Origin: Burkholderiales bacterium
Lineage (GTDB): Bacteria > Pseudomonadota > Gammaproteobacteria > Burkholderiales > JBILQJ01
DNA: 64,000 nucleotides
Direction of reading: 5' to 3'
NCBI GenBank assembly: GCA_044373325.1
Contig: JBILQJ010000004.1
Coordinates: 10,115 to 74,114 of the forward strand
Part shown: one piece after another, positions 1 through 64,000 of the stretch
Position numbering within the stretch: position 1 is the stretch's first letter
How the letters are laid out: the number at the start of each line of letters is the position of its first letter
The notes under the pieces: generated by a model
The model's database searches: none
What the model saw: the letters and a program-made list of their open reading frames with translations, nothing else
What the model was told of the DNA's origin: nothing
Position numbers and translations under genes: made by a program

Positions 1-523
1 CATGCAGTTGATAAGATTTAGGTATGTTTTTTAATAAAGCCAATTCAACGGCCAAGACGGTTTTGCCTTGGGCTAATCCTGTTCGGTTAGACACTCTAAA
101 AATATGCGTATCAACGGCCATGGTCAATTGGCCAAAAGCCGTGTTTAAAATAACATTGGCTGTTTTGCGGCCAACCCCTGGTAAAGATTCCAGCTCGGCG
201 CGGGTTTGAGGGACTTGGCCATTAAATTTTTGTAATAATAGGGTGCAAGTTTCTATGATGTGTTTGGCTTTGGTTTTGTAATAATTGATTGATTTGACGT
301 GAGCCTCTACTTTTTCTAAGCCCAAATCCAACATAGCTTGCGCATTGGGTGCTGCCGCAAATAAAGCACGCGTGGCTTTGTTGACACCCACATCGGTGGC
401 TTGAGCCGACAGCAAAACCGCGATTAACAGTTGAAAGGGCGATTGGTATTCAAGTTCTGTTTTGGGGTGAGGGTTGGCCGCAGCCAACCGCGCGAATAAT
501 TCACTTCTGGTTTGACGATTCAT
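1..523 (-). CDS. nth: endonuclease III (Nth), N-terminal part; continues beyond window start
   Basis: Absent from the ORF track because it has no stop in the window. My translation from the ATG (complement of 521-523) gives MNRQTRSELFARLAAANPHPKTELEYQSPFQLLIAVLLSAQATDVGVNKATRALF...LPGVGRKTANVILNTAFG...AVDTHIFRV. This is collinear with E. coli Nth, including the helix-hairpin-helix. Confidence 0.85.
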   Translation of the reverse strand, partial: MNRQTRSELFARLAAANPHPKTELEYQSPFQLLIAVLLSAQATDVGVNKATRALFAAAPNAQAMLDLGLEKVEAHVKSINYYKTKAKHIIETCTLLLQKFNGQVPQTRAELESLPGVGRKTANVILNTAFGQLTMAVDTHIFRVSNRTGLAQGKTVLAVELALLKNIPKSYQLH

Positions 524-746
524 GGTGCGTAGGCTTTCTGTTTTTTTGTCTGGTGGAAAGGTAAAAATCCTTGGCGGAAAAAGGGGAGTATCGTGTAAAA
601 TGCGCCCATCATTTTGACGGGCTGCTTTTCGTCTCAAGCGAGCGTCCTTTGCTTTTTTGTCTTTAGTGCCTTATTCTTAATGGATATCCTTAATTTTAGT
701 ATTTTCATTTGTCGTTCCGTCCTTATTTTAAATCAGAAAGAAAAAC

Positions 747-2015
747 ATGGCTCAACTAAAAATTGTTGGCAGTAATCGACCTTTAGAAGGTGAAATCTCC
801 ATTTCTGGGGCTAAAAATGCGGCTTTGCCGATTTTGTGCACCAGTTTATTAACGGCTGACACCATGCGCTATTCTAATGTGCCCATGTTGTCTGATGTGT
901 TGACGGTGCAAAAATTGTTGCAAAAAATGGGCGTGCGCGTCATGACCGACAATGTGCATGAAATGGACATTACCGCCAGCCAATTAACCAGCTTGACTGC
1001 GCCTTACGAATTGGTGAAAACCATGCGCGCGTCTATTTTGGTGTTGGGGCCAACTTTGGCGCGTTTTGGTGAGGCGCAAGTCTCTTTACCTGGTGGCTGC
1101 GCCATCGGCAGTCGTCCTGTGGAACAGCACATTAAAGGTTTACAGGCGATGGGCGCAACGATAGACATTGAACATGGTTATGTGAAAGCGTCTGGGCGAT
1201 TGAAAGGCGCTCATGTTTATATGGACATGGTGACGGTGGGCGGCACTGAAAATTTATTGATGGCGGCGACGTTGGCGCAAGGCACAACGGTGCTAGAAAA
1301 TGCCGCTTGCGAGCCTGAAGTGACTGATTTGGCGCATTGCTTGGTGGCCATGGGCGCAAAAATCAGCGGCATCGGCACATCGCGTTTGGTGATAGAAGGT
1401 GTGCCAAGCTTGCACGGCGCAAGTCATAAAATCATGCCTGATCGCATAGAAGCAGGCACTTTTTTGGTGGCTGGCGCCATGACGCAAGGCAAAATCGTGT
1501 TGCGTAACGCCGCGCCTAAAAGCATGGAAATTGTGTTGGATAAACTGTCCGAATCGGGTGCCGTCATCGAATGTGGTCAAGATTGGATTTCTTTGGACAT
1601 GAAACAGCGTCCGCGCGCGGTAGACATTCGAACCTTGCCTTATCCCGCTTTTCCAACGGATATGCAAGCGCAATTGATGACTTTAAACGCTGTGGCGCAA
1701 GGCACGAGCAAAGTCACCGAAACCATCTTTGAAAACCGCTTTATGCACGTTCCAGAACTCAATCGCATGGGTGCAGACATTACCGTTGATGGACATACAG
1801 CGGTGATTAAAGGGGTAGAAAAATTGTCTGGCACGACCGTGATGGCAACCGATTTACGCGCTTCGGCCAGTTTGGTGGTGGCGGGTTTAATTGCTGACGG
1901 CGTGACTACGGTGGATCGCATTTATCACTTAGACCGTGGCTACGAAAATATCGAAAAGAAATTAAACGATGTGGGCGCAGAAATCACGCGCGTTAACCAA
2001 GGCAGTGAAGAATAA
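747..2015 (+). CDS. murA: UDP-N-acetylglucosamine 1-carboxyvinyltransferase
   Basis: 422-aa ORF with full-length MurA pattern: [13 protein letters not shown] and the active-site Cys loop [15 protein letters not shown]. Confidence 0.95.
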
Positions 2016-2029
2016 CTCTTAACTTGGGC

Positions 2030-2075
2030 TTGTGGCCAACCTTTTTGCTTTGATTAGGCAAAAGGTTGGCCACAA
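2030..2075. repeat. inverted pair of 12-mer variant (TTGTGGCCAACC ... GGTTGGCCACAA) forming a hairpin behind murA
   Basis: cttgtggccaacctttttgc-tttgattag-gcaaaaggttggccacaag. Confidence 0.8.
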
Positions 2076-2102
2076 GCCTGTGCTTATCGCTCTTAAAAAT
2101 GG

Positions 2103-2555
2103 ATGATTAACATGGATACACTTATTTACCACAACCCTTTGTGTGGCACGTCACGCAATACCTTGGCTTTGATTCGACATTTTGGCATAGAGCCACGCAT
2201 CATTTTGTATTTAGAAACTCCGCCCAGCCGTTTGGAATTGCTGGATTTGATTGCGACGATGGGCATCACGGTGCGCGATGTGTTACGCCAAAAAGGAGAC
2301 GCTTACGACACATTGAATGCCCGTTTTGAGTTGAATCACGCTAAATGGGACGATGAGGCTTTGCTGAGTTTGATGCTAGAACACCCCATTTTAATCAATC
2401 GTCCCATCGTGGTGACCCCAAAAGGGACGCGTTTGTGCCGCCCTTCAGAAGCAGTGTTGGATTTACTGCCCACACCACCCAAAAGGGCTTTTATCAAAGA
2501 AGATGGGATAGTCATTTTCGATGATCAAGGGCAGTTTGTTGCGCCCAAACTGTAA
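2103..2555 (+). CDS. arsC: arsenate reductase, glutaredoxin-type ArsC family (start possibly 2112)
   Basis: IYHNPLCGTSRNTL, ILYLETPPS and HPILINRPIVVTPKGTRLCRPSE are collinear with the R773/E. coli ArsC. Confidence 0.85.
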   Translation: MINMDTLIYHNPLCGTSRNTLALIRHFGIEPRIILYLETPPSRLELLDLIATMGITVRDVLRQKGDAYDTLNARFELNHAKWDDEALLSLMLEHPILINRPIVVTPKGTRLCRPSEAVLDLLPTPPKRAFIKEDGIVIFDDQGQFVAPKL

Positions 2556-2986
2556 CGCCCTTTGCGGTCAACCTTTGCCCTCAATAACACCTGAACAATT
2601 CGAATAAGGTTGACCGTAAAACCATGTCGGAGCTTAATTGGATTTTATGTATCTTGATTTTTCTTATTAAGCGAAACAAGTAAGCTTGTCTTATAATTTA
2701 TTAGAAGTCATTTTTGTTGGTGTTAAGGGCGTTTGTTTTTTGAGATTAATTTTTTTTAGAATAACATTTTTAAATTTCTTGTAAATTGTTTTTTTATAGC
2801 TTGTTTTTAAATGGCAAAAATTAAAATAATTTCTTTTTTGTTATTATAACGGTTGTCATGATAGGGGCTTAGGCGCGACAAATATTCATTAAAAAAAATC
2901 CTATCGAGTGATTTTTTTAAGTTTAATTCTGTCTTTTAAGTTATTTTTTTTGTTAGTTAATTCCATATTTTAAAAAGAAAGTTTAC

Positions 2987-3643
2987 ATGAAAAAAATAGG
3001 GATAAGTTTTTGGGTGTTGTCTTTGCGTCCCGCTTGGGCTGGTCAATTTGAAGTGCCGACAGTTGAGTGGTTGGTGGTGGGATTGATGATGCTTGCTCTG
3101 CTGATTTTTTTTGGAAAAAAAATGGTACATCAAGCAGTTACTTGGCCAAATTTAACATCGAAACCATTTGGCATGATGTCAGAAGCATTGGCTAACGCTT
3201 CAGAGTTGGTGGTGAAGTCTGAAAGCTTAAGCCAAGCTGTCTCTCAAAATGTCGAGCTGGAGCAAAAAGCCGAGTCGTATTATCAACTGGGCGAAACGCA
3301 TTATCATGGTCTGGGCGTTAAACGCGACGATGATTTGGCGGTTTTTTATTACACACAGGCTGCGCAAACAGGCCATCAACAAGCCCAATATTTGCTGGGT
3401 TGTTTGTATTATTACGGCACCAGTGTCAATCAAGACCGAAGCATCGCGGTGTATTGGTTAACGCAATCCGCTGAGCAAAACCATGCGCCCGCGCAATATT
3501 TGTTGGGGTTTGTGTATCAATACGGTTTGGGTGTGCCATGCAATCCTAATGAAGGCTTACGATGGTTGACCTTGGCGGCCGACCAACAATACACTTCGGC
3601 ACAAGAAGTTTTGGCGCGTTTAAGTTTGAAAATCTTACCTTAA
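2987..3643 (+). CDS. Sel1/TPR-repeat protein with N-terminal signal/TM segments
   Basis: Repeated A-x-YxLGxxYxxGxGV-type Sel1 units: YYQLGETHYHGLGVKRD, AQYLLGCLYYYGTSV, AQYLLGFVYQYGLGV. Confidence 0.7.
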   Translation: MKKIGISFWVLSLRPAWAGQFEVPTVEWLVVGLMMLALLIFFGKKMVHQAVTWPNLTSKPFGMMSEALANASELVVKSESLSQAVSQNVELEQKAESYYQLGETHYHGLGVKRDDDLAVFYYTQAAQTGHQQAQYLLGCLYYYGTSVNQDRSIAVYWLTQSAEQNHAPAQYLLGFVYQYGLGVPCNPNEGLRWLTLAADQQYTSAQEVLARLSLKILP

Positions 3644-3666
3644 GCGTTAAAATTTGATGAAACCTC

Positions 3667-3714
3667 TTGCGGCCAACCTTTTTCCTCAAAAATGAGGAAG
3701 AAGGTTGGCCGCAA
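3667..3714. repeat. inverted pair of the 12-mer (hairpin between the convergent Sel1 and ligase genes)
   Basis: ttgcggccaacc-tttttcctcaaaaatgaggaagaa-ggttggccgcaa. Confidence 0.9.
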
Positions 3715-3739
3715 GTGTCTTTGAATTTAAGGGATGAAG

Positions 3740-4603
3740 TCAATCACGAACGCGTAAAAAAGTGGCGAAACGCGGCAAGCCTTTTTTGGTGGTGTCGCGA
3801 TAACGGTAAGTGATTAGCGTGTTCAGCGGCGGTGGGGTTTTGCGCAGGGCATCGGTCAAGCCCGAGCCGACTTTAAAGGTTCTCCCATCGGGCAAAGCTA
3901 AAATCAACGCACCGACTTGGCCTTCATATTTGCCTTTGCCTGCCGTGTAGCCCACCACTTTGGCTTCGGCATCTTGTATTTTTTTGAGTTTTAACAAAGC
4001 CGCGCTGCGACCTGTGTGCCACAAACTGTCGGCGCGGTGCAACATTAATCCTTCACCGCCGCCTGCCACAATTTCGTCTAAAGTGGCCATGAGTTGAGCT
4101 TCGGTGCTGACTTTAAATTGTGGAACGGCTTTTAAATAGGGACTGTTGGCGCTTTGTACCAACCGCGTGATGGCGGCAAAGCGCGCGCTAAAATCGCTTT
4201 GTGCTTTGGGTAATTCGTACAGTTGATAGGTGATTTTTTGCCATTCTGCGTCTATGGGTGGACTGCGCCGTATGGCCGCACTGACCGCGTCAAATTGGCC
4301 ACGAGCCATCCACAATTCCCCGTCCAAAGGGACTTTGGGAAACTTGGCCGTAAACCAAGCGGGCGCTTTGATAACAAGGCCGCCGCGCGTGGTTAACGTT
4401 TGCCCGTTCCACACCGCACGCACGCCATCTAGTTTTTCGCTGACCAAATAGGCGCTGGGATTGATGCCTTGTTTGTAGGAGTCGGCCAATAAAATGTCGG
4501 GCGTATTGGGGCTGGGTGCCGCCAAACTGGGTTGATAAGCAAACAAAGGCCAACACAAAGCCGTTGCCAAAAGGGTGAGACGTGGTGTGAGCTGATTTTT
4601 CAT
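3740..4603 (-). CDS. secreted (periplasmic) ATP-dependent DNA ligase, LigE-like
   Basis: 287 aa with an N-terminal signal peptide (MKNQLTPRLTLLATALCWPLFAYQPSLAAP) and adenylation motif I KLDGVR (SEKLDGVRAVWNG). It is a minimal ligase with no extra domains. Confidence 0.75.
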   Translation of the reverse strand: MKNQLTPRLTLLATALCWPLFAYQPSLAAPSPNTPDILLADSYKQGINPSAYLVSEKLDGVRAVWNGQTLTTRGGLVIKAPAWFTAKFPKVPLDGELWMARGQFDAVSAAIRRSPPIDAEWQKITYQLYELPKAQSDFSARFAAITRLVQSANSPYLKAVPQFKVSTEAQLMATLDEIVAGGGEGLMLHRADSLWHTGRSAALLKLKKIQDAEAKVVGYTAGKGKYEGQVGALILALPDGRTFKVGSGLTDALRKTPPPLNTLITYRYRDTTKKGLPRFATFLRVRD

Positions 4604-4971
4604 GCGCAGTGCCTTTCGAAAGTATAAAACAACGAAAAATTAAAGCGTTAGATTAAGCTCGGCCATTTTGCCACGCGGCCAACCTTTTGTGGTTAATTTT
4701 TTTAAATTTTTTGGATTGATTTTAATCAGTGATGAAAGCGGTTTGCGTTTTTTAAGGTCAAATTATCATTTTTATTCCCGAATTTTGTCGGGTTTTTATG
4801 TTTTTTTAAGAGGACGAGTAGAATATTTTACAAGCAAATTAAGCCACGCCAACCAAAAAAGGTTGGCCGCAAATCAATTTGCGTTAAGAAAAGGCAATGA
4901 TGCTAATGCCAGCGCAACTTTTTTATGATACGCTAGGCCTGACATTCAACCTTTAGCATTTTAAATCTTAA

Positions 4972-6414
<1,443 letters not shown>

Positions 6415-6434
6415 ATTTTTGCCTGTTTTAACCC

Positions 6435-6483
6435 TTGCGGCCAACCTTTTAACGTGAACATCACGGACAAAGGTTGGCCGCAA
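6435..6483. repeat. inverted pair of the 12-mer, ACGTGAA-loop subfamily
   Basis: ttgcggccaacc-ttttaacgtgaacatcacggacaaa-ggttggccgcaa. Confidence 0.9.
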
Positions 6484-6614
6484 AGTTTTTTGTTGGGTTG
6501 GCGACGCACGCGGTGTGCGATGCCGTGTGGTAAACTCCTTAGGTCGTCGGATGTCTGCCGATGGACATTTTTCTTAAATCATTCTCTCGCTTGTGATGCG
6601 AGTAAGGAGCTGTT

Positions 6615-7145
6615 ATGTTAGGCGTTTATTTTTGGACCTTGTTGTACGTGGCGAGTGTTTTGCTTGCCAATCTCACCTTAAACAAATTCATAGACTTGGG
6701 GGTTTTGGGTTTGTTGAGCGTAGGCACTATTTTTTTTGCGGCGGTGTTTACTTTGCGCGATAAATTGCATCAATTTGGAGTGCGCGTTGTTTTTTTGGCA
6801 ATTGGCTTGGCCGTGGCGGTGAATGTTGCGGTTGCTGCGGCGCTTGATACGCCCGTTCGTTTTGTGGTGGCTTCATTTATTGCTATTTTGGTGGGTGAAT
6901 TGGCCGATACCGCGCTGTATCAACGGTTTATACAACGGTCTTGGTTGACCCGAGCCTTGTCCAGTAACGCCATCAGCATTCCGCTGGACACGCTTCTTTT
7001 TACCTTATTGGCTTTTTATGGCGAATTGAGCTCGGCCGATATGGCCAAAATTATTTGGGCGGATTTGTTGTTTAAAACCCTTATTGCTGGGGCTTTGGCG
7101 GTGGGTTTAAATCATTGGTATTTGTATCGAGCAAGGAGCTTGTGA
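6615..7145 (+). CDS. yhhQ: YhhQ/VUT-family membrane protein (queuosine-precursor transporter family)
   Basis: 176-aa polytopic membrane protein whose layout and motifs (FTLRDKLHQFG, ELADTALYQ) resemble YhhQ. The assignment is from memory of the family. Confidence 0.6.
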   Translation: MLGVYFWTLLYVASVLLANLTLNKFIDLGVLGLLSVGTIFFAAVFTLRDKLHQFGVRVVFLAIGLAVAVNVAVAAALDTPVRFVVASFIAILVGELADTALYQRFIQRSWLTRALSSNAISIPLDTLLFTLLAFYGELSSADMAKIIWADLLFKTLIAGALAVGLNHWYLYRARSL

Positions 7146-7516
7146 TGTGGATAACTCACGAAACAGCGCACGTTGATGCGCCACTAAAAACCATACAAAA
7201 TGCCTGTCCGCAGTTATCCATGCACATAGAACACTGCGTTTTTTTGCCGATACTGTGCAACCGCAGCCAAAATCCTGCCGCAGGCAGCACACTTAACATT
7301 GCTTACACAGCGGGTGACAGAATACTCGAACTGTTTGCTTTAGAAGACTACATCAAAGCCTACAATGGCCATACCGTCGTGCGTGATATGGAGTATTTTG
7401 TCCAAGTCGTGGCGCTGGATTGTGCAAAAGCGCTTGGGCATGGCGTGCAATTATGCGCCGACATTCATTACGAAGGCTTGAATCAAAGGCAAACCATACG
7501 CGTCACCATAGAGTAA
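7145..7516 (+). CDS. QueF-like T-fold protein (divergent from canonical preQ0 reductase)
   Basis: The ATG at 7145 overlaps the yhhQ stop (TGATG). The Cys-containing loop LPILCNRSQNPAAG and ELFALEDYIKAY resemble the QueF Cys loop and QueF motif, but the GQPD signature is not conserved. Confidence 0.45.
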   Translation: MWITHETAHVDAPLKTIQNACPQLSMHIEHCVFLPILCNRSQNPAAGSTLNIAYTAGDRILELFALEDYIKAYNGHTVVRDMEYFVQVVALDCAKALGHGVQLCADIHYEGLNQRQTIRVTIE

Positions 7517-7547
7517 GGCTCAAGCGAAGTTGATTTTTAAGGGATAG

Positions 7548-8423
7548 GTGACAGTCGTGACCATTTTTTTATATGTATTTTGTTTGGTAGTTTGGGGTTT
7601 AAATGCGGTTGTCATTCGCCTGCAAGGCAGCGAATTGGTGCCTGCTGAATGGGCCTTGGCCTATCGACTGGTTGCGGCAGGCTTGGTCTTTGTTGGATTG
7701 TGTGTGTTTGTAAAACCCAAGTTCAATTGGAAAAAATCGGATCGATGGTCGGTTTTGCTGTTTGGCTTTTTAAATTTCTTTTCCAGTTATCTTTTGTTTT
7801 ATTTTGCGGCCGATTTTATCAATGCCGCCTTAATTACGCTTATTTTTTCTATGAAAGTGATTATAACGCCGCTATTTTTGGCTGTTTTTTTACGGCAAAA
7901 AGTGCAAAAAAATACATTGATTGGCGGTGTGTTTGGTGTGGCGGGTGTTGCTGTGTTGGCTTATCCTTTGTTTTCAGCAGGGGAGTCGCACAAATTATGG
8001 TTGGGTTGTGCGTTTGCTTTGGGCGCAACCGTGTTGACGGCTTTGGGTGACGTGTGTTCGGCACGAAATGCGCAGAAAGGCATACATCCGCTGGCTGCCA
8101 ATGCTGTGGGCATGAGTTTTGCGGCGGTGCTGATTTTAGGGTATGCAACGTTCGCGCAAGGTGCGCCCAGCGTCAGCAGCGAACCCAATTGGTTGCTGGC
8201 GTTGGCTTATTTGACATTTTTTTCTACAGTCTTGGCGTGGTTGGCCTATTTGCAACTGATTACGCGCATTGGTGCGGCAAAAAGTGCTTACATGGTGGCT
8301 TTGTTTCCCATGGTCGCTGGCGCGGCATCGGTTTGGATAGGCGATAGCCCATTGAATTTTTATTTGCTGTTGGGCTGTACATTGAGCGCTTGTGGTGCGT
8401 TTATTGCCTTAAAAGCGGCTTAA
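7548..8423 (+). CDS. EamA/DMT-family transporter
   Basis: 291 aa with about 10 hydrophobic helices and a two-EamA-repeat architecture. Confidence 0.7.
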   Translation: MTVVTIFLYVFCLVVWGLNAVVIRLQGSELVPAEWALAYRLVAAGLVFVGLCVFVKPKFNWKKSDRWSVLLFGFLNFFSSYLLFYFAADFINAALITLIFSMKVIITPLFLAVFLRQKVQKNTLIGGVFGVAGVAVLAYPLFSAGESHKLWLGCAFALGATVLTALGDVCSARNAQKGIHPLAANAVGMSFAAVLILGYATFAQGAPSVSSEPNWLLALAYLTFFSTVLAWLAYLQLITRIGAAKSAYMVALFPMVAGAASVWIGDSPLNFYLLLGCTLSACGAFIALKAA

Positions 8424-8470
8424 CTTTGCGCTTGTATCGGTTTGTTTTTTGTCTGCTTATTGGTATGGTT

Positions 8471-8518
8471 TTGCGGCCAACCTTTTGCGTGTTTTTCACG
8501 TAAAAAGGTTGGCCGCAA
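8471..8518. repeat. inverted pair of the 12-mer (between the convergent eamA and nrdB)
   Basis: ttgcggccaacc-ttttgcgtgtttttcacgtaaaaa-ggttggccgcaa. Confidence 0.9.
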
Positions 8519-8544
8519 AAGGTGTTAAGTCACATTTTTTGCAT

Positions 8545-9519
8545 TTATTCTGCCCAAACAGATGACCAGCTGCCCGTAAGCGCACCCTTAGCGTAATCAG
8601 TCACTTTTTGTTCAAAAAAGTTACTGTGCGTGACACCCAACATGCCATCAACCCAAGGTAAAGGATTTTTTTTGATCTGAAAAATACCTTTCATGCCTAA
8701 TGAAATGAGCCGACGATCTGCAATATAACGGATGTATTTTTTAACCTCTTCTTGGGTTAAGCCTTCCATATCCCCCATCGCAAAAGCAAGGTCAACAAAT
8801 TTATCTTCTAAATCAACCATTTTTGTGGCAATGGTGTAAATTTCGCTTTTTAACTGGTTGTTCCATATGTGATGATTTTCGAGCACAAATTGACGGAATA
8901 GCAAAATCATGCTTTCTGCGTGTAGCGTCTCATCGGCAATAGACCAAGCAATAATCTGCCCCATTCCTTTCATTTTGCCATGGCGAGCAAAATTCAAGAG
9001 CATCACAAAAGAGCTGAATAACTGCATGCCTTCCGTAAAAGCACTAAATACAGCGATTTGTTGAGCGACAGAACGGGCATCTCTTTCCGTAAACTGAGTA
9101 AAATAGTCATGCTTTTCTTTCATCGCCTCATACTCTAAAAACTCATTGTAGGTCGATTCTGGCATGCCCAGCGTTTCGATTAAATGCGAATAGGCTTGTA
9201 TATGAACGGCTTCTCTTGCCGCGAAAGAACACAACATCATTCGGACTTCTGGTTGAGGAAAAAGGGGCAAATAATTGTTGACATAGCCACCAGCAACATC
9301 AATATCTGCTTGCGTAAAAAATCGAAAAATATGAGTGAGAAAATGCCTTTCTTTGTCGGACAGCTTATTTTTCCAATCATTGACATCTTCAACCATGGGG
9401 ACTTCTGCTGCCAGCCAATGCATTTGTTCGCTTTGTTTAAAGGCCTCAAAAGCAAAGGGATAGTTAAATGGCTTAAAGTAAGAACGTTCTTCAGTGAGTT
9501 TGGCTTGTGGCGTGGTCAT
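8545..9519 (-). CDS. nrdB: class I ribonucleotide reductase beta subunit
   Basis: Di-metal/tyrosyl pattern REAVHIQAYS (E-x-x-H...Y), FTEGMQLF and DETLHAE. Confidence 0.85.
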   Translation of the reverse strand: MTTPQAKLTEERSYFKPFNYPFAFEAFKQSEQMHWLAAEVPMVEDVNDWKNKLSDKERHFLTHIFRFFTQADIDVAGGYVNNYLPLFPQPEVRMMLCSFAAREAVHIQAYSHLIETLGMPESTYNEFLEYEAMKEKHDYFTQFTERDARSVAQQIAVFSAFTEGMQLFSSFVMLLNFARHGKMKGMGQIIAWSIADETLHAESMILLFRQFVLENHHIWNNQLKSEIYTIATKMVDLEDKFVDLAFAMGDMEGLTQEEVKKYIRYIADRRLISLGMKGIFQIKKNPLPWVDGMLGVTHSNFFEQKVTDYAKGALTGSWSSVWAE

Positions 9520-9544
9520 TTGGGGTCTCTTAATCTGGATGGAT

Positions 9545-11344
9545 TTATTGGCATGCTAGACACTCATCATTTTCGATTAACTTGTGTAGGTCGATGGCCT
9601 CTTCTATTTTTTCTCTTACTATTTGTTGTCCAACGCGATCGGCTTTTCTAAGCTTATCGCTGCGACAATAATAAAGAGACTTAAGCCCTTTTTTCCAAGC
9701 CTGAAAATGAATGGCATGTAAGTATTTGATGTGGACATCAGGACGAAAAAACACATTGACGCTTTGACCTTGATCAATAAACGCTTGCCTATCCCCTGCT
9801 AATTCGATGATCCAGCGTTGATCGATTTCTACGGCTGTTTTGTAGATGTCTTTGGTTGCCTGATCCAACCAGGCTAAATGTGACACTGAGCCATCATGCG
9901 CAATAATAGAAGCCCACACTTCGTCGATGTCGATTTGCAATTCATCGCATTTCTTGTTGAGTATCTTTTCAAGAAAACGATTTTTATAGACCGATGCACC
10001 TGACAGCGTGTCTTGCCGAAAAACATTGGCACGATAGGGCTCTATGCTCGGAGACGTGTTACCCATAATTAAAGAAGAAGACGCATTGGGCGCGATGCTG
10101 GTCGTGTGAGAGAAACGGAGTGTTAATCCTGATTTTTCAGCATCTGGGCATGCCCCACGCGCCTGTGCAAGCGCTACATTGGCGATATCCATTTTTTCTT
10201 TGATGTGTTTGAAGAGCTTTATGTTGATTGATTTAGCAAGCGCACTTTCAAAAGGCACGCCTGATTTTTGTAGGTAAGCATGAAACCCCAGTGCGCCCAC
10301 ACCAATTGAGCGTTCTTGTTGCGCAGAGAACTTTGCTCGGCTGATGGCATCAGGCGCATTATCAATAAAATACTGCAAGACATTATCGAGCATTTCCGCA
10401 ACGTCTTTGATGAACAGCTGATTCGTTTTCCAGTCTTCAAAATATTCCAAATTTAATGAAGAAAGGCAACATACGGCGGTTCTTTCTTTGTTGGTTGGTA
10501 AAAAGATTTCTGTGCAAAGATTTGAACCATTGATTTTTAATCCCAGATTTTTTAAATGCTGCGGCAGTGCATGATTTGCGCTATCAATAAAACACAAATA
10601 GGGTTCACCTGTTTGGATGCGCATTTCAATAATGCGCTGCCATAAGGCTTTTGCCGATACCGTTTCGCGTATGACACCCGTTTTTGCATCACGTAAATGC
10701 CAGCTGTCGTCCGTGTTTGGTTGCAGCATGCATCGTTCGATAATGGACATGAAATCGTCAGTCACGTTAATGCCATGATGAAGATTGGTGCAGCGCATAT
10801 TTTGATCGCCTGTCGGTTTGCGCATTTCTAAAAACTGGATGATGTCGGGATGGTTAATATCAAGGTAAGCGGCATATGAGCCACGGCGCGTGTTCCCTTG
10901 GCGATAGGCTAAAGAGGACGCATCATAAATTTTTAAGTGCGGCATGATGCCCGTTGATTTCGAATCGGCTGCCCGTATCCCCAAATGTATTCCCACGCCA
11001 CCACCAAGCATGGACAGCCAGTTGGTTTCGCTAAGCGCATCCACCAAGCCCTCTGCGGAATCGTCGATAAAATTCAGAAAACAAGAAATCGGCAAGCCTT
11101 TTTGCGAACGACCAAAAGAAAGAATCGGCGTAGAGTAGCTTAGCCAATGTTTAGAAGCATACTCATACAAGCGTTGAGCGTGAGCTAAGTTGCTGCTAAA
11201 TTGTTGTGAGACAAACGCAAAACGTTCTTGAGGCGATGTTTCTTCTTCTAGCATATAAGATTCTTTGAGTCTTTTATAACCCAATTCATCAAACAGACGG
11301 TCTCTATCAAAATCAATATGAATGCCATTATTTAATTTCATCAT
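9545..11344 (-). CDS. nrdA: class I ribonucleotide reductase alpha subunit, short form without N-terminal ATP-cone
   Basis: 599 aa with the catalytic GSNLCTEI loop and a C-terminal redox pair CLAC. There is no ATP-cone-like N-terminus. Confidence 0.8.
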   Translation of the reverse strand: MMKLNNGIHIDFDRDRLFDELGYKRLKESYMLEEETSPQERFAFVSQQFSSNLAHAQRLYEYASKHWLSYSTPILSFGRSQKGLPISCFLNFIDDSAEGLVDALSETNWLSMLGGGVGIHLGIRAADSKSTGIMPHLKIYDASSLAYRQGNTRRGSYAAYLDINHPDIIQFLEMRKPTGDQNMRCTNLHHGINVTDDFMSIIERCMLQPNTDDSWHLRDAKTGVIRETVSAKALWQRIIEMRIQTGEPYLCFIDSANHALPQHLKNLGLKINGSNLCTEIFLPTNKERTAVCCLSSLNLEYFEDWKTNQLFIKDVAEMLDNVLQYFIDNAPDAISRAKFSAQQERSIGVGALGFHAYLQKSGVPFESALAKSINIKLFKHIKEKMDIANVALAQARGACPDAEKSGLTLRFSHTTSIAPNASSSLIMGNTSPSIEPYRANVFRQDTLSGASVYKNRFLEKILNKKCDELQIDIDEVWASIIAHDGSVSHLAWLDQATKDIYKTAVEIDQRWIIELAGDRQAFIDQGQSVNVFFRPDVHIKYLHAIHFQAWKKGLKSLYYCRSDKLRKADRVGQQIVREKIEEAIDLHKLIENDECLACQ

Positions 11345-11439
11345 AGTTTAATTGCCTTCATTATGAAGCAATGCCCTTAAAGTTTATTTAAAATCAGGGA
11401 AAAAGGTTGGCCGCAAAGGTTTTTGAGCTGGACGGCAAC

Positions 11440-13341
11440 TTACAAACCTTGATAACGCAATGCTAAGAAGGCGTTGCGACCGTCGGTGTTGTAACCGTAA
11501 GTTTGTGTGGTGTCGGCATTGGTGAGATTGTTGAGGCGCGCGTTGAGTGTCCAACGTGGATTGATGGGGTAATTGAGCGACACATTAAACACGTGATAAG
11601 CAGGCAGGGTTTGCGTGCCCGCGCCGTACACGTAATCCAAACGTTGGCCGCTGTATTGCCATTCTGCGCCCAAAGTCGCCAAATCGTCGCCTGCGTCTAG
11701 GTCATATTGCAGCTTAAGGTTGCTCACAAAATCGGCGCGGCGCGCTAAAGGGCGCGACAATTCTCGGTCATAAGCGTCTTGTTTGGTGGCGTTAAAATCC
11801 AATCGCCAAGCTTCGTGTGACACTTTGGCCGCAAAGGTGAGGCCTTGAATGGCGGCTTGTTGATTGTAAGCATAATCCCCTTGATAACTAATCAGGTTGT
11901 CGATGACTTGGTTGAAATAGGTGAGCGTGGCACTTTTGCCGACACTTTGCCAAATCACGCCCAACTCGCCACTTTTGGCCGTTTCGGGTTGTAAATTGGG
12001 GTTGCCGTAACGTGGCCAATATAAATCATTGAAAGTCGGTACTTTATAAGCCGTGCCAGCGCTGGCACGCAAGCGCCAATTGGGATTTAGGGTGTAACCA
12101 TACGCCAAATTGCCCGTCGTTTTGCCTTGAAAAACATCGCTATTGTCGTAGCGCAGCGCGGTTTCCACGCTGTGCAAACCTGTGGTTAGCGCATAAAGCC
12201 CAAATACGGCTTGCGTGCGCCGCTCGGTTTCGGCATAAGCAATACTGGAATCCACTTGTTGATGTTGCGCTTCTAAGCCCCAGCTGATTTTGCCGGCGGT
12301 GGGGCTTAAATTGACATCGTGTTGCCAATTGAGCGTTTGTACCTTGGTTGTGTAATTGTCGTTTTCGCTAAAAGTGGTGTCGCCCAATTCGTTGCGGCCA
12401 AGGTCTTGGCTGAGGCTCAAGGTCAGTTTGCTTAACCAATCGGGCTTGATTTGATTGAGTAATTGCACATGACCGCTGGTGAGAGCGCTTTTTTCAACAT
12501 CTCGCCCCGTGGGACTTTGATCGTAATCGCTGCTGCTGTTGCTGTAAAAAAACTGCGCTTGTAACGCATCGTTTGCACTGAGTTGATACGCCAATCTGCC
12601 CGTTACGGCGGCGTTAGAATACGGATCTTTGTCTGGATTGTGAGCGCTCCAAGCGGTGTCGGATTGTGCATTTTGGGCTGAAAATCCCGAATTGGCTTCC
12701 GCACTTATGGCCAAACTGCCTTGTAATTGAGGGCGTTGATTGATGAGGGTGCTGCCCTGAAAACTTTTGGACAGCGAGCCTTTCACCAGCCCGTAACTGC
12801 CTGCGCCCAAGCTGGCCGCCCAGCCTGAATTGGCCGAGTGATTTTTAGTGAACAATTGGATGACACCGCCCAAGGCATCTGCGCCGTACAAGGTGCTGGC
12901 GGGGCCGCGTAAAATTTCTATGCGCGCAATGTGTTCTAAAGGAATGTGATGCAAAGCCGCCGCACCCGTGGTGGCCGATAAAATGCGCACACCATCCACT
13001 AAAATGACGGTGTGTTTGCCGTTGGTGCCGCGCAAATACAAGTCAGTTACTTTGGCAGTGCCGCCTTGGCTGGCGACTTCTACGCCAGCTTGTTGCGCCA
13101 ACAGTTGCACCAAATCCGTCACGCCTGAGGTTTTGATGTCGTTTTCGGTGATGACGGTCACGTCGCGCAGACTTTTATTGAGCGCTTGAGGCGAGCGAGT
13201 GGCGGTGACCACCATTTCTTCAGGCGGATTATTTTCTGCATAAATGGACGTGCTGTTTAAGGCCATTAAGGCGGCCAAAGTTGCCAAACGTAAAGCTGGG
13301 CCGCATTTTTGGTGCGTTGGTAAAATCAGATGCGTTTTCAT
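11440..13341 (-). CDS. btuB: TonB-dependent receptor, BtuB-like (vitamin B12)
   Basis: 633 aa with a signal peptide, TonB box EEMVVTATR, a plug plus beta-barrel, and a C-terminal aromatic end (RYQGL). A cobalamin riboswitch precedes it. Confidence 0.8.
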   Translation of the reverse strand: MKTHLILPTHQKCGPALRLATLAALMALNSTSIYAENNPPEEMVVTATRSPQALNKSLRDVTVITENDIKTSGVTDLVQLLAQQAGVEVASQGGTAKVTDLYLRGTNGKHTVILVDGVRILSATTGAAALHHIPLEHIARIEILRGPASTLYGADALGGVIQLFTKNHSANSGWAASLGAGSYGLVKGSLSKSFQGSTLINQRPQLQGSLAISAEANSGFSAQNAQSDTAWSAHNPDKDPYSNAAVTGRLAYQLSANDALQAQFFYSNSSSDYDQSPTGRDVEKSALTSGHVQLLNQIKPDWLSKLTLSLSQDLGRNELGDTTFSENDNYTTKVQTLNWQHDVNLSPTAGKISWGLEAQHQQVDSSIAYAETERRTQAVFGLYALTTGLHSVETALRYDNSDVFQGKTTGNLAYGYTLNPNWRLRASAGTAYKVPTFNDLYWPRYGNPNLQPETAKSGELGVIWQSVGKSATLTYFNQVIDNLISYQGDYAYNQQAAIQGLTFAAKVSHEAWRLDFNATKQDAYDRELSRPLARRADFVSNLKLQYDLDAGDDLATLGAEWQYSGQRLDYVYGAGTQTLPAYHVFNVSLNYPINPRWTLNARLNNLTNADTTQTYGYNTDGRNAFLALRYQGL

Positions 13342-13504
13342 GATAAAACACCCTCCGTGTTTGTGGTGAGATCATCAAACGTTGCAAGGCTTTCTTGTGA
13401 GTCTAAAACGACAGGCACAAAAAAACCGCTACTCGACAAATCGAGTCAGCGGGAGAGAAATGAAATAAATAATTGTCCAGCGATAGCCGTGAATCGGCAA
13501 AAGC

Positions 13505-13735
13505 AGCAATCCGTTATTCCGTTGCCACCCCGCAACGTTTGTTCGGCACACAATCATTTGTGTGGCTTCGAGCAGGTTTCCGGACTCACTTTACTCTGTT
13601 TTTCCCTTCCCAGCCTAAGCCAGTGGTTCATAAAAAACAGCGTTTTGCAGGAGGCAAAACAAGTTACCGTTGCGGGGGCAGTATGGGGTTTTCACCCATT
13701 TCCCTAAACTCTGAAGCGTCGCCATTGTAAGCGAA
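13505..13735 (-). promoter_or_regulatory. cobalamin riboswitch in the btuB leader (boundaries approximate)
   Basis: The minus strand reads AGGGAAATGGGTGAAAACCCCATACTGCCCCCGCAACGGTAA ... CCACTGG ... GGGAAGG ... AGTCCGGAAACCTGC (B12-box region). These are canonical conserved blocks of the cobalamin riboswitch. Confidence 0.8.
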
Positions 13736-13743
13736 TTTACCCC

Positions 13744-13790
13744 TTGCGGCCAACCTTTTTCCGATTTTGGTGGAAAAAGGTTGGCCGCAA
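13744..13790. repeat. inverted pair of the 12-mer
   Basis: ttgcggccaacc-tttttccgattttggtggaaaaa-ggttggccgcaa. Confidence 0.9.
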
Positions 13791-13833
13791 GGGGTAACAA
13801 TCGGGTTTAACGATTGAACTGAACAAGTTGAAC

Positions 13834-14808
13834 TTAATGGTTGCGCTGTATGGATAACTGCGCCAACTCTATCAAGGCTGTTTTGGCGGGTGTGTCGGGC
13901 AAGGGTGCTAAAGCGGCAATGGCAACCTCCACCGCTGTTTGGGCTTGGGCGTAAGTGGCATCTAATGCGCCCGTGCGCCTTACCGCCGCCAATACTTGGG
14001 GAAACAAACTGGCGTCGCCCTCTTTTAAAGCGTTTGCAATCAGGACTTTTTCATCTTCCGACCCGTGGCGCATGGCGTAAATTAAAGGCAAAGTCACTTT
14101 ACCTTCGCCTAAATCATCGCCTAGACTTTTGCCCAGCACCGCCGCATCGCCCGTGTAATCGAGGATGTCATCTACAATTTGAAAAGCAACCCCTAAATTT
14201 AACCCATAATCGGCCAAGGCTTGTTCTTCTATTGGATTTGCGCCAGCAATGACCGCGCCAATTTGCGCGGCAGATTCAAATAATTTGGCAGTTTTGTAAC
14301 GAATGACTTGGAGGTAATCGTTTTCGGTTAAGTCAATTTCACCGATGTTGAGCAGCTGCAACACTTCGCCTTCGGCAATGACGTTGGTGGTGTTGGACAT
14401 GATGGTCACCACGCGCATACTGTCGCTGGCCACCATCATTTGAAAAGCTCGTGAATACAAGAAATCACCGACCAAAACGCTGGCCGCATTGCCAAACATC
14501 GCATTGGCCGTTTGACGGCCACGGCGCATTTCGGACTCATCGACCACGTCGTCGTGCAATAACGTCGCAGTGTGGATGAACTCTATCATGGCGGCCGTTG
14601 TGTACAATTTATCGTCGGCACAAGACAAAGCAGAACCTGCCAACAACACCAAAGTGGGGCGCAGACGCTTGCCACCGCTGGCGACGATGTAATCCGCCAT
14701 TTGCCGTATCAAAACCACATCAGAATGGAGTGAACGTCTTATGACGGCATCAACCGTTTGCATGCCTTCACGGGTGAGGGTTTGATAAAGAGGAATAGGA
14801 TTAGGCAT
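13834..14808 (-). CDS. ispB: octaprenyl-diphosphate synthase
   Basis: Polyprenyl synthase Asp-rich motifs LLHDDVVDES and QIVDDILD; 324 aa. Confidence 0.9.
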   Translation of the reverse strand: MPNPIPLYQTLTREGMQTVDAVIRRSLHSDVVLIRQMADYIVASGGKRLRPTLVLLAGSALSCADDKLYTTAAMIEFIHTATLLHDDVVDESEMRRGRQTANAMFGNAASVLVGDFLYSRAFQMMVASDSMRVVTIMSNTTNVIAEGEVLQLLNIGEIDLTENDYLQVIRYKTAKLFESAAQIGAVIAGANPIEEQALADYGLNLGVAFQIVDDILDYTGDAAVLGKSLGDDLGEGKVTLPLIYAMRHGSEDEKVLIANALKEGDASLFPQVLAAVRRTGALDATYAQAQTAVEVAIAALAPLPDTPAKTALIELAQLSIQRNH

Positions 14809-14858
14809 AAGTCATTTTTTTGGGTGTACATTTTTTGGCGTGCGGCGTGATTGGCGCA

Positions 14859-15251
14859 TCAAACAATATTTGGCTGGGCGGCGTGAGGCTGGGCTGGAGC
14901 AGGCGCTAAGGCCAGTTCAACCAGTGCCAACATTTCAGTCAATTCGGTACGCACTTCGCTTGCGCTAAAATAAGACTTGGGCGCAAGGTCTCCTGACTGG
15001 ATTTGTTGCAAAGCCGCTGAAATCGTAAAGCCATCATCGACCAACAAATGCCTTATGCGCCGCGCTAACAATACGTCTTTGCGCTGATAATACAAGCGTC
15101 CGCTGCGAGCGGTCGCCTGTAAAGGCGAAAATTCTTGTTCCCAATATCGTAAAATATGAGGAGCCACACCAGCCAATGTCGCCACTTCTTCTAAAGTGAA
15201 GTAGCGTTTTGCGGGTATGGCCAGTAAATCAGGCTGCGGTTTTGCCTGCAT
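14859..15251 (-). CDS. MerR-family transcriptional regulator
   Basis: N-terminal [28 protein letters not shown]. It overlaps the 3' end of ihfA. Confidence 0.75.
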
Positions 15252-15534
15252 TTTTTTGCTCCACCATGGTTTTTAGTTTTTGGCTGGCGTGAAAAGTCAC
15301 TACTCGGCGCGCGGAAACAGCGACTTCTTCCCCTGTTTTTGGATTGCGACCAGGGCGTTCGGGTTTGGTGCGCAGTTCAAAGTTACCAAAACCTGATAAT
15401 TTGACGGCATCGCCCGACTCAAGGGCTAGGCGTATTTCTTCAAAAAATAGTTCAACGAAGTCTTTGCCGTCGCGTTTAGGAAGGTGAGCTTTGTCGCTAA
15501 GGATTTCAGCCAATTCTGCTTTTGTTAAGGTCAT
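15229..15534 (-). CDS. ihfA: integration host factor alpha subunit (start at the internal [11 protein letters not shown])
   Basis: [15 protein letters not shown]...[24 protein letters not shown] is the classic IHF/HU fold sequence. Confidence 0.9.
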
Positions 15535-15830
15535 GATAACTCTCTTCTTAAGTGTATTAATTGTAAAAATAAAAAACGGGGCACGGCGTGATGATGCAGG
15601 AGGTGATTGATGAGGCAACTCAAAAAATTGACCAAGTCAACTTGTGTATCACAAGATCAACTTGGTGGTTTTAGGTTTAAATCATAGGGTTGCAATTTTA
15701 ATCGTTTAATCCATTTTAATAAAGCTTTTTTATTGGTTTTTCTTTATTTTTTGAGGCAATCAAGTCATAATGCGCCGGTTTTACCGTTCGTTCACTTTTT
15801 TTAAGCAAGTATTTTATAAGGAAAAGTACC

Positions 15831-16406
15831 ATGAATTTATTAGAAAACATCGTTAACCACAACAAAAAATACGTAGAGTCAAAAGCTTACACAACATTAG
15901 AAAGTGATAAGTTTCCAGACAAACACTTGGCATTGGTGGCGTGTATGGATGCCCGTTTGGTGGAGCTTTTGCCACAGGCGATGGGTTTAAAAAATGGCGA
16001 TGCGACCTTGATTAAAAATGCAGGTGCGTTGATTACGCACCCTTGGGGTTCGGTGATGCGCAGCTTGCTGATAGCTATTTATCAATTGAATGCGAAAGAA
16101 ATTTGTATCGTTGCGCACCATGATTGCGGCGTGAAAGGCATAGACCCCGAGCAAGTATTAACCAAAGCCAAAGCGCATGGCATCAGCGATGAAACCATCA
16201 AAACCTTAATGTCAGCGGGCATAGACTTAATGGCTTGGCTAAAGGGCTTTGATAAAGTAGAAGACAGCGTGCGCCACACCGTTGAGACGGTGCGCAGCCA
16301 TCCTTTAATTCCAAAAGACGTACCTGTGCATGGCTTGGTGATACACCCCGGCACGGGGCAATTAACCATATTAGTTAATGGTTATGATACGCTGGTATCA
16401 GCTTAA
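15831..16406 (+). CDS. beta-class carbonic anhydrase family protein
   Basis: Zinc-ligand pattern CMDAR ... HHDCG. Confidence 0.7.
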   Translation: MNLLENIVNHNKKYVESKAYTTLESDKFPDKHLALVACMDARLVELLPQAMGLKNGDATLIKNAGALITHPWGSVMRSLLIAIYQLNAKEICIVAHHDCGVKGIDPEQVLTKAKAHGISDETIKTLMSAGIDLMAWLKGFDKVEDSVRHTVETVRSHPLIPKDVPVHGLVIHPGTGQLTILVNGYDTLVSA

Positions 16407-16433
16407 GCCATTTAAACCAGTATTTTTTCGGAC

Positions 16434-16482
16434 TTGCGGCCAACCTTTTTTCTGAAAAATCAGTGAAAAAGGTTGGCCGCAA
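16434..16482. repeat. inverted pair of the 12-mer
   Basis: ttgcggccaacc-ttttttctgaaaaatcagtgaaaaa-ggttggccgcaa. Confidence 0.9.
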
Positions 16483-16486
16483 GGTT

Positions 16487-17053
16487 TTATTGTGTCAAGG
16501 CCACAATTTGCGCACGGGCAGCAGCCAAGGCCGAGTCTTTCAAACCCATGCCAACGCCTTCGGCACGAATGATGGTGATGTCTTTGAGGCCAATAAAGCC
16601 CAAGACGGTTTCTAAATAACGTTCTTGAAAGTCTACGCTTGGGTTGTCGTTGGTGGGTACGCCAGAATGTACGCCGCCTCGCCCAGAAACGAGATAGACT
16701 TTTTTGTTTTCAAGCAAACCCACAGGGCCTGTTTCTGTATATTTAAAGGTTTGCCCGACCGCGACGATGTGATCTATCCACGCTTTGAGTTGGCTGGGGA
16801 CGCTAAAGTTATACATGGGCGCACCAATGACGATGACATCGGCAGCAAATAATTCTTCTAAAGCCAAACTGCGTGCAGGCGTGCCACCCAACATATCAAC
16901 CGTTAAATGCGGCAAGGGGTGGCTGACCACGTCGCGATAAGTCATGCGGCTGTTGGGTTGGCTGGCCTGCAAAGCGGCGGTGAGTTCAGCACCAAGTAGA
17001 CGCGTCACGGATTGTTCGCCTAGGATACTGCTGTCTATGTGTAAAATGTGCAT
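16487..17053 (-). CDS. azoR: FMN-dependent NADH-azoreductase
   Basis: 188-aa flavodoxin-like protein with MHILHIDSS... and the PMYNFSVPSQLKAWIDH motif. Confidence 0.85.
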   Translation of the reverse strand: MHILHIDSSILGEQSVTRLLGAELTAALQASQPNSRMTYRDVVSHPLPHLTVDMLGGTPARSLALEELFAADVIVIGAPMYNFSVPSQLKAWIDHIVAVGQTFKYTETGPVGLLENKKVYLVSGRGGVHSGVPTNDNPSVDFQERYLETVLGFIGLKDITIIRAEGVGMGLKDSALAAARAQIVALTQ

Positions 17054-17275
17054 TTGTCCGACTCCTGTTTGAGTGAAAATGGTATGAATACATGAACGAT
17101 GCGCTTCAGCGTGTCTTTGCTGAACTAGCCTTTCGATTATAGGTTGATTATTGGTGTTTTTACTAGGGCTTTAATTGGATCTCGCCTAGAGAAAGATGCC
17201 TAAACCCAGTGCGCTGCGTGGTATCATGCGGTTTTTATTTTTTTAGACCATGCTTCTTTATTGAATCGACACGTT

Positions 17276-18733
17276 ATGACCGATTTTTATGCTTTATTTC
17301 GCGCCCATTTGAGCGCCCATTTGCCTCAAGAAACCCATTGGGGCATTGCTTTGTCTGGTGGCGTGGATTCTGTCGTATTGCTGGATTTGTTGGCGCGCGC
17401 CCTCAACGAGCCGCAAGGCAAACAGCCCGCCTTAAAAGCCAAAGGCATCGAGTTGAGTGCTTTGCACGTCAATCACGGACTGAACCCGCAAGCCCCAGTT
17501 TGGGCAGCGCATTGCGCCGAGTTGTGCGCCAAACTTTGTGTGCCTTTTACGGTGATGTTTGTCGATTGTGGTTTGGCCGAAGGGGGTTCTGTCGAAGCCT
17601 TGGCTCGAGCAGCCCGATATGATGCCTTTGCGCGTTATGGTGCTCAATCGGGTGCGTCGGCCATGTTGTTGGCGCATCACGCCGATGACCTTGCCGAAAC
17701 CCAATTGTTACAAATATTGCGCGGCGCGGGTGTCAAAGGTTTGGCGTCCATGCCTGCCAAACGTTACGCCAACGCCGATGCGCCCCAATTAATTTGGCGA
17801 CCTTTATTGCCGTTTACCCGTGCCCAAATCGTGGCTTATGCGCACGAACGCGGCCTCACTTGGGTGGAAGATGACAGCAATCAAAATAGACGTTTTACGC
17901 GCAATGCGCTGCGCCACGACGTGATGCCACATATTGCGCAAATGTGGCCGCATTATCGCCAACATTTGGCCAGAAGTGCGCTGTTGTGTGCCGATTCGGC
18001 CAGTGTTTTAGAAGAAGTCGCGCAACTGGATGCGGCCAACTGCGCCGACACCAACGGCTTAATGCAAGGGTTGAATTTAGAAGCTTGTTTGCGCTTGTCG
18101 CCGCCTAGACAACGCTTGTTATTACAGTTTTTTTTACAGCAACAAGCCTTTTTTATGCCAACGCCGCAGGCTTTAGAAGATTTTCGGCGGCAATTAAACG
18201 ACAGTCGTGCGCAAACGTCCCCTTATTTGATTTTGCAAACCCAAGCGCGCGCCCATCAAAATCACGCCGCGCAAAAAAAAGCCACAGGCGTATTGATACG
18301 CTACCGCAATTTGGTGGTGGCTGCGCCTGTCGATGTGTTGGCCGATCAACCGCTACAAGAGCATTTGAAGCTTGATGGTGTGGGCGTTTATCCCTTGACT
18401 CAATTGGGCGGTGCTTTGCACATCAGCCTCGCTGCGCCGCATGAAATGGGCTTGCCTTTGTCGATTTTGCAAGACACTTTGCACATCAAATCCCGCACGG
18501 GCGGCGAGCTATTGGCGCAAAAGGTTGGCCGCAAACCCTTAAAAACGGTGATGCAAGACATGGGCATTCCACCCGTGTTACGTCAATATTGGCCTTTGAT
18601 TTACGACCAGCAACATACCTTATTGGCCGTTGCGAGTGGAGCTATGAGTTGTCATCATCAAGCGTTGGGCGGCGTTAAAGTGGCTTGGTTATGGACAAAT
18701 TTTTGTGAACAAGAAAGGGTGAACCATGCATAA
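17276..18733 (+). CDS. tilS: tRNA(Ile)-lysidine synthase
   Basis: PP-loop ALSGGVDSVVL. The ORF-track start at 17261 is TTG; the ATG is at 17276. Confidence 0.85.
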   Translation: MTDFYALFRAHLSAHLPQETHWGIALSGGVDSVVLLDLLARALNEPQGKQPALKAKGIELSALHVNHGLNPQAPVWAAHCAELCAKLCVPFTVMFVDCGLAEGGSVEALARAARYDAFARYGAQSGASAMLLAHHADDLAETQLLQILRGAGVKGLASMPAKRYANADAPQLIWRPLLPFTRAQIVAYAHERGLTWVEDDSNQNRRFTRNALRHDVMPHIAQMWPHYRQHLARSALLCADSASVLEEVAQLDAANCADTNGLMQGLNLEACLRLSPPRQRLLLQFFLQQQAFFMPTPQALEDFRRQLNDSRAQTSPYLILQTQARAHQNHAAQKKATGVLIRYRNLVVAAPVDVLADQPLQEHLKLDGVGVYPLTQLGGALHISLAAPHEMGLPLSILQDTLHIKSRTGGELLAQKVGRKPLKTVMQDMGIPPVLRQYWPLIYDQQHTLLAVASGAMSCHHQALGGVKVAWLWTNFCEQERVNHA

Positions 18734-19562
18734 AATGACAACAACCTTGCCTGTGGTTTTGTCTTTTGGCGCCAGTGATTCTTCTTCGGCGACGGGTGTC
18801 ATTGCCGATGCCATGACCTTGGTGAGTTTGGGCTGCTATCCAACCAGCGTCATCACCGCGGTGATGGCGGCCGACACGAGCGGTTCAGAACAATTGGTGT
18901 TAATCGACGAAGACATGATAGAGCAGCAAGCACGTTTGATTTTGGAAGACATGCCTGTGGCCGCTTTTAACATCGGATTAATCGGCAGTCTCGAAAATTT
19001 GAGCCGTGTGGCCGAAGTCATTGCCGATTATCCAGACATGGGCGTGGTGGTGGCTTTGGATTTGACCACCTTGAGTACCGATGAAACCGAAAGAGACGAT
19101 TTTTTTGATGCTTACAAACAAATGTTATTGACACAAACCAGCGTCTTGGTCGCCAATCAATACGATGTGATGCGCTTGTTTGCGCAAGAATTTGAAGGCT
19201 TGCCACCCGAAGACTGCGCGGCCCTATGCGCCCAAAAAATCATCGAATTGGGCTGCGAATATTTGGTGTTGACCGACAGCAATTTGGGTAAAACACAAAC
19301 CACCTTATTTAACTCTTCGGGTGAAGTGCGCCGCGATACGTGGCCGCGTTTTGAAGGGCAATTTCGCGGGATTAATGTCACATTGGCGGCTGCTTTGGCT
19401 GGGATGTTGGCCTCTGGTGCAGCGGTGCCTGAAGCGGTGCGAGATGCTCAAGAATATACTTGGGAAACCTTAAAAAACAGTTTGCGTTTGGGCATGGGTT
19501 CGTTGATTCCTGATCGCTTGTTTTGGGTACGTGACAACGACGACAACGAAGGCAAGGTTTAA
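18726..19562 (+). CDS. ThiD/ribokinase-family protein with a degenerate nucleotide-binding N-terminus
   Basis: Collinear with HMP-P kinase (VLSFGASDSSSATGVIADAMT vs the canonical IAGSDSGGGAGIQAD), but the GGGAG loop is replaced by SSSATG. Confidence 0.45.
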   Translation: MHKMTTTLPVVLSFGASDSSSATGVIADAMTLVSLGCYPTSVITAVMAADTSGSEQLVLIDEDMIEQQARLILEDMPVAAFNIGLIGSLENLSRVAEVIADYPDMGVVVALDLTTLSTDETERDDFFDAYKQMLLTQTSVLVANQYDVMRLFAQEFEGLPPEDCAALCAQKIIELGCEYLVLTDSNLGKTQTTLFNSSGEVRRDTWPRFEGQFRGINVTLAAALAGMLASGAAVPEAVRDAQEYTWETLKNSLRLGMGSLIPDRLFWVRDNDDNEGKV

Positions 19563-19571
19563 ATTAAAGCA

Positions 19572-19621
19572 TTGCGGCCAACCTTGTTAGCTCAAATTCT
19601 GCTGAAAAAGGTTGGCCACAA
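19572..19621. repeat. inverted pair of the 12-mer (right arm is the variant GGTTGGCCACAA)
   Basis: ttgcggccaacc-ttgttagctcaaattctgctgaaaaa-ggttggccacaa. Confidence 0.85.
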
Positions 19622-19676
19622 ACGATTTTTAAATGTTTTTTGTATTGAATGGCTAATTAAAAAAAGGGGGTAAATA

Positions 19677-20387
19677 ATGGAATATTTGGTGATGATTTGG
19701 GATTTTTTATGGCAGGCCATGCTTCTGGTTTTGGATTTACTGCGCAACCTTGATGTGACCTTGGCACGTTGGGCCGATTTATATGGGGTTTGGTTGTATG
19801 TGATTTTATTTGCGATTATTTTTTGTGAAACGGGTTTGGTGGTGACACCTTTTTTACCTGGGGATTCTTTGTTATTTGTGGCGGGTGGCATTGCAGGGTT
19901 GGCGGGCGGTGCGCTCAATGTTCATACTTTGGTGTTGGTATTGGTGGTGGCGGCCATTTTGGGCGATGCCACCAATTACACGATAGGACGTTATGCTGGT
20001 GCGCAATTGTCGGCAAAATACCCCCGATTGATTAAACCCGAAAACTTAGCAGAAACGCATCGTTTTTTTGAAAAACATGGCGGGAAAACCATCATTTTGG
20101 CCAGATTTTTGCCGTTTGTTCGCACGTTTGCGCCTTTTGTGGCGGGCATGAGCAAAATGAATCACAGTCTTTTTTTGCGTTATAACGTGATCGGTGCGGT
20201 GATTTGGGTCGCGAGTTTGTGTTATTTGGGCTACGTTTTGGGTCAAAACGAATGGGTCAAATTGCATTTAGAAAAAATCATCATTTTGATGATAGTGATA
20301 CCAGGTTTGCCTGCCGTTTGGAAAGTGTTGAAAAGTTATTTGGCCAAAAAACAAGCCGCCAAGAAAAATAATTCACCTTCAATTTAA
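19677..20387 (+). CDS. DedA-family membrane protein
   Basis: 236 aa with the DedA motifs FCETGLVVTPFLPGDSLLF and ARFLPFVRTFAPFVAG. Confidence 0.8.
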   Translation: MEYLVMIWDFLWQAMLLVLDLLRNLDVTLARWADLYGVWLYVILFAIIFCETGLVVTPFLPGDSLLFVAGGIAGLAGGALNVHTLVLVLVVAAILGDATNYTIGRYAGAQLSAKYPRLIKPENLAETHRFFEKHGGKTIILARFLPFVRTFAPFVAGMSKMNHSLFLRYNVIGAVIWVASLCYLGYVLGQNEWVKLHLEKIIILMIVIPGLPAVWKVLKSYLAKKQAAKKNNSPSI

Positions 20388-20408
20388 CTCAACGTTAGGG
20401 GCTCAATC

Positions 20409-21254
20409 ATGAAAATTATCCACAGCATCGCCGAGTTTCAAGCTTGGCGGCAGAGCGTGTCCAGTTTGGCTTTTGTGCCTACCATGGGCAATTTACACGC
20501 GGGGCATTTGTCTTTGGTGGCTGCCGCCAAACAACACGCCCAGCACGTGGCGGTGAGTATTTTTGTCAATCGCTTGCAGTTTGGTCAAGGGGAAGATTTT
20601 GATGCTTACCCACGCACGCACGAGGCCGACATTGCCCAGCTCATCGCAGCAGGCGTTGATGTGTTGTTTTTGCCCACAGAAGCCACTTTGTATCCGAATA
20701 CGGTGCAGGCTTATCAGGTCGAACCGCCAGAAATGCAATCGCGTTTAGAAGGGGCTTTTCGCCCTGGCCATTTTAGGGGCGTGGCGACGGTGGTACTCAA
20801 GCTATTTAACATCGTGCAACCCAATGTGGCGTGTTTTGGGCGGAAAGATTTTCAACAATTGGCCATCATTCAAGGCATGGTGGCGGATTTAAATGTGCCT
20901 GTGCGTCTCGTGGCCGTTGATACAGGCCGTGCGTCCGATGGCTTGGCTTTGTCGTCGCGCAATGGGTATTTAAGCTCAGAACAGCGCGCCATCGCGCCGC
21001 AGTTGTATCAAACCCTGTGCGGCGTTCGGTCGGCCATTTTGGCAGGCGAGGGCGATTTTGACGAATTGTGCGCACAGGCCACACGGCAATTGACCGCGCA
21101 AGGCTGGGTGGTGGATTATTTAAGCGTGTGCGATGCGCATCAGTTGTTGCCGCTGACCAAACACACGCTTGATGCGCCCAAAGAAAAAGTCATTTTAGCC
21201 ACCGCCCGTTTGGGCAAAACCCGTTTGTTGGACAACTTAGAATTTGTGTTGTAA
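20409..21254 (+). CDS. panC: pantoate--beta-alanine ligase
   Basis: PTMGNLHAGH (HIGH-like) motif; 281 aa. Confidence 0.9.
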   Translation: MKIIHSIAEFQAWRQSVSSLAFVPTMGNLHAGHLSLVAAAKQHAQHVAVSIFVNRLQFGQGEDFDAYPRTHEADIAQLIAAGVDVLFLPTEATLYPNTVQAYQVEPPEMQSRLEGAFRPGHFRGVATVVLKLFNIVQPNVACFGRKDFQQLAIIQGMVADLNVPVRLVAVDTGRASDGLALSSRNGYLSSEQRAIAPQLYQTLCGVRSAILAGEGDFDELCAQATRQLTAQGWVVDYLSVCDAHQLLPLTKHTLDAPKEKVILATARLGKTRLLDNLEFVL

Positions 21255-21323
21255 ACGGGCTGGTGACTTTTTTTGAGGGGGAGTCTTTTTTGTTGTTCTT
21301 TCAACTGCGGTAACTCAAACGCC

Positions 21324-22862
21324 ATGTCTCTATTTCGCTTGTTACATATCCTTTATCTCTTTTATGCCTTTGGTTTAGACGAATTTTTAGCTTGGTCGCG
21401 CTGGGGTTTTTTGCATCGCGTGCTAAAGATTTTGCCGTTTCGGCGTAAAAATTCAGAACCCTTAGCGGTAAGAGTGCGCTTGGTCTTAGAAAACCTAGGC
21501 CCTATTTTTGTGAAGTTTGGCCAAGCGTTATCAACTCGCCCAGATTTATTACGCCCTGATTTTGCAGAAGAATTATCCCATTTGCAAAGTCGAGTGCCAC
21601 CTTTTGCCGGCGAGTTGGCCGTGGCGATTATAGAAAAGTCTTTGGGTTTGCCTTTGTCTCAAGTGTATGCCGAGTTTGAGTTGGAGGCCGTGGCCAGCGC
21701 CTCGATAGGGCAAGTCCATAAAGCCCGTTTACATCCCGTTGGCAACGCAACCGTCGGGCAAGCCGTGGCCGTTAAAATTTTGCGCCCCAACATTCGTGAG
21801 ACGATACAACAAGATTTAGCGCTGCTCGCTTCGTTAGCGCGTTGGGTGAGTTCGGTAAGCGCAGAAGCACGGCGCTTGCGCCCCCAATTGGTGGTGGCCG
21901 AGTTTTCGCGCTCGGTGCTGGAAGAGCTGGATTTGATGAATGAGGCAGGCAATGGCTCGCAATTGCAGCGCAATTTTGTAGGCAGTTCAGAATTGCTAGT
22001 CCCAACTATGTATTACGATTATTGTCGGCCAGAAGTCATGACCATGGAATGGATGGATGGCACGCCCATTTCTCACCTCGACGTGTTGTTAGAAAAAGGC
22101 CTGAATTTGGAAAGGTTGGCCACAACGGCCGTGAATATCTTTTTTACTCAAGTCTTTACGCATGGATTTTTTCATGCCGATATGCACCCAGGAAACATTT
22201 TTGTGGCCGATGATGGGCGTTATATTGCCTTGGATTTTGGGATTATGGGCAGTTTAACCAAAGAAGACAAACACGCTTTGGCGGTCAATATGTTGGCTTT
22301 TTTTAATCGAGATTATCGTGCGGTGGCCGTGGCGCACATCGAATCGGGTTGGGTGCCGAAAGACACGAATGTGGCGGCGTTTGAAACGGCCATACGCGCC
22401 ATTTTAGAGCCTTTGTTTAATAAGCCTTTGGGCGAAATTTCATTTGGTTTGGTCTTGTATCAAGTGTTTACGATTGGGCGGCGTTTTCAAGCCAACATCC
22501 AACCGCAATTGATTTTATTACAAAAAACGTTGGTGAACGTCGAAGGTTTGGGGCGACAACTTTACCCAGAACTGGATTTGTGGGCGACGGCGCAACCTTT
22601 TTTAACGCGTTGGATGGATCAAGAAGTTGGCGTGCGTGGTTGGTGGGCGCAGCTCAAACACGAAGTGCCTTATTGGTCTAAAACTTTGCCGCTTTTGCCC
22701 CGTCAACTCATGCAAGTCATGAATAAAATTGAAGACAACAACCTCAGCGCCGCGTATCAATTGCTGCTACGCCAACAACAAAGGCATGGCCTTTATTTGG
22801 GCATCATCGCGCTGTGCGCGTGCGTAGCCTTGGGGGTTCAGTTGGTTGAGATTGGACGTTAA
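21324..22862 (+). CDS. ubiB: ubiquinone biosynthesis regulatory kinase-like protein UbiB
   Basis: ABC1/UbiB family: ASIGQVHKA, HADMHPGNIF and C-terminal TM helices. The ATG at 21324 is preferred over the TTG at 21273. Confidence 0.85.
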   Translation: MSLFRLLHILYLFYAFGLDEFLAWSRWGFLHRVLKILPFRRKNSEPLAVRVRLVLENLGPIFVKFGQALSTRPDLLRPDFAEELSHLQSRVPPFAGELAVAIIEKSLGLPLSQVYAEFELEAVASASIGQVHKARLHPVGNATVGQAVAVKILRPNIRETIQQDLALLASLARWVSSVSAEARRLRPQLVVAEFSRSVLEELDLMNEAGNGSQLQRNFVGSSELLVPTMYYDYCRPEVMTMEWMDGTPISHLDVLLEKGLNLERLATTAVNIFFTQVFTHGFFHADMHPGNIFVADDGRYIALDFGIMGSLTKEDKHALAVNMLAFFNRDYRAVAVAHIESGWVPKDTNVAAFETAIRAILEPLFNKPLGEISFGLVLYQVFTIGRRFQANIQPQLILLQKTLVNVEGLGRQLYPELDLWATAQPFLTRWMDQEVGVRGWWAQLKHEVPYWSKTLPLLPRQLMQVMNKIEDNNLSAAYQLLLRQQQRHGLYLGIIALCACVALGVQLVEIGR

Positions 22863-22955
22863 GCAATACCCAAAATCAAAGCGGCGCAGAGTACAAATCT
22901 TTGTGGATTCCCTTTTTCCGTGGTTGTCGTATTGAAGGTGGTTTTGGTTCATAGC

Positions 22956-23086
22956 ACCACCCCGTCAGGCTGCGCCTGCCACCCCTCCAGAGGAGGGGAA
23001 TTTGTAAAGCCTAATAAGTTGTCAAACCCAATAAGAGCGTGTGTTATTCCTCTCCTTTGGAGGGGTGCCCGTTAGGGCGGGGTGGT
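22956..23086. repeat. about 130-bp MITE/REP-like element with imperfect ~45-bp terminal inverted repeats
   Basis: The left arm accaccccgtcaggctgcgcctgccacccctccagaggaggggaat matches the reverse complement of the right arm, accaccccgccctaacgggcacccctccaaaggagaggaat. Each arm contains its own small palindrome (CCCTCC..GGAGGG). Confidence 0.6.
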
Positions 23087-23142
23087 TTATCCTATCAAGA
23101 TATGCGCGGCAGGCAGCCACTATTTGGTGAATTCTAAAATGC

Positions 23143-23199
23143 TTGCGGCCAACCTTTTCCAAGTTTTCAACACGAAAACAGGAAAAAGGTTGGCCGCAA
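23143..23199. repeat. inverted pair of the 12-mer, GTTTTCGTGTTGAAAA-loop subfamily (inverted orientation)
   Basis: ttgcggccaacc-ttttccaagttttcaacacgaaaacaggaaaaa-ggttggccgcaa. Confidence 0.9.
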
Positions 23200-23220
23200 G
23201 GGGTTTTTAGAATAACAGCG

Positions 23221-24516
23221 TTATTTTTTTAATTTGCTTAAGGCGCGTTTGGCACGCATTAAGGTTTCGTGCACAATCGCATCGGTGTGCGCCAAAGACA
23301 CAAAACCTGCTTCGTAGGCGGAAGGCGCAAGATAAACCCCTTCGTCTAACATCGCATGAAAAAATTCATTAAACGGCGCGTTGTCTATGGCCATGACTTC
23401 TTGAAAACTCGTGGGAACGGTGTTCGAAAAATACAAGCCAAACATACCGCCAACACAAACCGAACTGAAAGGCAGGTTGGCCGCGTGCGCCAACTCGGTC
23501 AAACCCTCGGTAAATTGTCGGGTTCTTTCGCTAAGGTTGTCGTAAAAATGATTGACTTGGATTAATTTTAACGTGGTCAAGCCAGCGGCTACCGCAACGG
23601 GGTTGCCCGATAAAGTCCCAGCTTGGTAAACATCACCTTCTGGTGCGATGTGCGCCATGATGTCGGCGCGGCCACCAAAAGCAGCCAAAGGCATACCGCC
23701 GCCGATGATTTTTCCCAACGTGGTTAAGTCGGGCTTGATGCCATGCAAACCTTGTGCGCCTTGTAACCCTACGCGAAAGCCTGTCATGACTTCATCGTAA
23801 ATCAAAACCGTGCCGTGCTCTTCAGTGACGCGGCGCAAAGTTTGAATAAATTCAGGGCTGGGTTGTACCAAATTCATATTGCCCGCAATGGGTTCAATAA
23901 TCACGCAAGCGATGGTGTCGCCTATCTCTTTAAACGTCGCAATCAGTTGCTCGATGTTATTGTATTCCAACACCAGCGTGTGGCGGGTTAAGTCTTCGGG
24001 TATGCCTGCCGACGAGGGTTTGCCAAAGGTGAGCAAACCCGAACCCGCTTTAACCAATAAACTGTCAGAATGACCGTGATAACAACCTTCAAATTTGATG
24101 AGCGTATCGCGCTTTGTGTAGCCCCTAGCCAGGCGAATGGCGCTCATGGTGGCTTCTGTTCCAGAAGAAACCAAGCGCACTTTTTCTATGGAAGGCAATA
24201 AACGGCAAATTTCTTCAGCCAAATTCACTTCGCCTTCGGTGGGCGCACCAAACGATAAACCATTTTCAGCCGCCGCATGCACGGCTGCAATCACAGCAGG
24301 GTGAGCATGACCTAAAATGGCAGGCCCCCAAGAACCCACATAATCTATGTATTGTTTATGATTGACATCCCAAAGGTAAGCGCCTTGGGCACGTTTAATG
24401 AACCGAGGGGTTCCGCCTACCGAACCGAAAGCGCGGACAGGCGAATTAACGCCACCGGGGATGACTTTGGTGGCGCGTTCCATTAAAGCAGGATGGCGAT
24501 TGAGCGTTTCTGACAT
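23221..24516 (-). CDS. hemL: glutamate-1-semialdehyde 2,1-aminomutase
   Basis: 431-aa class-III aminotransferase with [10 protein letters not shown] and PLP-Lys context TLGKIIGGG. Confidence 0.95.
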
Positions 24517-24574
24517 GGGATATTCCTACTAATAATTAAATACAAACCACAAAAAGATTGAACACTAACTGGGC

Positions 24575-25240
24575 TTAAAACGTAAATTGAGAGGCTTCGA
24601 CTTGTGTGGCCAAGCGTGGCGTGCTGGTGTCAAATACCGCCTGCGCGTTCATGCTGCCATCAGCCAGCTTGGTGTAACACATCGCCACCATGCTGGGGGC
24701 TTGACCAATGACGCAAACCAATCGGCCACCGGTACTTAAGGCTTCAAACAAAGCTTCGGGGGCGCTGGCCAACGAGGCTTGAATTAAGATGGCATTAAAT
24801 TGCCCCGCTGCGGCCTGTGCGTATCCGTCACCAACTTGAACGCTGACGTTAAGCAATTGAGCTTGCGCAAGGTTTTTTGTGGCCAACTCAACCAAGTTGG
24901 CATCCACATCAAAGCTGTTCACTTCTCGACACATATGCGACATCAGCGCAGCGCTGTAACCCAAACCACAACCTAACTCTAATACTTTATCGCTGGTTTG
25001 TAGTTTTAAGCTTTGAATTAAACGCGCTGTCACTTTGGGGCTTAGCAAATGTGCGCCATTGTCTAAGGGTAAATCCACATCAGCAAAGGCCAAATTGAGG
25101 TATGAGTTGGGTACAAATTGTGCACGGTCTACATAACAAAGCGCATCCAAAATGTTGGAGTCGTACACGTTCCAAGGTCGAATTTGTTGTTCTACCATAT
25201 TGAAATGGGCAACATTTGTTTTGGTGAGATTAATAGACAT
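24575..25240 (-). CDS. protein-L-isoaspartate O-methyltransferase-family protein (start at MSINLTK)
   Basis: SAM-binding VLELGCGLGYSAAL with PCMT-like layout. Confidence 0.6.
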   Translation of the reverse strand: MSINLTKTNVAHFNMVEQQIRPWNVYDSNILDALCYVDRAQFVPNSYLNLAFADVDLPLDNGAHLLSPKVTARLIQSLKLQTSDKVLELGCGLGYSAALMSHMCREVNSFDVDANLVELATKNLAQAQLLNVSVQVGDGYAQAAAGQFNAILIQASLASAPEALFEALSTGGRLVCVIGQAPSMVAMCYTKLADGSMNAQAVFDTSTPRLATQVEASQFTF

Positions 25241-25404
25241 CTGGAATATCCCTTTGAATTTTTTTCGAGTGAATTTTTTCGGGTGAATTAAACCCAAATA
25301 CGATGGCAAACAGGCGCGCATTATCCCATAAATAACACGCTAAAAACAAGCAATACACAACCATGGCACTGGAAAGTGTCGCATAAAAAGGCGATTGTAT
25401 GGCC

Positions 25405-26160
25405 TTAGTCGGCGCTGGCTTTTTTAATAAAAATGATGTCCCACACGCCATGCCCCAGTTTAATGCCTCGATTTTCGAATTTGGTGATAGGACGATAATT
25501 GGGGCGTTCAGCGTAACCGCTGGCGGTTGTGGCTTGGTTTGTTAGGTCGGGGCTGTTTTGAAAAACGTCCAAAATTTGAATGGCGTAATCTTCCCAATCG
25601 GTGGCGGCATGAAGGTAACCGCCTGCTTTGATTTTTTTGCTGAGTTTGGCGATTAACGGCAATTGGATCAAGCGGCGTTTGTTGTGGCGTTTTTTGTGCC
25701 AAGGATCGGGGAAAAAAATATGCACGCCGTCTAAACTGCCATCAAGCAACATATGGTCGATGATTTCAACCGCATCATGATGCATTAAACGCAAATTGGT
25801 GAGGTTTTTCTCTTTGATAAGCTTGAACAAATTGCCCACACCAGGGGTATGAACTTCGATGCCGATGTAATCTTGATGCGGCATTTGTTCGGCAATTTGT
25901 GCGGTGGCGGTGCCCATGCCAAAGCCAATTTCAAGGATTTTTGGGGCGGTACGTTGAAAAATGGCGTTTAAATCTAAGGGGTTTTTTTGATAAGCAATGC
26001 CGTGTTCTAACATGCCTGCCGCCACGGCGGCGCGTTGGGAATCGGTCAGGTGGCCTTGTCGTAACACAAAACTTTTAATGGGGCGGTGTAAGACCGTTTC
26101 AGTGCTAGAAAGGGCTGGGGTAGCATCAGGCACATCGGAAGTGTTGAATAAAGTTGACAT
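25405..26160 (-). CDS. trmB: tRNA (guanine46-N7)-methyltransferase
   Basis: LEIGFGMGTATA, FFPDPWHKKRHNKRR. Confidence 0.9.
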   Translation of the reverse strand: MSTLFNTSDVPDATPALSSTETVLHRPIKSFVLRQGHLTDSQRAAVAAGMLEHGIAYQKNPLDLNAIFQRTAPKILEIGFGMGTATAQIAEQMPHQDYIGIEVHTPGVGNLFKLIKEKNLTNLRLMHHDAVEIIDHMLLDGSLDGVHIFFPDPWHKKRHNKRRLIQLPLIAKLSKKIKAGGYLHAATDWEDYAIQILDVFQNSPDLTNQATTASGYAERPNYRPITKFENRGIKLGHGVWDIIFIKKASAD

Positions 26161-26184
26161 AGAAATTAAATAAAATTCAGTGGG

Positions 26185-27417
26185 TTAATGAAAAGCAAGG
26201 TCTAAAAAATGTTGAGCCAAAACGCGATAATCATGATGCTTTAAAACGTAGTTTTGGCCATTTTCACCCAAACGCAGGCGTTCTTTTGGGGTGAGTTTGG
26301 CCAATTGCAGTATCGTTAACGCTATGGCTGATGGGTCTTCTGCCGCGCAAGAAAGGCCTGCTTGAGCGCTGGCCACGGTGTCATTGCCGTAAGAGATGGC
26401 GTGGACGATGGGTTTTTTGGCCATCATGTAATCAAATAATTTGTTGGGATTGATGCCAAAACGATAAATGGGCAACCGTCGCCAACCCAAATACAGCCCG
26501 TCCATTTGGCCTAAAAACGCAGGGATTTGGCTTTTGGCTAAAGCAGGCAAAAACGTGACATTATCTAAGCCTAAGCTTGAGGCTTGCTGTTCTAAAGCAG
26601 CTTTGTCAGGACCAGAACCAACCAGCACCAGCTGTATCGGCACTTGTTTTTGTTGAAGGATAGCCATCGCCGATAACAAATCCGTCAAGGCATTGGCCAA
26701 ACCATGTCCGCCCGCATAGCCTAAGATAAAGCGGTCTTGCGCTCGATATTGAGCCAAAACGTCCAGCAGCTTTGGCTCTAAAGGCCTTTGATTGCCTATC
26801 CATTCTTCGATTTGTATGCCGTTGGGCACAAGGCCGTAGTTGGCCGCAGGCATGCCATGCGCCTGCATGTGTTCTTTGGCCAAAGGTAACATAGAAATGA
26901 CTTTGTCGGCTTTTTTGTAGGCAAAATTTTCAGCCCATTGCAACAGCAGAATAAACGGGTGATAAGGCGACATACCGCCCACTTCAACTGGCGTAAGCGG
27001 CCATAAATCATGCACTTCATACACCCAGCGCGCGCCCGTTTTTTTGGCCAAATAGTGCGCAAAAACCGCATCTAAAGGATAGGTGGACGACGCAATAATC
27101 AAATCAGGTTGGCTTGCGGCCAACCTTTTTCGGGTGAGCCACAGCGCCCATAAAAAATGAAAAATGTTCAACACCCGTTTGAAACCATTGCTGGTATAAG
27201 ACAAAGTTTTGAGCCACAAATAGTCTATGCCGTCTATGTTTTCGGCTAAAGTGGCTTGGGTCAGCGTGGGATTATGTTGGCGTAAATGCGAGTGGTTGGC
27301 CGCAACGATGGTGACTTTATGCCCCAAAGCCAGCCAAGCTTGTGCCAAATAATACGGCCTAAATTCCATGCCATGCTTGGGCGAACCTGCGTAATGATTG
27401 ATGTATAAAATATTCAT
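26185..27417 (-). CDS. glycosyltransferase family 4 (WcaI-like); start at MNILYINHY
   Basis: GT-B fold pattern, with an N-terminal MNILYINHYAGSPKHGMEFRPYYLA. It contains two exact intragenic copies of the 12-mer (27114, 27294). Confidence 0.6.
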   Translation of the reverse strand: MNILYINHYAGSPKHGMEFRPYYLAQAWLALGHKVTIVAANHSHLRQHNPTLTQATLAENIDGIDYLWLKTLSYTSNGFKRVLNIFHFLWALWLTRKRLAASQPDLIIASSTYPLDAVFAHYLAKKTGARWVYEVHDLWPLTPVEVGGMSPYHPFILLLQWAENFAYKKADKVISMLPLAKEHMQAHGMPAANYGLVPNGIQIEEWIGNQRPLEPKLLDVLAQYRAQDRFILGYAGGHGLANALTDLLSAMAILQQKQVPIQLVLVGSGPDKAALEQQASSLGLDNVTFLPALAKSQIPAFLGQMDGLYLGWRRLPIYRFGINPNKLFDYMMAKKPIVHAISYGNDTVASAQAGLSCAAEDPSAIALTILQLAKLTPKERLRLGENGQNYVLKHHDYRVLAQHFLDLAFH

Positions 27418-27418
27418 A

Positions 27419-28024
27419 TTAATTTTTTTGTAACAATCGTTGCACAGTTTCGACCAGCACTTGGGTTTGGGGGTCAATTTCTATGTTAATGACATCGCCA
27501 ACTTTGCGCCAACCTAAGTTGGTTCGAGCCAAAGTTTCGGGAATTAAGTGGACGCAAAAACGGTTGCTGTCGACTTGGCCTATGGTCAAACTGATGCCGT
27601 CAAGGCCGATGTAGCCTTTTTCAAATAAAAAATGCGCGTATTGCGGCGGTAAAGTCAGCCACAAAGTCGTGTTGTGTTCGGTCACAACGCATTCAACCAA
27701 CGTGGCAAACGTCAAAATGTGGCCTGACATCAAATGGCCACCAATTTCATCGCCAATTTTTGCTGCGCGTTCGATGTTGATTTTGTCACCCACTTGCAGT
27801 AAGCCCAAATTGGTAATGCCCAACGTGGATTGAATGAGGTCAAACGACACCAAATCGCCATCAATCTTGGTTACAGTGAGGCAACAGCCGTTGTTGGCGA
27901 TGGAAGCGCCCAAGCTTAATCCCGTTAAATACTCGGGCGCGATGCGCACCGTGTGCGTGCGAAATTGATCGTATTCAGTAACGGAAACCAGTTCACCTAA
28001 GGTTTGTATGATGCCTGTAAACAT
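27419..28024 (-). CDS. ribE: riboflavin synthase
   Basis: MFTGIIQTLGEL with two lumazine-binding repeats; 201 aa. Confidence 0.9.
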   Translation of the reverse strand: MFTGIIQTLGELVSVTEYDQFRTHTVRIAPEYLTGLSLGASIANNGCCLTVTKIDGDLVSFDLIQSTLGITNLGLLQVGDKINIERAAKIGDEIGGHLMSGHILTFATLVECVVTEHNTTLWLTLPPQYAHFLFEKGYIGLDGISLTIGQVDSNRFCVHLIPETLARTNLGWRKVGDVINIEIDPQTQVLVETVQRLLQKN

Positions 28025-28058
28025 AATAAGAATGTCCTGTGAGTTGAATCGTGAGCGT

Positions 28059-28652
28059 TTATTTTAACTGCTGATGCACGCGCAACACGCGGGCGACGGC
28101 CTCGGTGACCGCGCGGGCGGTGATGGTGGCGCCAGCCATGGCGTCGATGTCGCCACCATCTTTTTTGACTTTCCAGCGGGTTTGTAAGGTTTTACCTTCA
28201 AATTGATGTATCCAAGGGCTTTTTTTGACATCGATGTAATCACCCAAACCAGGGGTTTCTTTGTGCTTGATGACGCGCACGCCGCTGACGCTGCCGTCTT
28301 GCAACACGCCCACCAATAAATCGATGCCGCCCGCATAGCCTGTATTCACGGTGACAGGATACACATACGCCATGATAGTCGTGTCTTTTTTGCCCACATA
28401 TCGAAGCGCGGATGGGCTTTGTAACTCTGCGGCCAACCTTGCGGGCAAAGATTCGGTACTGTTTTGTAAAGCGTTGTTGATGAGGTTTAAGGGGAGTACG
28501 GCTTGTAATTGTTCGGCCATGGCCAAATCCGTATTGTGCTGGATACGGTCTTTTGAGTAGTAATGTGTGCTCATTAACACAAAAGTGGCCACCAAACTAA
28601 AAGCCAATAAAATGGCGGCGTGTCGTGCCGCAGAATGAAGAGCAGGAGTCAT
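28059..28652 (-). CDS. rnfG: Rnf/Rsx electron-transport complex subunit G
   Basis: N-terminal TM and FMN-binding domain with the DAMAGATITARAV motif. The ATG at 28652 is preferred over the TTG at 28673. Confidence 0.8.
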   Translation of the reverse strand: MTPALHSAARHAAILLAFSLVATFVLMSTHYYSKDRIQHNTDLAMAEQLQAVLPLNLINNALQNSTESLPARLAAELQSPSALRYVGKKDTTIMAYVYPVTVNTGYAGGIDLLVGVLQDGSVSGVRVIKHKETPGLGDYIDVKKSPWIHQFEGKTLQTRWKVKKDGGDIDAMAGATITARAVTEAVARVLRVHQQLK

Positions 28653-28704
28653 GAGTTTATTTGTTAATTGCAAAATTCGCTAAAAAAGGTTGGCCGCAAG
28701 AGGG

Positions 28705-29730
28705 TTAAGGTTCATCTTTACGTCCAAAAACTTTAGGTTGTGTGTATTGATCGATTAATGGCGTGGCGATGTTCATGATTAAAACCGCAAAGGCCAAGCC
28801 ATCGGGAAAGTTGCCAAATACTCGAATGACGTAAGTGAAAATGCCGATGAGTAAGCCATAAATCCATTGGCCTTTGATGGTGGTGGGCGAGGTGACGGGG
28901 TCGGTCACAATAAAAAACGCCCCAATTAAAGTCGCGCCCGACAACCAATGAAACATCGGTGAACTGAATAGGGTGTCATTATAGAGCCAAAGTGCGCCTG
29001 AAATAAGGGTGATGCCTGTCAACATAGATAAAGCGGTGTGGTGTTTGATGAGCTTTCTGCGCCACATAAACAAGCCGCCAACGAGGTAAGCGCCTGCCAA
29101 AGCATAACTGGCCGTTAAATTGAGGCCTTGCGTGTTGGGCAACCAAGGCAAGGTTGCGTGTTGGGTTTCTAAGCGCAAAGCGGTTTTGGTTAAATCCAAA
29201 GGCGTAGCGCTGGCAACCGCATCTAAAGACAAGCCGCCTAAGGCATCGAGTTGACTGGTGAATATCCACGCAATTTGTTGAACCGCAGGTAACACGGTGT
29301 CGGGCGTTGGCCAACGCGCCATGTCTGCGGGATAAGACAATATCACCAAAGCAAAGCCCAGCATGGCAAGGTTGAAAGGATTTTGCCCCAGCCCACCAAA
29401 CAAATGTTTGCCTATGACGATGGCAAAAGCGGTGGCCAATACAATCAGCCACCAAACTCCTAAGGCTGGCATGGCCAAGGCCAACAAAGCCGCCGTGAGC
29501 GTGGCGCTAAAATCGCTTAAGGCGGGTAGGGCTTTGCGTTTGCGCAAGCGCAAACATATGGCCTCAAAGAACAAAGCAGTCACAATCGCCAAGGCAAATT
29601 GCACCAGCACGCCCACGCCAAAAAAATAAACTTTGACCAAAAAAGCAGGGACTAAAGCCAGTAAAACTTGCAGCATTATCCATTGCGTGGTGTTGCGCTT
29701 ACTTAAAAATGGAGAAAAAATCGTTTTCAT
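28705..29730 (-). CDS. rnfD: Rnf/Rsx electron-transport complex subunit D
   Basis: 341-aa polytopic NqrB/RnfD-family protein with the VASATPLD flavin-attachment region. Confidence 0.85.
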   Translation of the reverse strand: MKTIFSPFLSKRNTTQWIMLQVLLALVPAFLVKVYFFGVGVLVQFALAIVTALFFEAICLRLRKRKALPALSDFSATLTAALLALAMPALGVWWLIVLATAFAIVIGKHLFGGLGQNPFNLAMLGFALVILSYPADMARWPTPDTVLPAVQQIAWIFTSQLDALGGLSLDAVASATPLDLTKTALRLETQHATLPWLPNTQGLNLTASYALAGAYLVGGLFMWRRKLIKHHTALSMLTGITLISGALWLYNDTLFSSPMFHWLSGATLIGAFFIVTDPVTSPTTIKGQWIYGLLIGIFTYVIRVFGNFPDGLAFAVLIMNIATPLIDQYTQPKVFGRKDEP

Positions 29731-29884
29731 AATAATTTGAACTCATCGTAGATTTTGACGATTTTGAAAAAAGTAAGATTTTAACATTAAATCAATTTGA
29801 ACGCCGCCGCACTTTTTCAGAGTAACGTCGCGTTGACTTATCCGCTATAATTCGTTTTTTTTTTACAACCGTTGAAAATATTTC

Positions 29885-31657
29885 ATGCTTAACACAACAC
29901 TCAATACCGATATTGCGGCGCTTCCAACTCAGCCGCGCATCATCTGCCGTTCGTTTTCTGCCGAAAATACATCGAGTTTGATTGCCGCAGGCGCGCATCC
30001 TGTTTTGGCCAAATTGTATGCGGCGCGAGGCTTGACCCAAGCCAGTGATTTGGATTTGTCTTTAAACGCTTTGTTGCCGTTTCAGTTGCTGAAAGGCATT
30101 TCTGCTGCGGTGGCGCGATTGCAGCAAGCCATTGCTTTGCAAGAATTGATTTTGATTGTGGCCGACTATGATGCCGATGGCGCAACCGCCTGTGCGGTGG
30201 CCATGAAAGGCTTAAAAGCTTTGGGCGCTCGCGTGCATTTTGTGGTGCCGAATCGTTTTGAGTACGGTTATGGTTTAAGCCCAGAAATTGTGGATTTGGC
30301 CGCTCAATTTCAGCCTCAGTTAATTGTGACCGTGGATAACGGTATTGCCAGCGTCGCGGGTGTGGCCAGAGCGCAAGCCTTGGGCATAGATGTCTTGGTA
30401 ACCGATCATCATTTGCCAGGCGATGTCGTGCCCGATTGTATTATTGTGAATCCGAATCAAAAAGGGTGTGATTTTCCGTCCAAAAATTTGGCGGGCGTGG
30501 GCGTGATGTTTTATGTCTTGATGGCGTTGAGACACGCCCAAAGAGAAGCAGGTCTGTATGACGCGCAACCCCAGCCCAATTTGGCGGTGTTGTTGGATTT
30601 GGTGGCTTTAGGGACGGTGGCCGATTTGGTGAAATTGGACAAAAACAATCGCATTTTGGTTGAACAAGGATTGCGCCGCATTCGCGCAGGTAAAATTTGC
30701 GCAGGCATGGCGGCTTTGTTTGAGGTCGCTAAAAAATCGCCCCAAAAAGCACGCAGTGTCGATTTTGGGTTTTCTTTAGGGCCGCGACTCAATGCGGCTG
30801 GGCGTTTAGACGACATGAGTTTGGGGATTGCCTGTTTGTTGAGTGACAGCCCGCAACAAGCCTTGGATTTGGCGCATGAACTCGATGAGTTGAACCGCGA
30901 ACGTCGCCAAATTGAAAGCGTCATGAAAGAAGAAGCCTTGCAAAGCCTAGAAACGCTTGCGGCCAACCTTGAGGCCGCCAAGTTGACCAACAACGTCGAA
31001 CAAACGGCTTACAGCATCAGTTTATTTCATCCCGATTGGCATCAAGGCGTGGTGGGTATCGTGGCCAGTCGTGTCAAAGAATTGCACCATCGCCCGTGTT
31101 TGATTTTTGCACCTGTTGCGGACAGTCAAGAAATTCGAGGCTCGGGGCGCTCGATAGAAGGCTTTCATTTGCGAGATGCCTTAGATTTGTTGAGTAAACG
31201 CCACCCAGCCTTAATTTTAAAATTTGGGGGGCACGCCATGGCCGCCGGGTTGAGTTTACGCGCCCAAGATTTTGAGTTTTTTCAGCGTGAATTTGAAGCC
31301 GTCGCGGCCAGTTTGTTAACCGTTGACAGTTTGACGCGTTCGATGCACATAGACGGGAGTTTGTCTGCTCAACATTTGAATTTGAAAACTGCCACTTTGC
31401 TGAACGAGACGGTTTGGGGGCAAGGATTTTTGCCACCTTTGTTTCAAGATGCGTTTGAAGTGGTTAATCAAAAAAGAGTGGGGACCAATCACCTTAAAGC
31501 CACCTTAAGAAAAGAAGGCGTTGAATTTGGGGCCATGTGTTTCAATCGCACCGATTTTTTTCCGCTAAGCATCAAAGCGGTGTATCAAATGGTGGCCAAT
31601 GAATGGCGAGGTGGCGTCGAATTGCAATTGTATTTGGAACAAGTCGAAGCCACTTAA
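29885..31657 (+). CDS. recJ: single-stranded-DNA-specific exonuclease RecJ
   Basis: DHH-family motifs VADYDADGATA, VTVDNG, LVTDHH and GGHAMAAG. Confidence 0.9.
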   Translation: MLNTTLNTDIAALPTQPRIICRSFSAENTSSLIAAGAHPVLAKLYAARGLTQASDLDLSLNALLPFQLLKGISAAVARLQQAIALQELILIVADYDADGATACAVAMKGLKALGARVHFVVPNRFEYGYGLSPEIVDLAAQFQPQLIVTVDNGIASVAGVARAQALGIDVLVTDHHLPGDVVPDCIIVNPNQKGCDFPSKNLAGVGVMFYVLMALRHAQREAGLYDAQPQPNLAVLLDLVALGTVADLVKLDKNNRILVEQGLRRIRAGKICAGMAALFEVAKKSPQKARSVDFGFSLGPRLNAAGRLDDMSLGIACLLSDSPQQALDLAHELDELNRERRQIESVMKEEALQSLETLAANLEAAKLTNNVEQTAYSISLFHPDWHQGVVGIVASRVKELHHRPCLIFAPVADSQEIRGSGRSIEGFHLRDALDLLSKRHPALILKFGGHAMAAGLSLRAQDFEFFQREFEAVAASLLTVDSLTRSMHIDGSLSAQHLNLKTATLLNETVWGQGFLPPLFQDAFEVVNQKRVGTNHLKATLRKEGVEFGAMCFNRTDFFPLSIKAVYQMVANEWRGGVELQLYLEQVEAT

Positions 31658-31725
31658 ATCCGATACGCCACATGAAGTTCTGGCAAAATTCATGCGCCAG
31701 TTTTTGGCTTGCGGCCAACCTTGAA

Positions 31726-32454
31726 TCAAGAGGAACACAGTTCTTTTTGTTCGGTCCAATGCTCGGCGCGTTGATTGGCGATGGCCAAGTTTTCTGGGGT
31801 AAGCACTTGGCTGGTTGCGCCCCAAGCGATGAGTTCGTTGGCCAATAAAACGGTTTGGCTGAAACCTGTGCGGACTTGATTAAAATCGTGCAAAACCGCC
31901 AGCACCGTTTTGCCTTGTGCTGGCCAAGTTTGCACCAAAGCCAACAAATCTTCGGTGGTTTTGCTGTCTATGGCGTTAAAAGGTTCGTCTAAAATAATGA
32001 CTTGTGCATTTTGCACCAAAATTCGGGCAAACAGCACGCGCTGAAATTGGCCACGCGACAGCGCCGCAATGGATTTGCCGCTAAAATCCACCAAGCCCAC
32101 TTGATCTAAAGCGTGCATAATGCGTTCGCGCTGGGCAGCGTTAAGACTTTGAAAAACGCCAATTTCGTGCCACAAACCCATGGCCACCAAATCAAACACA
32201 GACAAAGGCAAACTGCGGTCAATTTCGGCTTGTTGCGGTAAATAAGCAATATCCGCGTGAGTGATTTTGCCCAAATTCACTTGCCCAGATTGTATGGGCA
32301 GCAAGCCTAAAATGGCCTTGAGTAGACTGGACTTGCCCGCGCCATTGGGGCCAACAATGGCCGTGGCCAATTGGGGTTGAAAGGTGCCGCTGATGTGATG
32401 GACAGCAGGGTAACGATCATAAGAAACCGTCAAATTCTGTAGCGTGATAGTCAT
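31726..32454 (-). CDS. metal (Zn/Mn)-type ABC transporter ATP-binding protein, ZnuC-like; no permease or binding-protein gene adjacent
   Basis: Walker A GPNGAGKSS, signature LSRGQFQRV, Walker B IILDEP. Confidence 0.7.
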   Translation of the reverse strand: MTITLQNLTVSYDRYPAVHHISGTFQPQLATAIVGPNGAGKSSLLKAILGLLPIQSGQVNLGKITHADIAYLPQQAEIDRSLPLSVFDLVAMGLWHEIGVFQSLNAAQRERIMHALDQVGLVDFSGKSIAALSRGQFQRVLFARILVQNAQVIILDEPFNAIDSKTTEDLLALVQTWPAQGKTVLAVLHDFNQVRTGFSQTVLLANELIAWGATSQVLTPENLAIANQRAEHWTEQKELCSS

Positions 32455-32804
32455 GAGTAAAAGCGTTCGTTCTGTCAGTCTGTGGTTGATAAAAAACAGT
32501 CAAAATTGTCAAAAAATGTAAATAAATCAATAAAGTTAGACAAAAATAAAAACCGAATTGCCCGAACAATACCGCAAGCCTGACTCAAAGGCAAATAAAT
32601 ATCCGCCGCTTGAATTGTCTGGAATAAGCGCGGTTTGGGGCCAAAAAGGTTGGCCGCAATCAGATTTATTCGGCTTGCCCATTTTAGACTACTGTCATTT
32701 AGTGTATGATGATATTCAATCCGTTTTTAAAGTGAAACGGCGTTTTTTTGCGCCATTCCTTATCGCCATGACCACCCACCTAATGAGATGAATCGATTTA
32801 GACC

Positions 32805-35117
32805 ATGAAAATTAATATGAAAATGAGTATGAAAAAAAAGACAGCGGCCTTGGCCGTGTCGGTTTTGTTTTCTGCCCCAAGCTGGGCATTTAATGATTTT
32901 GTCATTAAAAATATTCGCGTAGAAGGCCTACAACGTACCGAAATTGGCACGGTTTACAGTTATTTGCCTGTGAAAGTGGGCGATACGTTTACCGACCAAA
33001 AATCGAACGAAGCCGTTAAAGCCTTATTCGAGACGGGATTTTTTAATGACGTTCGAGTGGAAGTGTTGGGTAACGATGTGATTTTATCTGTCGATGAGCG
33101 CCCCGTTATCGCCGAAATCAAAGTCACTGGCGGCCAAGACATTGGCGATAAAGACGTGTTGGCCACTTTAAAAAAAAATGGGTTTGCTGAATCCCGTATT
33201 TTAGATGAGGCCAGTTTGAAAGCCGCCATAGAAGAACTCAAACGCCAATACGCGTCGCTGGGCAAATACGATGCCGTGGTGACGTATGAAGTGACCAAAC
33301 TCGAGCGCAATCGGGCAGCCGTGGCGGTAAAAATCAAAGAAGGCGAAACCGCCAGCATTGTTGACATTAGCATCTTAGGCGCAGAAGCTTACAGCACCAG
33401 CGAGCTTAGGGACTTAATGACCTTGAGTACTCAAGATTGGTTGTCTTGGTTCACCAAAGACGATCGCTACGCCAAACAAAAATTGGCAGGCGATTTAGAA
33501 ACGATACGCGCTTTGTACCAAAACAACGGTTATTTAGATTTTTCTTTGGACAGCAGCCAAGTGGAAATGTCGCCTGACAAGAAAAACATTTATTTAACAA
33601 TCGCCTTGACTGAGGGCAAACAATACAAAGTCAATGAATTAAAAATCAGCGGTGACACCAAAGTCAGCGTGGATGAATTGCGTCCTTTGGTGAATTTAAA
33701 AACAGGCAGCGTCTTTAATCGCGAAGAGTTGAACGCGGGCATCAGTTTAATCAACGATAGACTGGGCGAAGAAGGTTATTCTATGGCCAACGTGAATGTC
33801 CGTCCCTTGATTAATCGCGATAAGCAAACCGTTGATTTGAATTTGGTAGTCGAGCCTGGCCGCGTGACTTATGTGAAAACCATACAAATTGCAGGCAATA
33901 CCCGCACGCGTGACGAAGTCATTCGTCGCGAATTGCGCCAATTGGAGGCGGCACGTTTTAACAGCGCCGCCTTAAAACGCAGCAAAGAACGCTTGCAGAT
34001 TTTGGGCTATTTTGATGATGTGCGCATAGACACCAAACCCGTAGCAGGCTCGCCCGATCAAGTAGACGTATTCATTACCGTCAAAGAACGCAGTACGGGT
34101 AATGTGTCGGCAGGGATTGGTTATGTACAAAATGAAGGCTTGCAATTTAACGCCGCCATTTCTCAATCCAATATTTTTGGTTCAGGTAAAGCCTTGTCAT
34201 TTGGGGTGAATACGGGCGACGTCAACAAAAGTGCCAATTTGTCGTTTTCCGATCCCTATTACAACAACGAAGGCATGAGTTTGGGTTATGATTTATACGC
34301 GCGTCGTTACAGCCCCGATGAAAATGACACTCAACAATACAGTACCGATACCGTTGGCGCTGCGATTCGTTGGGGTGTACCAATTACAGAATATGACCGA
34401 GTCAATTTCAGTTTGGGTGCAGAACAAGTTGAAGTCACGTTAACGCCAACCAGCCCTTCGCAATACATCCGCTTTGTGGAGCAAAATGGCGATAAAAACC
34501 TAACGTATTTGGGTTCGGTAAGTTGGGGGCGTGACAAACGCGACAGTGCCATTTGGCCAACGAAAGGCTACACAACGAGTTTGCGTGCCGATGGCGGCTT
34601 GCCAGGTGGCGATTTACAATATTATCGTTTTACGGCGAGTCAGCAATGGTTTTTCCCTGTGACCAAATCGGTGACTTGGGCGATAGGTGGTAATCTTGGT
34701 TATGCCGATCCTTATGGCGACACTGAATTTTTACCCTTCTTCCAAAACTTTTACGGCGGCGGCATCGGTTCGGTGCGTGGGTTTGAATCCAGCTCGTTAG
34801 GCCCTCTCGATCCAAGTACAGGCGATTCTTTGGGCGGTACGCGCAAAGCGACTTTTTCAACCGAGTTTTTGTTTCCTATGCCAGGCATGAAAGATGACCG
34901 CAGTGTGCGGGTAAGCGCCTTTGTAGATGGTGGCGCCATTTGGGATCCTTTGTATCAAGGAAGCACGTTTAACGAAGATTTCCGTTATTCGGCAGGTTTG
35001 GCTTTGGCTTGGTTGTCGCCCGTTGGCCCGATTAAACTCAGTTATGCTTACCCCATCAACGACAAGCCCGGCGATCAAGTCGAGCGCTTCCAGTTTACTT
35101 TAGGTTCAACCTTTTAA
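32805..35117 (+). CDS. bamA: outer-membrane protein assembly factor BamA
   Basis: 770 aa with a signal peptide, five POTRA-like repeats and a C-terminal barrel ending in ...FQFTLGSTF. Confidence 0.95.
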   Translation: MKINMKMSMKKKTAALAVSVLFSAPSWAFNDFVIKNIRVEGLQRTEIGTVYSYLPVKVGDTFTDQKSNEAVKALFETGFFNDVRVEVLGNDVILSVDERPVIAEIKVTGGQDIGDKDVLATLKKNGFAESRILDEASLKAAIEELKRQYASLGKYDAVVTYEVTKLERNRAAVAVKIKEGETASIVDISILGAEAYSTSELRDLMTLSTQDWLSWFTKDDRYAKQKLAGDLETIRALYQNNGYLDFSLDSSQVEMSPDKKNIYLTIALTEGKQYKVNELKISGDTKVSVDELRPLVNLKTGSVFNREELNAGISLINDRLGEEGYSMANVNVRPLINRDKQTVDLNLVVEPGRVTYVKTIQIAGNTRTRDEVIRRELRQLEAARFNSAALKRSKERLQILGYFDDVRIDTKPVAGSPDQVDVFITVKERSTGNVSAGIGYVQNEGLQFNAAISQSNIFGSGKALSFGVNTGDVNKSANLSFSDPYYNNEGMSLGYDLYARRYSPDENDTQQYSTDTVGAAIRWGVPITEYDRVNFSLGAEQVEVTLTPTSPSQYIRFVEQNGDKNLTYLGSVSWGRDKRDSAIWPTKGYTTSLRADGGLPGGDLQYYRFTASQQWFFPVTKSVTWAIGGNLGYADPYGDTEFLPFFQNFYGGGIGSVRGFESSSLGPLDPSTGDSLGGTRKATFSTEFLFPMPGMKDDRSVRVSAFVDGGAIWDPLYQGSTFNEDFRYSAGLALAWLSPVGPIKLSYAYPINDKPGDQVERFQFTLGSTF

Positions 35118-35141
35118 TTTTACGCATTAGAGAATTTTCTT

Positions 35142-35175
35142 TGTGGCCAACGTTGGCTTAATTACGTTGGCCACA
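35142..35175 (+). terminator. rho-independent terminator built from a diverged copy of the palindromic 12-mer
   Basis: tgtggccaacgt-tggcttaatt-acgttggccaca followed by gtttttt. Confidence 0.75.
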
Positions 35176-35235
35176 GTTTTTTATTGCACAACCATGAGCC
35201 AATAAAAATCGACCGATTAAAATAAGGAAAATGCA

Positions 35236-36303
35236 ATGAAGTTATCTGAAATCATTTTGGCTTTAAGCCCTCAAACCCCTGCAAGTTGGCATGGGGCGGA
35301 CAAAGAAATTGACAGCATTGCACCTTTGGAGGAAGCAGAACAAGGGACGCTGACTTTTTTGAGTAATCCCAAGTTGAAGGCGGCCTTACAAACCACGCAA
35401 GCCGAAGCAGTGATTGTGTCGCCCGATTTTTTAGAAGAGGCCCTCGCCTTGGGCTTGAGTTGCATTGTGACGCAAGAACCGTACTTGTATTTTGCAAAAG
35501 TGGCTGCTTTGTTGCGTCCCGTGGTTAAAAAAACCGCAGGCGTGCATGCCAGCGCAGTGATTGGGCATGAAACGGTTTTGGGTGCAGGGACGCACATCGG
35601 CGCGTTGGCGGTGGTAGGCGATTCGGTGCGCATGGGGCGTGATTGCGTGATTCATGCTCATGCGGTCATCGGCGATGGCGTGGTGCTGGGCGATGAGGTG
35701 GTGGTTTACCCCAACGTGACGATATACGAAGGCTGTCATATTGGAAATCGGGTGATTTTGCATTCGGGCTGTGTGATTGGCGCGGATGGCTTTGGTTTGG
35801 CTTGGGATAAAGATCATTGGTTTAAAATTCCTCAAACAGGCGCGGTTGTGTTGGGCGATGATGTTGAAATTGGTGCAAACACCACGGTAGATCGAGGTAC
35901 CTTGCGCGATACTGTGATTGAAAACGATGTCAAAATTGATAATTTGGTGCAAGTCGCGCACAATGTGCACATAGGCGAACACACGGCGATTGCAGGTTGC
36001 ACGGGCATAGCTGGCAGTGCGCACATTGGTAAAAATTGTATTTTGGGCGGTGCTGTTATGATGATTGGCCACATCAATATTGCAGACAAAACACACATAG
36101 GCGGCGGCACTTTGGTGTCCAAATCCATCAAAAAAGCTGGGCATTATGCGTCTTCTTTTCCGCTTTCTAGTGCCAAAGATTGGGTGAAAAATGCCGCCCA
36201 TTTGAGGCGCTTAGACGATTGGGTGCATAGAATCCAAGCCTTAGAAAAAGCCAGTGTTGCCCAAGACCGCGCTGAAAAAAGCACGGAACATCATTCCGAA
36301 TAA
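35236..36303 (+). CDS. lpxD: UDP-3-O-acylglucosamine N-acyltransferase
   Basis: Left-handed beta-helix hexapeptide repeats throughout and an N-terminal LpxD domain. Confidence 0.9.
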   Translation: MKLSEIILALSPQTPASWHGADKEIDSIAPLEEAEQGTLTFLSNPKLKAALQTTQAEAVIVSPDFLEEALALGLSCIVTQEPYLYFAKVAALLRPVVKKTAGVHASAVIGHETVLGAGTHIGALAVVGDSVRMGRDCVIHAHAVIGDGVVLGDEVVVYPNVTIYEGCHIGNRVILHSGCVIGADGFGLAWDKDHWFKIPQTGAVVLGDDVEIGANTTVDRGTLRDTVIENDVKIDNLVQVAHNVHIGEHTAIAGCTGIAGSAHIGKNCILGGAVMMIGHINIADKTHIGGGTLVSKSIKKAGHYASSFPLSSAKDWVKNAAHLRRLDDWVHRIQALEKASVAQDRAEKSTEHHSE

Positions 36304-36318
36304 TCAAGGGGAAAACTT

Positions 36319-36843
36319 ATGCTAGACCGTGAAGGTTATCGCCCCAATGTCGGTATTATCATCATCAATCAACACCAAAAAGTGTTTTGGGGAAAGCGGA
36401 TTACGGGGCATTCGTGGCAATTTCCGCAAGGGGGCATTAAACCAGGCGAAAGCCCTGAATCGGCGATGTATCGAGAATTGTACGAAGAAGTGGGTTTGTT
36501 GCCACAGCACGTGCGCATTTTGGGGCGTACTCGCGATTGGCTAAGATACGACGTGCCTTATAATTGGGTGCGGCGCGAATGGCGCGGCAGTTATCGCGGC
36601 CAAAAGCAAATTTGGTATTTGTTGCGTATGGTGGGGCAAGACAGTGATTTTTATTTTTGCACCAGTGACAAACCCGAATTTGATGGCTGGCGTTGGATAG
36701 ATTATTGGGCGTCTATTGATGAAGTCATCGACTTCAAACAAGAAGTGTATTTGCAAGCGCTGACCGAATTGTCACGATATGCCCGTCCAGCTGAAAGTTA
36801 TGCTGATTATGTGCGTTTACAGGCTGAAAAAAATAAGCGTTGA
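36319..36843 (+). CDS. rppH: RNA pyrophosphohydrolase (Nudix)
   Basis: Nudix box [23 protein letters not shown] with an RppH-like N-terminus [15 protein letters not shown]. Confidence 0.9.
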
Positions 36844-36877
36844 TGGGTTTGATTTTAAGAATAAAAAGGAAATAAAG

Positions 36878-37627
36878 ATGCCCCGTTTTTTTGTGGAAAT
36901 GTCTTTAAAAGTGGGCGAATTGGTGACCTTGCCTGATGAAGTGGTGCGGCACATCCAAGTGCTGCGCCAACGCGAAGGCGATGTCCTCACTTTGTTTAAT
37001 GGCCAGCGCTCTGATGAAGTCGAGGGCGAATATCAAGCCCAATTGATTAGCCTAGAAAAACGCCGCGCCACCGCTTTGGTGACCGAATTTGTGGCCACCA
37101 AGCGCGAATCGCCCTTGGTGTTGAGCTTGGCACAAAGTTTGTCCAGCGGTGACAAAATGGAATTTACCATACAAAAAGCGGTCGAATTGGGCGTGACGGT
37201 TATCCAGCCTTTGGTGACGCAACGCTGTGTTTTAAAAGTCAGCGCCGACAAAGAAGCCAAAAAATTGGCGCGTTGGCGTGATATTGTGATGTCGGCTTGC
37301 GAACAATCGGGGCGTAATGTCATCCCAGAATTGCGCAATATCATGACTTTAAATGATTTTTTGTCAGGCTTGCCTCAACCTTCACCTGAGAACTTGCGTT
37401 TGTTATTGTCGCCCACGGGGGCGCAAGGCTTGCGCGCGATTGCAGGTCAGCCCAAAAATATTTGGTTAATGGCAGGCCCCGAAGGCGGTTTGACACCGCA
37501 AGAAGAAAGTTTGATCTTGGGTTCTGGTTGGCAAGCTTTGCAGCTGGGCGCACGCATTTTGCGGACGGAAACCGCCGCGTTGGCCGCCGTGTCGGCTTTA
37601 CAAGCAAAATTTGGTGATTTTGATTGA
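36878..37627 (+). CDS. rsmE: 16S rRNA (uracil1498-N3)-methyltransferase
   Basis: MPRFFVE... N-terminus and a C-terminal SPOUT knot, GPEGGLTPQEE...LGARILRTETA. Confidence 0.85.
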   Translation: MPRFFVEMSLKVGELVTLPDEVVRHIQVLRQREGDVLTLFNGQRSDEVEGEYQAQLISLEKRRATALVTEFVATKRESPLVLSLAQSLSSGDKMEFTIQKAVELGVTVIQPLVTQRCVLKVSADKEAKKLARWRDIVMSACEQSGRNVIPELRNIMTLNDFLSGLPQPSPENLRLLLSPTGAQGLRAIAGQPKNIWLMAGPEGGLTPQEESLILGSGWQALQLGARILRTETAALAAVSALQAKFGDFD

Positions 37628-37651
37628 TTTGAAGAACCCCCTTAAAACCGC

Positions 37652-37700
37652 TTGCGGCCAACCTTTTTTCCAAAATGTCAGGGAAAAAGGTTGGCCGCAA
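37652..37700. repeat. inverted pair of the 12-mer
   Basis: ttgcggccaacc-ttttttccaaaatgtcagggaaaaa-ggttggccgcaa. Confidence 0.9.
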
Positions 37701-37722
37701 GGTTGTTTGACGGTTGTCGGCG

Positions 37723-38412
37723 TTATTGTTTGATGAGTAAAGTAATGCCATCGCCCACAGGCAACACGCAATGCACAAAACGCGGGTCGTTGACCAAATC
37801 GGCGTTGAGGCGGTTGATGATGACATCGCCCGTCATTTTGCCCACGCGTGGCTGGGCGGCTTTGCCCGACAAAAAAACATTGTCCACTAAAATCAAGCCG
37901 CCTTGTTTGATTAAGGGATAAATGGTCTCTAAATACAAAGGATAGCTGGGTTTGTCCGCATCAATAAAAGCCATGTCAAAAGGGTCGGGATTGCTCGCGG
38001 CCAAAGTTAACAACGTGTCGATGGCGGGCGCAACGTGTAACTCGATTTTGTGGCTCACGCCAGCTTGCGCCCAATATTGCCGCGCCATGTTGGTAAAATC
38101 GGCGCTTTGGTCGCAGGCCACGATGCGGCCTTCTTCGGGCATGGCCAAAGCCACCGTTAAGGCGCTGTAGCCTGTAAAAACGCCGATTTCTAAATAGCGT
38201 TTGACCCCCAATAATTTGACCAGCCAAGCCATAAAATGCCCTTGTTCGGGCGCAATTTGCATGACGGCGTAGGGATTTTCTTGGGCGGTGGCCTCGCGTA
38301 GGGCGGCCAAAACAGGGTGTTCTGCTGGGCTGATAGACAGCAAATAAGGGTGTAATACGTCGTCTAAGGCCAAAGTTCGATTCATAAAAACGTCCATTAA
38401 AAAAGGATTCAA
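37723..38412 (-). CDS. class I SAM-dependent O-methyltransferase (caffeoyl-CoA OMT-like family)
   Basis: YLEIGVFTGYSAL, FIDADK. Confidence 0.65.
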   Translation of the reverse strand: MNPFLMDVFMNRTLALDDVLHPYLLSISPAEHPVLAALREATAQENPYAVMQIAPEQGHFMAWLVKLLGVKRYLEIGVFTGYSALTVALAMPEEGRIVACDQSADFTNMARQYWAQAGVSHKIELHVAPAIDTLLTLAASNPDPFDMAFIDADKPSYPLYLETIYPLIKQGGLILVDNVFLSGKAAQPRVGKMTGDVIINRLNADLVNDPRFVHCVLPVGDGITLLIKQ

Positions 38413-38561
38413 GCGGAAAAGAAGCGATTGTATCGCAAAATGAGGCTGGCAAGTAATGCGCGACTTTTTGCGCAGTGTGACAAAAAAAGATATAATGCTG
38501 TTTTTGCACGTCTTAGCCCCATTGTTTGAGGTTGAGACGTCTTTTTATAGGAGGAGTTCCC

Positions 38562-40022
38562 ATGCGTGTTATACAAAAAGCCTACACTTTTGACGATGTT
38601 TTGTTAGTCCCTGCGCACTCTAACGTGCTGCCGAGAGACGTGTTGTTAACCACACGCTTAACTCGTCGAATTGGGTTAAATTTGCCCTTATTGTCTGCCG
38701 CAATGGATACGGTGACCGAGGCGCGCTTGGCCATTTCTATGGCGCAAGAAGGCGGCATCGGCATCATACACAAAAATTTATCTCCTTCTGAACAAGCCAG
38801 AAAAGTCATGAAAGTCAAACGCCACGAAAGCGGCATCGTTAAAGATCCCATCACCATTTCGCCCGATTTGTTGGTGGGTGATGTCATTCAATTGACGCAA
38901 TTGCATAAAATTTCGGGTTTGCCTGTGGTTGAAAATGGCCGCGTGGTGGGCATCGTCACCAATCGCGATTTGCGTTTTGAAACGCGCCACAGCCAAACCG
39001 TGCGCAGCATCATGACGCCGCGCGCAGATTTAATTGTGGTGCAAGAAGGCGACAGCATCGAATTGGCGCGCGCCTTGATGCACGAGCATCGCATCGAACG
39101 CGTGTTGGTGTTGGGTGACAACGACAAATTAAAAGGCTTGATTACCGTCAAAGACATTTTAAAAACCAGCGCGCACCCCTTTGCCAACAAAGATGATCAA
39201 GGCCGCTTGCGCGTGGGCGCGGCGGTTGGTACGGGTGCAGATACCGAAGAACGCGTTGAAAAACTGGTGGCCGCAGGCGTTGATGTCATTATTGTTGACA
39301 CCGCGCACGGCCACAGCCAAGGCGTCCTTGACCGCGTGCGCTGGATTAAAAACACCTATCCAGCCGTTGATGTTATCGGTGGCAACATCGCCACAGCAGC
39401 GGCGGCTTTGGCTTTGGTTGAAGCAGGTGCTGATGGCGTAAAAGTTGGCATCGGCCCAGGTTCTATTTGTACCACGCGCATCGTGGCGGGTGTGGGCGTG
39501 CCACAACTGACGGCCATACATAACGTGTCGGAAGCCTTAAAAGGCACGGGCGTACCGATGATAGCTGATGGCGGCATCCGTTTTTCGGGCGACATTGCCA
39601 AAGCCTTGGCCGCAGGCGCAGATTGTGTGATGTTGGGCGGTATGTTTGCAGGCACAGAAGAAGCCCCTGGTGAAATTGAATTGTACCAAGGCCGTTCTTA
39701 CAAATCGTATCGCGGCATGGGTTCGTTGGGCGCGATGAGCCAAGGCTCTAGCGATCGTTATTTTCAAGATGCCGCCGCAGGCGCAGACAAATTTGTGCCC
39801 GAAGGCATAGAAGGCCGCGTGCCGTACAAAGGCCCCATCGCCGCCGTCATCCATCAATTAATTGGCGGATTGCGTTCGTCTATGGGCTATTTGGGGTGCG
39901 CGTCTATTGCCGACATGCACGACAAAGCTGAATTTGTAGAAATCACCTCGGCAGGCATGCAAGAATCTCACGTGCATGATGTGCAAATCACCAAAGAAGC
40001 GCCCAATTATCAAATGCGTTAA
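38562..40022 (+). CDS. guaB: IMP dehydrogenase
   Basis: The ATG at 38562 follows the AGGAGG RBS. Has a CBS pair and the catalytic loop [12 protein letters not shown]. Confidence 0.95.
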
Positions 40023-40050
40023 ATTTGAGCCTTGATGCGCCTGTTTTGCC

Positions 40051-40100
40051 TTGCGGCCAACCTTTTTCTCGTGATTTTCACGTTAAAAGGTTGGCCGCAA
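40051..40100. repeat. inverted pair of the 12-mer, ACGTGAA-loop subfamily (inverted orientation)
   Basis: ttgcggccaacc-tttttctcgtgattttcacgttaaaa-ggttggccgcaa. Confidence 0.9.
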
Positions 40101-40126
40101 GATTTTGGCAATTTGCAAAGATGAGA

Positions 40127-40180
40127 GAAAATAAATAAATAAATGAATAAATGAATAAATGAATAAATGAATAAATAAAA
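40127..40180. repeat. AT-rich octamer tandem repeat (AATAAATG)x4-5 with degenerate flanks
   Basis: aaaataaataaataaatgaataaatgaataaatgaataaatgaataaataaaa. Confidence 0.8.
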
Positions 40181-40287
40181 ACCGCCGAGTCTCTAAGACG
40201 AAGGGCGGTTTTTTATTTTTTGTATCTTTTCACTAACGTGAATCAACTTGTTATCGAGAGACACACATTTTCTAATTTGCTAATAAG
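40176..40287 (-). ncRNA. predicted tracrRNA (ends approximate)
   Basis: Plus-strand 40264-40279 (cacattttctaatttg) is identical to 16 nt of the CRISPR repeat, so the minus-strand RNA carries the anti-repeat. Partial complementarity continues to the repeat 5' end (GTT, CGA). Downstream on the minus strand are the hairpin TTCAC-GTTA-GTGAA (40229-40242) and an intrinsic terminator ACCGCC...GGCGGT + TTTTT (40176-40209). A sigma70-like promoter lies upstream. Confidence 0.7.
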
Positions 40288-40292
40288 TTTGT

Positions 40293-40321
40293 ATTCTAAA
40301 TTTTATTTTATTGGCCGTCAA
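40293..40321 (-). promoter_or_regulatory. predicted tracrRNA promoter: TTGACG - 17 nt - TAGAAT
   Basis: The minus strand reads TTGACGgccaataaaataaaattTAGAATacaaact. The -35 is the complement of 40316-40321 and the -10 the complement of 40293-40298. Confidence 0.6.
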
Positions 40322-40405
40322 CTTATTTATTTTGGCTTGGGTTAAAATAGCGGCTGATTTAAATTTTTCTGCTGGTTTAAAATACCCCTAAAAAGAGGAG
40401 ATGAC

Positions 40406-43400
40406 ATGAAAAAATTGAAAAAGCCGATGATTTACCGTTTGGGTTTGGATTTGGGGGCGACTTCCATCGGTTGGGCGATAGTGCGCCTCAATCAACCAAA
40501 AGTGGCCGAAACGGCGCAGGCGCATGAAGCTGTAGCGCAGGGCAAATTGAAACCGAGTTCTATCGTAACGATGGGCGTGCGCTTGTTTCCTGATGGCCGC
40601 ACTGATAAAGACAAAACGTCTTTGGCGGTGGCGCGTCGTTTGGCTCGGGGCGCCAGACGGCGGCGCGATCGGGTAATTGCGCGTAAAAACAGGTTGCTGG
40701 ACGCTTTAATGGTGGCGGGTTTTATGCCCAGCATTGCCGAGACGGAGGCGCGGCGCGAGTTGGTGGACATGAATCCGTATGAGATTCGGGCGCGTGCTTT
40801 GAATGAAGCGGTACATCCGCATGAAATTGGCCGTGCGATTTTTCACATGGCGGTGCGCCGTGGGTTTAAGAGCAATCGCAAGTCGGACAAATCCAACACC
40901 GACACGGGCAATTTAAAGCAAGCCATTTTTAAAACTCGGCAGGCTATTGCTGATTTGGGGATGCGTACTTTGGGCGAATGGTTGGCCGCAAAATATGAGT
41001 TACATGCCAAGGGCGAATTTTTGCGCAATCGCGACATAAAAGCCGACAATGCCAAACCCAACGCCAAAAAAGAATATCGTTTGTATATCGACCGCCAAAT
41101 GATAGAAGATGAGTTTGATTTAATTTGGGCAACACAAGCAGGCTTTGCGCCTGCGGTTTATACGGCGGAATTGGGTCACAAACTGAAAGATGTGTTGTTG
41201 TTTCAGCGGCCATTAAAGTCGAAAAAAGGCGAGGTTGGGCGCTGTACCTTAGAACCAGAAGAACCGCGCGCGGCTTTGGCTTTGCCTTCGGTGCAACAAT
41301 TTCGCATTTACCAAGAGCTGAATCATTTGCGCATTAAAGGTTCGGCACGGATTAACGAGGCAGATCGGGCGTTGACTTTGGCCGAGCGTGATGCTTTGGC
41401 GGCCATGCTAGAAAAAACCGACAAGTTGAGCCTGACGGCTTTGAAAAAGGCCTTGGGTTTGTCTTCGGCGGCAGAATTGTCTATAGAGTCGAGCCGCAAA
41501 GAGTTGCGCGGCAATGCGACCAGCATTAAATTGGCGTCGCCTGCGTGTTTTGGCGCGGCTTGGCATGGCTTGGATTTGGCGGTGCAAGATGCTTTGGTGA
41601 ACGCGATGATAGAAGCGCAAGACGATGCGGCCTTATTGGCCGAATTGCGCGAAGGTTGGCCGCAGCTTATGCAAGGGTTAAGCGCCGAACAAGAACAAGC
41701 CGTTGTGGATGCGGTGTTGCCTGACGGGTATGGCAAATTGTCGAGCAAAGCCTTGGCGACGGTTTTGCCAGCCTTAAAATCAGACGTGATGACTTACGAC
41801 AAAGCGGTGTTGGCGGGCGGTTACGACCATCACAGCCAAGTCGGCGGCGTGTACGAAACGGGCGAGGTCAATATGCCTGAATTGCCGTATTACGGCCAAC
41901 CTTTGCGCCGTCACGTGTCGTTTGGTACGGGCAAAGTGGGCGATGCGGACGAAATTCGCTATGGCAAAATTGGCAATCCCACCGTGCATATCGGCTTGAA
42001 TCAATTGCGTAAAGTGGTGAATGCCATCATTAAAAAATACGGCAATCCGACCGAAATTGTGGTGGAAGTGGCGCGGGATTTGAAGTTGAGCCAAAAGAAA
42101 ATAGACGAACTCAACAAAGAAAACCGCGAAAACGAAAAGAAAAACGAGGCCTATCGTCAAGAAATTGTGGGCGCTGGCTTAACGCCCAGCTCGCATTATT
42201 TGCAAAAAGTGCGGTTGTGGCACGCGTTAAGCGCTACGCCAGCCAACCGCAAATGCGTGTTTACAGGCCGTGCGATGGCTTTGCACGACGTGTTGAGCAA
42301 TGCCACGGAAATTGAGCATTTGTTGCCGTATTCTAGAACGTTGGACGACACGCGCGCCAACAAGACCATTTGTTTTGTGGAGGCCAATCGCATTAAGGGC
42401 GACCGTTCGCCGTGGGAAGCCTTTGGCGAGCGCAAGGTGGCGGGTTATGACTGGGCGGACATTTTGGCGCGTGCGGCCAACTTTGCAAACAAACGCACGC
42501 GCGACCGTTTTGCCGAAGACGCGATGGCCAAGTTTAATGACGAAAACGAATTTTTGGCGCGCGCCTTAAACGACACGGCGTATTTGTCGAAAATGGCCAA
42601 AGAGTATTTGATGTGCGTGGTGCCTAAGCCTGAAAATGTGCGCGTGATCCCTGGGCAAATGACCGAAAAAATCCGCCGTGCCTTGGGCTTGAATCAAGTG
42701 TTGGTGGATTTGGGCGATGAAGCGCGGAAGTTGGCCGCAGCCCAAGGCGCGACTTTAGAAGAGGGCGAAGACGGCGAGGGCGCCAACCTTGCGGCCAACC
42801 TTGAATCGGATACAAACGCCGAACCAGCAGACGACAAGGCCGAAGCAGCCCCCGAAACCGAAGCAGAAAAAGCGCGCAAAGGCGAAGTGGCTGCCGAAAA
42901 AAATCGCAACGATCACCGTCATCACGCCATTGATGCTTTGGTGGTGGCCTTGACCGATCAAGGTTTGTTGGCCAGCTTTCAGCGCGAAAGTAAATACCAA
43001 CAGCATTACGCTCAAAAATCGGTGGTGGCGCGCAAAATGCGGCCGCCGTTTCCCGAGGTGGACAAACACGGCGTGATGTTAAACGATGCCGAATGCCGCC
43101 AAGCCTTCCGCGCGCGCGTCAAAGAAAAAGTCGCCCAAATCACGGTCAGCCACAAACGCGATCATGGGTATCAAGGGCAAATGATGGAAGAAACCTCTTG
43201 GTCGCCCAAAGACAAGCGCGGCAACGTGGCCATTGCGTTTAGCCCCAAAAAAGGCAATCGCTTTAAAACCCACGACAGGCAACGGCTGGACGAGAGCGGC
43301 CAACCTTTGGCGTTTAAAAAATACGTGGGCGGCAGCAATTACGCCATAGAAATCACCGCCACGCTGGACAAAAAAGGCCAACCCAAATGGGAAGGCACGG

Positions 43401-43828
43401 TTTTAAGCACGTATGACGCGTACAAAATCGTGCAAAAAGGCCGCGCCGCTGGCCTCAGCTTGGCCGAAGCCGAAAAAGGCTTGCGTCACCCCACCCTAGC
43501 GCAAAATGGCCAGCCCTTGGTCATGCGCCTTATGATTAACGATGTGGTGGCCATGAACACGGCCAGTGGGCGGTGTTTGTATCGGGTGGTGAAAATGGCA
43601 TCAACAGGAACGATTAGTTTTACGCCTTTGCATGAGGCCAATGTGAATGCTCGTGACATTGCCCGTAACAATTACAACAAAGACCTCAAAGCAGGCAAAG
43701 ACGTGAGTGGCCTAGACCCCAGTTTGCATATTGCCTATGTTTTTAAAACGGCCAGTTCTTTGCAAAAAGCAGGGGCGCGTGTGGTAAGTGTGTCGCCCAT
43801 AGGGGACGTGCAGTATTTGAAGGGATAA
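40406..43828 (+). CDS. cas9: Cas9, type II-C
   Basis: 1140 aa. RuvC-I YRLGLDLGATSIGWA (Asp codon 40448-40450); Arg-rich bridge helix ARRLARGARRRRDRVIARKNRL; RuvC-II EIVVEVARD; HNH EIEHLLPYSRTLDDTRANKTICFVEANRIKGDRSP (His codon 42317-42319); RuvC-III NDHRHHAIDALV. RBS AGAGGAG lies 5 nt upstream. No csn2 or cas4 is in the locus. Confidence 0.95.
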   Translation: MKKLKKPMIYRLGLDLGATSIGWAIVRLNQPKVAETAQAHEAVAQGKLKPSSIVTMGVRLFPDGRTDKDKTSLAVARRLARGARRRRDRVIARKNRLLDALMVAGFMPSIAETEARRELVDMNPYEIRARALNEAVHPHEIGRAIFHMAVRRGFKSNRKSDKSNTDTGNLKQAIFKTRQAIADLGMRTLGEWLAAKYELHAKGEFLRNRDIKADNAKPNAKKEYRLYIDRQMIEDEFDLIWATQAGFAPAVYTAELGHKLKDVLLFQRPLKSKKGEVGRCTLEPEEPRAALALPSVQQFRIYQELNHLRIKGSARINEADRALTLAERDALAAMLEKTDKLSLTALKKALGLSSAAELSIESSRKELRGNATSIKLASPACFGAAWHGLDLAVQDALVNAMIEAQDDAALLAELREGWPQLMQGLSAEQEQAVVDAVLPDGYGKLSSKALATVLPALKSDVMTYDKAVLAGGYDHHSQVGGVYETGEVNMPELPYYGQPLRRHVSFGTGKVGDADEIRYGKIGNPTVHIGLNQLRKVVNAIIKKYGNPTEIVVEVARDLKLSQKKIDELNKENRENEKKNEAYRQEIVGAGLTPSSHYLQKVRLWHALSATPANRKCVFTGRAMALHDVLSNATEIEHLLPYSRTLDDTRANKTICFVEANRIKGDRSPWEAFGERKVAGYDWADILARAANFANKRTRDRFAEDAMAKFNDENEFLARALNDTAYLSKMAKEYLMCVVPKPENVRVIPGQMTEKIRRALGLNQVLVDLGDEARKLAAAQGATLEEGEDGEGANLAANLESDTNAEPADDKAEAAPETEAEKARKGEVAAEKNRNDHRHHAIDALVVALTDQGLLASFQRESKYQQHYAQKSVVARKMRPPFPEVDKHGVMLNDAECRQAFRARVKEKVAQITVSHKRDHGYQGQMMEETSWSPKDKRGNVAIAFSPKKGNRFKTHDRQRLDESGQPLAFKKYVGGSNYAIEITATLDKKGQPKWEGTVLSTYDAYKIVQKGRAAGLSLAEAEKGLRHPTLAQNGQPLVMRLMINDVVAMNTASGRCLYRVVKMASTGTISFTPLHEANVNARDIARNNYNKDLKAGKDVSGLDPSLHIAYVFKTASSLQKAGARVVSVSPIGDVQYLKG

Positions 43829-43878
43829 ACGCGCCACCGCGAGGGGTTTTCCCTAGTTAACCCTGCCGCGCAGCGGCA

Positions 43879-43922
43879 AGCGCCGTCTCGCTACCCCTTG
43901 GGGTGGCGAGACGGCGCTTTTT
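43879..43922 (+). terminator. strong rho-independent terminator of cas9, abutting CRISPR repeat 1
   Basis: agcgccgtctcgctacccc-tt-ggggtggcgagacggcgct followed by tttt, then the first repeat starts at 43923. Confidence 0.85.
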
Positions 43923-44557
43923 GTTCCGATTGGCTCACATTTTCTAATTTGTTATAATTAGAGTTCTACCATAAGTATCACGTTGTTAGTTCCGATTGGC
44001 TCACATTTTCTAATTTGTTATAATTAAACGACGACAGGGAAGCTTGGACTCGTATGTTCCGATTGGCTCACATTTTCTAATTTGTTATAATCATGATTTT
44101 TAATCCCTTTTTTGAGTGTTTGTTCCGATTGGCTCACATTTTCTAATTTGTTATAATTAAGTGTTTTTCCCAAATGTCTACCATGGTGGTTCCGATTGGC
44201 TCACATTTTCTAATTTGTTATAATCAAGGGCGTTTGCCCTTGTCAATACTTATTGTTCCGATTGGCTCACATTTTCTAATTTGTTATAATCACAAAGAAT
44301 GAAGGGTTATTGTATACATAGTTCCGATTGGCTCACATTTTCTAATTTGTTATAATTACAACCTATTAAGGCTTGTTATCTAAAACCGTTCCGATTGGCT
44401 CACATTTTCTAATTTGTTATAATTTAATGGCCAATAGTCTAAACATTGCGTACAGTTCCGATTGGCTCACATTTTCTAATTTGTTATAATTTTAATCAAA
44501 GGAGGCTTAAATGTCTGATATGTTCCGATTGGCTCACATTTTCTAATTTGTTATAAT
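43923..44557 (+). CRISPR. CRISPR array: 10 identical 36-bp repeats and 9 spacers of 30-31 bp
   Basis: Repeat is GTTCCGATTGGCTCACATTTTCTAATTTGTTATAAT, starting at 43923, 43989, 44056, 44122, 44189, 44255, 44321, 44388, 44455 and 44522. All spacers are unique. Orientation is inferred from the tracrRNA anti-repeat and the TGTTATAAT box at each repeat end. Confidence 0.97.
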
Positions 44558-44562
44558 TAGAT

Positions 44563-44604
44563 AACCCTGAAATCCTTGTTTAACAATGGTTACAGGGTTT
44601 TTCT
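44563..44604 (+). terminator. possible terminator after the last repeat
   Basis: aaccctg ... cagggtt followed by tttttc. The loop is long (about 23 nt), so the call is weak. Confidence 0.35.
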
Positions 44605-44621
44605 TTGCCAAAAAACCAGTT

Positions 44622-44660
44622 AAAAACGGCCCAATTTTCTTAAAATTTGGCCGTTTTTTT
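44622..44660. terminator. bidirectional hairpin terminator between the array and cas2
   Basis: aaaaacggcccaattttcttaaaatttggccgttttttt: stem ACGGCC(C)AATTTT/AAAATTTGGCCGT flanked by an A-run and a T-run. Confidence 0.6.
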
Positions 44661-44836
44661 GCGCCAACTTGGCCTTTTTAACAGGCAAAATCGTCCCTGC
44701 AACCCAAAAAATTCGCATTTTTGGGCTGTGGCTGGTGGGTAAAACAGAAGAAAATTGGCCAAAATTGAGGGCGTTTGGGGCGGATATAGGCCAATTTGGC
44801 TTGTTTTACCTTTTTTTACTGTCGTGGCGCGGTGGC

Positions 44837-45232
44837 TTAAAACAGCATGAGCTGATCGGGCTTGGCGAGGCGTTGACGCTGGCCACCGCGAAACGAACGG
44901 ATTTGGCCGTATTGTTTGTCGGTAAAGCACAGCACATCGACTTTGCCGCCCTCGGGCAAGGCCAGCTGAATTTTGTTGAGCAGACTCAAATAATGCGCTT
45001 TGCTGCCGCAGACGCGCATATAAACCGACAACTGCGCCATTTCAAAGCCCTGATCGAGCAAAGACAAGCGAAAAGCCTGCGCGTTTTTGCGTTCGGTTTT
45101 GGTCAGCGTGGGCAAATCAAACATCACCAATAGCCACATGATTCGGTACCCCGATAATAAAGTGTTGAGCGGATTGGACGGTGCCATATCGGCTGCGGCC
45201 AACCTTTTGATGGGTTTTAGGCGTTTACTCAT
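44837..45232 (-). CDS. cas2: Cas2 (type II)
   Basis: 131 aa with LSGYRIMWLLVMFDLPTLTKTERK... (beta1 with the conserved Asp). AGGAG RBS, and the start is 20 nt after the cas1 stop. The N-terminus is about 15 aa longer than usual (alternative start 45187). Confidence 0.9.
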   Translation of the reverse strand: MSKRLKPIKRLAAADMAPSNPLNTLLSGYRIMWLLVMFDLPTLTKTERKNAQAFRLSLLDQGFEMAQLSVYMRVCGSKAHYLSLLNKIQLALPEGGKVDVLCFTDKQYGQIRSFRGGQRQRLAKPDQLMLF

Positions 45233-45252
45233 AACAGCGGCGCTCCTGTCGG

Positions 45253-46353
45253 TTACAACTCAAAATCGTCGTCTGACGGCTCGTCATCAAACGGCGTGCT
45301 GTCGGCCAAAGGGGGCGCATTGAACGCGCGATTGGCCGCGTAACCATTGGCGCGGTAAACGTTGGCCGCAAGGGGCAACAGCAGCTCGGTTTTTTCTTTG
45401 AGATAAACCTGCGCCAAACTGGAAGCCAAGCGCTGCATGGCCAAGGCCGCAGGACTTTTGCCATAAGGCATGACCACCGCGTGATCCAACACGTTGGCCA
45501 ACACGCGTTTGGCCGCTGGCGTTAAACAGGCTTGGGCTTGGGCGTGAGTCGTAAAATCTTGCCCCGAAGCGCGCGCCGTGTCGAGCAAAGACAGCGCCCG
45601 AAAATCCACCAAAGGCCGAAAGACTTCCATTAAATCGTCCACCAAGCGCATGGGATTGAGTTCGTGCCGATGAAATAAGCCCAAAGCAGGGTGCAAGCCC
45701 GCCGAACACACCGCCCGCGCCATGGCGCTGCGCAGTACCGTGTAGCCGTAATTTAAAAAAAGGTTGGCCGCAACATAAGGCGGATGCGCGTTGTATCCTT
45801 GGCGTTTAAAGCGGCCATCAGCCTTGCCGTCTTCCTCGCCCTGCACATCGCCCACGGAGGGAAACAACAGCCCCCAATACAAACGCGCCGCCGTGGCTTC
45901 CACATTGGTGACATCGCCCGATTGCACGCGCCCGACCAAAGCCAACACAGGCCGCACATCGCGACCCAAAGCGTCCAGTAAAGCCGCTTGCTGGCTGATT
46001 TTGGCTTTGACCAAGGCCGCCCACAGGCGCTTTTTTTGGGGTTGCGTCACCAATAACTGCGCCTCAAATCGCGCAGCCATGCTTTGATGTCCCGCCAAAG
46101 GCAACAGCTGGCTGATGGGCTGATGATGCCGATCGCACACCGTAAAAATGATGCCGTGTTCGGCAAACGCCACCAAGATGGTGTTGCTGTAAGTGATGCC
46201 GTAAGCGTGGGCAATCACGGCACTGATGTCGCTTAATGCCACGCGCCCCAATTCGTGCGTCACGCCTGCTTGCGTGCGCGTCAGCACCAAAAATCCTCGG
46301 TAACTTCTTAGATGAACGTGGTTTTCGCTGATGTCTATGATGCGATGCCTCAT
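45253..46353 (-). CDS. cas1: Cas1 (type II)
   Basis: 366 aa with NLFLNYGYTVLRSAMARAV and GLHPALGLFHRHELNPMRLVDDLMEVFRPLVD. It carries an extra Gly/Asp-rich insert and an acidic C-terminal tail (DDEPSDDDFEL). Confidence 0.9.
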   Translation of the reverse strand: MRHRIIDISENHVHLRSYRGFLVLTRTQAGVTHELGRVALSDISAVIAHAYGITYSNTILVAFAEHGIIFTVCDRHHQPISQLLPLAGHQSMAARFEAQLLVTQPQKKRLWAALVKAKISQQAALLDALGRDVRPVLALVGRVQSGDVTNVEATAARLYWGLLFPSVGDVQGEEDGKADGRFKRQGYNAHPPYVAANLFLNYGYTVLRSAMARAVCSAGLHPALGLFHRHELNPMRLVDDLMEVFRPLVDFRALSLLDTARASGQDFTTHAQAQACLTPAAKRVLANVLDHAVVMPYGKSPAALAMQRLASSLAQVYLKEKTELLLPLAANVYRANGYAANRAFNAPPLADSTPFDDEPSDDDFEL

Positions 46354-46392
46354 GCTTTTCTCCCGTGGTTAAGTGAGCCTACAAAAAAAAAC

Positions 46393-46440
46393 GTGCGGCC
46401 AACTTTTTATCATGAATTTTTGATAAAAAGTTGGCCGCAA
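46393..46440. repeat. inverted pair of a 12-mer variant (GTGCGGCCAACT ... AGTTGGCCGCAA) about 40 nt upstream of the cas1 start
   Basis: gtgcggccaact-ttttatcatgaatttttgataaaa-agttggccgcaa. Confidence 0.85.
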
Positions 46441-46818
46441 ACTTTGAAATTTAATGACTTAATCCATCACAAAAAGCGCCTTTGAACTCTGTAGACCAAA
46501 TCCCCTTTAGCGAGTCCGACTAACGTGGACGACGCGATAAACTCAATTTTGAATCTATCATTCAAAGCTTGGCGTGTTTGCTTTGGGTCGATTGATTGTT
46601 TGAGCGTCCGTCGGTCTCGCCCGACAGGCGACCTATTTTTTTGCGTCGCCAAAAAAACAGGACAAAAAGGCGAGCCCGCGCACGGGCGTGCAAAAATTCC
46701 GCGCCTGTTTTTAGAACACCCTTTAAAGGCACGTTCAGCGCTATTTTTTAGCACTGACTCAACCAAACACCTGCCAATAGTCATGGTGACTATGAAAAAC
46801 CTATTTGATTAAAAATCC

Positions 46819-46877
46819 TTGCGGCCAACCTTTTTCCAGTTTTCGTGTTGAAAATCAAGAAAAAAGGTTGGCCACAA
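46819..46877. repeat. inverted pair of the 12-mer, GTTTTCGTGTTGAAAA-loop subfamily
   Basis: ttgcggccaacc-tttttccagttttcgtgttgaaaatcaagaaaaaa-ggttggccacaa. Confidence 0.9.
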
Positions 46878-46943
46878 ACTTGGTCGCAAAAACAAGGCTA
46901 AAAATAACTGGAATAAATTAGAAGTTGCTAATATAATGACACC

Positions 46944-47258
46944 ATGAAAACGACAAACCCTACCCCATTAGACGTGATGCAGCGCAACGCCGACCAAGCC
47001 GAAGCCATGCTCAAATTACTGGCTAATGCCAAACGCTTGATGATTTTGTGCCATTTGGTACAAGGTGAAAAATCGGTCGGAGAACTGGCGGATTTGGTTG
47101 GTTTGTCGGCCTCTGCCTTGTCTCAACATTTATCAAAAATGCGCAGTCAAGGCTTGGTTGAAACCGAAAAACGCGGTCAAATGGTGTATTACAGCATACA
47201 AAATCCTGAAGTTCAGGCCATTTTGTCTACCCTGTATTTGATTTATTGCAAAACATAA
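46944..47258 (+). CDS. ArsR/SmtB-family transcriptional regulator (BigR-like)
   Basis: Winged HTH ELADLVGLSASALSQHLSKMRSQGLV; 104 aa. Confidence 0.8.
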   Translation: MKTTNPTPLDVMQRNADQAEAMLKLLANAKRLMILCHLVQGEKSVGELADLVGLSASALSQHLSKMRSQGLVETEKRGQMVYYSIQNPEVQAILSTLYLIYCKT

Positions 47259-47325
47259 ATGGATAAAATTTTTTAACTAATATTTTAGAGTTTTCTAAAA
47301 TATAACCCCCAAAAAGGAGCTTATC

Positions 47326-47877
47326 ATGGCCATCAAAACAGTCAATGCCGTTACGTTAAAAAAATGGATAGAAGCAGGCGAAGCCGTCGTGGTTGACGTG
47401 CGCGAACCTGCCGAACACGAAGCCAAAAAGATAGAAGGCGCAACGCTCGTGCCTTTGGGCAGCGTGAAACACGCGGCTTTGCCACAGGCGGCAGGCAAAA
47501 AATTGGTCGTGCATTGTGTGTCGGGCAAACGCAGCACCAGTGCGTGCGAAAAACTGCTGGCCGAATCGCCCGAATTGGAATTGTACAATTTAGAAGGTGG
47601 CATTTCTGCGTGGTGCGACGCTGGGCATGACACGCTGGTTTCGGGTAAATTCTTTTTGCCTTTAGATCGCCAAGTTCAATTGACCATAGGCTTGTGTGTG
47701 TTAATCGGCAGTTTGTTGACGTATTTTGTTCACCCTTTATTTGCTTTGATGACAGGATTTTTTGGGGCAGGGTTGACGTTTGCAGGCTTGAGCGGATTTT
47801 GTGGCTTGGCGGTGTTCATGGCCAAAATGCCGTGGAATCAAAGTGTCGGCAAAGTCACCACTTGTCGTGTGAAATAA
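47326..47877 (+). CDS. rhodanese-domain protein with C-terminal membrane (DUF2892/YgaP-like) domain
   Basis: Rhodanese active-site loop HCVSGKRS with two C-terminal hydrophobic helices. Confidence 0.75.
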   Translation: MAIKTVNAVTLKKWIEAGEAVVVDVREPAEHEAKKIEGATLVPLGSVKHAALPQAAGKKLVVHCVSGKRSTSACEKLLAESPELELYNLEGGISAWCDAGHDTLVSGKFFLPLDRQVQLTIGLCVLIGSLLTYFVHPLFALMTGFFGAGLTFAGLSGFCGLAVFMAKMPWNQSVGKVTTCRVK

Positions 47878-47878
47878 C

Positions 47879-48739
47879 ATGATGAACATTCAGCATTTTT
47901 TTGATAAAGAAACCGCCACGTTTACTTACGTGGTGAGTGATGAAGCCACCAAAAAATGTGCCATTATTGATTCGGTTTTAAATTACGATGCCTTTTCTGG
48001 GCGTACTTCAACCACAGCGGCTGATGCTGTTATGGCTTACGTCCAGTCTCAAGGTTTGACGGTGGATTGGTTGTTAGAAACCCACATCCATGCCGATCAC
48101 TTGACGGCTTCGCATTATTTGCAACAAAAATTGGGCGGTAAAATCGGCATAGGCGAACAAGTCAAATCGGTGCTGGCTTTTTGGGTACCTTTGTTTCATA
48201 CCGAGCAAGATACGGCGCTCGATGGGTCGCAGTTTGACCATTTGTTTACCGATGGCGAACGGTTTCACATCGGGACAATTGAAGTGCAAGCCATTGCCAC
48301 ACCAGGTCACACGCCAGCTTGCATGACTTATTTGATGGAAGACGTTGCTTTTGTTGGCGACACCATTTTTATGCCTTATGTCGGCACGGCGCGTACCGAT
48401 TTTCCAGGCGGCAGCGCCCAAACTTTATATCAATCCATACAAACCGTGCTGTCTTTGCCCGAGCAAACCCGTATTTTTATTGGCCACGATTATCCCCCCG
48501 AAGGACACAGCGAACGCCATGTTTGCACGGTGGCCGATCAAAAAGCCAATAATGCCATGGTGCATGACGGCGTGAGCGAAACGGAATACGTCGCCGCTCG
48601 CAATGCAAAAGATAAAGGCAAAGCCGTTCCGCGTTTATTATTGCCTTCTTTGCAAGTCAATTTGCGCGCAGGTCAGCTGGGCATGGCCGAAAAAAATGGC
48701 GTGCAATACATTAAAATTCCTTTAAATCAAGTGGGTTGA
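47879..48739 (+). CDS. metallo-beta-lactamase-fold hydrolase (persulfide dioxygenase / Blh-like)
   Basis: THIHADH (HxHxDH) and ATPGHTPAC. Confidence 0.75.
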   Translation: MMNIQHFFDKETATFTYVVSDEATKKCAIIDSVLNYDAFSGRTSTTAADAVMAYVQSQGLTVDWLLETHIHADHLTASHYLQQKLGGKIGIGEQVKSVLAFWVPLFHTEQDTALDGSQFDHLFTDGERFHIGTIEVQAIATPGHTPACMTYLMEDVAFVGDTIFMPYVGTARTDFPGGSAQTLYQSIQTVLSLPEQTRIFIGHDYPPEGHSERHVCTVADQKANNAMVHDGVSETEYVAARNAKDKGKAVPRLLLPSLQVNLRAGQLGMAEKNGVQYIKIPLNQVG

Positions 48740-48793
48740 GTGCCTTAATGTGCCTTTTGATTTGAAAGCCTTGATTTTGAAACACAAAAACCT

Positions 48794-48842
48794 TTGCGGC
48801 CAACCTTTTCAACCCAAAACTGGGGAAAAAGGTTGGCCGCAA
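48794..48842. repeat. inverted pair of the 12-mer
   Basis: ttgcggccaacc-ttttcaacccaaaactggggaaaaa-ggttggccgcaa. Confidence 0.9.
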
Positions 48843-48877
48843 AGGCTTAAAACGATATGAACTGATGGTGTTGTGGC

Positions 48878-50284
48878 TTAACGAGGGCGACGAGATCCGC
48901 CATTGCCACCAGCGCCGCCTTGTGGGCGACCTGCGCTGGCTGGGGCGCGACGACCGTCAGCGCGAGCGCCTTCTGTGCGGCTAGACGACTCTGAACGCGG
49001 TGCGCTAGAACGGGGCGCACTGCTTGGGCGATCCGAACCACCGCTGGCCGCATTGCTGCTGCGTTTGCCTGCGTAACCGCCGCCACCGCCGTAACGTTTG
49101 CCGGTAGACGGTTTGCCGCTGCCGCCTTTAGGCACGGCGCGTGTGGCTTCAAAGCCTGCAATGCGCATTTCTGGAATACTGCGGTTAATGTATTGTTCTA
49201 CGCGGCGGATTTTATGAAAATCACGCACTTCACAGAAAGTCAAAGCCACGCCTTCACGCCCTGCACGACCTGTACGGCCAATGCGATGCACGTAATCTTC
49301 GGCTTGTTTGGGCAAGTCAAAGTTGATAACGTGCGTGATGGTTGGCACGTCGATACCACGCGCCGCCACGTCGGTGGCCACCAAGACTTTGATTCGACCC
49401 ATGCGCAAATCGTTTAAGGTGCGGTTGCGCCAAGCTTGTGGCATATCACCATGCAAACACGCCGCGTTAATGCCTGATTCATACAAACGATCGGCCAACT
49501 CTTCCGAGCTGATTTTGGTTGCTGTAAAAATCACCATTTGATCGTAATTAAGCGAACCCATTAAATGATCAAGCAAGCGATTTTTGTGACGGAAGTCATC
49601 GGTAAACAAAACGTGTTCTTCGATGGTGACTTTTTCTTCTTTACGGGCAATTTCAATGCGTTCTGGGTCTGTGGTCAAACGCGCGGCCAAGCGGCCAACC
49701 GTGCCATCTAAGGTGGCAGAAAACAATAAGGTTTGACGGTTTTTAGGCGTAGCGGCCACAATTTTTTCGATGTCGTCAATAAAGCCCATGTCTAACATGC
49801 GATCGGCTTCATCTAAAATCAGCACTTCTAAACGCGAAAAATCAAGGCGGCCGCGTTCTAAATGGTCAATCAAACGGCCAGGCGTGGCGATGACCACGTC
49901 CACAGGTTTAGACAATTGACGCAATTGAAAGCCCATGGGCGAACCACCCACCAAACAGGCGGTGTTTAAGTATTTTAGGTTTTTGCCGTAATTTTGGGCA
50001 TTTTTTTCAACTTGCATGGCCAATTCGCGCGTTGGTGTTAATACCAAAACGCGAGGGCCTGAACCACGAACCGCCGCAGGTTCGGCCAGTTTCATGAGCG
50101 AAGGCAATAAAAAAGCCGCCGTTTTCCCTGAACCCGTTTGAGCTGAAACCAATAAGTCTCGTCCAGCAATGGCAGAAGGAATGGCGTGCGCTTGTACATC
50201 GGTTGGGTGAACGTAGCCTTCTTTAGAAAGCGCTTCAACCAATTGGCTTGATAAGCCTAAATCTGCAAATGTTTTTTGTGTCAT
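48878..50284 (-). CDS. rhlE: DEAD-box ATP-dependent RNA helicase (RhlE-like) with Arg/Gly/Ser-rich tail; start at MTQKTF
   Basis: Q-motif region, AQTGSGKT, LILDEADRMLDMGF, SAT, HRIGRTGRAG, and a C-terminal low-complexity RGG-like tail. Confidence 0.85.
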   Translation of the reverse strand: MTQKTFADLGLSSQLVEALSKEGYVHPTDVQAHAIPSAIAGRDLLVSAQTGSGKTAAFLLPSLMKLAEPAAVRGSGPRVLVLTPTRELAMQVEKNAQNYGKNLKYLNTACLVGGSPMGFQLRQLSKPVDVVIATPGRLIDHLERGRLDFSRLEVLILDEADRMLDMGFIDDIEKIVAATPKNRQTLLFSATLDGTVGRLAARLTTDPERIEIARKEEKVTIEEHVLFTDDFRHKNRLLDHLMGSLNYDQMVIFTATKISSEELADRLYESGINAACLHGDMPQAWRNRTLNDLRMGRIKVLVATDVAARGIDVPTITHVINFDLPKQAEDYVHRIGRTGRAGREGVALTFCEVRDFHKIRRVEQYINRSIPEMRIAGFEATRAVPKGGSGKPSTGKRYGGGGGYAGKRSSNAASGGSDRPSSAPRSSAPRSESSSRTEGARADGRRAPASAGRPQGGAGGNGGSRRPR

Positions 50285-50795
50285 TGTATTTATATCCTTT
50301 TTATTTGTTTTTGTATAAGTACTGAACGTACTCGAAATGTCGCGAAGTCTCGCCAAAATAACCCGTTTTTTCAATTTTTCTTAAGTTTTATGCCAAGAAA
50401 AATAAACGGTCGGCAAACGAACAAAATAATCTTATACAAACCACAAAATAAAGAAAATAAAGACAATTTGTTAGGCCTAGCGATCGACGCATGAATGCTA
50501 AATTTTGCTTTTTATCTTTATTTACGCCCACAGAAGTAAAAGTTACACCAGTGAAAACCATAAAAATGAGTCAAAAAATAGCAGACGAGTGTAACAGATT
50601 CCACCACTTTAATCCAATGGTTTATGGCTTTAATTGGGTTAAGCCGCATTAAAAATGCCTTAAAGTCGGTTAATTTTATCGGAAATTGGGCGTTTAGCCG
50701 TCAAAATTTTGAATTGTCGCTTTTATGATGGTACTATTTGGTGGCTCAATTTTTAGGATTTCTTTTTAATAATTTTTATAGAAAGCTGACTTTTT

Positions 50796-52295
50796 ATGTC
50801 TACAAACACAGCAAACGGCATCGTCAATCTTGCCCAATTAGAACCCACGGCCGTTTGGTCACATTTTCTAACCTTATGCCAAATTCCCCGTCCGTCCAAA
50901 CACGAACAAGCCTTGCGCGATTATTTATTGGGCTGGGCAGAATTGCTGGACTTGGCCACAGAAGTCGATGCGGCAGGCAATTTAATCATTCGCAAACCTG
51001 CCACGCTGGGCATGGAAAATCGACAAGGTGTTGTTTTACAAGGCCATTTGGACATGGTTTGCCAAGCCAATACGGGGACGGTGCATGATTTCTTTAAAGA
51101 CCCCATTCGACCAGTGATGAAAGACGGTTGGTTGGTGGCTGAAAACACCACGTTGGGCGCAGACAATGGCTTGGGCGTGGCGTTTGCTTTGGCCGTGCTG
51201 GAAAGCAATACCTTGGCGCATGGCCCCATAGAAGTTTTATTGACCGTGGACGAAGAGGCGGGCATGGGCGGCGCGTTGGGCTTGGCATCAGGCCGTTTGC
51301 AAGGCGATTTGTTGATTAACATCGACACCGAAGAATGGGGCGAGTTGTATTTGGGCTGTGCTGGCGGCGCTGATGTGGACATCCGCCGCGCTTACCAAAG
51401 CGAGGCTGTTCCCACAAATTGGCCAATTTTTAAAGTGACGCTGGACGGATTGATGGGCGGCCATTCTGGCGCTGACATTCATTTGGGGCGCGGCAATGCC
51501 AACAAATTATTAATTCGCTTGCTCACAAGGTTGGCCGCAAGCCATGCGATACGGTTGATAGAAATTGAAGGCGGCACAGCACGCAACGCCTTGCCCCGTG
51601 AAGCCTATGCCGTGATTGCGCTGCCTGCCGAACAAGCCGCCACCTTGGCCTTAGCCGTCAGCGATTACGCGAGCCTGTTGTGTCAAGAATTGGCTTTGGT
51701 GGATGACGGCGTGAAGTTGCGCACAGAAGCCTTTTCTCAAGAGGCGGCTGGCTCTCAACCACTGATGATGGCGGTGACCGATCAGGCGGCGATTTTGAAC
51801 GCCCTCAATGCCACGCCACATGGCGTGAAACGCATGAGCGCCCAAATTTCAGGCGTGGTCGAAACCTCCAATAACTTGGGCATCGTCAGCCTGAAAAATG
51901 GCACCTTGTTCGCCAATTGCATGGTGCGCTCTTTGATAGACAGTGGCGTGACGGCCTTGGCCGATGAAATCATCAGTTTGTACCGTTTGATTGGTGCCGA
52001 AGCACAAGCCTCTGGCCAATATCCAGGCTGGGCGCCCAACGCCAATTCGCCGCTGCTGGCCTTGTTTAAAGACGTGTATCAAAAAACGTTTGGCGAGCCA
52101 GCCCAAACCCAAGTCATTCACGCAGGTTTGGAATGTGGCTTGATTGGGTCGAAATATCCCAATATGGACATGATTTCGTTTGGCCCCACCATACGCGGCG
52201 CACACGCCCCTGGTGAACGGGTAGAAGTCGCCACGGTCGCCTTGGCGTGGCAGTTTTTGCAAGCGGTGTTGCAGGCGGTGCCAGTAAAGAGTTAA
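50796..52295 (+). CDS. pepD: aminoacyl-histidine dipeptidase (M20C, PepD-like)
   Basis: 499 aa with IPRPSKHE, GHLDMV, LGADNG and TVDEEAGMGGA. Confidence 0.85.
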   Translation: MSTNTANGIVNLAQLEPTAVWSHFLTLCQIPRPSKHEQALRDYLLGWAELLDLATEVDAAGNLIIRKPATLGMENRQGVVLQGHLDMVCQANTGTVHDFFKDPIRPVMKDGWLVAENTTLGADNGLGVAFALAVLESNTLAHGPIEVLLTVDEEAGMGGALGLASGRLQGDLLINIDTEEWGELYLGCAGGADVDIRRAYQSEAVPTNWPIFKVTLDGLMGGHSGADIHLGRGNANKLLIRLLTRLAASHAIRLIEIEGGTARNALPREAYAVIALPAEQAATLALAVSDYASLLCQELALVDDGVKLRTEAFSQEAAGSQPLMMAVTDQAAILNALNATPHGVKRMSAQISGVVETSNNLGIVSLKNGTLFANCMVRSLIDSGVTALADEIISLYRLIGAEAQASGQYPGWAPNANSPLLALFKDVYQKTFGEPAQTQVIHAGLECGLIGSKYPNMDMISFGPTIRGAHAPGERVEVATVALAWQFLQAVLQAVPVKS

Positions 52296-52325
52296 TTTAA
52301 TTCACGCGTTGTCTGATTTTAAGTC

Positions 52326-52362
52326 TTGCGGCCAACCTTTTGCCGTAAAAGGTTGGCCGCAA
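52326..52362. repeat. inverted pair of the 12-mer with a minimal loop
   Basis: ttgcggccaacc-ttttgccgtaaaa-ggttggccgcaa. Confidence 0.9.
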
Positions 52363-52401
52363 GACTTTTGTGTGAAGTCTATCAAACAAGGAAAACAAAG
52401 C

Positions 52402-53346
52402 ATGAAAGCATGGCAAGCCAATATGGGTTTATTGATGTGCGCGTTAATTTGGGGATCGGCTTTTGTGGCCACCGATGTGGCGTTTGAATTTTTGCGCCCC
52501 ATACAAATGCAAACCTTGCGTTATGCGTTTGCGGCGGTGATTTTATCGGTGATTTGTTATAAAAAAGTGTTGACAATTTCGCGAGCGACTTGGCGCGCAG
52601 GCTTGATGTTGTCTGTGGTTTTCTTTTTTGCCTTTACGTCGCAATCGTATGGTTTGGCGATTACCACGCCGTCAAAAAATGCTTTTTTTACAACGGCCAA
52701 TGTGATTATGGTGCCGCTGATTTTGTATTTTTTTGCCAAAAAAAGCATGAGTAAAGACTTGATTTATGGCATTGCGTTGATGATGGTGGGGTTTTTCTTT
52801 ATTTGTTTTGAATTGAAAATTGAACAATTCGGGGCGAGTTTGTCCAATTTAGGCCAACAATTTAACTTTAATGTCGGCGATGGTTTGTCTTTGGTGTGCG
52901 CCTTGGGTTTTGCTTTGCACATTATTTTGACGGGCAAATACGTGTTAGAACATGACGGCGTGCAGTTGTTGTTGGTGCAAACTTGGTTCACTTTGCTGGC
53001 TTCTTTTTTGTGGCAAATGAGCGTGGGCGAATCGTTTAGCACCGTGCCAAACGAGCAACTCATACAAGCTTTGTGGCCGTGTTTGTACATGGCGGTTTTC
53101 AGTTCTATTGTGGCTTATGGCGGACAATTGATTTGCCAAAAATACACGCCGCCCTCTAACACCGCTGTTTTGTTGTCTTTAGAATCGGTGTTTGCGTGTT
53201 TGTTTTCGGTGGCTTTGGGGCGCGAACCGTATTTTAGCGGCTTGTTTGTGGGTGGCTTGTTGATTTTGTTTGGTGTGATTTGGGCAGAAGTCGGCCTGTT
53301 TTGGTTGCGGCCAACCTTGGCTCGCTTGCGTCCAGTCAAATCCTAA
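52402..53346 (+). CDS. EamA/DMT-family transporter (start at MKAWQANM)
   Basis: Ten hydrophobic segments. The upstream part of the track ORF is only the translated hairpin repeat. Confidence 0.7.
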   Translation: MKAWQANMGLLMCALIWGSAFVATDVAFEFLRPIQMQTLRYAFAAVILSVICYKKVLTISRATWRAGLMLSVVFFFAFTSQSYGLAITTPSKNAFFTTANVIMVPLILYFFAKKSMSKDLIYGIALMMVGFFFICFELKIEQFGASLSNLGQQFNFNVGDGLSLVCALGFALHIILTGKYVLEHDGVQLLLVQTWFTLLASFLWQMSVGESFSTVPNEQLIQALWPCLYMAVFSSIVAYGGQLICQKYTPPSNTAVLLSLESVFACLFSVALGREPYFSGLFVGGLLILFGVIWAEVGLFWLRPTLARLRPVKS

Positions 53347-53491
53347 TTTTTGGCTTGTTTTTGTAATTTACCCTAAGGATTTTTTGGGTTATGATACGGC
53401 CTCATTTTTGCCCCGCCTTTTATTTGGGCGTGGGCTTGTTTTTATCCCTTCCGTTTCTTCAGTTTCAATACTCTTTTACTAGGAAAAAACC

Positions 53492-54718
53492 ATGTCTGAT
53501 ATTAAAAAAGTCGTGTTAGCGTATTCTGGCGGTTTGGACACTTCGGTGATTTTAAAGTGGTTGCAAGACACTTATCACTGTGAAGTGGTGACGTTTACAG
53601 CAGATTTGGGGCAAGGTGAAGAGGTAGAACCCGCGCGTCAAAAAGCTTTGGCTTTGGGCATCAAACCCGAAAACATTTATATTGATGACTTGCGCGAAGA
53701 ATTTGTGCGTGATTTTGTGTTTCCCATGTTTCGCGCCAACGCCATTTATGAAGGCGAATATTTATTAGGCACGTCGATTGCGCGGCCTTTGATTTCTAAA
53801 CGCCAAATTGAAATTGCCAACGCCACAGGCGCAGATGCGGTATCGCACGGCGCAACGGGCAAAGGCAATGACCAAGTGCGTTTTGAATTGGGCTATTACG
53901 GTTTAAAACCTGACGTGAAAGTCATTGCGCCTTGGCGTGAATGGGATTTGTTGTCGCGTGAAAAATTATTGGCTTATGCCGAAAAACACGGCATACAAAT
54001 CACCAAGAAAAAAGACGGCAGCAGCCCGTATTCGACCGATGCCAATTTGTTGCACATTTCATACGAAGGCTTGTGGCTAGAAGATCCAGCGGCCGAACCT
54101 GAAGAATCTATGTGGCAATGGAGCGTGTCACCCGAAGCCGCGCCCGATGCCGCCGAATATGTCGAATTGACTTACGAAAAAGGCGACGTAGTCGCGATTG
54201 ATGGCGTAAAACTGTCGCCTGCCAGCGTGTTGACCAAGCTCAATCAATTGGGCAATAAACACGGCATAGGCCGTTTGGACATCGTTGAAAATCGTTATGT
54301 GGGCATGAAATCTCGCGGCTGTTACGAAACGCCCGGTGGCTCGATTTTGCTTAAAGCGCATCGCGCGATTGAATCCATTACTTTGGACAGAGAAGTGGCG
54401 CATTTAAAAGACGAATTGATGCCCAAATACGCGTCTATGATATACAACGGCTATTGGTGGAGTCCAGAACGCGCCATGATGCAAAGCATGATTGATGCGT
54501 CTCAAGCCACGGTTAACGGCTGGGTGCGCGTGAAATTGTACAAAGGCAACGTGATTATCGTGGGTCGCGACTCAAAAACCGACACCTTGTTTGACCCGAT
54601 GATTGCCACGTTTGACGAAGATGGCGGCGCGTATAATCACCTTGATGCGGCAGGCTTTATTCGCTTGAATTCTTTACGGTTACGCATTGCGGCCAACGCC
54701 AAAAAACAGCGTGGCTAA
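53492..54718 (+). CDS. argG: argininosuccinate synthase
   Basis: [11 protein letters not shown] and [13 protein letters not shown]; 408 aa. Confidence 0.95.
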
Positions 54719-54830
54719 GCGGTAAAAACTAGAAAAAGGTTGGCCGCATCATCGATACGACCAACCTTTTTGGCGTTTATGTTAACTGTTTTTTATGGCT
54801 AGTATTTTGATATAAAAAGGAAAATTGGCT

Positions 54831-55214
54831 ATGCGTTTATTGCACACGATGTTAAGAGTGGTGGATTTGGAAGCCTCTTTAAATTTTTATCAAAGCGTTT
54901 TGGGGATGCAGTTGTTGCGCCGCCAAGATTATCCCGAAGGCAGATTTACTTTGGCTTTTGTGGGTTACGGCGCAGAAAGCGAACAAACCGTGCTGGAATT
55001 GACGCACAACTGGGACGTGGCCAGTTATGAATTGGGCTCGGCCTTTGGTCATTTGGCCATCGAAGTGCCAGATGCCGCCGCCGCTTGCGAAGCCACACGC
55101 GCCAAAGGCGGCCGCGTGGTGCGCGAAGCTGGCCCCATGAAACATGGCACTACGGTCATCGCCTTTGTCGAAGATCCTGATGGTTATAAAATTGAGTTTA
55201 TTGAGCGGAAGTAG
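54831..55214 (+). CDS. gloA: lactoylglutathione lyase (glyoxalase I)
   Basis: [20 protein letters not shown]...ELTHNW...GHLAIEV. The ATG at 54831 is preferred over the TTG at 54825. Confidence 0.9.
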
Positions 55215-55251
55215 TGAGTTGAGTTTATGTTTTCCATTTATAACTAGAGGA

Positions 55252-55722
55252 ATGATGATGAAAATCCGCTGTCTACTACTGACCTGTGCTTTTATTGCAG
55301 GCTGTTCTACAAATAGCCAACCATCTGCCGAAGAAATGGCATTTTCTGCGACCTCATTGAAGATTTTTAGTGATGTTTGTCTTGCTACCGCCCCTTCTTT
55401 TTCAAAAGCGGAGCAAGTGGCCAAGACGCATGGCATTACAGAAATTATGGATATGGGCTTCATGAAATCAGGACGTAACAGCGATGACAGCGTTGGGGTT
55501 CAAATTAAATTAGGATACCAATGTGTTATCACCACAAAATCGCAAAAGAACCGCAATTTAACAGCCCAGTTTTTTAATGCCGTTGCGCCTGACGCACGGA
55601 TTATTAAAATATCTTCAAAAGTTTCTGGGGTGCTTATTACAATCGATAAAAAACTATTCAGCATTGGGCATGACCGTGAAGGAGGAGAAGCATTCATTCT
55701 AATGAAGCTCGATGCCAAATGA
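55252..55722 (+). CDS. small lipoprotein of unknown function
   Basis: Signal peptide with lipobox MMMKIRCLLLTCAFIAGC|S. I recognise no family. Confidence 0.5.
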   Translation: MMMKIRCLLLTCAFIAGCSTNSQPSAEEMAFSATSLKIFSDVCLATAPSFSKAEQVAKTHGITEIMDMGFMKSGRNSDDSVGVQIKLGYQCVITTKSQKNRNLTAQFFNAVAPDARIIKISSKVSGVLITIDKKLFSIGHDREGGEAFILMKLDAK

Positions 55723-55794
55723 TTAACAAAATTGATTATTGATTGTTGATGTCGTTTTAAAAAGGAAAATAACAATGAAAAAGTGGTTCAGCAA

Positions 55795-55873
55795 GTAGGG
55801 GCGATTAGCGTAGCGTAATCGCCCATTTATGACGATATGCGTAGGGCGATTACGCTGGGCTAATCGCCCCTAC
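55795..55873. repeat. nested palindromic (REP-like) element
   Basis: The outer arms are GTAGGGGCGATTAGC ... GCTAATCGCCCCTAC and the inner arms are GCGTAATCGCCC ... GGGCGATTACGC. Confidence 0.75.
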
Positions 55874-55950
55874 AAGTTGTTGGCAAAGTTTTAACCGACT
55901 TTGCCGTTGTGTTTGATTGGTTTGTTGGCTTTAAAAAAAGGAAAGTAACG

Positions 55951-57348
55951 ATGAAAAAGTGGTTCAGTATGATGTGTGCGGTGTTTTTGCCTAGCCTGTG
56001 TTTTGCGGCAGAAATGAATGGACAAGCCTTGAGTTTGTTGTGGACGATACCTTTTGCAGGCGTGTTGTTGTCGATTGCCTTGTGTCCTTTGCTCACGCCG
56101 CGTTTGTGGCACGGGCATTACGGCAAAATTGTGTTGGTTTGGACGCTGTTGTTATTGGGCGCGGTGTTGGCGCAATTTGGTTTTGGGGTGGCCACGCACA
56201 TCGTGGCGCACGCTTTGTTAACTGAATATTTGCCCTTTTTTGTGTTGTTGTTTGCTTTGTACACCATTTCGGGCGGCATTTTGGTGTGGGGCGATTTGCA
56301 CGGCTCGCTGCGGTTGAATGTGGGGATATTGTTTTTGGGGACGGTGTTGGCTTCGGTGATGGGAACGACGGGCGCGGCCATGTTGTTGATACGCCCTTTG
56401 ATACGCGCCAATGAAAACCGCAAACACAAAGTCCACGTGGTGGTGTTTTTCATCTTTTTGGTGGCCAACGTGGGCGGCGGTTTGACGCCTTTGGGCGATC
56501 CGCCTTTGTTTATCGGATTTTTAAAAGGCGTGACGTTTGCATGGACGTTTACGCATATGTTAGAGCCTGTGTTGCTGTTGTCAGCCATTTTGTTGACGGC
56601 GTTTGTGGCCGTTGATGCTTATTTTTGGAAAAAAGATCCAACCTGCGCCGAAATGCCCAGAAAAAAAGCCGACCCCTTGAAAGTGATGGGCAAATTTAAC
56701 ATTGCTTTGTTGTTTGCGGTGAGTTTGTCAGTGTTGGCATCGGGCGTGTGGGCGACAGGACTAAGCGTGGTGATTTTGGGTGCGCCCATGCCTTACGAGT
56801 CTTTGATTCGTGACGTATTTTTGTTGGCGGTGGCTTATATTTCTTGGCGTTACACGCCCAAGCCCGTGCGCGCAGGCAATGAATTTTCGTGGGAGCCTAT
56901 CGCCGAAGTGGGTAAATTATTCTTAGCCATTTTTGTGACTATCGCGCCTGTGATTGAAATTTTAAAAGCAGGCCAGTCGGGCGCATTGGCTGGCGTGGTT
57001 GGTACCGTCACCGATGGTTCAGGCGCACCCATCAATCATATGTATTTTTGGATGACGGGCATTTTGTCGAGCTTTTTGGATAATGCGCCGACTTATTTGG
57101 TCTTTTTCAATTTGGCCAGCGGCGACGCGCAACACTTAATGACCGCCATGTCGCCAACTTTGTTGGCCATTTCGATGGGCGCGGTGTTTATGGGCGCAAA
57201 TACTTACATTGGTAACGCCCCCAATATGATGGTAAAAGCCATCGCCGAACAGCGCGGCTTGGATATGCCTTCGTTTTTTGGTTACATGGCTTGGTCGGTG
57301 AGCGTGTTGGTGCCTTCTTTTGTGTTGTTGCAATGGATATTATTTTAA
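55951..57348 (+). CDS. ArsB/NhaD-superfamily (citrate-transporter-like) permease; start at MKKWFSMM
   Basis: About 465-aa polytopic membrane protein. RBS AAAGGAAAG lies before the ATG at 55951. The family assignment is by general resemblance only. Confidence 0.5.
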   Translation: MKKWFSMMCAVFLPSLCFAAEMNGQALSLLWTIPFAGVLLSIALCPLLTPRLWHGHYGKIVLVWTLLLLGAVLAQFGFGVATHIVAHALLTEYLPFFVLLFALYTISGGILVWGDLHGSLRLNVGILFLGTVLASVMGTTGAAMLLIRPLIRANENRKHKVHVVVFFIFLVANVGGGLTPLGDPPLFIGFLKGVTFAWTFTHMLEPVLLLSAILLTAFVAVDAYFWKKDPTCAEMPRKKADPLKVMGKFNIALLFAVSLSVLASGVWATGLSVVILGAPMPYESLIRDVFLLAVAYISWRYTPKPVRAGNEFSWEPIAEVGKLFLAIFVTIAPVIEILKAGQSGALAGVVGTVTDGSGAPINHMYFWMTGILSSFLDNAPTYLVFFNLASGDAQHLMTAMSPTLLAISMGAVFMGANTYIGNAPNMMVKAIAEQRGLDMPSFFGYMAWSVSVLVPSFVLLQWILF

Positions 57349-57403
57349 AGCGGCAACTCATTTTTAATCATTAATCAGTTTTAATCATACGAAAGCGTAA
57401 AAC

Positions 57404-57955
57404 ATGAAAAACAGTAAAAAAATACTTTTGAGTTTGGCCTTGTCTGCGTCTATGGGAGCGGCCTTTGCAGGTGACATCACGGCGGCAGGTTCTGATCGCA
57501 GCGGCTTTATCAGCCGCACGCCCAATGGTTTGGGTTTGGGCATTACCGCCGATTACGTGCGCGGCGATGACACGTCGGTGCAGGGGTCGGCTTCGGCGGG
57601 CGCAATTGGCTTAACGTTTGCCATTCCTATCAGCAAATTGACGCTGGGCGCAGGTGCAAAAGCGGCTTATTTTGACGCGGATGGCCACGGCGCTGCGCCG
57701 ATGTTGGGCGCGTTTGCCGACTTGGCCGTGACTGACGACATCACCGTTTTCGCCAGCAGTTATTGGGCGCCCGAAGGTTGGGCAACGGGTTCTATCGAAC
57801 GCGTGAGCGACAATCGAATTGGCGCGCGTTGGTATCCCATTCCTTTGGTTGGGGTCGAAGCTGGCTGGCGCGAATTCAGCATAGAACGCACCAATAAAGC
57901 CCGCAACGCATTGGCAACCGATGGCGCTTATTTGGGCGTGGTGCTTGGGTTTTAA
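57404..57955 (+). CDS. small outer-membrane beta-barrel protein (YfaZ-like)
   Basis: Signal peptide, alternating amphipathic strands and a C-terminal ...GVVLGF. Confidence 0.4.
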   Translation: MKNSKKILLSLALSASMGAAFAGDITAAGSDRSGFISRTPNGLGLGITADYVRGDDTSVQGSASAGAIGLTFAIPISKLTLGAGAKAAYFDADGHGAAPMLGAFADLAVTDDITVFASSYWAPEGWATGSIERVSDNRIGARWYPIPLVGVEAGWREFSIERTNKARNALATDGAYLGVVLGF

Positions 57956-57976
57956 GGTGACGTAACGGCAACGGTA

Positions 57977-58023
57977 TTGCGGCCAACCTTTTTCCAAAAA
58001 AATGGTAAAAAGGTTGGCCGCAA
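57977..58023. repeat. inverted pair of the 12-mer
   Basis: ttgcggccaacc-tttttccaaaaaaatggtaaaaa-ggttggccgcaa. Confidence 0.9.
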
Positions 58024-58070
58024 TGGGCTGAATGAATTGGTTTTATTTTATTTTTAAAAAGTGAATTGCG

Positions 58071-58823
58071 ATGAGTGCCAAAGTGACTTTTACCGAACAA
58101 AAACAAGCCCAGCGGTATGCGGCCTTGTGTCGGCGTTTGAATTACACTTTTTTGTCTGAAAAATGGTTGCGCCAAGCCTTAACGCACCGCAGTTATGGCT
58201 TGCCAAATAACGAACGCTTAGAATTTATTGGCGATGGGATTTTAAATTATGCGGTGGCCGATTTGTTGTATGAGCATTTTCCCGACTTAAGCGAAGGCCA
58301 ATTGTCACGGTTGCGCGCGACTTTGGTGAACCAAGACTCTTTGGCCGTCATTGCGCGTGATTTGGGTTTGGGCGATTTTTTGTTTTTGGGCGAGGGCGAA
58401 TTAAAAAGTGGTGGCTTTGATCGCGCCTCGATTTTGGCCGATGCGCTGGAAGCCATTTTTGCGGCCATTCGTTTTGACAGCGAATTGGCGCAGGCGGTGG
58501 TGTGCGTGCGCCATTTGTATCAAGCACGGCTACAAAACATCAACCCCAACGTGTCCGCCAAAGACCCAAAAAGCTTGTTGCAAGAAGTATTACAAGACAA
58601 AAAACAAGCCTTGCCGCGCTACACCGTGATTGCCCAAACGGGCGATGCCAACGAAGCGTGTTTTGAAGTCAGCTGTGATTTGGGCAATATTCCCATCATC
58701 ACCAAAGGCAAGGGCAGCAGCCGCCGCATTGCCGAACAAATGGCGGCCACGGCCGCGCATGAGTTGTTGATGGCTTTTTTTGCTAACCATAAAACCCTCA
58801 ATAAAAAAGGCAAATCATCATGA
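58071..58823 (+). CDS. rnc: ribonuclease III
   Basis: RNase III signature NERLEFIGDGILN plus a C-terminal dsRBD. Confidence 0.9.
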   Translation: MSAKVTFTEQKQAQRYAALCRRLNYTFLSEKWLRQALTHRSYGLPNNERLEFIGDGILNYAVADLLYEHFPDLSEGQLSRLRATLVNQDSLAVIARDLGLGDFLFLGEGELKSGGFDRASILADALEAIFAAIRFDSELAQAVVCVRHLYQARLQNINPNVSAKDPKSLLQEVLQDKKQALPRYTVIAQTGDANEACFEVSCDLGNIPIITKGKGSSRRIAEQMAATAAHELLMAFFANHKTLNKKGKSS

Positions 58824-59596
58824 TGCCTTTGTGGTGCGATGCGCCAGAGCGGGCGACCTTGGCCGAGCAATTGGCTGAAAAATATGGCTTTTTTCGGGTG
58901 GAAAGTCAGCCTCAAGAGGGTTATTTTCTGTGGCTAACGGCGGAGCGCTTGTGTTTGGTGGCGGCCAATAATCTCAAAGCCTTGATTTTTGTGGATTGGG
59001 TGAGCGGCGCGGCCAAACACAGGCGCGATTTTGGCGGTGGGCGCGGCCAACCCATTGCGCGCGCGATGGGTTTGAAAGCCGCTACGCCCCTCACGCAGGT
59101 GGTCGATGCCACGGCAGGCATGGGCGGCGACAGTTTTGTGTTGGCCAGTTTGGGGTGTACCGTCACCATGATAGAACGCTCGCCCGTTGCGGCGGCCTTG
59201 CTGGAAGATGGTTTACAACGCGCCTTGGCCGACCCAGCCACGGTGGCGGTGGCCGAACGCGTGACCTTGCTGTATGGTGATGCGATTGCTTTGTTGCCAC
59301 AACTTAGCCCCAAACCGCAAGCCATTTTGGTGGATCCGATGTTTCCTGATACCAACAAAAAAAGCGCCGCGGCAAAAAAAGAAATGCAGGCTTTTCAAAC
59401 CTTGATGGGCGGCGATTTGGATGCGCCCGACTTATTAAAAGCCGCCATGCTGGCCTGTACGCATCGTGTGGTGGTCAAACGCCCAAGGTTGGCCGCAGCC
59501 ATTGAAGGCGTGCCGCCGTTTACGGCACAAATTGGCCAATCAACGCGGTTTGACATTTACAGCGTTAAAGCCTTGTTGGGGGCGGCTGGGACTTAG
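58820..59596 (+). CDS. rsmJ: 16S rRNA (guanine1516-N2)-methyltransferase
   Basis: VVDATAGMGGDSFVLA and VDPMFP (the RsmJ/YhiQ pattern). Overlaps the rnc stop by 4 nt. Confidence 0.8.
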   Translation: MMPLWCDAPERATLAEQLAEKYGFFRVESQPQEGYFLWLTAERLCLVAANNLKALIFVDWVSGAAKHRRDFGGGRGQPIARAMGLKAATPLTQVVDATAGMGGDSFVLASLGCTVTMIERSPVAAALLEDGLQRALADPATVAVAERVTLLYGDAIALLPQLSPKPQAILVDPMFPDTNKKSAAAKKEMQAFQTLMGGDLDAPDLLKAAMLACTHRVVVKRPRLAAAIEGVPPFTAQIGQSTRFDIYSVKALLGAAGT

Positions 59597-59684
59597 CACT
59601 GAGTACCTTGCGGCTAACCTTTTTTGTGGTGAAATAAAAAATCAATTTACAAAATAAAAGGCGTATGCCTTCAAAGGAGATTTT

Positions 59685-60074
59685 ATGGAAAGCATCAAAA
59701 AAATCAAAAACAACGTCAAAGTCAGCGCGGTGAGCGATTATTTGCCTGAACATTCGACGTTGGAATCAGACCAACACCGTTTTAAATACACCATCAGCAT
59801 AGAAAACAACAGCGACACCGTGGTGCAAATTGTCGGGCGGCGCTGGACGATACAGCACAGCATGGGCGAAATGGAAGAGGTGTGTGGACTGGGCGTGATG
59901 GGCGGCCAACCTTTTTTGGAAGAGGGCGCAAAATTCAGCTATGAAAGTGGCGTGACCTTGCGTGGCGCACAAGGCACTATGGTCGGCGTTTACGTGTGCA
60001 TAGACGAATATGCGCGGACATTTGAGCTGCCCATTCCTGAATTTTTGTTGTCAGCGAGCAAAGTGCGGCATTGA
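59685..60074 (+). CDS. apaG: ApaG (DUF525) protein
   Basis: YTISIENNSDTVVQIVGRRWTI...GVMGGQPFLEEG. Confidence 0.85.
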   Translation: MESIKKIKNNVKVSAVSDYLPEHSTLESDQHRFKYTISIENNSDTVVQIVGRRWTIQHSMGEMEEVCGLGVMGGQPFLEEGAKFSYESGVTLRGAQGTMVGVYVCIDEYARTFELPIPEFLLSASKVRH

Positions 60075-60099
60075 GCGTTTGCGTTGTTTTTAGTAAAGA

Positions 60100-60149
60100 T
60101 TGCGGCCAACCTTTTTTCCGAAAAAACAGGGATAAAAGGTTGGCCGCAG
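60100..60149. repeat. inverted pair of the 12-mer (right arm ends in CAG)
   Basis: ttgcggccaacc-ttttttccgaaaaaacagggataaaa-ggttggccgcag. Confidence 0.85.
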
Positions 60150-60167
60150 ATTGATAAGGCTTGTTTG

Positions 60168-62180
60168 ATGACGACTTTTTCTAAATTAAATGTGCCGCAA
60201 AGGGAAGCCATCCGTTATTTAGATGGGCCTTTGTTGGTGATTGCGGGCGCAGGCTCGGGTAAAACGCGCGTCATTACCGAAAAAATGGCGTATTTAATCG
60301 AAGAGATGGGCATTTCGGCCGCACACATTGCGGCCATTACGTTTACCAATAAAGCCGCCAAAGAAATGTTAAGCCGCATGAAAAACCGCTTGTCGAGCAG
60401 CGCCATACGCGGCTTGACGGTGTCCACTTTTCACTCTTTGGGCTTGAAAATTTTGCGTTTAGAAGCGCAGCATTTGGGCTATAAACCCAATTTTTCGATT
60501 TTAGATGCCAGCGATGCGGCAGGCATTTTGTCCGATATTATGGAAACGACCAGCAAAGATGAAGTGCGCAAAGTATCGGGGCGCATCAGTGCCTTAAAAA
60601 ATGATTTTATTGATCCAGCCGAGGCCAAAAGCGCCGCTCAAACGCCTTGGGACGAATACCTTGCGGACGTGTATTTTCGCTATCAAGAAACGCTTAAAGC
60701 CTACCAAGCGGTTGATTTTGATGATTTAATTCGCTTGCCCGTGGTGTTGTTTCAAGCCCGTGCCGACGTGTTGGAACGCTGGCAAAACACGCTGCGTTAT
60801 TTGTTGTTGGACGAATATCAAGACACCAATTTGTGCCAATACACTTTGATAAAATTGTTGGCGGGCGCGCGCGGCATGATGACGGCGGTGGGTGACGACG
60901 ATCAATCCATTTACGCTTGGCGTGGGGCGAATCGCGAAAATTTGAGCTTGTTGCAAAGCGATTTTCCGCGTTTGCAAGTCATTAAATTAGAACAAAATTA
61001 CCGCTCTTCGGTGCGCATTTTGCAAGCGGCCAATGCTGTGATTGCCAACAACCCCAAACTCTTTGATAAAAAACTGTGGTGCGAATTGGGCATGGGCGAT
61101 CCGTTGACGATATTTCAGTGCAAAAACGAAGAACACGAAGCCGAAACCGTCATACAACTGATGCAAGCGCACAAAGCCGAACACCGCACGCGCTGGTCGG
61201 ATTACGCCATTTTGTACCGCAGCAATTATCAAGCGCGGATTATCGAGCAAGGCTTGCGCAGTTTTCACGTGCCTTATCGCATGACGGGCGGCCAACCTTT
61301 TTTTGACAAAGCCGAAATCAAAACGCTGTTGGCTTATGTCAAATTAATCGCCAATCCCAAAGATGACACGGCCTTTATTCGTGCCTTGACCACGCCCAAA
61401 CGTGGCGTGGGCAACACCACCTTGGCCAAAATGGGGGCGTGGGCGAGTGCGCGCAAAATCAGCTTGTACGAAGCCTTAGAAAGCCACGGCCTCTCGGCAG
61501 AAATTGGCGCAGCGGCGGCGCAAGCTTTGGGCGAGTTTTATCAACTCATCGATCAATTCATGCACCAAGCCAACACGGGCAAATCGGGTGAGGTGTTGAC
61601 GCGTTTGTGCACGCAAATTGGCTATGAAGCGCATTTATATTTAACGTCCGAAACCCCCAAACAAGGCGAAACCAAGTGGAAAAATGTGCAAGAACTCATT
61701 GCTTGGCTGGACAAAAAGCAAGTCGAAGACGGCAAAAATTTGGTGGAAATGAGCCTAACCATTGCGTTGATGTCGTTGTTGGACGAGCAAGAAGACGAAG
61801 AGCTGGACGCGGTGCATTTATCGACTTTGCACGCGTCTAAGGGCTTGGAATATCCGCACGTGTATTTGATTGGTGCGGAAGAGGGCATTTTGCCGCACAG
61901 CGTGTCTATAGAAAATGGCGACATCGAAGAAGAGCGGCGCTTAATGTACGTGGGCATCACGCGCGCCAAACGCAGCTTGACGGTGACGCATTGCCACAAA
62001 CGCCGCAAAGCAGGCGAGTGGGAAATCATCGAACCATCGCGCTTTATCAACGAATTGCCTTTGGCCGATTGCCGTTATTTTGGCCGCGCCCAAGGCGAAG
62101 CCCAAATCAGCAAAACCGAAGGCGCAAGCAAATTGGCCAGTCTCTCGGCCATGTTGGCCGCAAAAGCCAAACCGCCATAA
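60168..62180 (+). CDS. rep: ATP-dependent DNA helicase Rep (UvrD/Rep family); start at MTTFSKLN
   Basis: LNVPQREAI...LVIAGAGSGKTRVIT, LLDEYQDTN and the YRS motif. The 671-aa length fits Rep better than UvrD. Confidence 0.8.
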   Translation: MTTFSKLNVPQREAIRYLDGPLLVIAGAGSGKTRVITEKMAYLIEEMGISAAHIAAITFTNKAAKEMLSRMKNRLSSSAIRGLTVSTFHSLGLKILRLEAQHLGYKPNFSILDASDAAGILSDIMETTSKDEVRKVSGRISALKNDFIDPAEAKSAAQTPWDEYLADVYFRYQETLKAYQAVDFDDLIRLPVVLFQARADVLERWQNTLRYLLLDEYQDTNLCQYTLIKLLAGARGMMTAVGDDDQSIYAWRGANRENLSLLQSDFPRLQVIKLEQNYRSSVRILQAANAVIANNPKLFDKKLWCELGMGDPLTIFQCKNEEHEAETVIQLMQAHKAEHRTRWSDYAILYRSNYQARIIEQGLRSFHVPYRMTGGQPFFDKAEIKTLLAYVKLIANPKDDTAFIRALTTPKRGVGNTTLAKMGAWASARKISLYEALESHGLSAEIGAAAAQALGEFYQLIDQFMHQANTGKSGEVLTRLCTQIGYEAHLYLTSETPKQGETKWKNVQELIAWLDKKQVEDGKNLVEMSLTIALMSLLDEQEDEELDAVHLSTLHASKGLEYPHVYLIGAEEGILPHSVSIENGDIEEERRLMYVGITRAKRSLTVTHCHKRRKAGEWEIIEPSRFINELPLADCRYFGRAQGEAQISKTEGASKLASLSAMLAAKAKPP

Positions 62181-62203
62181 GTCATCCGTTTCCACATAAA
62201 AAA

Positions 62204-62252
62204 CTGCGGCCAACCTTTTAACGTGAAAATCACGGTAGAAGGTTGGCCGCAA
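62204..62252. repeat. inverted pair of the 12-mer, ACGTGAA-loop subfamily; near-identical to the copy at 6435-6483
   Basis: ctgcggccaacc-ttttaacgtgaaaatcacggtagaa-ggttggccgcaa. Confidence 0.9.
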
Positions 62253-62395
62253 GGCTTTTAGGAGGTTATTTTTTTGCACACAAAAATTACAGTTCTTTAT
62301 TTATTAAATTTGCGTATAGTTAAATAAAAATATATAATGTTAATTTGAGTATTAAAATATTTTCGTTTTTTAATGTGTTTTCTTGGAGCTTTTTT

Positions 62396-64000
62396 ATGAA
62401 TCAGTCATATCGTTTAGTTTGGTCAGTCGTACGTAGTGCTTGGACTGTTGTCTCAGAATTAGCCAAATCCCACGCCAAATCGGGCGCGGCGATGGTGACG
62501 GTGGCGGCAGTCACCGCAGCTCTGCCAGCGCACGGCGCAGGGACTGTTAGCGCAACTGGGGGAAATACAGTCACCGTCGTTTCCGATACTTATACAGTAG
62601 GAAATGGCGTCTATGGTATCACTGCCAGCAATGGCAATATTCTATTCGACCAAGGTGGGATTTTTAACATTAATTCAACGGACACAGCGGCGCTAAGCGC
62701 CACCAATAACGGGACTATGGTCGAGCTGGGAAATGGCGGCGGCACTTATAAAATCAACACGGGCGTGGGAAGTTTCTATGCGATTGAAGCCCGAAGTGGC
62801 GGTAAAATTGATTTATCAAAAGCGGCCTCTGTTGAATTAACAACAGGGCATGCGGTTGGGGTTTGGGCGGATCAGGCCAACTCCAAAATAGACATCTCCA
62901 AACTCACTTTGAATCAAACTGGAACAGGCACGACAGGCTATGGCATTCAAGCCTCTGCGCTAGGCCAAATTACTATTGGAGAGCTGAATTTAACCACCAA
63001 TCAAACTGGTGTAAAGGTTAATGGTCTTAATCCCACCGTAACGATAGGGAATGCGACAACCAAAAGCAGCATCAATTCAACAGGTATTGGTGTTTTGGCA
63101 AGCAGCTCCGGCTCAGTGAGCTTAACCAATACCGACATCACTTCAACAGGTATTGGTGTTTTGGCAAACTCCGGCTCAGTGACTTTGACCGATGTTAGCA
63201 TTGCAACCAGCGGGGACAATGGAGCTGCTATAAGGACGGATTCAAACACTACCACTAATTTTGCTGGCACCAATACCATTAGTACGACAGGCGCAAACGC
63301 TGCTGGGTTGCTGCTTTATAAAGGCTCAAAAATAACAGGCGAATACACAGGCACGATCACAACAGGCGGTAGTGATGCCATAGGCATCGACTCGGCTGCG
63401 GCCAACCTTGCGCTTAAGAATGCAAATATCACCACGACAGGCCAGTATTCGCATGCCATTATGTTAACTGAGGGCACAACCACCATTACGGGCGGTTCTG
63501 TTACCACAGGTAAGTTGGGTGAGGACTCTCGCTCAACAGGCGTAAATACACGCTCGACGGGATCATCTGGTGATATTAACCTTTCTATTTCTGGCACAAA
63601 AATCGAAACTTTAGGTTTGAGTTCAGAGGGAGTTTCGTTGAACAACAAGGTAACCACCGGCTCCTTAAAAGACGTCAATATAATAACCCGCGGTGACAGT
63701 TCAAGGGGCCTTTCTTCGTCTGTGCGCGACCTTAACGTGTCCAATACGATAATCGAAACGACAGGGAGTTCTTCAACTGGCATTGCCATTGGGGTAGGAG
63801 GCCCTGACCCTGCCTTCAAAATGACTATTACGGGAGGTTCGGTCACCACTAGGGGCAGTCGCTCGGATGCTATGGTGTTTGGCAGCGGAAGTGCAAGTGG
63901 CCAGAACATATCTATTGATATTTCAGGCGGCACAAAAATCAAAACTTTCTCTGATAATTCAAGAGGACTTTATCTTGGGGGTACTACAAACGTAAAATTA
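62396..64000 (+). CDS. autotransporter-type adhesin with extended signal peptide region (ESPR); 5' part, continues beyond the window end
   Basis: Absent from the ORF track because it has no stop in the window. My translation gives MNQSYRLVWSVVRSAWTVVSELAKSHAKSGAAMVTVAAV..., which is the ESPR consensus (MNxxYRxxW...W.VVSEL). A Thr/Gly/Ser-rich repetitive passenger follows (TSTGIGVLA repeats). The frame is open for 535 codons. Confidence 0.8.
   Translation, partial: MNQSYRLVWSVVRSAWTVVSELAKSHAKSGAAMVTVAAVTAALPAHGAGTVSATGGNTVTVVSDTYTVGNGVYGITASNGNILFDQGGIFNINSTDTAALSATNNGTMVELGNGGGTYKINTGVGSFYAIEARSGGKIDLSKAASVELTTGHAVGVWADQANSKIDISKLTLNQTGTGTTGYGIQASALGQITIGELNLTTNQTGVKVNGLNPTVTIGNATTKSSINSTGIGVLASSSGSVSLTNTDITSTGIGVLANSGSVTLTDVSIATSGDNGAAIRTDSNTTTNFAGTNTISTTGANAAGLLLYKGSKITGEYTGTITTGGSDAIGIDSAAANLALKNANITTTGQYSHAIMLTEGTTTITGGSVTTGKLGEDSRSTGVNTRSTGSSGDINLSISGTKIETLGLSSEGVSLNNKVTTGSLKDVNIITRGDSSRGLSSSVRDLNVSNTIIETTGSSSTGIAIGVGGPDPAFKMTITGGSVTTRGSRSDAMVFGSGSASGQNISIDISGGTKIKTFSDNSRGLYLGGTTNVKL

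Follow-up and report, generated by a model that had tools for sequence, protein, structure and literature searches.

The sequence considered here invites comparison with the DNA uptake sequences of two families, the Neisseriaceae DUS and the Pasteurellaceae USS. Hyper-abundant words without a link to uptake also exist, for example HIP1 in cyanobacteria. In the window, by which we mean the whole 64-kb stretch of DNA that was analysed (host an uncultured betaproteobacterium, GC content 48%, RecJ only about 60% identical to named Chromobacteriaceae RecJ), we describe a word, aAAGGTTGGCCGCAa, that probably (we would put this at about 0.6) serves as a DNA uptake sequence, a functional analogue of the DUS and USS that belongs to a family not described before.

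The 12-mer GGTTGGCCGCAA/TTGCGGCCAACC occurs 41 times exactly, 21 times on the plus strand and 20 times on the minus strand. The first-pass annotation had listed these copies by eye, and all of its starts matched, with none missing and none extra; the positions it gave for the variants GGTTGGCCACAA (2064, 19610, 22114, 46866), GGTTGGCCGCAG (472, 41654, 59487, 60138) and AGTTGGCCGCAA (46429) were also correct. Chance accounts for very few such copies, with a mean of 0.06 and a largest value of 2 in dinucleotide-preserving shuffles and 0.04-0.2 copies expected under Markov models of order 1-4, a kind of comparison that the annotation had proposed for the whole genome. Where it had claimed at least 20 copies with one or two mismatches, there are 21 with one and 23 with two, which brings the copies with two mismatches or fewer to 85 versus 13.6 expected. 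The commonest 12-mer of the window is AAGGTTGGCCGC, with 50 copies or roughly one per kb, the consensus is aAAAAGGTTGGCCGCAAg(g) with a softer final two A's, and the refined core is aaAAGGTTGGCCGCAa(g). No rival word was found in the window: all top 8- to 16-mers overlap this motif, and the next commonest word is the CRISPR repeat. Exact copies are 20 times denser in intergenic DNA (3.9/kb) than in coding DNA (0.18/kb). The enrichment is distributed across the entire window, where copies with at most one mismatch are never more than 5 kb apart.

Inverted pairs are the most conspicuous arrangement. Of the 41 exact copies, 26 are paired: 22 with one another, in 11 exact/exact pairs, and 4 with a one-mismatch partner. 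The annotation had correctly recognized inverted hairpin pairs behind genes, but its count of about 18 paired copies was too low. The pairs, given without strand and with their folding energies, are as follows:

3667..3714: exact pair between the convergent genes for a Sel1 protein (+) and Lig E ligase (-); hairpin -43.3 kcal/mol, terminator-like match
6435..6483: exact pair 20 nt past the gltD-like stop, then a T-run; -33.2 kcal/mol
8471..8518: exact pair between convergent EamA (+) and nrdB (-); -36.5 kcal/mol
13744..13790: exact pair 3' of a polyprenyl synthetase gene (-), upstream of a cobalamin riboswitch; -51.0 kcal/mol
16434..16482: exact pair between convergent genes; -37.0 kcal/mol
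23143..23199: exact pair between convergent genes, kept in relative L025, loop akin to that of pair 46819; -39.1 kcal/mol
37652..37700: exact pair between convergent genes; -39.0 kcal/mol
40051..40100: exact pair past guaB, upstream of cas9; -37.7 kcal/mol
48794..48842: exact pair between convergent genes; -41.0 kcal/mol
52326..52362: exact pair with a 13-nt spacer, directly behind the pepD stop; -36.9 kcal/mol
57977..58023: exact pair past a YfaZ-family gene; -36.3 kcal/mol
19572..19621: exact and one-mismatch (GGTTGGCCACAA) pair past a thiD-like gene; -26.1 kcal/mol
46819..46877: exact and one-mismatch pair in a divergent intergenic region, loop akin to that of pair 23143; -26.2 kcal/mol
60100..60149: exact and one-mismatch pair past apaG, ahead of rep (whose family match starts at residue 34 of a long ORF); -31.8 kcal/mol
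62204..62252: one-mismatch and exact pair past the rep stop; -37.2 kcal/mol
2030..2075: pair of two one-mismatch copies (GGTTGGCCACAA) past the aroA stop; -41.4 kcal/mol
46393..46440: pair of two- and one-mismatch copies (AGTTGGCCGCA-) upstream of cas1; -31.7 kcal/mol
54687..54749: loose pair of two one-mismatch copies at the argG stop; -23.2 kcal/mol
2562..2619: decayed pair (GGTTGACCGCAA / GGTTGACCGTAA) past an arsC-family gene; -21.0 kcal/mol

Seventeen pairs have folding energies of -26 to -51 kcal/mol; of these, 15 lie directly behind the 3' end of a gene. Their arrangement is fixed, with a reverse copy followed by a forward copy, and the spacer is 22-26 nt in 13 of the 17. T-runs follow many of the stems, and several pairs have no proximal T-run. 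The loops are mostly different sequences, yet self-complementary. Likeness does appear within the pair groups 6435/8471/40051/62204 and 23143/46819, two loop subfamilies with similarity scores of 12-17, where the 95th percentile of shuffled loops is 10; given these common loop sequences and the narrow spacer, copying of whole units would fit too.

The other 15 exact copies stand alone, 10 of them inside genes, where about 0.05 would be expected by chance. The annotation had placed these ten in unrelated CDSs, and family searches verified the host genes, which are housekeeping and cas genes. Together with 11 one-mismatch copies, they sit in unrelated conserved genes and in three frames, which is not the placement of a motif confined to intergenic hairpins, an outcome that the annotation had named as contrary. 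The exact single copies, from exact matching with family searches for the intragenic hosts, are:

165..176 (-): in nth, encoding the conserved G-VGRK-T motif
18523..18534 (+): in tilS (VGRK frame)
27114..27125 (-): in a GT4 glycosyltransferase gene (LAAS)
27294..27305 (+): in a GT4 glycosyltransferase gene, antisense (VAAN)
30957..30968 (-): in recJ (LAANLE), bordering a 12-aa (36-nt) lineage-specific insertion
40980..40991 (+): in cas9 (LAAK)
42789..42800 (-): in cas9, antisense (LAANLE)
45762..45773 (+): in cas1, antisense (VAAN)
51529..51540 (+): in pepD (LAAS)
53305..53316 (-): in an EamA transporter gene, antisense (LRPT)
4861..4872 (+): between the divergent ligE and gltD-like genes, where the only ORF is a doubtful one of 86 aa without a match in the family search
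11405..11416 (+): intergenic, between nrdA and a TonB-dependent receptor gene
28688..28699 (+): intergenic, between rnfG-like and rnfD-like genes, kept in L025
31709..31720 (-): intergenic, past recJ; the orthologous site of L025 has no copy (turnover)
32648..32659 (+): intergenic, upstream of bamA; the L025 copy has one mismatch

The mismatch scan adds these single copies with one mismatch:

472..483 (+): in nth (GGTTGGCCGCAG)
22114..22125 (+): in a ubiB/ABC1 kinase gene (GGTTGGCCACAA)
28427..28438 (-): in the rnfG-like gene
41654..41665 (+): in cas9
41890..41901 (-): in cas9
45193..45204 (-): in cas2
45360..45371 (+): in cas1
59487..59498 (+): in a SAM methyltransferase gene
59608..59619 (-): intergenic (GGTTAGCCGCAA)
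62152..62163 (+): at the rep 3' end
63396..63407 (-): in an autotransporter gene

Enrichment restricted to this one locus had been raised as a contrary outcome, and the motif instead recurs in a 90%-identical relative and on unlinked contigs of several Vogesella species. Hyper-abundance of the window word extends to at least six Vogesella genomes, which have 57-68% GC. In a genome-collection scan, 22 of 23 paired matches fell in five Vogesella species, and AAGGTTGGCCGC was counted 91 times in 172 kb; an unbiased locus of a sixth genome, Vogesella strain XCS3, holds 5 copies versus 0.02 expected. Sister words sharing GGTTGGCCG dominate elsewhere, GGTTGGCCGAGCTTT in Crenobacter and GGTTGGCCGAAGC in Gulbenkiania, with 7 copies of GTTGGCCGAGCT in 21.7 kb of Crenobacter cavernae and 9 of GGTTGGCCGAAG in 21.7 kb of Gulbenkiania mobilis, versus 0 expected in each. 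Near recJ, all five copies of GGTTGGCCGCA in Vogesella and five of nine copies in Gulbenkiania are intragenic. The same core is carried by genera whose GC differs by about 10-20 points. The only earlier trace of the family that we found is a table entry, given without interpretation, for the sister word GTTGGCCGAA, with 1104 copies in the Lutiella genome and 1153 in Pseudogulbenkiania (Frye et al. 2013, Table S1D). In Aquitalea, Chromobacterium, Paludibacterium and strain TC5R-5, recJ loci of equal size contained no comparable word; as a positive control, the same kind of 20-kb sampling recovers a kingDUS-type word beside a Neisseriaceae ComP gene. The dialects of Vogesella, Crenobacter and Gulbenkiania suggest that a family of uptake sequences, so far undescribed, may exist in a group that has been reported to lack them.

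The history of individual copies is informative. The recJ copies lie at different places in the window lineage and in Vogesella, and the copies were gained independently in each lineage. Compared with the relative, which is 90% identical and comes from another metagenome, eight of nine sites are kept, and four intergenic sites are identical at 47 of 48 positions within intergenic DNA that is 81% identical and indel-rich. At the Vogesella XCS3 locus, eight of nine GTTGGCCGCA copies fall in the core half and one in the half occupied by a filamentous prophage and IS, a depletion seen in one prophage with small counts. No viral contigs carrying the pair were found. Independent recJ positions, retention and near-absence from the prophage fit an uptake-sequence system with dialects and disfavour a REP/RAYT origin.

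How such a system would work can be outlined. A type IV pilus/competence receptor, at the surface or in the periplasm, would prefer double-stranded DNA carrying aAAGGTTGGCCGCAa, and own-species DNA would therefore be taken up and recombined more often. The molecular drive of uptake bias plus recombination would spread the word wherever it is tolerated, namely in intergenic DNA and in permissive codon contexts, chiefly Ala-Ala (LAAN/LAAS) and VGRK. Reverse-then-forward copies with the 3' flank ...CAAGGnTTTT would yield a long GC-rich stem with a T-run on either strand, and inverted pairs may have come to serve, at the ends of genes, as intrinsic terminators that act in both directions. Drift of receptor specificity between genera would create dialects in which GGTTGGCCG stays constant and the 3' end varies: the window lineage and Vogesella have -CAA there, Gulbenkiania, Pseudogulbenkiania and Lutiella have -AAGC, and Crenobacter has -AGCTTT.

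Other origins for the word deserve consideration. The pairs could be REP/REPIN-like mobile hairpins, non-autonomous units that a RAYT-type (IS200-like) transposase from another part of the genome copies whole, with the singles as decayed halves. Fixed order, narrow spacer, the two loop subfamilies, the intergenic excess and the recJ copy bordering a 36-nt insertion would all suit this idea, but the fixed order is also expected because a terminator needs a T-rich 3' flank, and the majority of loops are unrelated. The single unit is non-palindromic, conserved genes hold 21 exact or one-mismatch copies in three frames (even in the catalytic GVGRK motif of nth), and the sampled Vogesella and Gulbenkiania copies are mostly intragenic singles. 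REP sequences are normally species- or RAYT-specific, whereas this core is common to genera with RecJ about 60% identical and varies in a dialect-like way. The window also encodes neither a RAYT, for which the annotation had advised a search, nor any other transposase, and we regard mobile hairpins as quite unlikely. A family of pure terminators or mRNA-stabilising hairpins with a coincidentally common stem, its intragenic copies incidental, would explain the strong stems just past stop codons and the T-runs behind many of them. Termination, however, demands no particular 12-16-mer and would be harmful at the intragenic copies, which far exceed their chance expectation, and several pairs have no proximal T-run; this explanation is very improbable.

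A process internal to the cell is unlikely but deserves more weight. A sequence-specific bias of repair or gene conversion, a motif linked to methylation (the word contains GGCC/GCGGCC) or the site bound by an abundant chromosome-organising protein, in the manner of HIP1, would equally make the word abundant inside and outside genes, conserve it from genus to genus and leave it without strand polarity. Against it, a non-palindromic word of 12-16 bp is unlike methylation or repair words, and neither repair bias nor a nucleoid protein would long spare the resident prophage, which is nearly free of the word in a small sample. Genus-level dialects and total absence in sister genera resemble the receptor drift and loss of DUS, and to our knowledge no words other than DUS and USS are described as forming paired terminators in this way. 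Over-represented short oligomers with a role in recombination are well known, and several copies do lie in the DNA-repair genes nth, recJ and rep, so a polar chromosome motif such as Chi (RecBCD/AddAB) or KOPS (FtsK) might be considered. Such motifs are 5-8 bp long, and the present word is longer, far denser than Chi, free of strand bias and mostly arranged in inverted pairs, which makes this the kind of explanation we would scarcely entertain.

The uptake-sequence reading, which the first-pass annotation had put forward, is supported by these comparisons, and of the contrary outcomes that the annotation had named, none of those that computation could address was observed. Competence context also speaks for it. 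The window encodes a Lig E ligase with a signal peptide, and in Neisseria this enzyme is linked to transformation. In motif-bearing Crenobacter, a minor pilin has as its closest solved structure ComP, the DUS receptor, in a model whose input alignment included ComP itself. This pilin has one disulfide whereas ComP has two, and on related contigs it occupies the usual place of PilE at the end of the fimU-pilVWX operon; it is a possible candidate for the receptor. The motif was not found on two small contigs with homologues of the pilin, and motif-free Aquitalea likewise has a PF16732 pilin. A literature search returned no report of uptake or transformation for these organisms. If the reading is right, the word would represent a third family of DNA uptake sequence. 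It lacks the CTG core of the Neisseriaceae DUS and the core of the Pasteurellaceae USS, containing neither AAGTGCGGT nor ACAAGCGGT, in agreement with the annotation's view that it resembles no known DUS or USS, and yet the uptake sequences of Neisseria and Haemophilus show the same pattern of occurrence as AAGGTTGGCCGC.

The 12-mer GGTTGGCCGCAA, proposed in the first-pass annotation as a candidate DNA uptake sequence on the strength of 41 exact copies, is found by exact search exactly 41 times in the 64-kb window, at each of the starts that had been listed, with 21 copies on the forward strand and 20 on the reverse strand. Dinucleotide-preserving shuffles predict 0.06 copies and Markov models of order 1-4 predict 0.04-0.2, whether the copies are masked or unmasked during estimation. 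A search for near copies added 21 with one mismatch and 23 with two, for a total of 85 copies with at most two mismatches against 13.6 expected in the window, and it returned every variant quoted earlier at its quoted position. The top-ranked 8- to 16-mers of the window are all sub-words of the motif, and the next repeat after it is the CRISPR repeat. The abundance of the word is real and far above chance. As the commonest form of the motif, GGTTGGCCGCAA gives way to AAGGTTGGCCGC, which outnumbers it with 50 copies, and alignment of the copies returns a true unit of aAAAAGGTTGGCCGCAAg(g) with a T-rich stretch a few bases further on. The exact 12-mer reaches 0.64 per kb and GGTTGGCCGC 0.89 per kb in the window, compared with about 0.001 per kb expected. 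Uptake sequences typically reach about 0.3-1 copies per kb, counted on both strands and vastly in excess of expectation, and such densities were found here, in a metagenome relative with 90% nucleotide identity (L025) and in Vogesella; abundance on a genome-wide scale is extrapolated from 64 kb and unlinked loci.

Much of this abundance is organized in inverted pairs. Twenty-six exact copies belong to such pairs, 11 of which join two exact copies and 4 of which join an exact copy to one with a single mismatch; with near copies included, there are 17 well-formed pairs plus two that are loose or decayed. The order within a pair is always reverse, then forward, and in this arrangement the stem is followed, whichever strand is read, by the word's T-rich 3′ flank, as a bidirectional intrinsic terminator needs. 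The spacer measures 22-26 nt in 13 of the 17 pairs, the folding energies of all 17 range from -26 to -51 kcal/mol, and 15 of them sit directly 3′ of a gene end, many between convergent genes. With structure and position observed, the pairs are candidate bidirectional terminators from which we infer termination activity. Most spacers are unlike in sequence and keep their self-complementarity. Two loop subfamilies, CGTGAnnnTCACG (pairs 6435-6483, 8471-8518, 40051-40100, and 62204-62252) and GTTTTCAACACGAAAAC (pairs 23143-23199 and 46819-46877), share their loops beyond shuffle expectation, which suggests that whole pair units could occasionally be copied or exchanged. An Rfam search of the window placed no RNA family over the hairpins, and its sole match was a cobalamin riboswitch:

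13554-13729, reverse strand, cobalamin riboswitch (76 bits), upstream of the TonB-dependent receptor gene
11440-13341, reverse strand, TonB-dependent receptor gene

An ORF called mechanically at 13330-13707 on the forward strand overlies this riboswitch and was discarded as spurious.

Set against a curated list of genes, the exact copies divide into 31 between genes (3.9 per kb) and 10 within them (0.18 per kb). Eleven of the 21 one-mismatch copies are also intragenic, so that 21 copies with at most one mismatch lie inside window genes. Family searches upheld the genes named earlier as hosts of the 10 exact copies, namely nth, tilS, a GT4 glycosyltransferase (twice), recJ, cas9 (twice), cas1, pepD, and an EamA transporter, eight genes in all. 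The nth copy codes for the conserved GVGRK. Read in either orientation, 7 of the 10 copies encode Ala-Ala (LAAN, LAAS, LAAK, or VAAN), with VGRK accounting for two and LRPT for one. The window combines coding and non-coding copies in a few tolerated frames, as is typical of uptake sequences, and copies in Vogesella and Gulbenkiania are intragenic too. The cas genes are rich in motif copies, and the type II-C CRISPR-Cas locus therefore looks long-resident. The layout of this locus (40406-46353) is unusual:

40406-43828, forward strand, cas9
43920-44559, CRISPR array of about 10 repeats, after cas9
44837-45232, reverse strand, cas2, converging on the array
45253-46353, reverse strand, cas1, converging on the array

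The 3′ end of the 36-nt repeat GTTCCGATTGGCTCACATTTTCTAATTTGTTATAAT is an extended -10-like TGTTATAAT, and Neisseria II-C systems have repeat-embedded promoters with an ending of this kind. A microsatellite of the form (AAAT)~13/(AATAAATG)~6 lies at 40129-40179, between the pair at 40051-40100 and the cas9 start, and is possibly a phase-variable tract upstream of cas9. At the far end of the window (62345-64000, forward strand), a type V autotransporter that carries an ESPR extended signal peptide is present with its first part only, as the window end cuts it off.

Aside from the CRISPR-Cas locus, the window (48% GC) contains ordinary housekeeping genes. RecJ proteins with at least 92% identity come solely from Logan and ENA metagenome assemblies. 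All named relatives have RecJ proteins that are 59-63% identical, and nearly all of these are Chromobacteriaceae, including Vogesella, Crenobacter, Chromobacterium, Gulbenkiania, Aquitalea, and Paludibacterium. The gene order around recJ in the window differs from the order common to those genera. Judged by RecJ identities and recJ gene order, the host is an uncultured, deep-branching relative of the Chromobacteriaceae within the Neisseria order.

When 185,579 species genomes were scanned for the word in its paired form, at least 23 matches emerged, and 22 of the 23 listed fall in five Vogesella species. These Vogesella loci have a GC content of 57-68%, and yet AAGGTTGGCCGC is by far their top 12-mer with 91 copies in 172 kb. 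A metagenome scan for the low-GC pair form yielded three contigs only, at about 1.2 kb each too little for use. Because the Vogesella loci of the genome scan were pre-selected for a pair, unbiased 20-kb stretches around recJ were sampled elsewhere. As a positive control, sampling at 20 kb recovered the kingDUS-type word beside a Neisseriaceae ComP gene at similar density. Three recJ loci have an abundant word:

Vogesella sp. XCS3 (L035): GGTTGGCCGCA, 5 copies (0.02 expected), all intragenic
Crenobacter cavernae (L026): top word GTTGGCCGAGCT, 7 copies (0 expected), three pairs with T-run ends
Gulbenkiania mobilis (L027): GGTTGGCCGAAG, 9 copies (0 expected), five of them inside genes, and two pairs that separate convergent genes

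No dominant word was found at the recJ loci of Aquitalea, Chromobacterium piscinae, Paludibacterium paludis, and strain TC5R-5; GGTTTGCCGAAG of Aquitalea was rejected as a dialect with 3 copies, which is too few. The three dialects have the core GGTTGGCCG in common and differ in their 3′ ends. Dialects are a mark of uptake sequences, and with three of them next to four sampled genera without the word, this patchy family among sister genera resembles the "DUS dialects" of the Neisseriaceae. One form of the word is already in print: GTTGGCCGAA is tabulated as the 10-mer with the strongest over-representation in Lutiella nitroferrum 2002 and Pseudogulbenkiania sp. NH8B, at more than 1100 copies per genome (Frye et al. 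2013, Table S1D). This is the same word as GGTTGGCCGAAGC of Gulbenkiania mobilis, and it has the core GTTGGCCG in common with the window word, from which it differs at the 3′ end (GAA versus GCAA). A non-exhaustive literature search on the motif strings led to that table and to no interpretation of any of these words, and one, likewise not exhaustive, that covered Vogesella, Crenobacter, Gulbenkiania, Pseudogulbenkiania, and Chromobacteriaceae for competence or uptake sequences found nothing else.

Comparison of these loci bears on how the word is gained and kept. When the recJ sequences are aligned, the window lineage and Vogesella have the word at different positions, with several copies peculiar to Vogesella, and these differing positions argue that the copies were gained independently. 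RecJ of the window lineage also carries a 12-residue insertion, LAANLEAAKLTN (30950-31000), of which the motif forms the first codons and which is missing in all 7 sampled relatives outside the lineage. The 90%-identical relative L025 has kept eight of nine word sites, with one turned over, and four intergenic sites are 47/48 identical in it, compared with 81% identity and many indels in the intergenic DNA around them. Uptake sequences are expected to be scarce in recently acquired DNA such as prophages and islands. In Vogesella XCS3, the core half of the locus (11.8 kb) has eight of the nine copies of GTTGGCCGCA and the filamentous-prophage/IS half (9.9 kb) has one, small numbers in both. No copy of the word was found in the integrase island (7 kb) at Crenobacter locus L026 or in the L025 hsdR gene, and the pair had no match in a viral contig collection. 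The numbers behind these signs of ongoing spread and maintenance are small, and all run in one direction. The XCS3 prophage itself (L035 11845-19000, CP085530) is of the filamentous CTX/Zot type (RstB, Phage_CRI, Coat_B, Zot), lies directly downstream of recJ, and is broken by a DDE transposase, with a GC content of 54% versus 59% in the core part. In L025 (ENA ERZ19026863), the type I restriction gene hsdR at 96-3122 takes the place of ubiB in the window, and the synteny break falls exactly at a conserved pair (window 23143), as would be expected if recombination took place there or close by.

Competence context was sought both in the window and at the level of a receptor. The window encodes a Lig E-type minimal ATP-dependent DNA ligase (3740-4603, reverse strand, 287 residues) with an N-terminal signal peptide and best PDB matches to 4d05, 6gdr, and 8u6x. 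Recent work on N. gonorrhoeae reports that Lig E, a periplasmic enzyme, increases transformation when the DNA is damaged, which makes the ligase circumstantial evidence of a competence context. A motif pair directly follows its stop codon. For the receptor, the N. meningitidis ComP query was checked against PDB 2m3k and a ComP profile was run on 1.84 billion representative proteins. Among the best non-Neisseriaceae matches, at 105 bits, was a PF16732 pilin from Crenobacter luteus, and the C. cavernae genome that carries the Crenobacter dialect encodes a homologue, likewise a PF16732 pilin. The Crenobacter pilin has ENAHFME-Y and WPxLP segments in common with ComP, and its model (pLDDT 90), built from an alignment that contained ComP, is closest to ComP 5hz7 and 2nba, then to P. 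aeruginosa PilE. It has two Cys, for one disulfide, whereas a cognate ComP is a PF16732 minor pilin with two disulfides and a DD region. Homologues in related small metagenome contigs, in which the word was not found, occupy the PilE slot of a fimU-pilVWX operon, and Aquitalea, which is motif-free at its sampled locus, has a PF16732 pilin too. A word-indexed search with N. meningitidis ComP returned close Neisseria proteins only, and a regex scan detected no prepilin leader in any locus. A second ComP-like group considered as the carriers' receptor proved to be ordinary Neisseriaceae with kingDUS. One Neisseriaceae contig (L032, Logan SRR5568663) has two adjacent ComP_DUS pilin genes at 9299-10426 and, as abundant words, the palindromic and kingDUS-like TTCAGGCAGCCTGAA/AGGCTGCCTGAA as well as AGGCACCCTGAAA; its source genome may combine two receptors with two dialects of DUS.

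We consider the best explanation, at a probability of roughly 0.6, to be that the word and its dialects form a DNA-uptake-sequence system whose sequence family is new and whose paired copies double as terminators; a receptor would then bias uptake toward the word, and the pairs would end transcription. Mobile hairpins of the REPIN kind would also be abundant short repeats that often stand as inverted pairs and form hairpins in intergenic DNA near gene ends, and the loop-sharing pair subfamilies could mean that whole units have been copied. REPs, however, lie strictly outside genes, each unit is an imperfect palindrome, and the genome has a RAYT (Y1 transposase) gene flanked by them, whereas the word is frequently intragenic (the 21 copies with at most one mismatch) and common to several genera with dialects. 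Its single unit AAAAGGTTGGCCGCAAG has no self-complementarity beyond GGCC, and none of the roughly 56 window genes scanned is a transposase or RAYT. We regard this alternative as very unlikely. The other main rival, a hyper-abundant word that has spread independently of uptake, as exemplified by HIP1 (GCGATCGC), strikes us as unlikely. HIP1 is hyper-abundant in genes and spacers across a cyanobacterial clade and its function is debated, but it is an 8-bp perfect palindrome on a methylation site and is not known to form paired terminators. A polar motif of the Chi or KOPS type was set aside because the word has no polarity (21 forward versus 20 reverse copies) and is mostly in inverted pairs.

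Uptake sequences are the textbook case of bacterial "self" DNA recognition and, to our knowledge, have for decades been known from two bacterial families only. That the word belongs to a third, sequence-unrelated family in environmental Chromobacteriaceae-like betaproteobacteria, with the core GGTTGGCCG and at least three dialects, seems to us a little better than an even bet; its carriers would be Vogesella, Crenobacter, Gulbenkiania/Pseudogulbenkiania/Lutiella, and the uncultured 48% GC lineage. If so, self-biased natural transformation would not be limited to host-associated Neisseriaceae and Pasteurellaceae, and a DUS-type system would either be older than the split between Neisseriaceae and Chromobacteriaceae or have two separate origins within the order. 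There would be a new receptor specificity to find, perhaps that of a ComP/PilE-like minor pilin, and the contrast between sister genera with and without the word makes phylogenetic profiling for it feasible. Found in free-living relatives of Neisseria from freshwater and soil, with dialects of its own and a patchy distribution, a third family would be informative on the origin, drift, and loss of such systems. Since Vogesella and Pseudogulbenkiania are culturable and non-pathogenic, the uptake hypothesis is directly testable and these genera are possible models of uptake specificity. The word would also mark core versus foreign DNA, could guide metagenome binning of these lineages, and, added to constructs, could ease transformation of these bacteria. 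The view that DUS originated after the split from Chromobacterium (Frye et al. 2013) would be put to the test as well.

The Pasteurellaceae USS (AAGTGCGGT, ACAAGCGGT) resemble the word in their density of about 1 per kb, their inverted pairs as terminators, their intragenic copies in tolerant frames, and their A/T-rich flanks. They belong to Gammaproteobacteria, whereas the window host is a betaproteobacterium, and their 9-mer cores with phased AT-rich flanks are not present here. The overlap is limited to a GCGG tetramer on the reverse strand of the window/Vogesella dialect, which the other dialects fail to conserve (TCGG, CTCGG), and the resemblance is therefore probably chance. In the Neisseriaceae DUS (5′-ATGCCGTCTGAA-3′ and dialects), CTG at +6 to +8 is invariant and essential in every dialect, with A at +10 (GCCGTCTGAA and dialects), and the three dialects added in 2025, including those of Vitreoscilla and N. 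animalis, all keep the CTG core. CTG is missing on both strands of AAGGTTGGCCGCAA, GGTTGGCCGAAGC, and GGTTGGCCGAGCTTT, so these words are not DUS dialects. Homology to DUS or USS was accordingly rejected, and the first-pass view that the word is unrelated to both agrees with the lack of CTG and of the USS cores. Frye et al. 2013 examined five genomes from the carriers' group, the two with GTTGGCCGAA among them, saw no obvious DUS in any, and named Laribacter, Lutiella, Pseudogulbenkiania, and Chromobacterium as genera without one; they found C. violaceum to be without ComP and placed the origin of DUS after the split from it. The word further differs from DUS in that its carriers are Chromobacteriaceae-like and its host lies outside Neisseriaceae sensu stricto, and in that its pairs run reverse-then-forward around a structured spacer of about 25 nt. 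DUS enhance DNA uptake and transformation, an effect that would be predicted for the word. The likeness to DUS nevertheless extends from the form of the word to its setting: a 10-12-mer at about 0.5-1 per kb on both strands, coding and non-coding copies with the intragenic ones in particular frames, inverted pairs as terminator-like hairpins at gene ends, genus-level dialects with a fixed core, a host from that same order, and at least one carrier genus with a ComP-like minor pilin.

Follow-up and report, generated by a model that had tools for sequence, protein, structure and literature searches.

Among the described systems, type II-C Cas9 proteins of the betaproteobacterial type (Alicycliphilus denitrificans, Parvibium lacunae and Vandammella animalimorsus) share 42-49% identity with the Cas9 encoded in the window, the stretch of 64,000 nucleotides of Burkholderiales DNA that was analyzed here. 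They and the solved Nme1Cas9, GeoCas9/ThermoCas9 and HpaCas9 have the domain order and catalytic motifs of the window protein and belong to a locus of the same type (cas9, cas1, cas2 and an array of 36-nt repeats), although cas1 and cas2 of the window are encoded on the opposite strand and point toward the array. The betaproteobacterial-type and solved proteins also share the two flanks of one site just ahead of the RuvC-III catalytic residues, VIPGQMT...GLN and KNRNDHRHHA(V/I)DA. Between these flanks, however, they carry 0 to 8 residues, whereas the window Cas9 carries approximately 68, and an acidic low-complexity segment is present at this site in none of them. We consider it reasonably probable that the additional segment is a translated, lineage-specific, disordered and strongly acidic surface-loop expansion in the RuvC-III part of a working II-C Cas9, and that a copy of a short repeated motif within it, the 12-mer TTGCGGCCAACC, is a passenger.

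The features of the locus are summarized in Table 1. Pfam matches of the cas9 product had E-values of 2.7e-23 (RuvC_III) and 4.7e-17 (HNH_4), and the best sequence matches among solved structures were type II-C enzymes, GeoCas9/ThermoCas9 and Nme1Cas9 among others. A Foldseek search with the Cas9 model placed Nme1Cas9, ThermoCas9, HpaCas9 and GeoCas9 first (E-values of 1e-34 to 1e-40), with low TM-scores of around 0.4, as expected for a multi-lobe protein modeled without RNA or DNA. In an alignment of 65 sequences, the catalytic columns E554, H638, N661, H839/H840 and D843 were invariant and D15 nearly so; the stretch around the RuvC-III motif was invariant at K832, R834, D836, H837, R838, H839, H840, A841, D843 and A844. 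Membership in type II-C was indicated by the presence of cas1, cas2 and the CRISPR array, by the RuvC-I, -II and -III motifs and an HNH domain with their catalytic residues, and by a fold resembling solved II-C Cas9s. The CRISPR locus looks functional from its sequence: the ten repeats are identical, cas1 and cas2 are present and the catalytic residues are conserved. The cas1 product is longer than solved type II Cas1 chains (366 vs. 288-302 residues). An Rfam search of positions 39900-47000, which included the candidate tracrRNA, returned no match, and the 1-kb interval between cas9 and cas2 held no open reading frame of at least 50 codons besides those overlapping cas2. Two further, smaller lineage-specific inserts were seen in Cas9, at residues 33-46 and 884-899, and the cas9 of strain contig L012 is interrupted by a premature stop, further downstream of the large insert.

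Table 1. Features of the cas9 locus and of the insert, in window coordinates.
Feature	Position	Strand	Details
Candidate tracrRNA anti-repeat, repeat-like, upstream of cas9	40255..40286	-	32-nt local alignment to CRISPR repeat, score 38; tentative
cas9, type II-C, 1140 aa, intact	40406..43828	+	Pfam RuvC_III, HNH_4, Cas9_a
Second exact 12-mer in cas9, antisense, read W-L-A-A-K	40980..40991	-	Present in every strain contig
Lineage-specific loop expansion, residues 767-830, VDLGDEARKLAAAQGATLEE(GEDG)EGANLAANLESDTNAEPADDKAEAAPETEAEKARKGEVAA	42704..42895	+	Span 64 residues, net gain 60
Degenerate 12-mer, CTGCGGCCAACT on the minus strand, read K-L-A-A-A	42729..42740	-	2 mismatches
9-bp repeat GARGANGGC (EEG/EDG/EG)	42758..42777	+	Tandem Repeats Finder, period 9, 2.2 copies
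Two 12-bp tandem units, GCCAACCTTGCG and GCCAACCTTGAA, encoding (G)ANLAANLE	42782..42805	+	12-mer spans the junction
Exact 12-mer TTGCGGCCAACC, read L795-A-A-N-L799	42789..42800	+	
RuvC-III catalytic His/Asp motif and preceding basic residues, K832-N-R834-N-D-H-R-H839-H840-A-I-D843-A	42899..42937	+	Directly downstream of the insert
CRISPR array, ten identical 36-nt repeats GTTCCGATTGGCTCACATTTTCTAATTTGTTATAAT	43923..44557	+	Spacers of ~30 nt
cas2	44837..45232	-	Pfam CRISPR_Cas2; adjoins cas9 in strain loci too
cas1, 366 aa, C-terminal extension	45253..46353	-	Pfam Cas_Cas1 over residues 11-286

The original prediction, which described an acidic insertion of about 70 residues just before RuvC-III, pointed to a real segment, and the peptide that it quoted lies at residues ~763-831. 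Its size depends on the reference. The distance from VIPGQMT to N-DHRHH is 82 residues in the window Cas9 and a constant 22 in the ~105 nearest full-length homologues, the VIPGQMT to DHRHHAxDA spacing is fixed in the ~200 closest relatives (46-58% identity), and the insert columns are empty for 90% or more of 60 aligned homologues. The gain over the nearest homologues is therefore a net 60 residues and not 70; St1Cas9 and GeoCas9 are shorter by another 9 residues at this site, and against them the predicted size holds (an excess of ~69 residues). The same comparison bears out, in substance, the statement that the loop of classical Cas9s is short at this position. When the insert was removed in silico, the remaining sequence aligned without a break to St1Cas9 and GeoCas9 across the junction. 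The last residue of the insert lies one position ahead of the invariant K832/R834 and eight ahead of the catalytic H839/H840; with 17 Ala, 12 Glu and 4 Asp, the insert has a net charge of -10, as opposed to +42 for the rest of the protein.

By its GC3 (0.57, against 0.59 for the gene), the insert is native, without recent import. This bears on the reading that it is an artefact or untranslated, be it a product of misassembly, part of a pseudogene, or an intein or small mobile element. Its low complexity and the premature cas9 stop in L012 could be taken in that direction; however, 15 protein sequences contain the insert, and they come from independent assemblies (NCBI, JGI, ENA and Logan) of separate samples. 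The insert preserves the reading frame in every case, its GC3 is native-like, and it has neither target-site duplications nor terminal repeats of the kind found in elements. With neither strand matching any Pfam family and Rfam equally empty, we regard such an origin as next to negligible. No mobile-element anatomy was recognized at the insert and no paralogous copy in the window, where tblastn and blastn searches with the insert found no second copy and the 12-mer as the sole match. An antisense open reading frame at 42755-43069, with no Pfam family, was treated as spurious. An RNA element was likewise dismissed; inverted repeats of 10 and 13 bp give a fold of ordinary stability (z = -0.99), with nothing in Rfam. 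Repeats are visible within the insert at 9, 12, 18 and 21 nt. Internal repetition did not exceed the codon-shuffle expectation, as the observed best-match and summed values were reached in 706 and 293 of 1000 shuffles, respectively, and the repeats were dropped as evidence that the whole insert grew by internal tandem duplication.

The insert is probably intrinsically disordered. AlphaFold assigned residues 780-834 a pLDDT of 29-40, i.e. below 50, where the fact that only five alignment rows span the insert itself lowers the confidence, so that the score counts for little as separate evidence of disorder. On the charge-hydropathy plot the insert falls on the disordered side, with a mean hydropathy of 0.40 and a net charge per residue of 0.17. 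It thereby combines the marks of a disordered acidic region, namely low hydropathy, high net charge, low complexity and the absence of a domain match.

The insert was restricted to one species-level cluster (at least 94% identity), to which all 15 proteins belong. A comparison across strains, as the original prediction had proposed, revealed that its length varies: loop alleles of 82, 83, 85 and 86 residues occur in the cluster, and every indel is in frame. One such difference of 12 bp falls on the 9-bp repeat, where L006, L009 and L012 have an additional AACGAAGAGGGC. The pN/pS ratio of the insert was 0.24-0.77, compared to 0.11-0.18 for the remaining gene and 0-0.13 for the 100 residues on either side. 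Purifying selection on the insert is therefore relaxed relative to the remaining protein, yet not absent. Despite substitutions and indels, its net charge stayed at -10 to -12 across all five alleles, and every allele seen in the cluster strains had the insert. Since pN/pS is below one, the charge is kept and no insert-less strain was seen, some function is possible.

A functional reading can be built on these data, in which the segment with its net charge of -10 would act as an acidic gate or DNA mimic that transiently occupies the basic groove guiding the non-target strand to RuvC. Variants of this reading would have it reduce non-specific or premature RuvC cuts, tune strand order or product release, or serve as a decoy or docking surface for a partner or inhibitor. 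It draws on the closeness of the insert to H839/H840 and to K832/R834, which an alignment by eye suggests to be the counterparts of the basic non-target-strand groove residues. It further draws on the contrast between the charge of all five alleles and the +42 of the remaining protein, on the in-frame indels with a pN/pS below one and every allele retaining the insert, and on an acidity that is an outlier among the expansions at this site. However, the constraint is clearly relaxed relative to the flanks, the alleles are too closely related for the kept charge to mean much, and the insert is confined to a single species-level cluster. A lead from CbCas9, which has extra residues at the same site and suggested a partner-binding loop, also failed, as its partner PcrIIC1 binds a C-terminal helix instead. 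On balance, such a gate seems unlikely. Its more specific form, a tethered DNA mimic competing with the non-target strand at the K832/R834 groove, or a decoy or docking surface in anti-CRISPR conflict, is highly doubtful. If the DNA mimic were true, the insert would be a natural self-inhibition or fidelity gate, the counterpart of engineered charge-neutralized Cas9 variants of high specificity. As a statement on function, the gate can coexist with the origin by loop expansion that we prefer.

The behavior of the site was also followed in other Cas9 lineages. A regular-expression survey found 203 proteins at base length, 15 with 60 to 64 extra residues, all from the own cluster, and five more distant relatives with 6 to 19 extra residues at the site. 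Across the wider type II-C diversity, 63 of the 120 representatives measured (about half) were above base length, one of them with ~40 extra residues; by the same measure, loop lengths were 26 to 47, with one at 65. Thus the loop is expanded in many lineages outside the cluster, and the site is therefore permissive. This supports the permissive loop of the original prediction, along with the pLDDT below 50, the raised pN/pS and the in-frame length differences between strains. When 1.84 billion cluster representatives were searched exhaustively with HMMER, an unbroken match across the insert was obtained only in the own cluster; nearly all other alignments break at query residues 133-141, which is where the insert starts. 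The expansions of other lineages have charges of -3 to +3, compared to -10 to -12 in the window lineage, and no expansion seen at the site in these sequence comparisons equals the window insert in length, nor does any come close to it in acidity. Permissiveness alone does not explain this strong acidity.

The history of the insert within its own branch could be followed less far. A 400-residue query returned only fragments of at most 58% identity and no intermediate insert-bearing relatives, and a genome scan yielded only Cas9 genes of 24-53% identity, all without the insert. A query of 131 residues (the insert and its flanks) led to 84 candidates and two matches, however it missed the own cluster and was hence uninformative. 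The relatives recovered left a gap between 58% and 94% identity, across which the age and a stepwise origin of the insert cannot be traced.

The 12-mer offers another possible source. Exact copies of TTGCGGCCAACC number 41 in the window, where 0.07 are expected, divided between the plus (20) and the minus strand (21). A rough gene call put 13 of the 41 within genes; the other 28 are intergenic and mostly arranged in pairs ~36 bp apart with T runs. In the usual cassette, a forward copy precedes an inverted one, ~36 bp from start to start. In-gene copies are mostly read as xAA(N), and L-A-A-N-L is the commonest reading in the genome. As the original prediction stated, the copy at 30957 is read in the same frame as that in the insert and encodes LAANLE, in a DHH/DHHA1/RecJ_OB (RecJ) protein. 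Its observations within the insert were also accurate. The exact copy is accompanied by a partial tandem duplication, with GCCAACCTTG occurring twice, 12 bp apart (42782-42791 and 42794-42803), and the variant that was placed near 42728-42740 was located one base further in, with two mismatches and in opposite orientation, where it forms a perfect 10-bp inverted repeat with 42790-42799.

Of 20,000 codon shuffles of the insert, 0.025% contained an exact 12-mer and 0.085% contained two copies with up to two mismatches, so that the Ala-rich composition does not account for the 12-mer copies. One or more copies with up to two mismatches appeared in 4.9% of the shuffles. The presence of one in-gene copy within 180 nt was only mildly unexpected (~0.03 expected from the in-gene density, ~0.12 from the overall density). 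On these grounds, the insert could have been seeded by uptake-sequence-like DNA and then have grown by duplication or insertion of DNA containing the 12-mer, as the original prediction supposed. The exact 12-mer, the 10-bp tandem duplicate with the 12-mer at its junction and the inverted 10/12 copy 48 nt upstream form the combination that is rare by codon composition, and 20 bases around the insert 12-mer are identical to an intergenic copy at 31708-31727.

However, all 12-mer-related bases (the exact copy, the 10-bp partial duplicate and the 10/12 inverted copy) amount to at most ~33 of the 180 nt of the insert (~18%). The remainder has no similarity to the 12-mer and consists of GAA/GCN-rich codons that are unmatched elsewhere in the window. 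The order of the copies, inverted first, then 48 nt and the forward copy, is unlike the usual cassette. Moreover, the exact copy varies between strains: the window and L005 to L008 have it intact, whereas L009 and L012 have TTGTGGCCAACC (TTGTGG) in its place. This form is among the commonest one-mismatch variants in the window and is compatible with decay at a CpG; as no outgroup has the insert, the change between TTGCGG and TTGTGG cannot be polarized. Elsewhere in the gene, L012 has an exact 12-mer (at its position 2296) which by gene position corresponds to a one-mismatch copy in the window. The tandem 12-bp units are present in all strain alleles. Uptake sequences are known to accumulate secondarily, preferring poorly conserved amino-acid positions (Findlay and Redfield 2009, PMC2817400), a pattern that the insert fits and that speaks against seeding. 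Given the small share of 12-mer-related bases, the polymorphism between strains and the expansion of the loop in other lineages at the protein level, growth from uptake-sequence DNA is not supported, while tolerance of the motif is; with the internal repeats being within shuffle expectation, we hold seeding to be distinctly unlikely.

The segment lies downstream of the helix that comes after the VIPGQMT strand and ahead of the basic/catalytic motif KNRNDHRHHAIDA. A loop of changing length in many Cas9 lineages has reached 60 extra residues in the species-level lineage of the window. Small in-frame indels in short GAR/GGC-type repeats are ongoing, most simply by replication slippage, which would account for the strain-level indels only. 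The 12-mer is one of many copies that the genome accumulates and is gained or lost between strains; under the preferred loop expansion, it would sit where the loop tolerates L-A-A-N-L and would not be the generator of the insert. At most, one 12-bp slippage of the 12-mer copy probably added four residues (ANLA). For Cas9 engineering, this marks a natural insertion-tolerant site beside the RuvC active site that accepts at least 60 residues in a locus that looks functional, and offers a natural acidic variant for probing non-target-strand cleavage and specificity. For genome evolution, it is a clear, polymorphism-dated case of an uptake-sequence-like motif that resides in a loop under weak constraint and turns over from strain to strain. 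Neither point changes the established picture.

What is more unusual in the window is the 12-mer system. Like DNA uptake sequences, TTGCGGCCAACC is over-represented by orders of magnitude on both strands, and it appears to form inverted pairs downstream of genes at terminator-like positions. A CTG core at the aligned position, which the described dialects share and which is reported to be essential in Neisseria (Helsem et al. 2025, bioRxiv 10.1101/2025.10.24.684340), is absent from TTGCGGCCAACC and from its reverse complement GGTTGGCCGCAA, and the sequence in common with the Vitreoscilla massiliensis dialect AGCGGCCTGTAA is limited to GCGGCC. The system may be an undescribed uptake-sequence dialect without the CTG core.

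Compared with known systems, the 12-mer is closest to the in-gene uptake sequences of Neisseriaceae and Pasteurellaceae, which are likewise short, highly over-represented and present on both strands, with about one third in genes, and which share its favored reading frames, weakly conserved positions, genome-maintenance genes and inverted pairs after genes; it differs in matching no published dialect, and its role in uptake is putative. Acidic, disordered stretches with a DNA-mimicking or self-inhibiting role include the acidic tails of SSB and HMGB1 and DNA-mimic anti-CRISPR proteins. These resemble the insert, by analogy only, as acidic low-complexity segments tethered to a basic nucleic-acid-binding surface. 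For the loop itself, the nearest counterparts are the expanded-loop II-C lineages P0270 (~40 extra residues), P0350 and P0365 (~21 each) and CbCas9 (PDB 8iyq, ~40 in total). They share the insertion point of the window Cas9 directly before (K)NR-DHRHH, and their loops are polar, of low complexity and unconserved; unlike the window insert, however, they are shorter, near-neutral and not Ala-rich.

The acidic peptide quoted in the original prediction is present in the Cas9 of the window, where 82 residues separate VIPGQMT from N-DHRHH at the RuvC-III motif. This spacing was always 22 in the nearest homologues (about 105 full-length proteins of 1013-1053 aa and 46-49% identity), which gives a net insertion of 60 residues. 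In the alignment with homologues, the insert corresponds to residues 767-830 (nt 42704-42895), and without it, this part of the protein aligns unbroken across the junction with St1Cas9 and GeoCas9, which are a further 9 residues shorter at this point. The predicted size of ~70 aa therefore holds against these two enzymes, but not against the closest relatives, where it is 60 aa; in substance, the prediction was also right that classical Cas9s have only a short loop here. An assembly artefact was ruled out, as the insert was seen in independent NCBI, JGI, ENA, and Logan assemblies. Since its GC3 is like that of the remaining gene (0.57 and 0.59, respectively), it is not recently imported DNA either.

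Within 59 residues, the insert contains 17 Ala, 12 Glu, 5 Gly, and 4 Asp, with five large aliphatic residues and none that are aromatic, and its net charge is -10 vs +42 for the remaining Cas9. It lies on the disordered side of the charge-hydropathy plot. In the AlphaFold2 model of Cas9 (mean pLDDT of 71.6), a predicted helix at residues 763-779 extends into the start of the insert, and residues 780-834 have a pLDDT of about 29-40, which is a weak indication when taken alone, as just five alignment rows span the insert. A Pfam search of the insert gave no family match, and the RNA fold of the region was ordinary (z = -0.99). An antisense ORF at 42755-43069 was considered and rejected, with no Pfam family. 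Compared with 60 homologues, this Cas9 carries two more lineage-specific inserts, which are listed in the table together with the other features.

Coordinates of the features discussed (nucleotide positions in the window)
Feature	Position	Strand	Remarks
Candidate tracrRNA anti-repeat	40255-40286		Upstream of cas9; repeat-like sequence
cas9	40406-43828	+	Single ORF, 1140 codons
Cas9 insert VAETAQAHEAVAQG	40502-40543		Residues 33-46, RuvC-I; also Ala/Glu/Gln-rich
Exact 12-mer TTGCGGCCAACC in the acidic insert	42789-42800		
Cas9 insert EVDKHGVMLNDAECRQ	43055-43102		Residues 884-899, after RuvC-III
CRISPR array	43923-44557		Downstream of cas9; 10 identical 36-nt repeats
cas2	44837-45232	-	Downstream of cas9
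cas1	45253-46353	-	Downstream of cas9
12-mer inverted pairs (examples)	3667/3703, 6435/6472, 8471/8507, 13744/13779, 16434/16471, 37652/37689, 40051/40089, 48794/48831, 57977/58012		
In-gene 12-mer copies	165, 18523, 27114, 27294, 30957, 40980, 42789, 45762, 51529, 60100		

At precisely the insert point, five more distant relatives are longer by 6 to 19 residues. A wider search returned 142 representative proteins, 120 of which were measurable at the loop; 57 had the base length and 63 were longer, including about 40 proteins with 5 to 22 extra residues. Also among the longer ones is the database protein P0270, with about 40 extra residues, and the solved CbCas9 has about 40 residues in total at this site. 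While the expansions in this group are polar, unconserved, and close to neutral (-3 to +3), the insert of the window exceeds all others compared in length and, by a wide margin, in acidity. It can be concluded that the insert is an extreme version of a surface loop already known to vary, and no new kind of structural element. Its acidity is the sole aspect unexplained by permissiveness.

The insert is carried by just two 90%-identity clusters, each at least 94% identical to the Cas9 of the window and one with a member labeled 'Neisseriaceae bacterium' by NCBI. The next relatives (at most 49% identity for full-length proteins and 58% for fragments) all lack it. In an exhaustive HMMER search of 1.84 billion cluster representatives, the query's own cluster alone matched through the insert in a single stretch, and nearly all other alignments broke where the insert starts. 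The strain comparison that had been proposed did reveal length variation, with alleles of 82, 83, 85, and 86 residues. The strains differ by a 12-bp indel (AACGAAGAGGGC) within a 9-bp GARGANGGC repeat and by a 3-bp GAC indel, both in frame, and the database protein P0122 has one additional in-frame Glu, as seen at the protein level only. Pairwise pN/pS was 0.24-0.77 in the insert (from small counts of 4-10 non-synonymous and 2-6 synonymous changes), 0.11-0.18 in the remaining gene, and 0-0.13 in the flanking 100 residues on each side. With the in-frame indels, these ratios show that the insert is translated and retained under clearly weaker constraint, and this, together with the recurrent expansion at the site, supports the permissive loop of the original prediction. 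The net charge is -10 to -12 in all five alleles.

The insert ends one residue ahead of the invariant K832 and R834, which were matched to their counterparts by our own alignment, and eight ahead of the catalytic His pair. A tethered segment with a charge of -10 could keep the non-target strand out of the basic groove by competition, although we regard this as improbable; such a function would be compatible with the proposed origin as a permissive-loop expansion.

With regards to the locus itself, Pfam assigns RuvC_III, HNH_4, and the Cas9 alpha-helical lobe to the protein. The closest solved structures by sequence are the type II-C enzymes GeoCas9/ThermoCas9, Nme1Cas9, and HpaCas9, which were again the best Foldseek matches of the AlphaFold2 model. 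In a 65-sequence alignment, the catalytic residues E554, H638 and N661 (HNH), and H839/H840 and D843 (RuvC-III) occupy invariant columns. Considering these residues, the array, cas2, cas1, and the candidate anti-repeat, the locus looks complete and Cas9 intact. The layout across 40255-46353 is unusual for type II-C, as cas9 (+) is followed by the array, on which cas2 and cas1 (-) converge. All 10 repeats terminate in TTGTTATAAT, which resembles an extended -10 promoter element and would be reminiscent of the intra-repeat promoters in type II-C arrays of Neisseria. Upstream of cas9, at 40130-40177, an 8-bp AT-rich tandem repeat, (AATAAATG)n, is flanked by a 12-mer inverted pair on one side and the candidate anti-repeat on the other. 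Rfam gave no match across 39900-47000. Cas1 comprises 366 aa, compared with 288-302 aa in solved type II Cas1, and its Pfam domain stops at residue 286. The C-terminal extension of ~70-80 residues (about 45253-45490) ends in an acidic tail, ...PFDDEPSDDDFEL, which makes Cas1 the second Cas protein of this locus with an acidic addition. In the strain contig L012 (ENA ERZ19026863), TAT is changed to TAA at cas9 codon 983 (about 3994-3996 of that contig), a premature stop with the downstream frame unchanged; either this cas9 has recently lost its function, or the base was misread in sequencing.

For the 12-mer TTGCGGCCAACC, whose extended consensus is TTGCGGCCAACCTTTT, there are 41 copies in 64 kb (20 plus, 21 minus) vs 0.07 expected, and none in the unrelated loci L001-L004. 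A rough gene call places 28 copies outside genes, most of them in inverted pairs ~36 bp apart downstream of genes, and 13 in called ORFs, two or three of these probably being miscalled gene starts. In-gene copies mostly read (L/V/I)-A-A-N, with L-A-A as the antisense reading, and their hosts are genes for an HhH-GPD repair glycosylase, tilS, glycosyltransferase (x2), recJ, cas9 (x2), cas1, an M20 peptidase, and a uvrD/rep helicase.

The original prediction proposed that the insert grew from such uptake-sequence-like DNA, and its observations were accurate. The exact copy is in place, GCCAACCTTG is present twice, 12 bp apart, with the 12-mer straddling the junction of two 12-bp units, and the recJ copy gives LAANLE in the same frame. 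The variant placed near 42728-42740 is a 2-mismatch copy at 42729-42740 in opposite orientation, and together with the exact copy it makes up an inverted repeat that is perfect over 10 bp. Codon shuffles of the insert yielded the exact 12-mer in 0.025% and two near-copies in 0.085% of cases, so an Ala-rich composition does not account for the copies; one in-gene copy per 180 nt equals ~30x the in-gene density, a single observation judged post hoc. However, growth from this DNA is not supported. No more than ~33 of the 180 nt are related to the 12-mer, and the remaining insert DNA resembles nothing else in the window. The exact copy is polymorphic, with TTGTGGCCAACC, among the commonest one-mismatch variants in the window, in the strain contigs L009 and L012, and further cas9 copies also turn over between strains. 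Moreover, the arrangement is unlike the usual intergenic cassette, and the same loop is expanded in many lineages beyond this cluster. More economically, a weakly constrained loop would tolerate an uptake-sequence-like copy, one 12-bp slippage of which probably added ANLA. The other internal repeats (9, 18, and 21 nt) were not above the codon-shuffle expectation; hence, while the strain-level indels demonstrate slippage, for the origin of the whole insert we infer it only.

About one third of uptake-sequence copies in N. meningitidis lie in ORFs, and uptake sequences show a reading-frame bias, occupy poorly conserved amino acids, and accumulate once genes have been acquired (PMC2817400). They are also described as forming inverted pairs in terminators and as favoring genes for genome maintenance (bioRxiv 10.1101/2025.10.24.684340). 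A literature search found no report of the motif of the window, which lacks the CTG core common to all described Neisseriaceae dialects and has only GCGGCC in common with the Vitreoscilla massiliensis dialect AGCGGCCTGTAA. It may represent an uptake-sequence dialect not yet described, or another type of terminator-associated repeat; its ORF share, frame bias, inverted pairs, and genome-maintenance genes match the published descriptions of uptake sequences.

Follow-up and report, generated by a model that had tools for sequence, protein, structure and literature searches.

The window, by which we mean the whole 64-kb stretch of DNA analysed here, contains a CRISPR-Cas locus made up of a predicted leftward tracrRNA, a rightward cas9, a rightward array, and leftward cas2 and cas1 genes, in that order (Table 1). 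We assigned the locus to subtype II-C because its adaptation genes are cas1 and cas2 only; searches of the locus ORFs with Pfam and TIGR profiles detected neither csn2 nor cas4. The flanking ORFs encode an IMPDH, an RNA methyltransferase, an ArsR-type regulator, a rhodanese, a metallo-beta-lactamase-fold protein and a DEAD-box helicase.

Table 1 Features of the locus and its surroundings, in window coordinates.
Feature	Position	Strand	Remarks
Cobalamin riboswitch, RF00174	13554-13729	-	76 bits, E = 5e-17; only gathering-score Rfam match in the window
AT-rich short tandem repeat	40113-40170	-	TTATTCAT/TTATTTAT units; between tracrRNA and IMP dehydrogenase gene
tracrRNA (predicted)	40177-40288	-	~111 nt; anti-repeat 40283-40250, small nexus-like hairpin, terminator ~40210-40177
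tracrRNA promoter (predicted)	40293-40321	-	TTGACG, 17 nt, TAGAAT; read from sequence
cas9	40406-43828	+	1140 aa; Pfam RuvC_III, HNH_4, Cas9_a; TIGR01865 577 bits (cut-off 100 bits)
12-mer TAGNTAACCCTG, first copy	43854-43865		57 nt upstream of repeat 1
Intrinsic terminator before array	43878-43922	+	19-bp stem, 13 G-C pairs, TTTTT; between cas9 stop and repeat 1
CRISPR array	43923-44557	+	Ten identical 36-nt repeats, nine 30-31 nt spacers; predicted crRNA sense +
-35-like hexamer TTGGCT, repeat 1	43930-43935	+	17 nt before TATAAT; same in all repeats
Extended -10 element TGTTATAAT, repeat 1	43950-43958	+	Last 9 nt of the repeat
TGTTATAAT, repeats 2-6	44016-44024, 44083-44091, 44149-44157, 44216-44224, 44282-44290	+
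TGTTATAAT, repeats 7-10	44348-44356, 44415-44423, 44482-44490, 44549-44557	+
First base (T) of 31-nt spacers 2, 4, 7, 8, 9	44025, 44158, 44357, 44424, 44491
12-mer TAGNTAACCCTG, second copy	44558-44569		Directly after repeat 10 (leader start)
Terminator T1	44563-44606	+	Hairpin AACCCUG...CAGGGUU (44563-44599), then U-run; -16.1 kcal/mol, z = -3.7
Terminator T2	44622-44660	+	Hairpin CGGCCCAAUUUUCUUAAAAUUUGGCCG (44627-44653), then UUUUUUU; z ~ -3.7; before convergent cas2
cas2	44837-45232	-	131 aa; TIGR01573; PF09827 on the L083 orthologue; convergent with array
cas1	45253-46353	-	366 aa; type II, cas1_NMENI
ORF	46467-46784	-	105 aa; no family match

Gene order and tracrRNA

At 90% identity or more, the window Cas9 groups with a small number of sequences, one of them labelled Neisseriaceae bacterium. 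All other Cas9 homologues are 35-48% identical and come mostly from Burkholderiales. The protein is ~100 aa longer than its relatives and carries four lineage-specific insertions, at residues 33-48, 767-826, 883-898 and 1088-1105. The 60-aa insertion at 767-826 is acidic and of low complexity (VDLGDEARKLAAAQGATLEEGEDGEG...); it lies after the HNH domain (617-670) and within the span of Pfam RuvC_III (714-919).

We compared the locus with related II-C loci from Burkholderiales and other Proteobacteria (L001-L080). These share with the window the 36-nt GTTCCGG...TAnAnT repeat frame, a tracrRNA just upstream of cas9 and divergent from it, and a GATAACCCC...GGGGTTTTT terminator after the last repeat. 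In contrast to the window, they run cas9-cas1-cas2-array and have the array reversed. The comparison points to an en-bloc inversion of cas1-cas2-array relative to cas9 in the window lineage, and this apparent inversion explains why cas9 now runs into the old array end.

In the predicted tracrRNA, the anti-repeat covers repeat nt 1-32 in a duplex with a 17-bp perfect core and a predicted energy of -32.2 kcal/mol, and repeat nt 33-36 lie outside this duplex. The predicted tracrRNA sequence is identical in the close relative L081. An Rfam search of the locus returned nothing at gathering score and only chance-level hits in an E-value scan, and the tracrRNA has no Rfam match. A second tracrRNA, either in the conserved stretch from the cas9 stop to the terminator or in the post-array hairpin, was considered and ruled out, as neither contains an anti-repeat. 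The L081 assembly breaks inside the AT-rich tandem repeat listed in Table 1.

Each repeat ends in a consensus extended -10 element

The first-pass annotation had described ten repeats and nine spacers, each repeat closing with TGnTATAAT, a consensus extended -10 element. Both statements proved accurate: the 36-nt repeat (GTTCCGATTGGCTCACATTTTCTAATTTGTTATAAT) is identical in 10/10 copies, and all ten end in this box. The array has a G+C content of 30-35%, compared to 48% for the window. We counted TGTTATAAT across the 64 kb and found ten copies, each forming the 3' end of a repeat, and none elsewhere, nor does the window contain a perfect extended -10 outside the repeats; dinucleotide shuffles of the window held 0.55 copies on average and three at most. 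Since the repeats are identical, the ten boxes amount to one observation, not ten. Based on the base composition of the repeat, we estimate the chance of TGnTATAAT at the exact repeat 3' end in the crRNA sense at ~1e-4, and that of its occurrence at any position of a 36-mer, both strands considered, at ~5e-3.

Upstream of the box, the hexamer TTGGCT, which the first-pass annotation had not mentioned, matches TTGACA at 4/6 positions, and in a consensus scan every repeat scores 10/12 plus the TG. By itself the -35-like hexamer is not significant (~0.1 for at least 4/6 at 16-18 nt spacing); related repeats lack it, and chance may account for it.

The 12-mer TAGNTAACCCTG is present in exactly two copies in the window, one on either side of the array. 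With one mismatch allowed, whole-window shuffles gave a mean of 0.35. The pair may be a leader-copy relic from a rearrangement, or a protein-binding site flanking the array.

Orientation of the array and targets of the spacers

Four independent lines of evidence, namely the anti-repeat, the alignment of family repeats, the protospacer flank and the terminators, agree in pointing to a crRNA that is plus-strand RNA. The anti-repeat is located on the minus strand and is complementary to plus-strand repeat RNA, in agreement with the earlier claim that the direction of the box matches that of the tracrRNA anti-repeat. Read in the plus sense, the repeat aligns with 54 distinct II-C repeats from related Cas9 loci in the frame GTT...TAnAnT. 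Leaving aside their first base, spacers 8 and 9 match IMG/VR viral contigs (L097-L099 and L101) at 30/30 positions; the two protospacers share a 3' CAATAA flank, with unrelated 5' flanks. The type II PAM lies 3' of the protospacer on the spacer-like strand. Sharing six flank bases has a chance probability of ~2e-4, and two protospacers are too few to define a PAM; moreover, for the PAM-side argument, both come from one group of related phage contigs. The terminators that follow the array are likewise on the plus strand.

These observations bear directly on the idea that the array is read from the minus strand and that the plus-strand box is irrelevant. We found no support for it: the consensus scan identified no promoter-like site on the minus strand within repeats, and two weak minus-strand sites, both inside spacers. 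The complementarity of the anti-repeat, the 3' position of the common flank, the strand of the post-array terminators and the sense in which the repeat aligns with its II-C relatives all oppose a minus-strand reading, which we regard as barely credible.

The exact IMG/VR scans took in spacers 1, 2, 6, 7, 8 and 9. In this small sample only the cas2-proximal spacers 8 and 9 matched, and spacers 1, 2, 6 and 7 had no exact IMG/VR match, a pattern in keeping with the insertion of new spacers at the end of the array that is transcribed last, beside cas2. Spacers 8 and 9 target one and the same viral contig, IMGVR_UViG_3300042342_000821 (L098), at 2440-2470 and 9609-9639. A BLAST search of all nine spacers against GenBank phages gave one weak match (25/27 nt, E = 0.5) to the coat protein gene of Moraxella phage Mcat32, the same search against PLSDB plasmids gave none, and no spacer matched the window itself with up to six mismatches. 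The sequence of spacer 9, which takes in a ribosome-binding site with its start codon (AAGGAGGCTTAAATG), is similar to the start of the coat protein gene in Mcat32.

Spacer length goes together with the first base. All five 31-nt spacers start with T, and three of the four 30-nt spacers start with C, the exception being spacer 1, which starts with T. The first leader base in the window (44558) is also a T, one that is missing from L083 and L100. Opposite the first T of spacers 8 and 9 the phage carries a C, the other 30 nt being identical, so the extra T seems to stem from the addition or duplication of a base where repeat and spacer meet, and not from the protospacer.

Terminators bound the array on both sides

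The 97-nt region 3' of cas9 has a folding energy of -60.1 kcal/mol (z = -6.3), and the intrinsic terminator in it ends 3 nt before repeat 1. We examined this stem in L082 and L083, close relatives whose Cas9 is 96% identical or belongs to the same cluster of at least 90% identity. There, GTCTCGC/GCGAGAC is replaced by CGCATAGC/GCTATGCG through compensatory changes while the downstream repeat is identical, which indicates that the terminator structure is under selection. The consensus scan found no promoter-like site between this terminator and repeat 1, and with only 3 nt separating the two there is no room for a conventional leader promoter. The putative repeat promoters are the only evident source of plus-strand transcription across the spacers, unless the terminator leaks.

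On the other side of the array, T1 starts 5 nt after repeat 10, so a transcript from the last repeat would be ~38 nt long and contain hardly anything besides the T1 hairpin with its U-tail. Both T1 and T2 are kept in L083, in L092 and in the more diverged L100, and a comparison of the three revealed compensatory changes in T1 (CCTTG/CAAGG to CTTTA/TAAGG). Among related loci, a crRNA-sense hairpin followed by a T-run lies within 150 nt past the last repeat in 39/61, compared to 6/61 in the antisense direction; a terminator upstream of the first repeat is found in 3/47 loci, the window included. As the loci are related, none of these counts is made up of independent cases. In relatives the post-array terminator typically sits ~12 nt past the last repeat (GATAACCCCTTGATT..CAAGGGGTTTTT). 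The counts show what appears to be a general feature of the clade, array transcription that emerges toward cas2 and is actively stopped. An array expressed as a single pre-crRNA should likewise have a terminator behind it.

The interior of the array has no terminator, and this modifies the earlier proposal that each spacer, as well as the sequence after repeat 10, forms its own transcription unit. A candidate promoter is present in every repeat, as that proposal requires. The units would be nested rather than separate, because transcripts initiated within the array should read through to the terminators after repeat 10.

As a separate observation, the GATAACCCCTTGATT..CAAGGGGTTTTT terminator element overlaps the expected leader for spacer integration, and it goes without mention in the 2025 ecrRNA paper.

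Conservation of the repeat 3' end among related loci

We next consider the 54 distinct related repeats. All of them start with GTT, and 50/54 with GTTCCG. Their last six positions read T (53), A (53), a variable base, A (53), C (44) or A (9), and T (53). The most conserved positions of the sigma-70 -10 element are -12T, -11A and -7T, and, given the counts just listed, these three are near-invariant across the 54 repeats. A TGn precedes the hexamer in 13/54 repeats, and the full TGnTATAAT occurs in the window only; TATAAT without the TG is found in L016, within the 54, and in the longer 37-nt repeat of L078. Most relatives have a much weaker hexamer: TAGACT or TAAACT is usual in L001-L080, and none of these loci has TGnTATAAT or a -35-like hexamer. 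Promoter strength has thus not been selected uniformly across the family.

Pairing with the tracrRNA does not account for the conservation of TAnAnT, since the tracrRNA can pair with hexamer positions 4-6 in only 9-25/52 loci, near the chance level of ~37%, and in the window the predicted duplex leaves out repeat nt 33-36. Promoter function would account for the conservation, as would recognition by Cas1-Cas2 at the leader-repeat junction, and the two roles may coexist.

Recognition by Cas1-Cas2 could also be taken as the main reason for conservation. The repeat 3' end would then be kept chiefly as an integrase recognition or cut site, its likeness to a -10 element would be a by-product, and the crRNAs would come from one long pre-crRNA produced by read-through of the cas9 terminator. 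In II-C systems new spacers enter at the last repeat, the 3' end of which abuts the leader (PMC12080349), and TAnAnT is kept even where the hexamer makes a poor -10, as in TAGACT, with C at -8 in 44/54 repeats. The extra initial T of the five 31-nt spacers is a sign of imprecise integration. However, a long precursor would have to pass the covarying 19-bp, 13 G-C terminator directly before repeat 1, with no promoter in between, and integration does not require a full TGnTATAAT with a correctly spaced -35-like hexamer. Weaker boxes work as promoters in N. meningitidis and C. jejuni, and serving the integrase is compatible with serving RNA polymerase. We consider it unlikely that integration is the main function and that the array is expressed as a single precursor.

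A probable promoter in every repeat

Repeat-embedded promoters are already established for II-C systems. In N. meningitidis, according to later summaries of Zhang et al. 2013 (Mol Cell 50:488), crRNAs are transcribed from promoters within the repeats, start at the sixth spacer nucleotide and are functional without RNase III (PMC5965381, PMC12477760). The first-pass annotation had given the N. meningitidis box as TGCTACAAT and judged the window box to be nearer to consensus. The published repeat, GTTGTAGCTCCCTTTCTCATTTCGCAGTGCTACAAT (PMC12477760), confirms this box, and the comparison of hexamers (TATAAT vs TACAAT) bears out the judgement. The first-pass interpretation is supported by all the sequence evidence we gathered and extends the standard II-C model to one more locus. 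In C. jejuni, repeats end in GGTAAAAT, and dRNA-seq together with primer extension places primary 5' ends at spacer position 5; RNase III is needed there for maturation of the crRNA 3' end (PMC3656092), so RNase III-independent interference is not universal in II-C.

By analogy with these two systems, it is probable (we would put it at about 0.8) that every repeat in the window carries a functional sigma-70 promoter and that each crRNA is driven separately. The proposal builds on observed features, namely the sequence elements, their orientation, the terminators with their covariation, and the conservation within the family. Firing of the box, the positions of the start sites, and whether RNase III is needed or dispensable at this locus are what we infer from the analogy.

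In the host, taken to be an uncultured Neisseriaceae bacterium from the label of one Cas9 cluster member, the promoter of each repeat would be built from TTGGCT and, after a 17-nt spacer containing the TG, the closing hexamer TATAAT. RNA polymerase would start ~5-8 nt into the following spacer and yield a crRNA that has a 5' triphosphate, a guide of ~23-25 nt and then the next repeat. This crRNA would pair with the tracrRNA, transcribed divergently from cas9, and then load into Cas9; its 3' end would be trimmed by RNase III, which would cut inside the 17-bp perfect core of the duplex. The terminator before repeat 1 would stop read-through from cas9 and thereby prevent extraneous crRNA from the spacer-less first, or 'extra', repeat. 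T1 and T2 would stop the array transcripts, including the ~38-nt product of the last repeat, before they run antisense into cas2-cas1.

It could also be that the promoters exist and that some of them are silent or weak in vivo, through occlusion or AT-rich silencing, so that expression would be uneven and in part due to read-through. The 66-67 bp repeat unit is shorter than the typical RNA polymerase promoter footprint, and the low G+C content of the array fits silencing. Yet the ten promoters are identical, so that differences could arise only through the spacer sequence near the start site, and all or most units are expressed in N. meningitidis and C. jejuni. Such partial silence strikes us as quite improbable.

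Comparison with known II-C systems

The window differs from the known systems in degree and context: the box is consensus, the module is inverted and terminators stand at both ends. The N. meningitidis locus shares with it a 36-nt repeat that starts with GTT and ends in an extended -10 element (TGCTACAAT there, TGTTATAAT here), spacers of ~30 nt, a set of cas genes limited to cas9, cas1 and cas2, and the host family Neisseriaceae. In both, crRNA transcription is directed toward the cas2 3' end, and the last repeat and leader abut cas2. Unlike its N. meningitidis counterpart, the window -10 is a perfect TATAAT accompanied by a -35-like hexamer, and the predicted tracrRNA gene sits upstream of cas9 and points away from it. 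With cas1-cas2-array inverted as a block, cas9 faces the old array end across a strong terminator. The candidate PAM flank is CAATAA compared to N4GATT. The window Cas9 has Burkholderiales-type proteins (35-48% identity) as its nearest relatives outside its own cluster of at least 90% identity.

C. jejuni resembles the window in that a -10-like box (GGTAAAAT) ends each repeat and a primary transcript starts from about spacer position 5. It belongs to another phylum, its repeat promoters have no -35 element, and its gene order is the canonical cas9-cas1-cas2-array. The terminator before repeat 1 in the window matches a strategy reported from II-C arrays, in which a Rho-independent terminator precedes the extra repeat (PMC12080349).

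The array is an unusually clean example of putative repeat-embedded promoters, and the mechanism is not new. What is particular to it is the sole perfect TGnTATAAT of the 54 family repeats and the order in which cas9 points into the array from one side while cas2 and cas1 face it from the other. It provides a textbook-quality case from a Cas9 lineage whose closest outside relatives are distant, at 35-48% identity. Given its length of 36 nt and its consensus promoter elements, a single repeat would make a convenient test piece for studying how RNA polymerase is shared among tandem promoters 66-67 bp apart. It also illustrates the insulation of a II-C array that runs in the same direction as cas9. 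Having a terminator ahead of the spacer-less first repeat agrees with the idea of ecrRNA suppression put forward by Feussner et al. 2025. To the current picture of II-C biology, which is unchanged, the family survey adds that TAnAnT is near-invariant without tracrRNA pairing as its cause, and that a crRNA-sense terminator past the last repeat is common.

More speculatively, after the inversion the lineage may have turned the array into a terminator-bounded cassette and brought the repeat to a complete sigma-70 consensus with -35-like hexamer, TG and TATAAT, unique among the 54. The ~38-nt hairpin RNA across the leader start (GATAACCC..., conserved family-wide) might then be more than a product of termination and serve, for instance, to mark or regulate the leader-repeat integration junction. 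We regard this combined scenario as a long shot.

One further occurrence of the repeat comes from L100 (metagenome contig Ga0214919_10089419, 1-500), the only contig with the repeat in a single metagenome scan. There the identical repeat stands as a single orphan copy; leader and terminators are the same as in the window, and no cas9 lies upstream. Next to the orphan repeat are toxin-antitoxin-like ORFs and a 43-nt tandem repeat in 6.6 copies, and L100 may represent a decayed or rearranged locus of a related strain.
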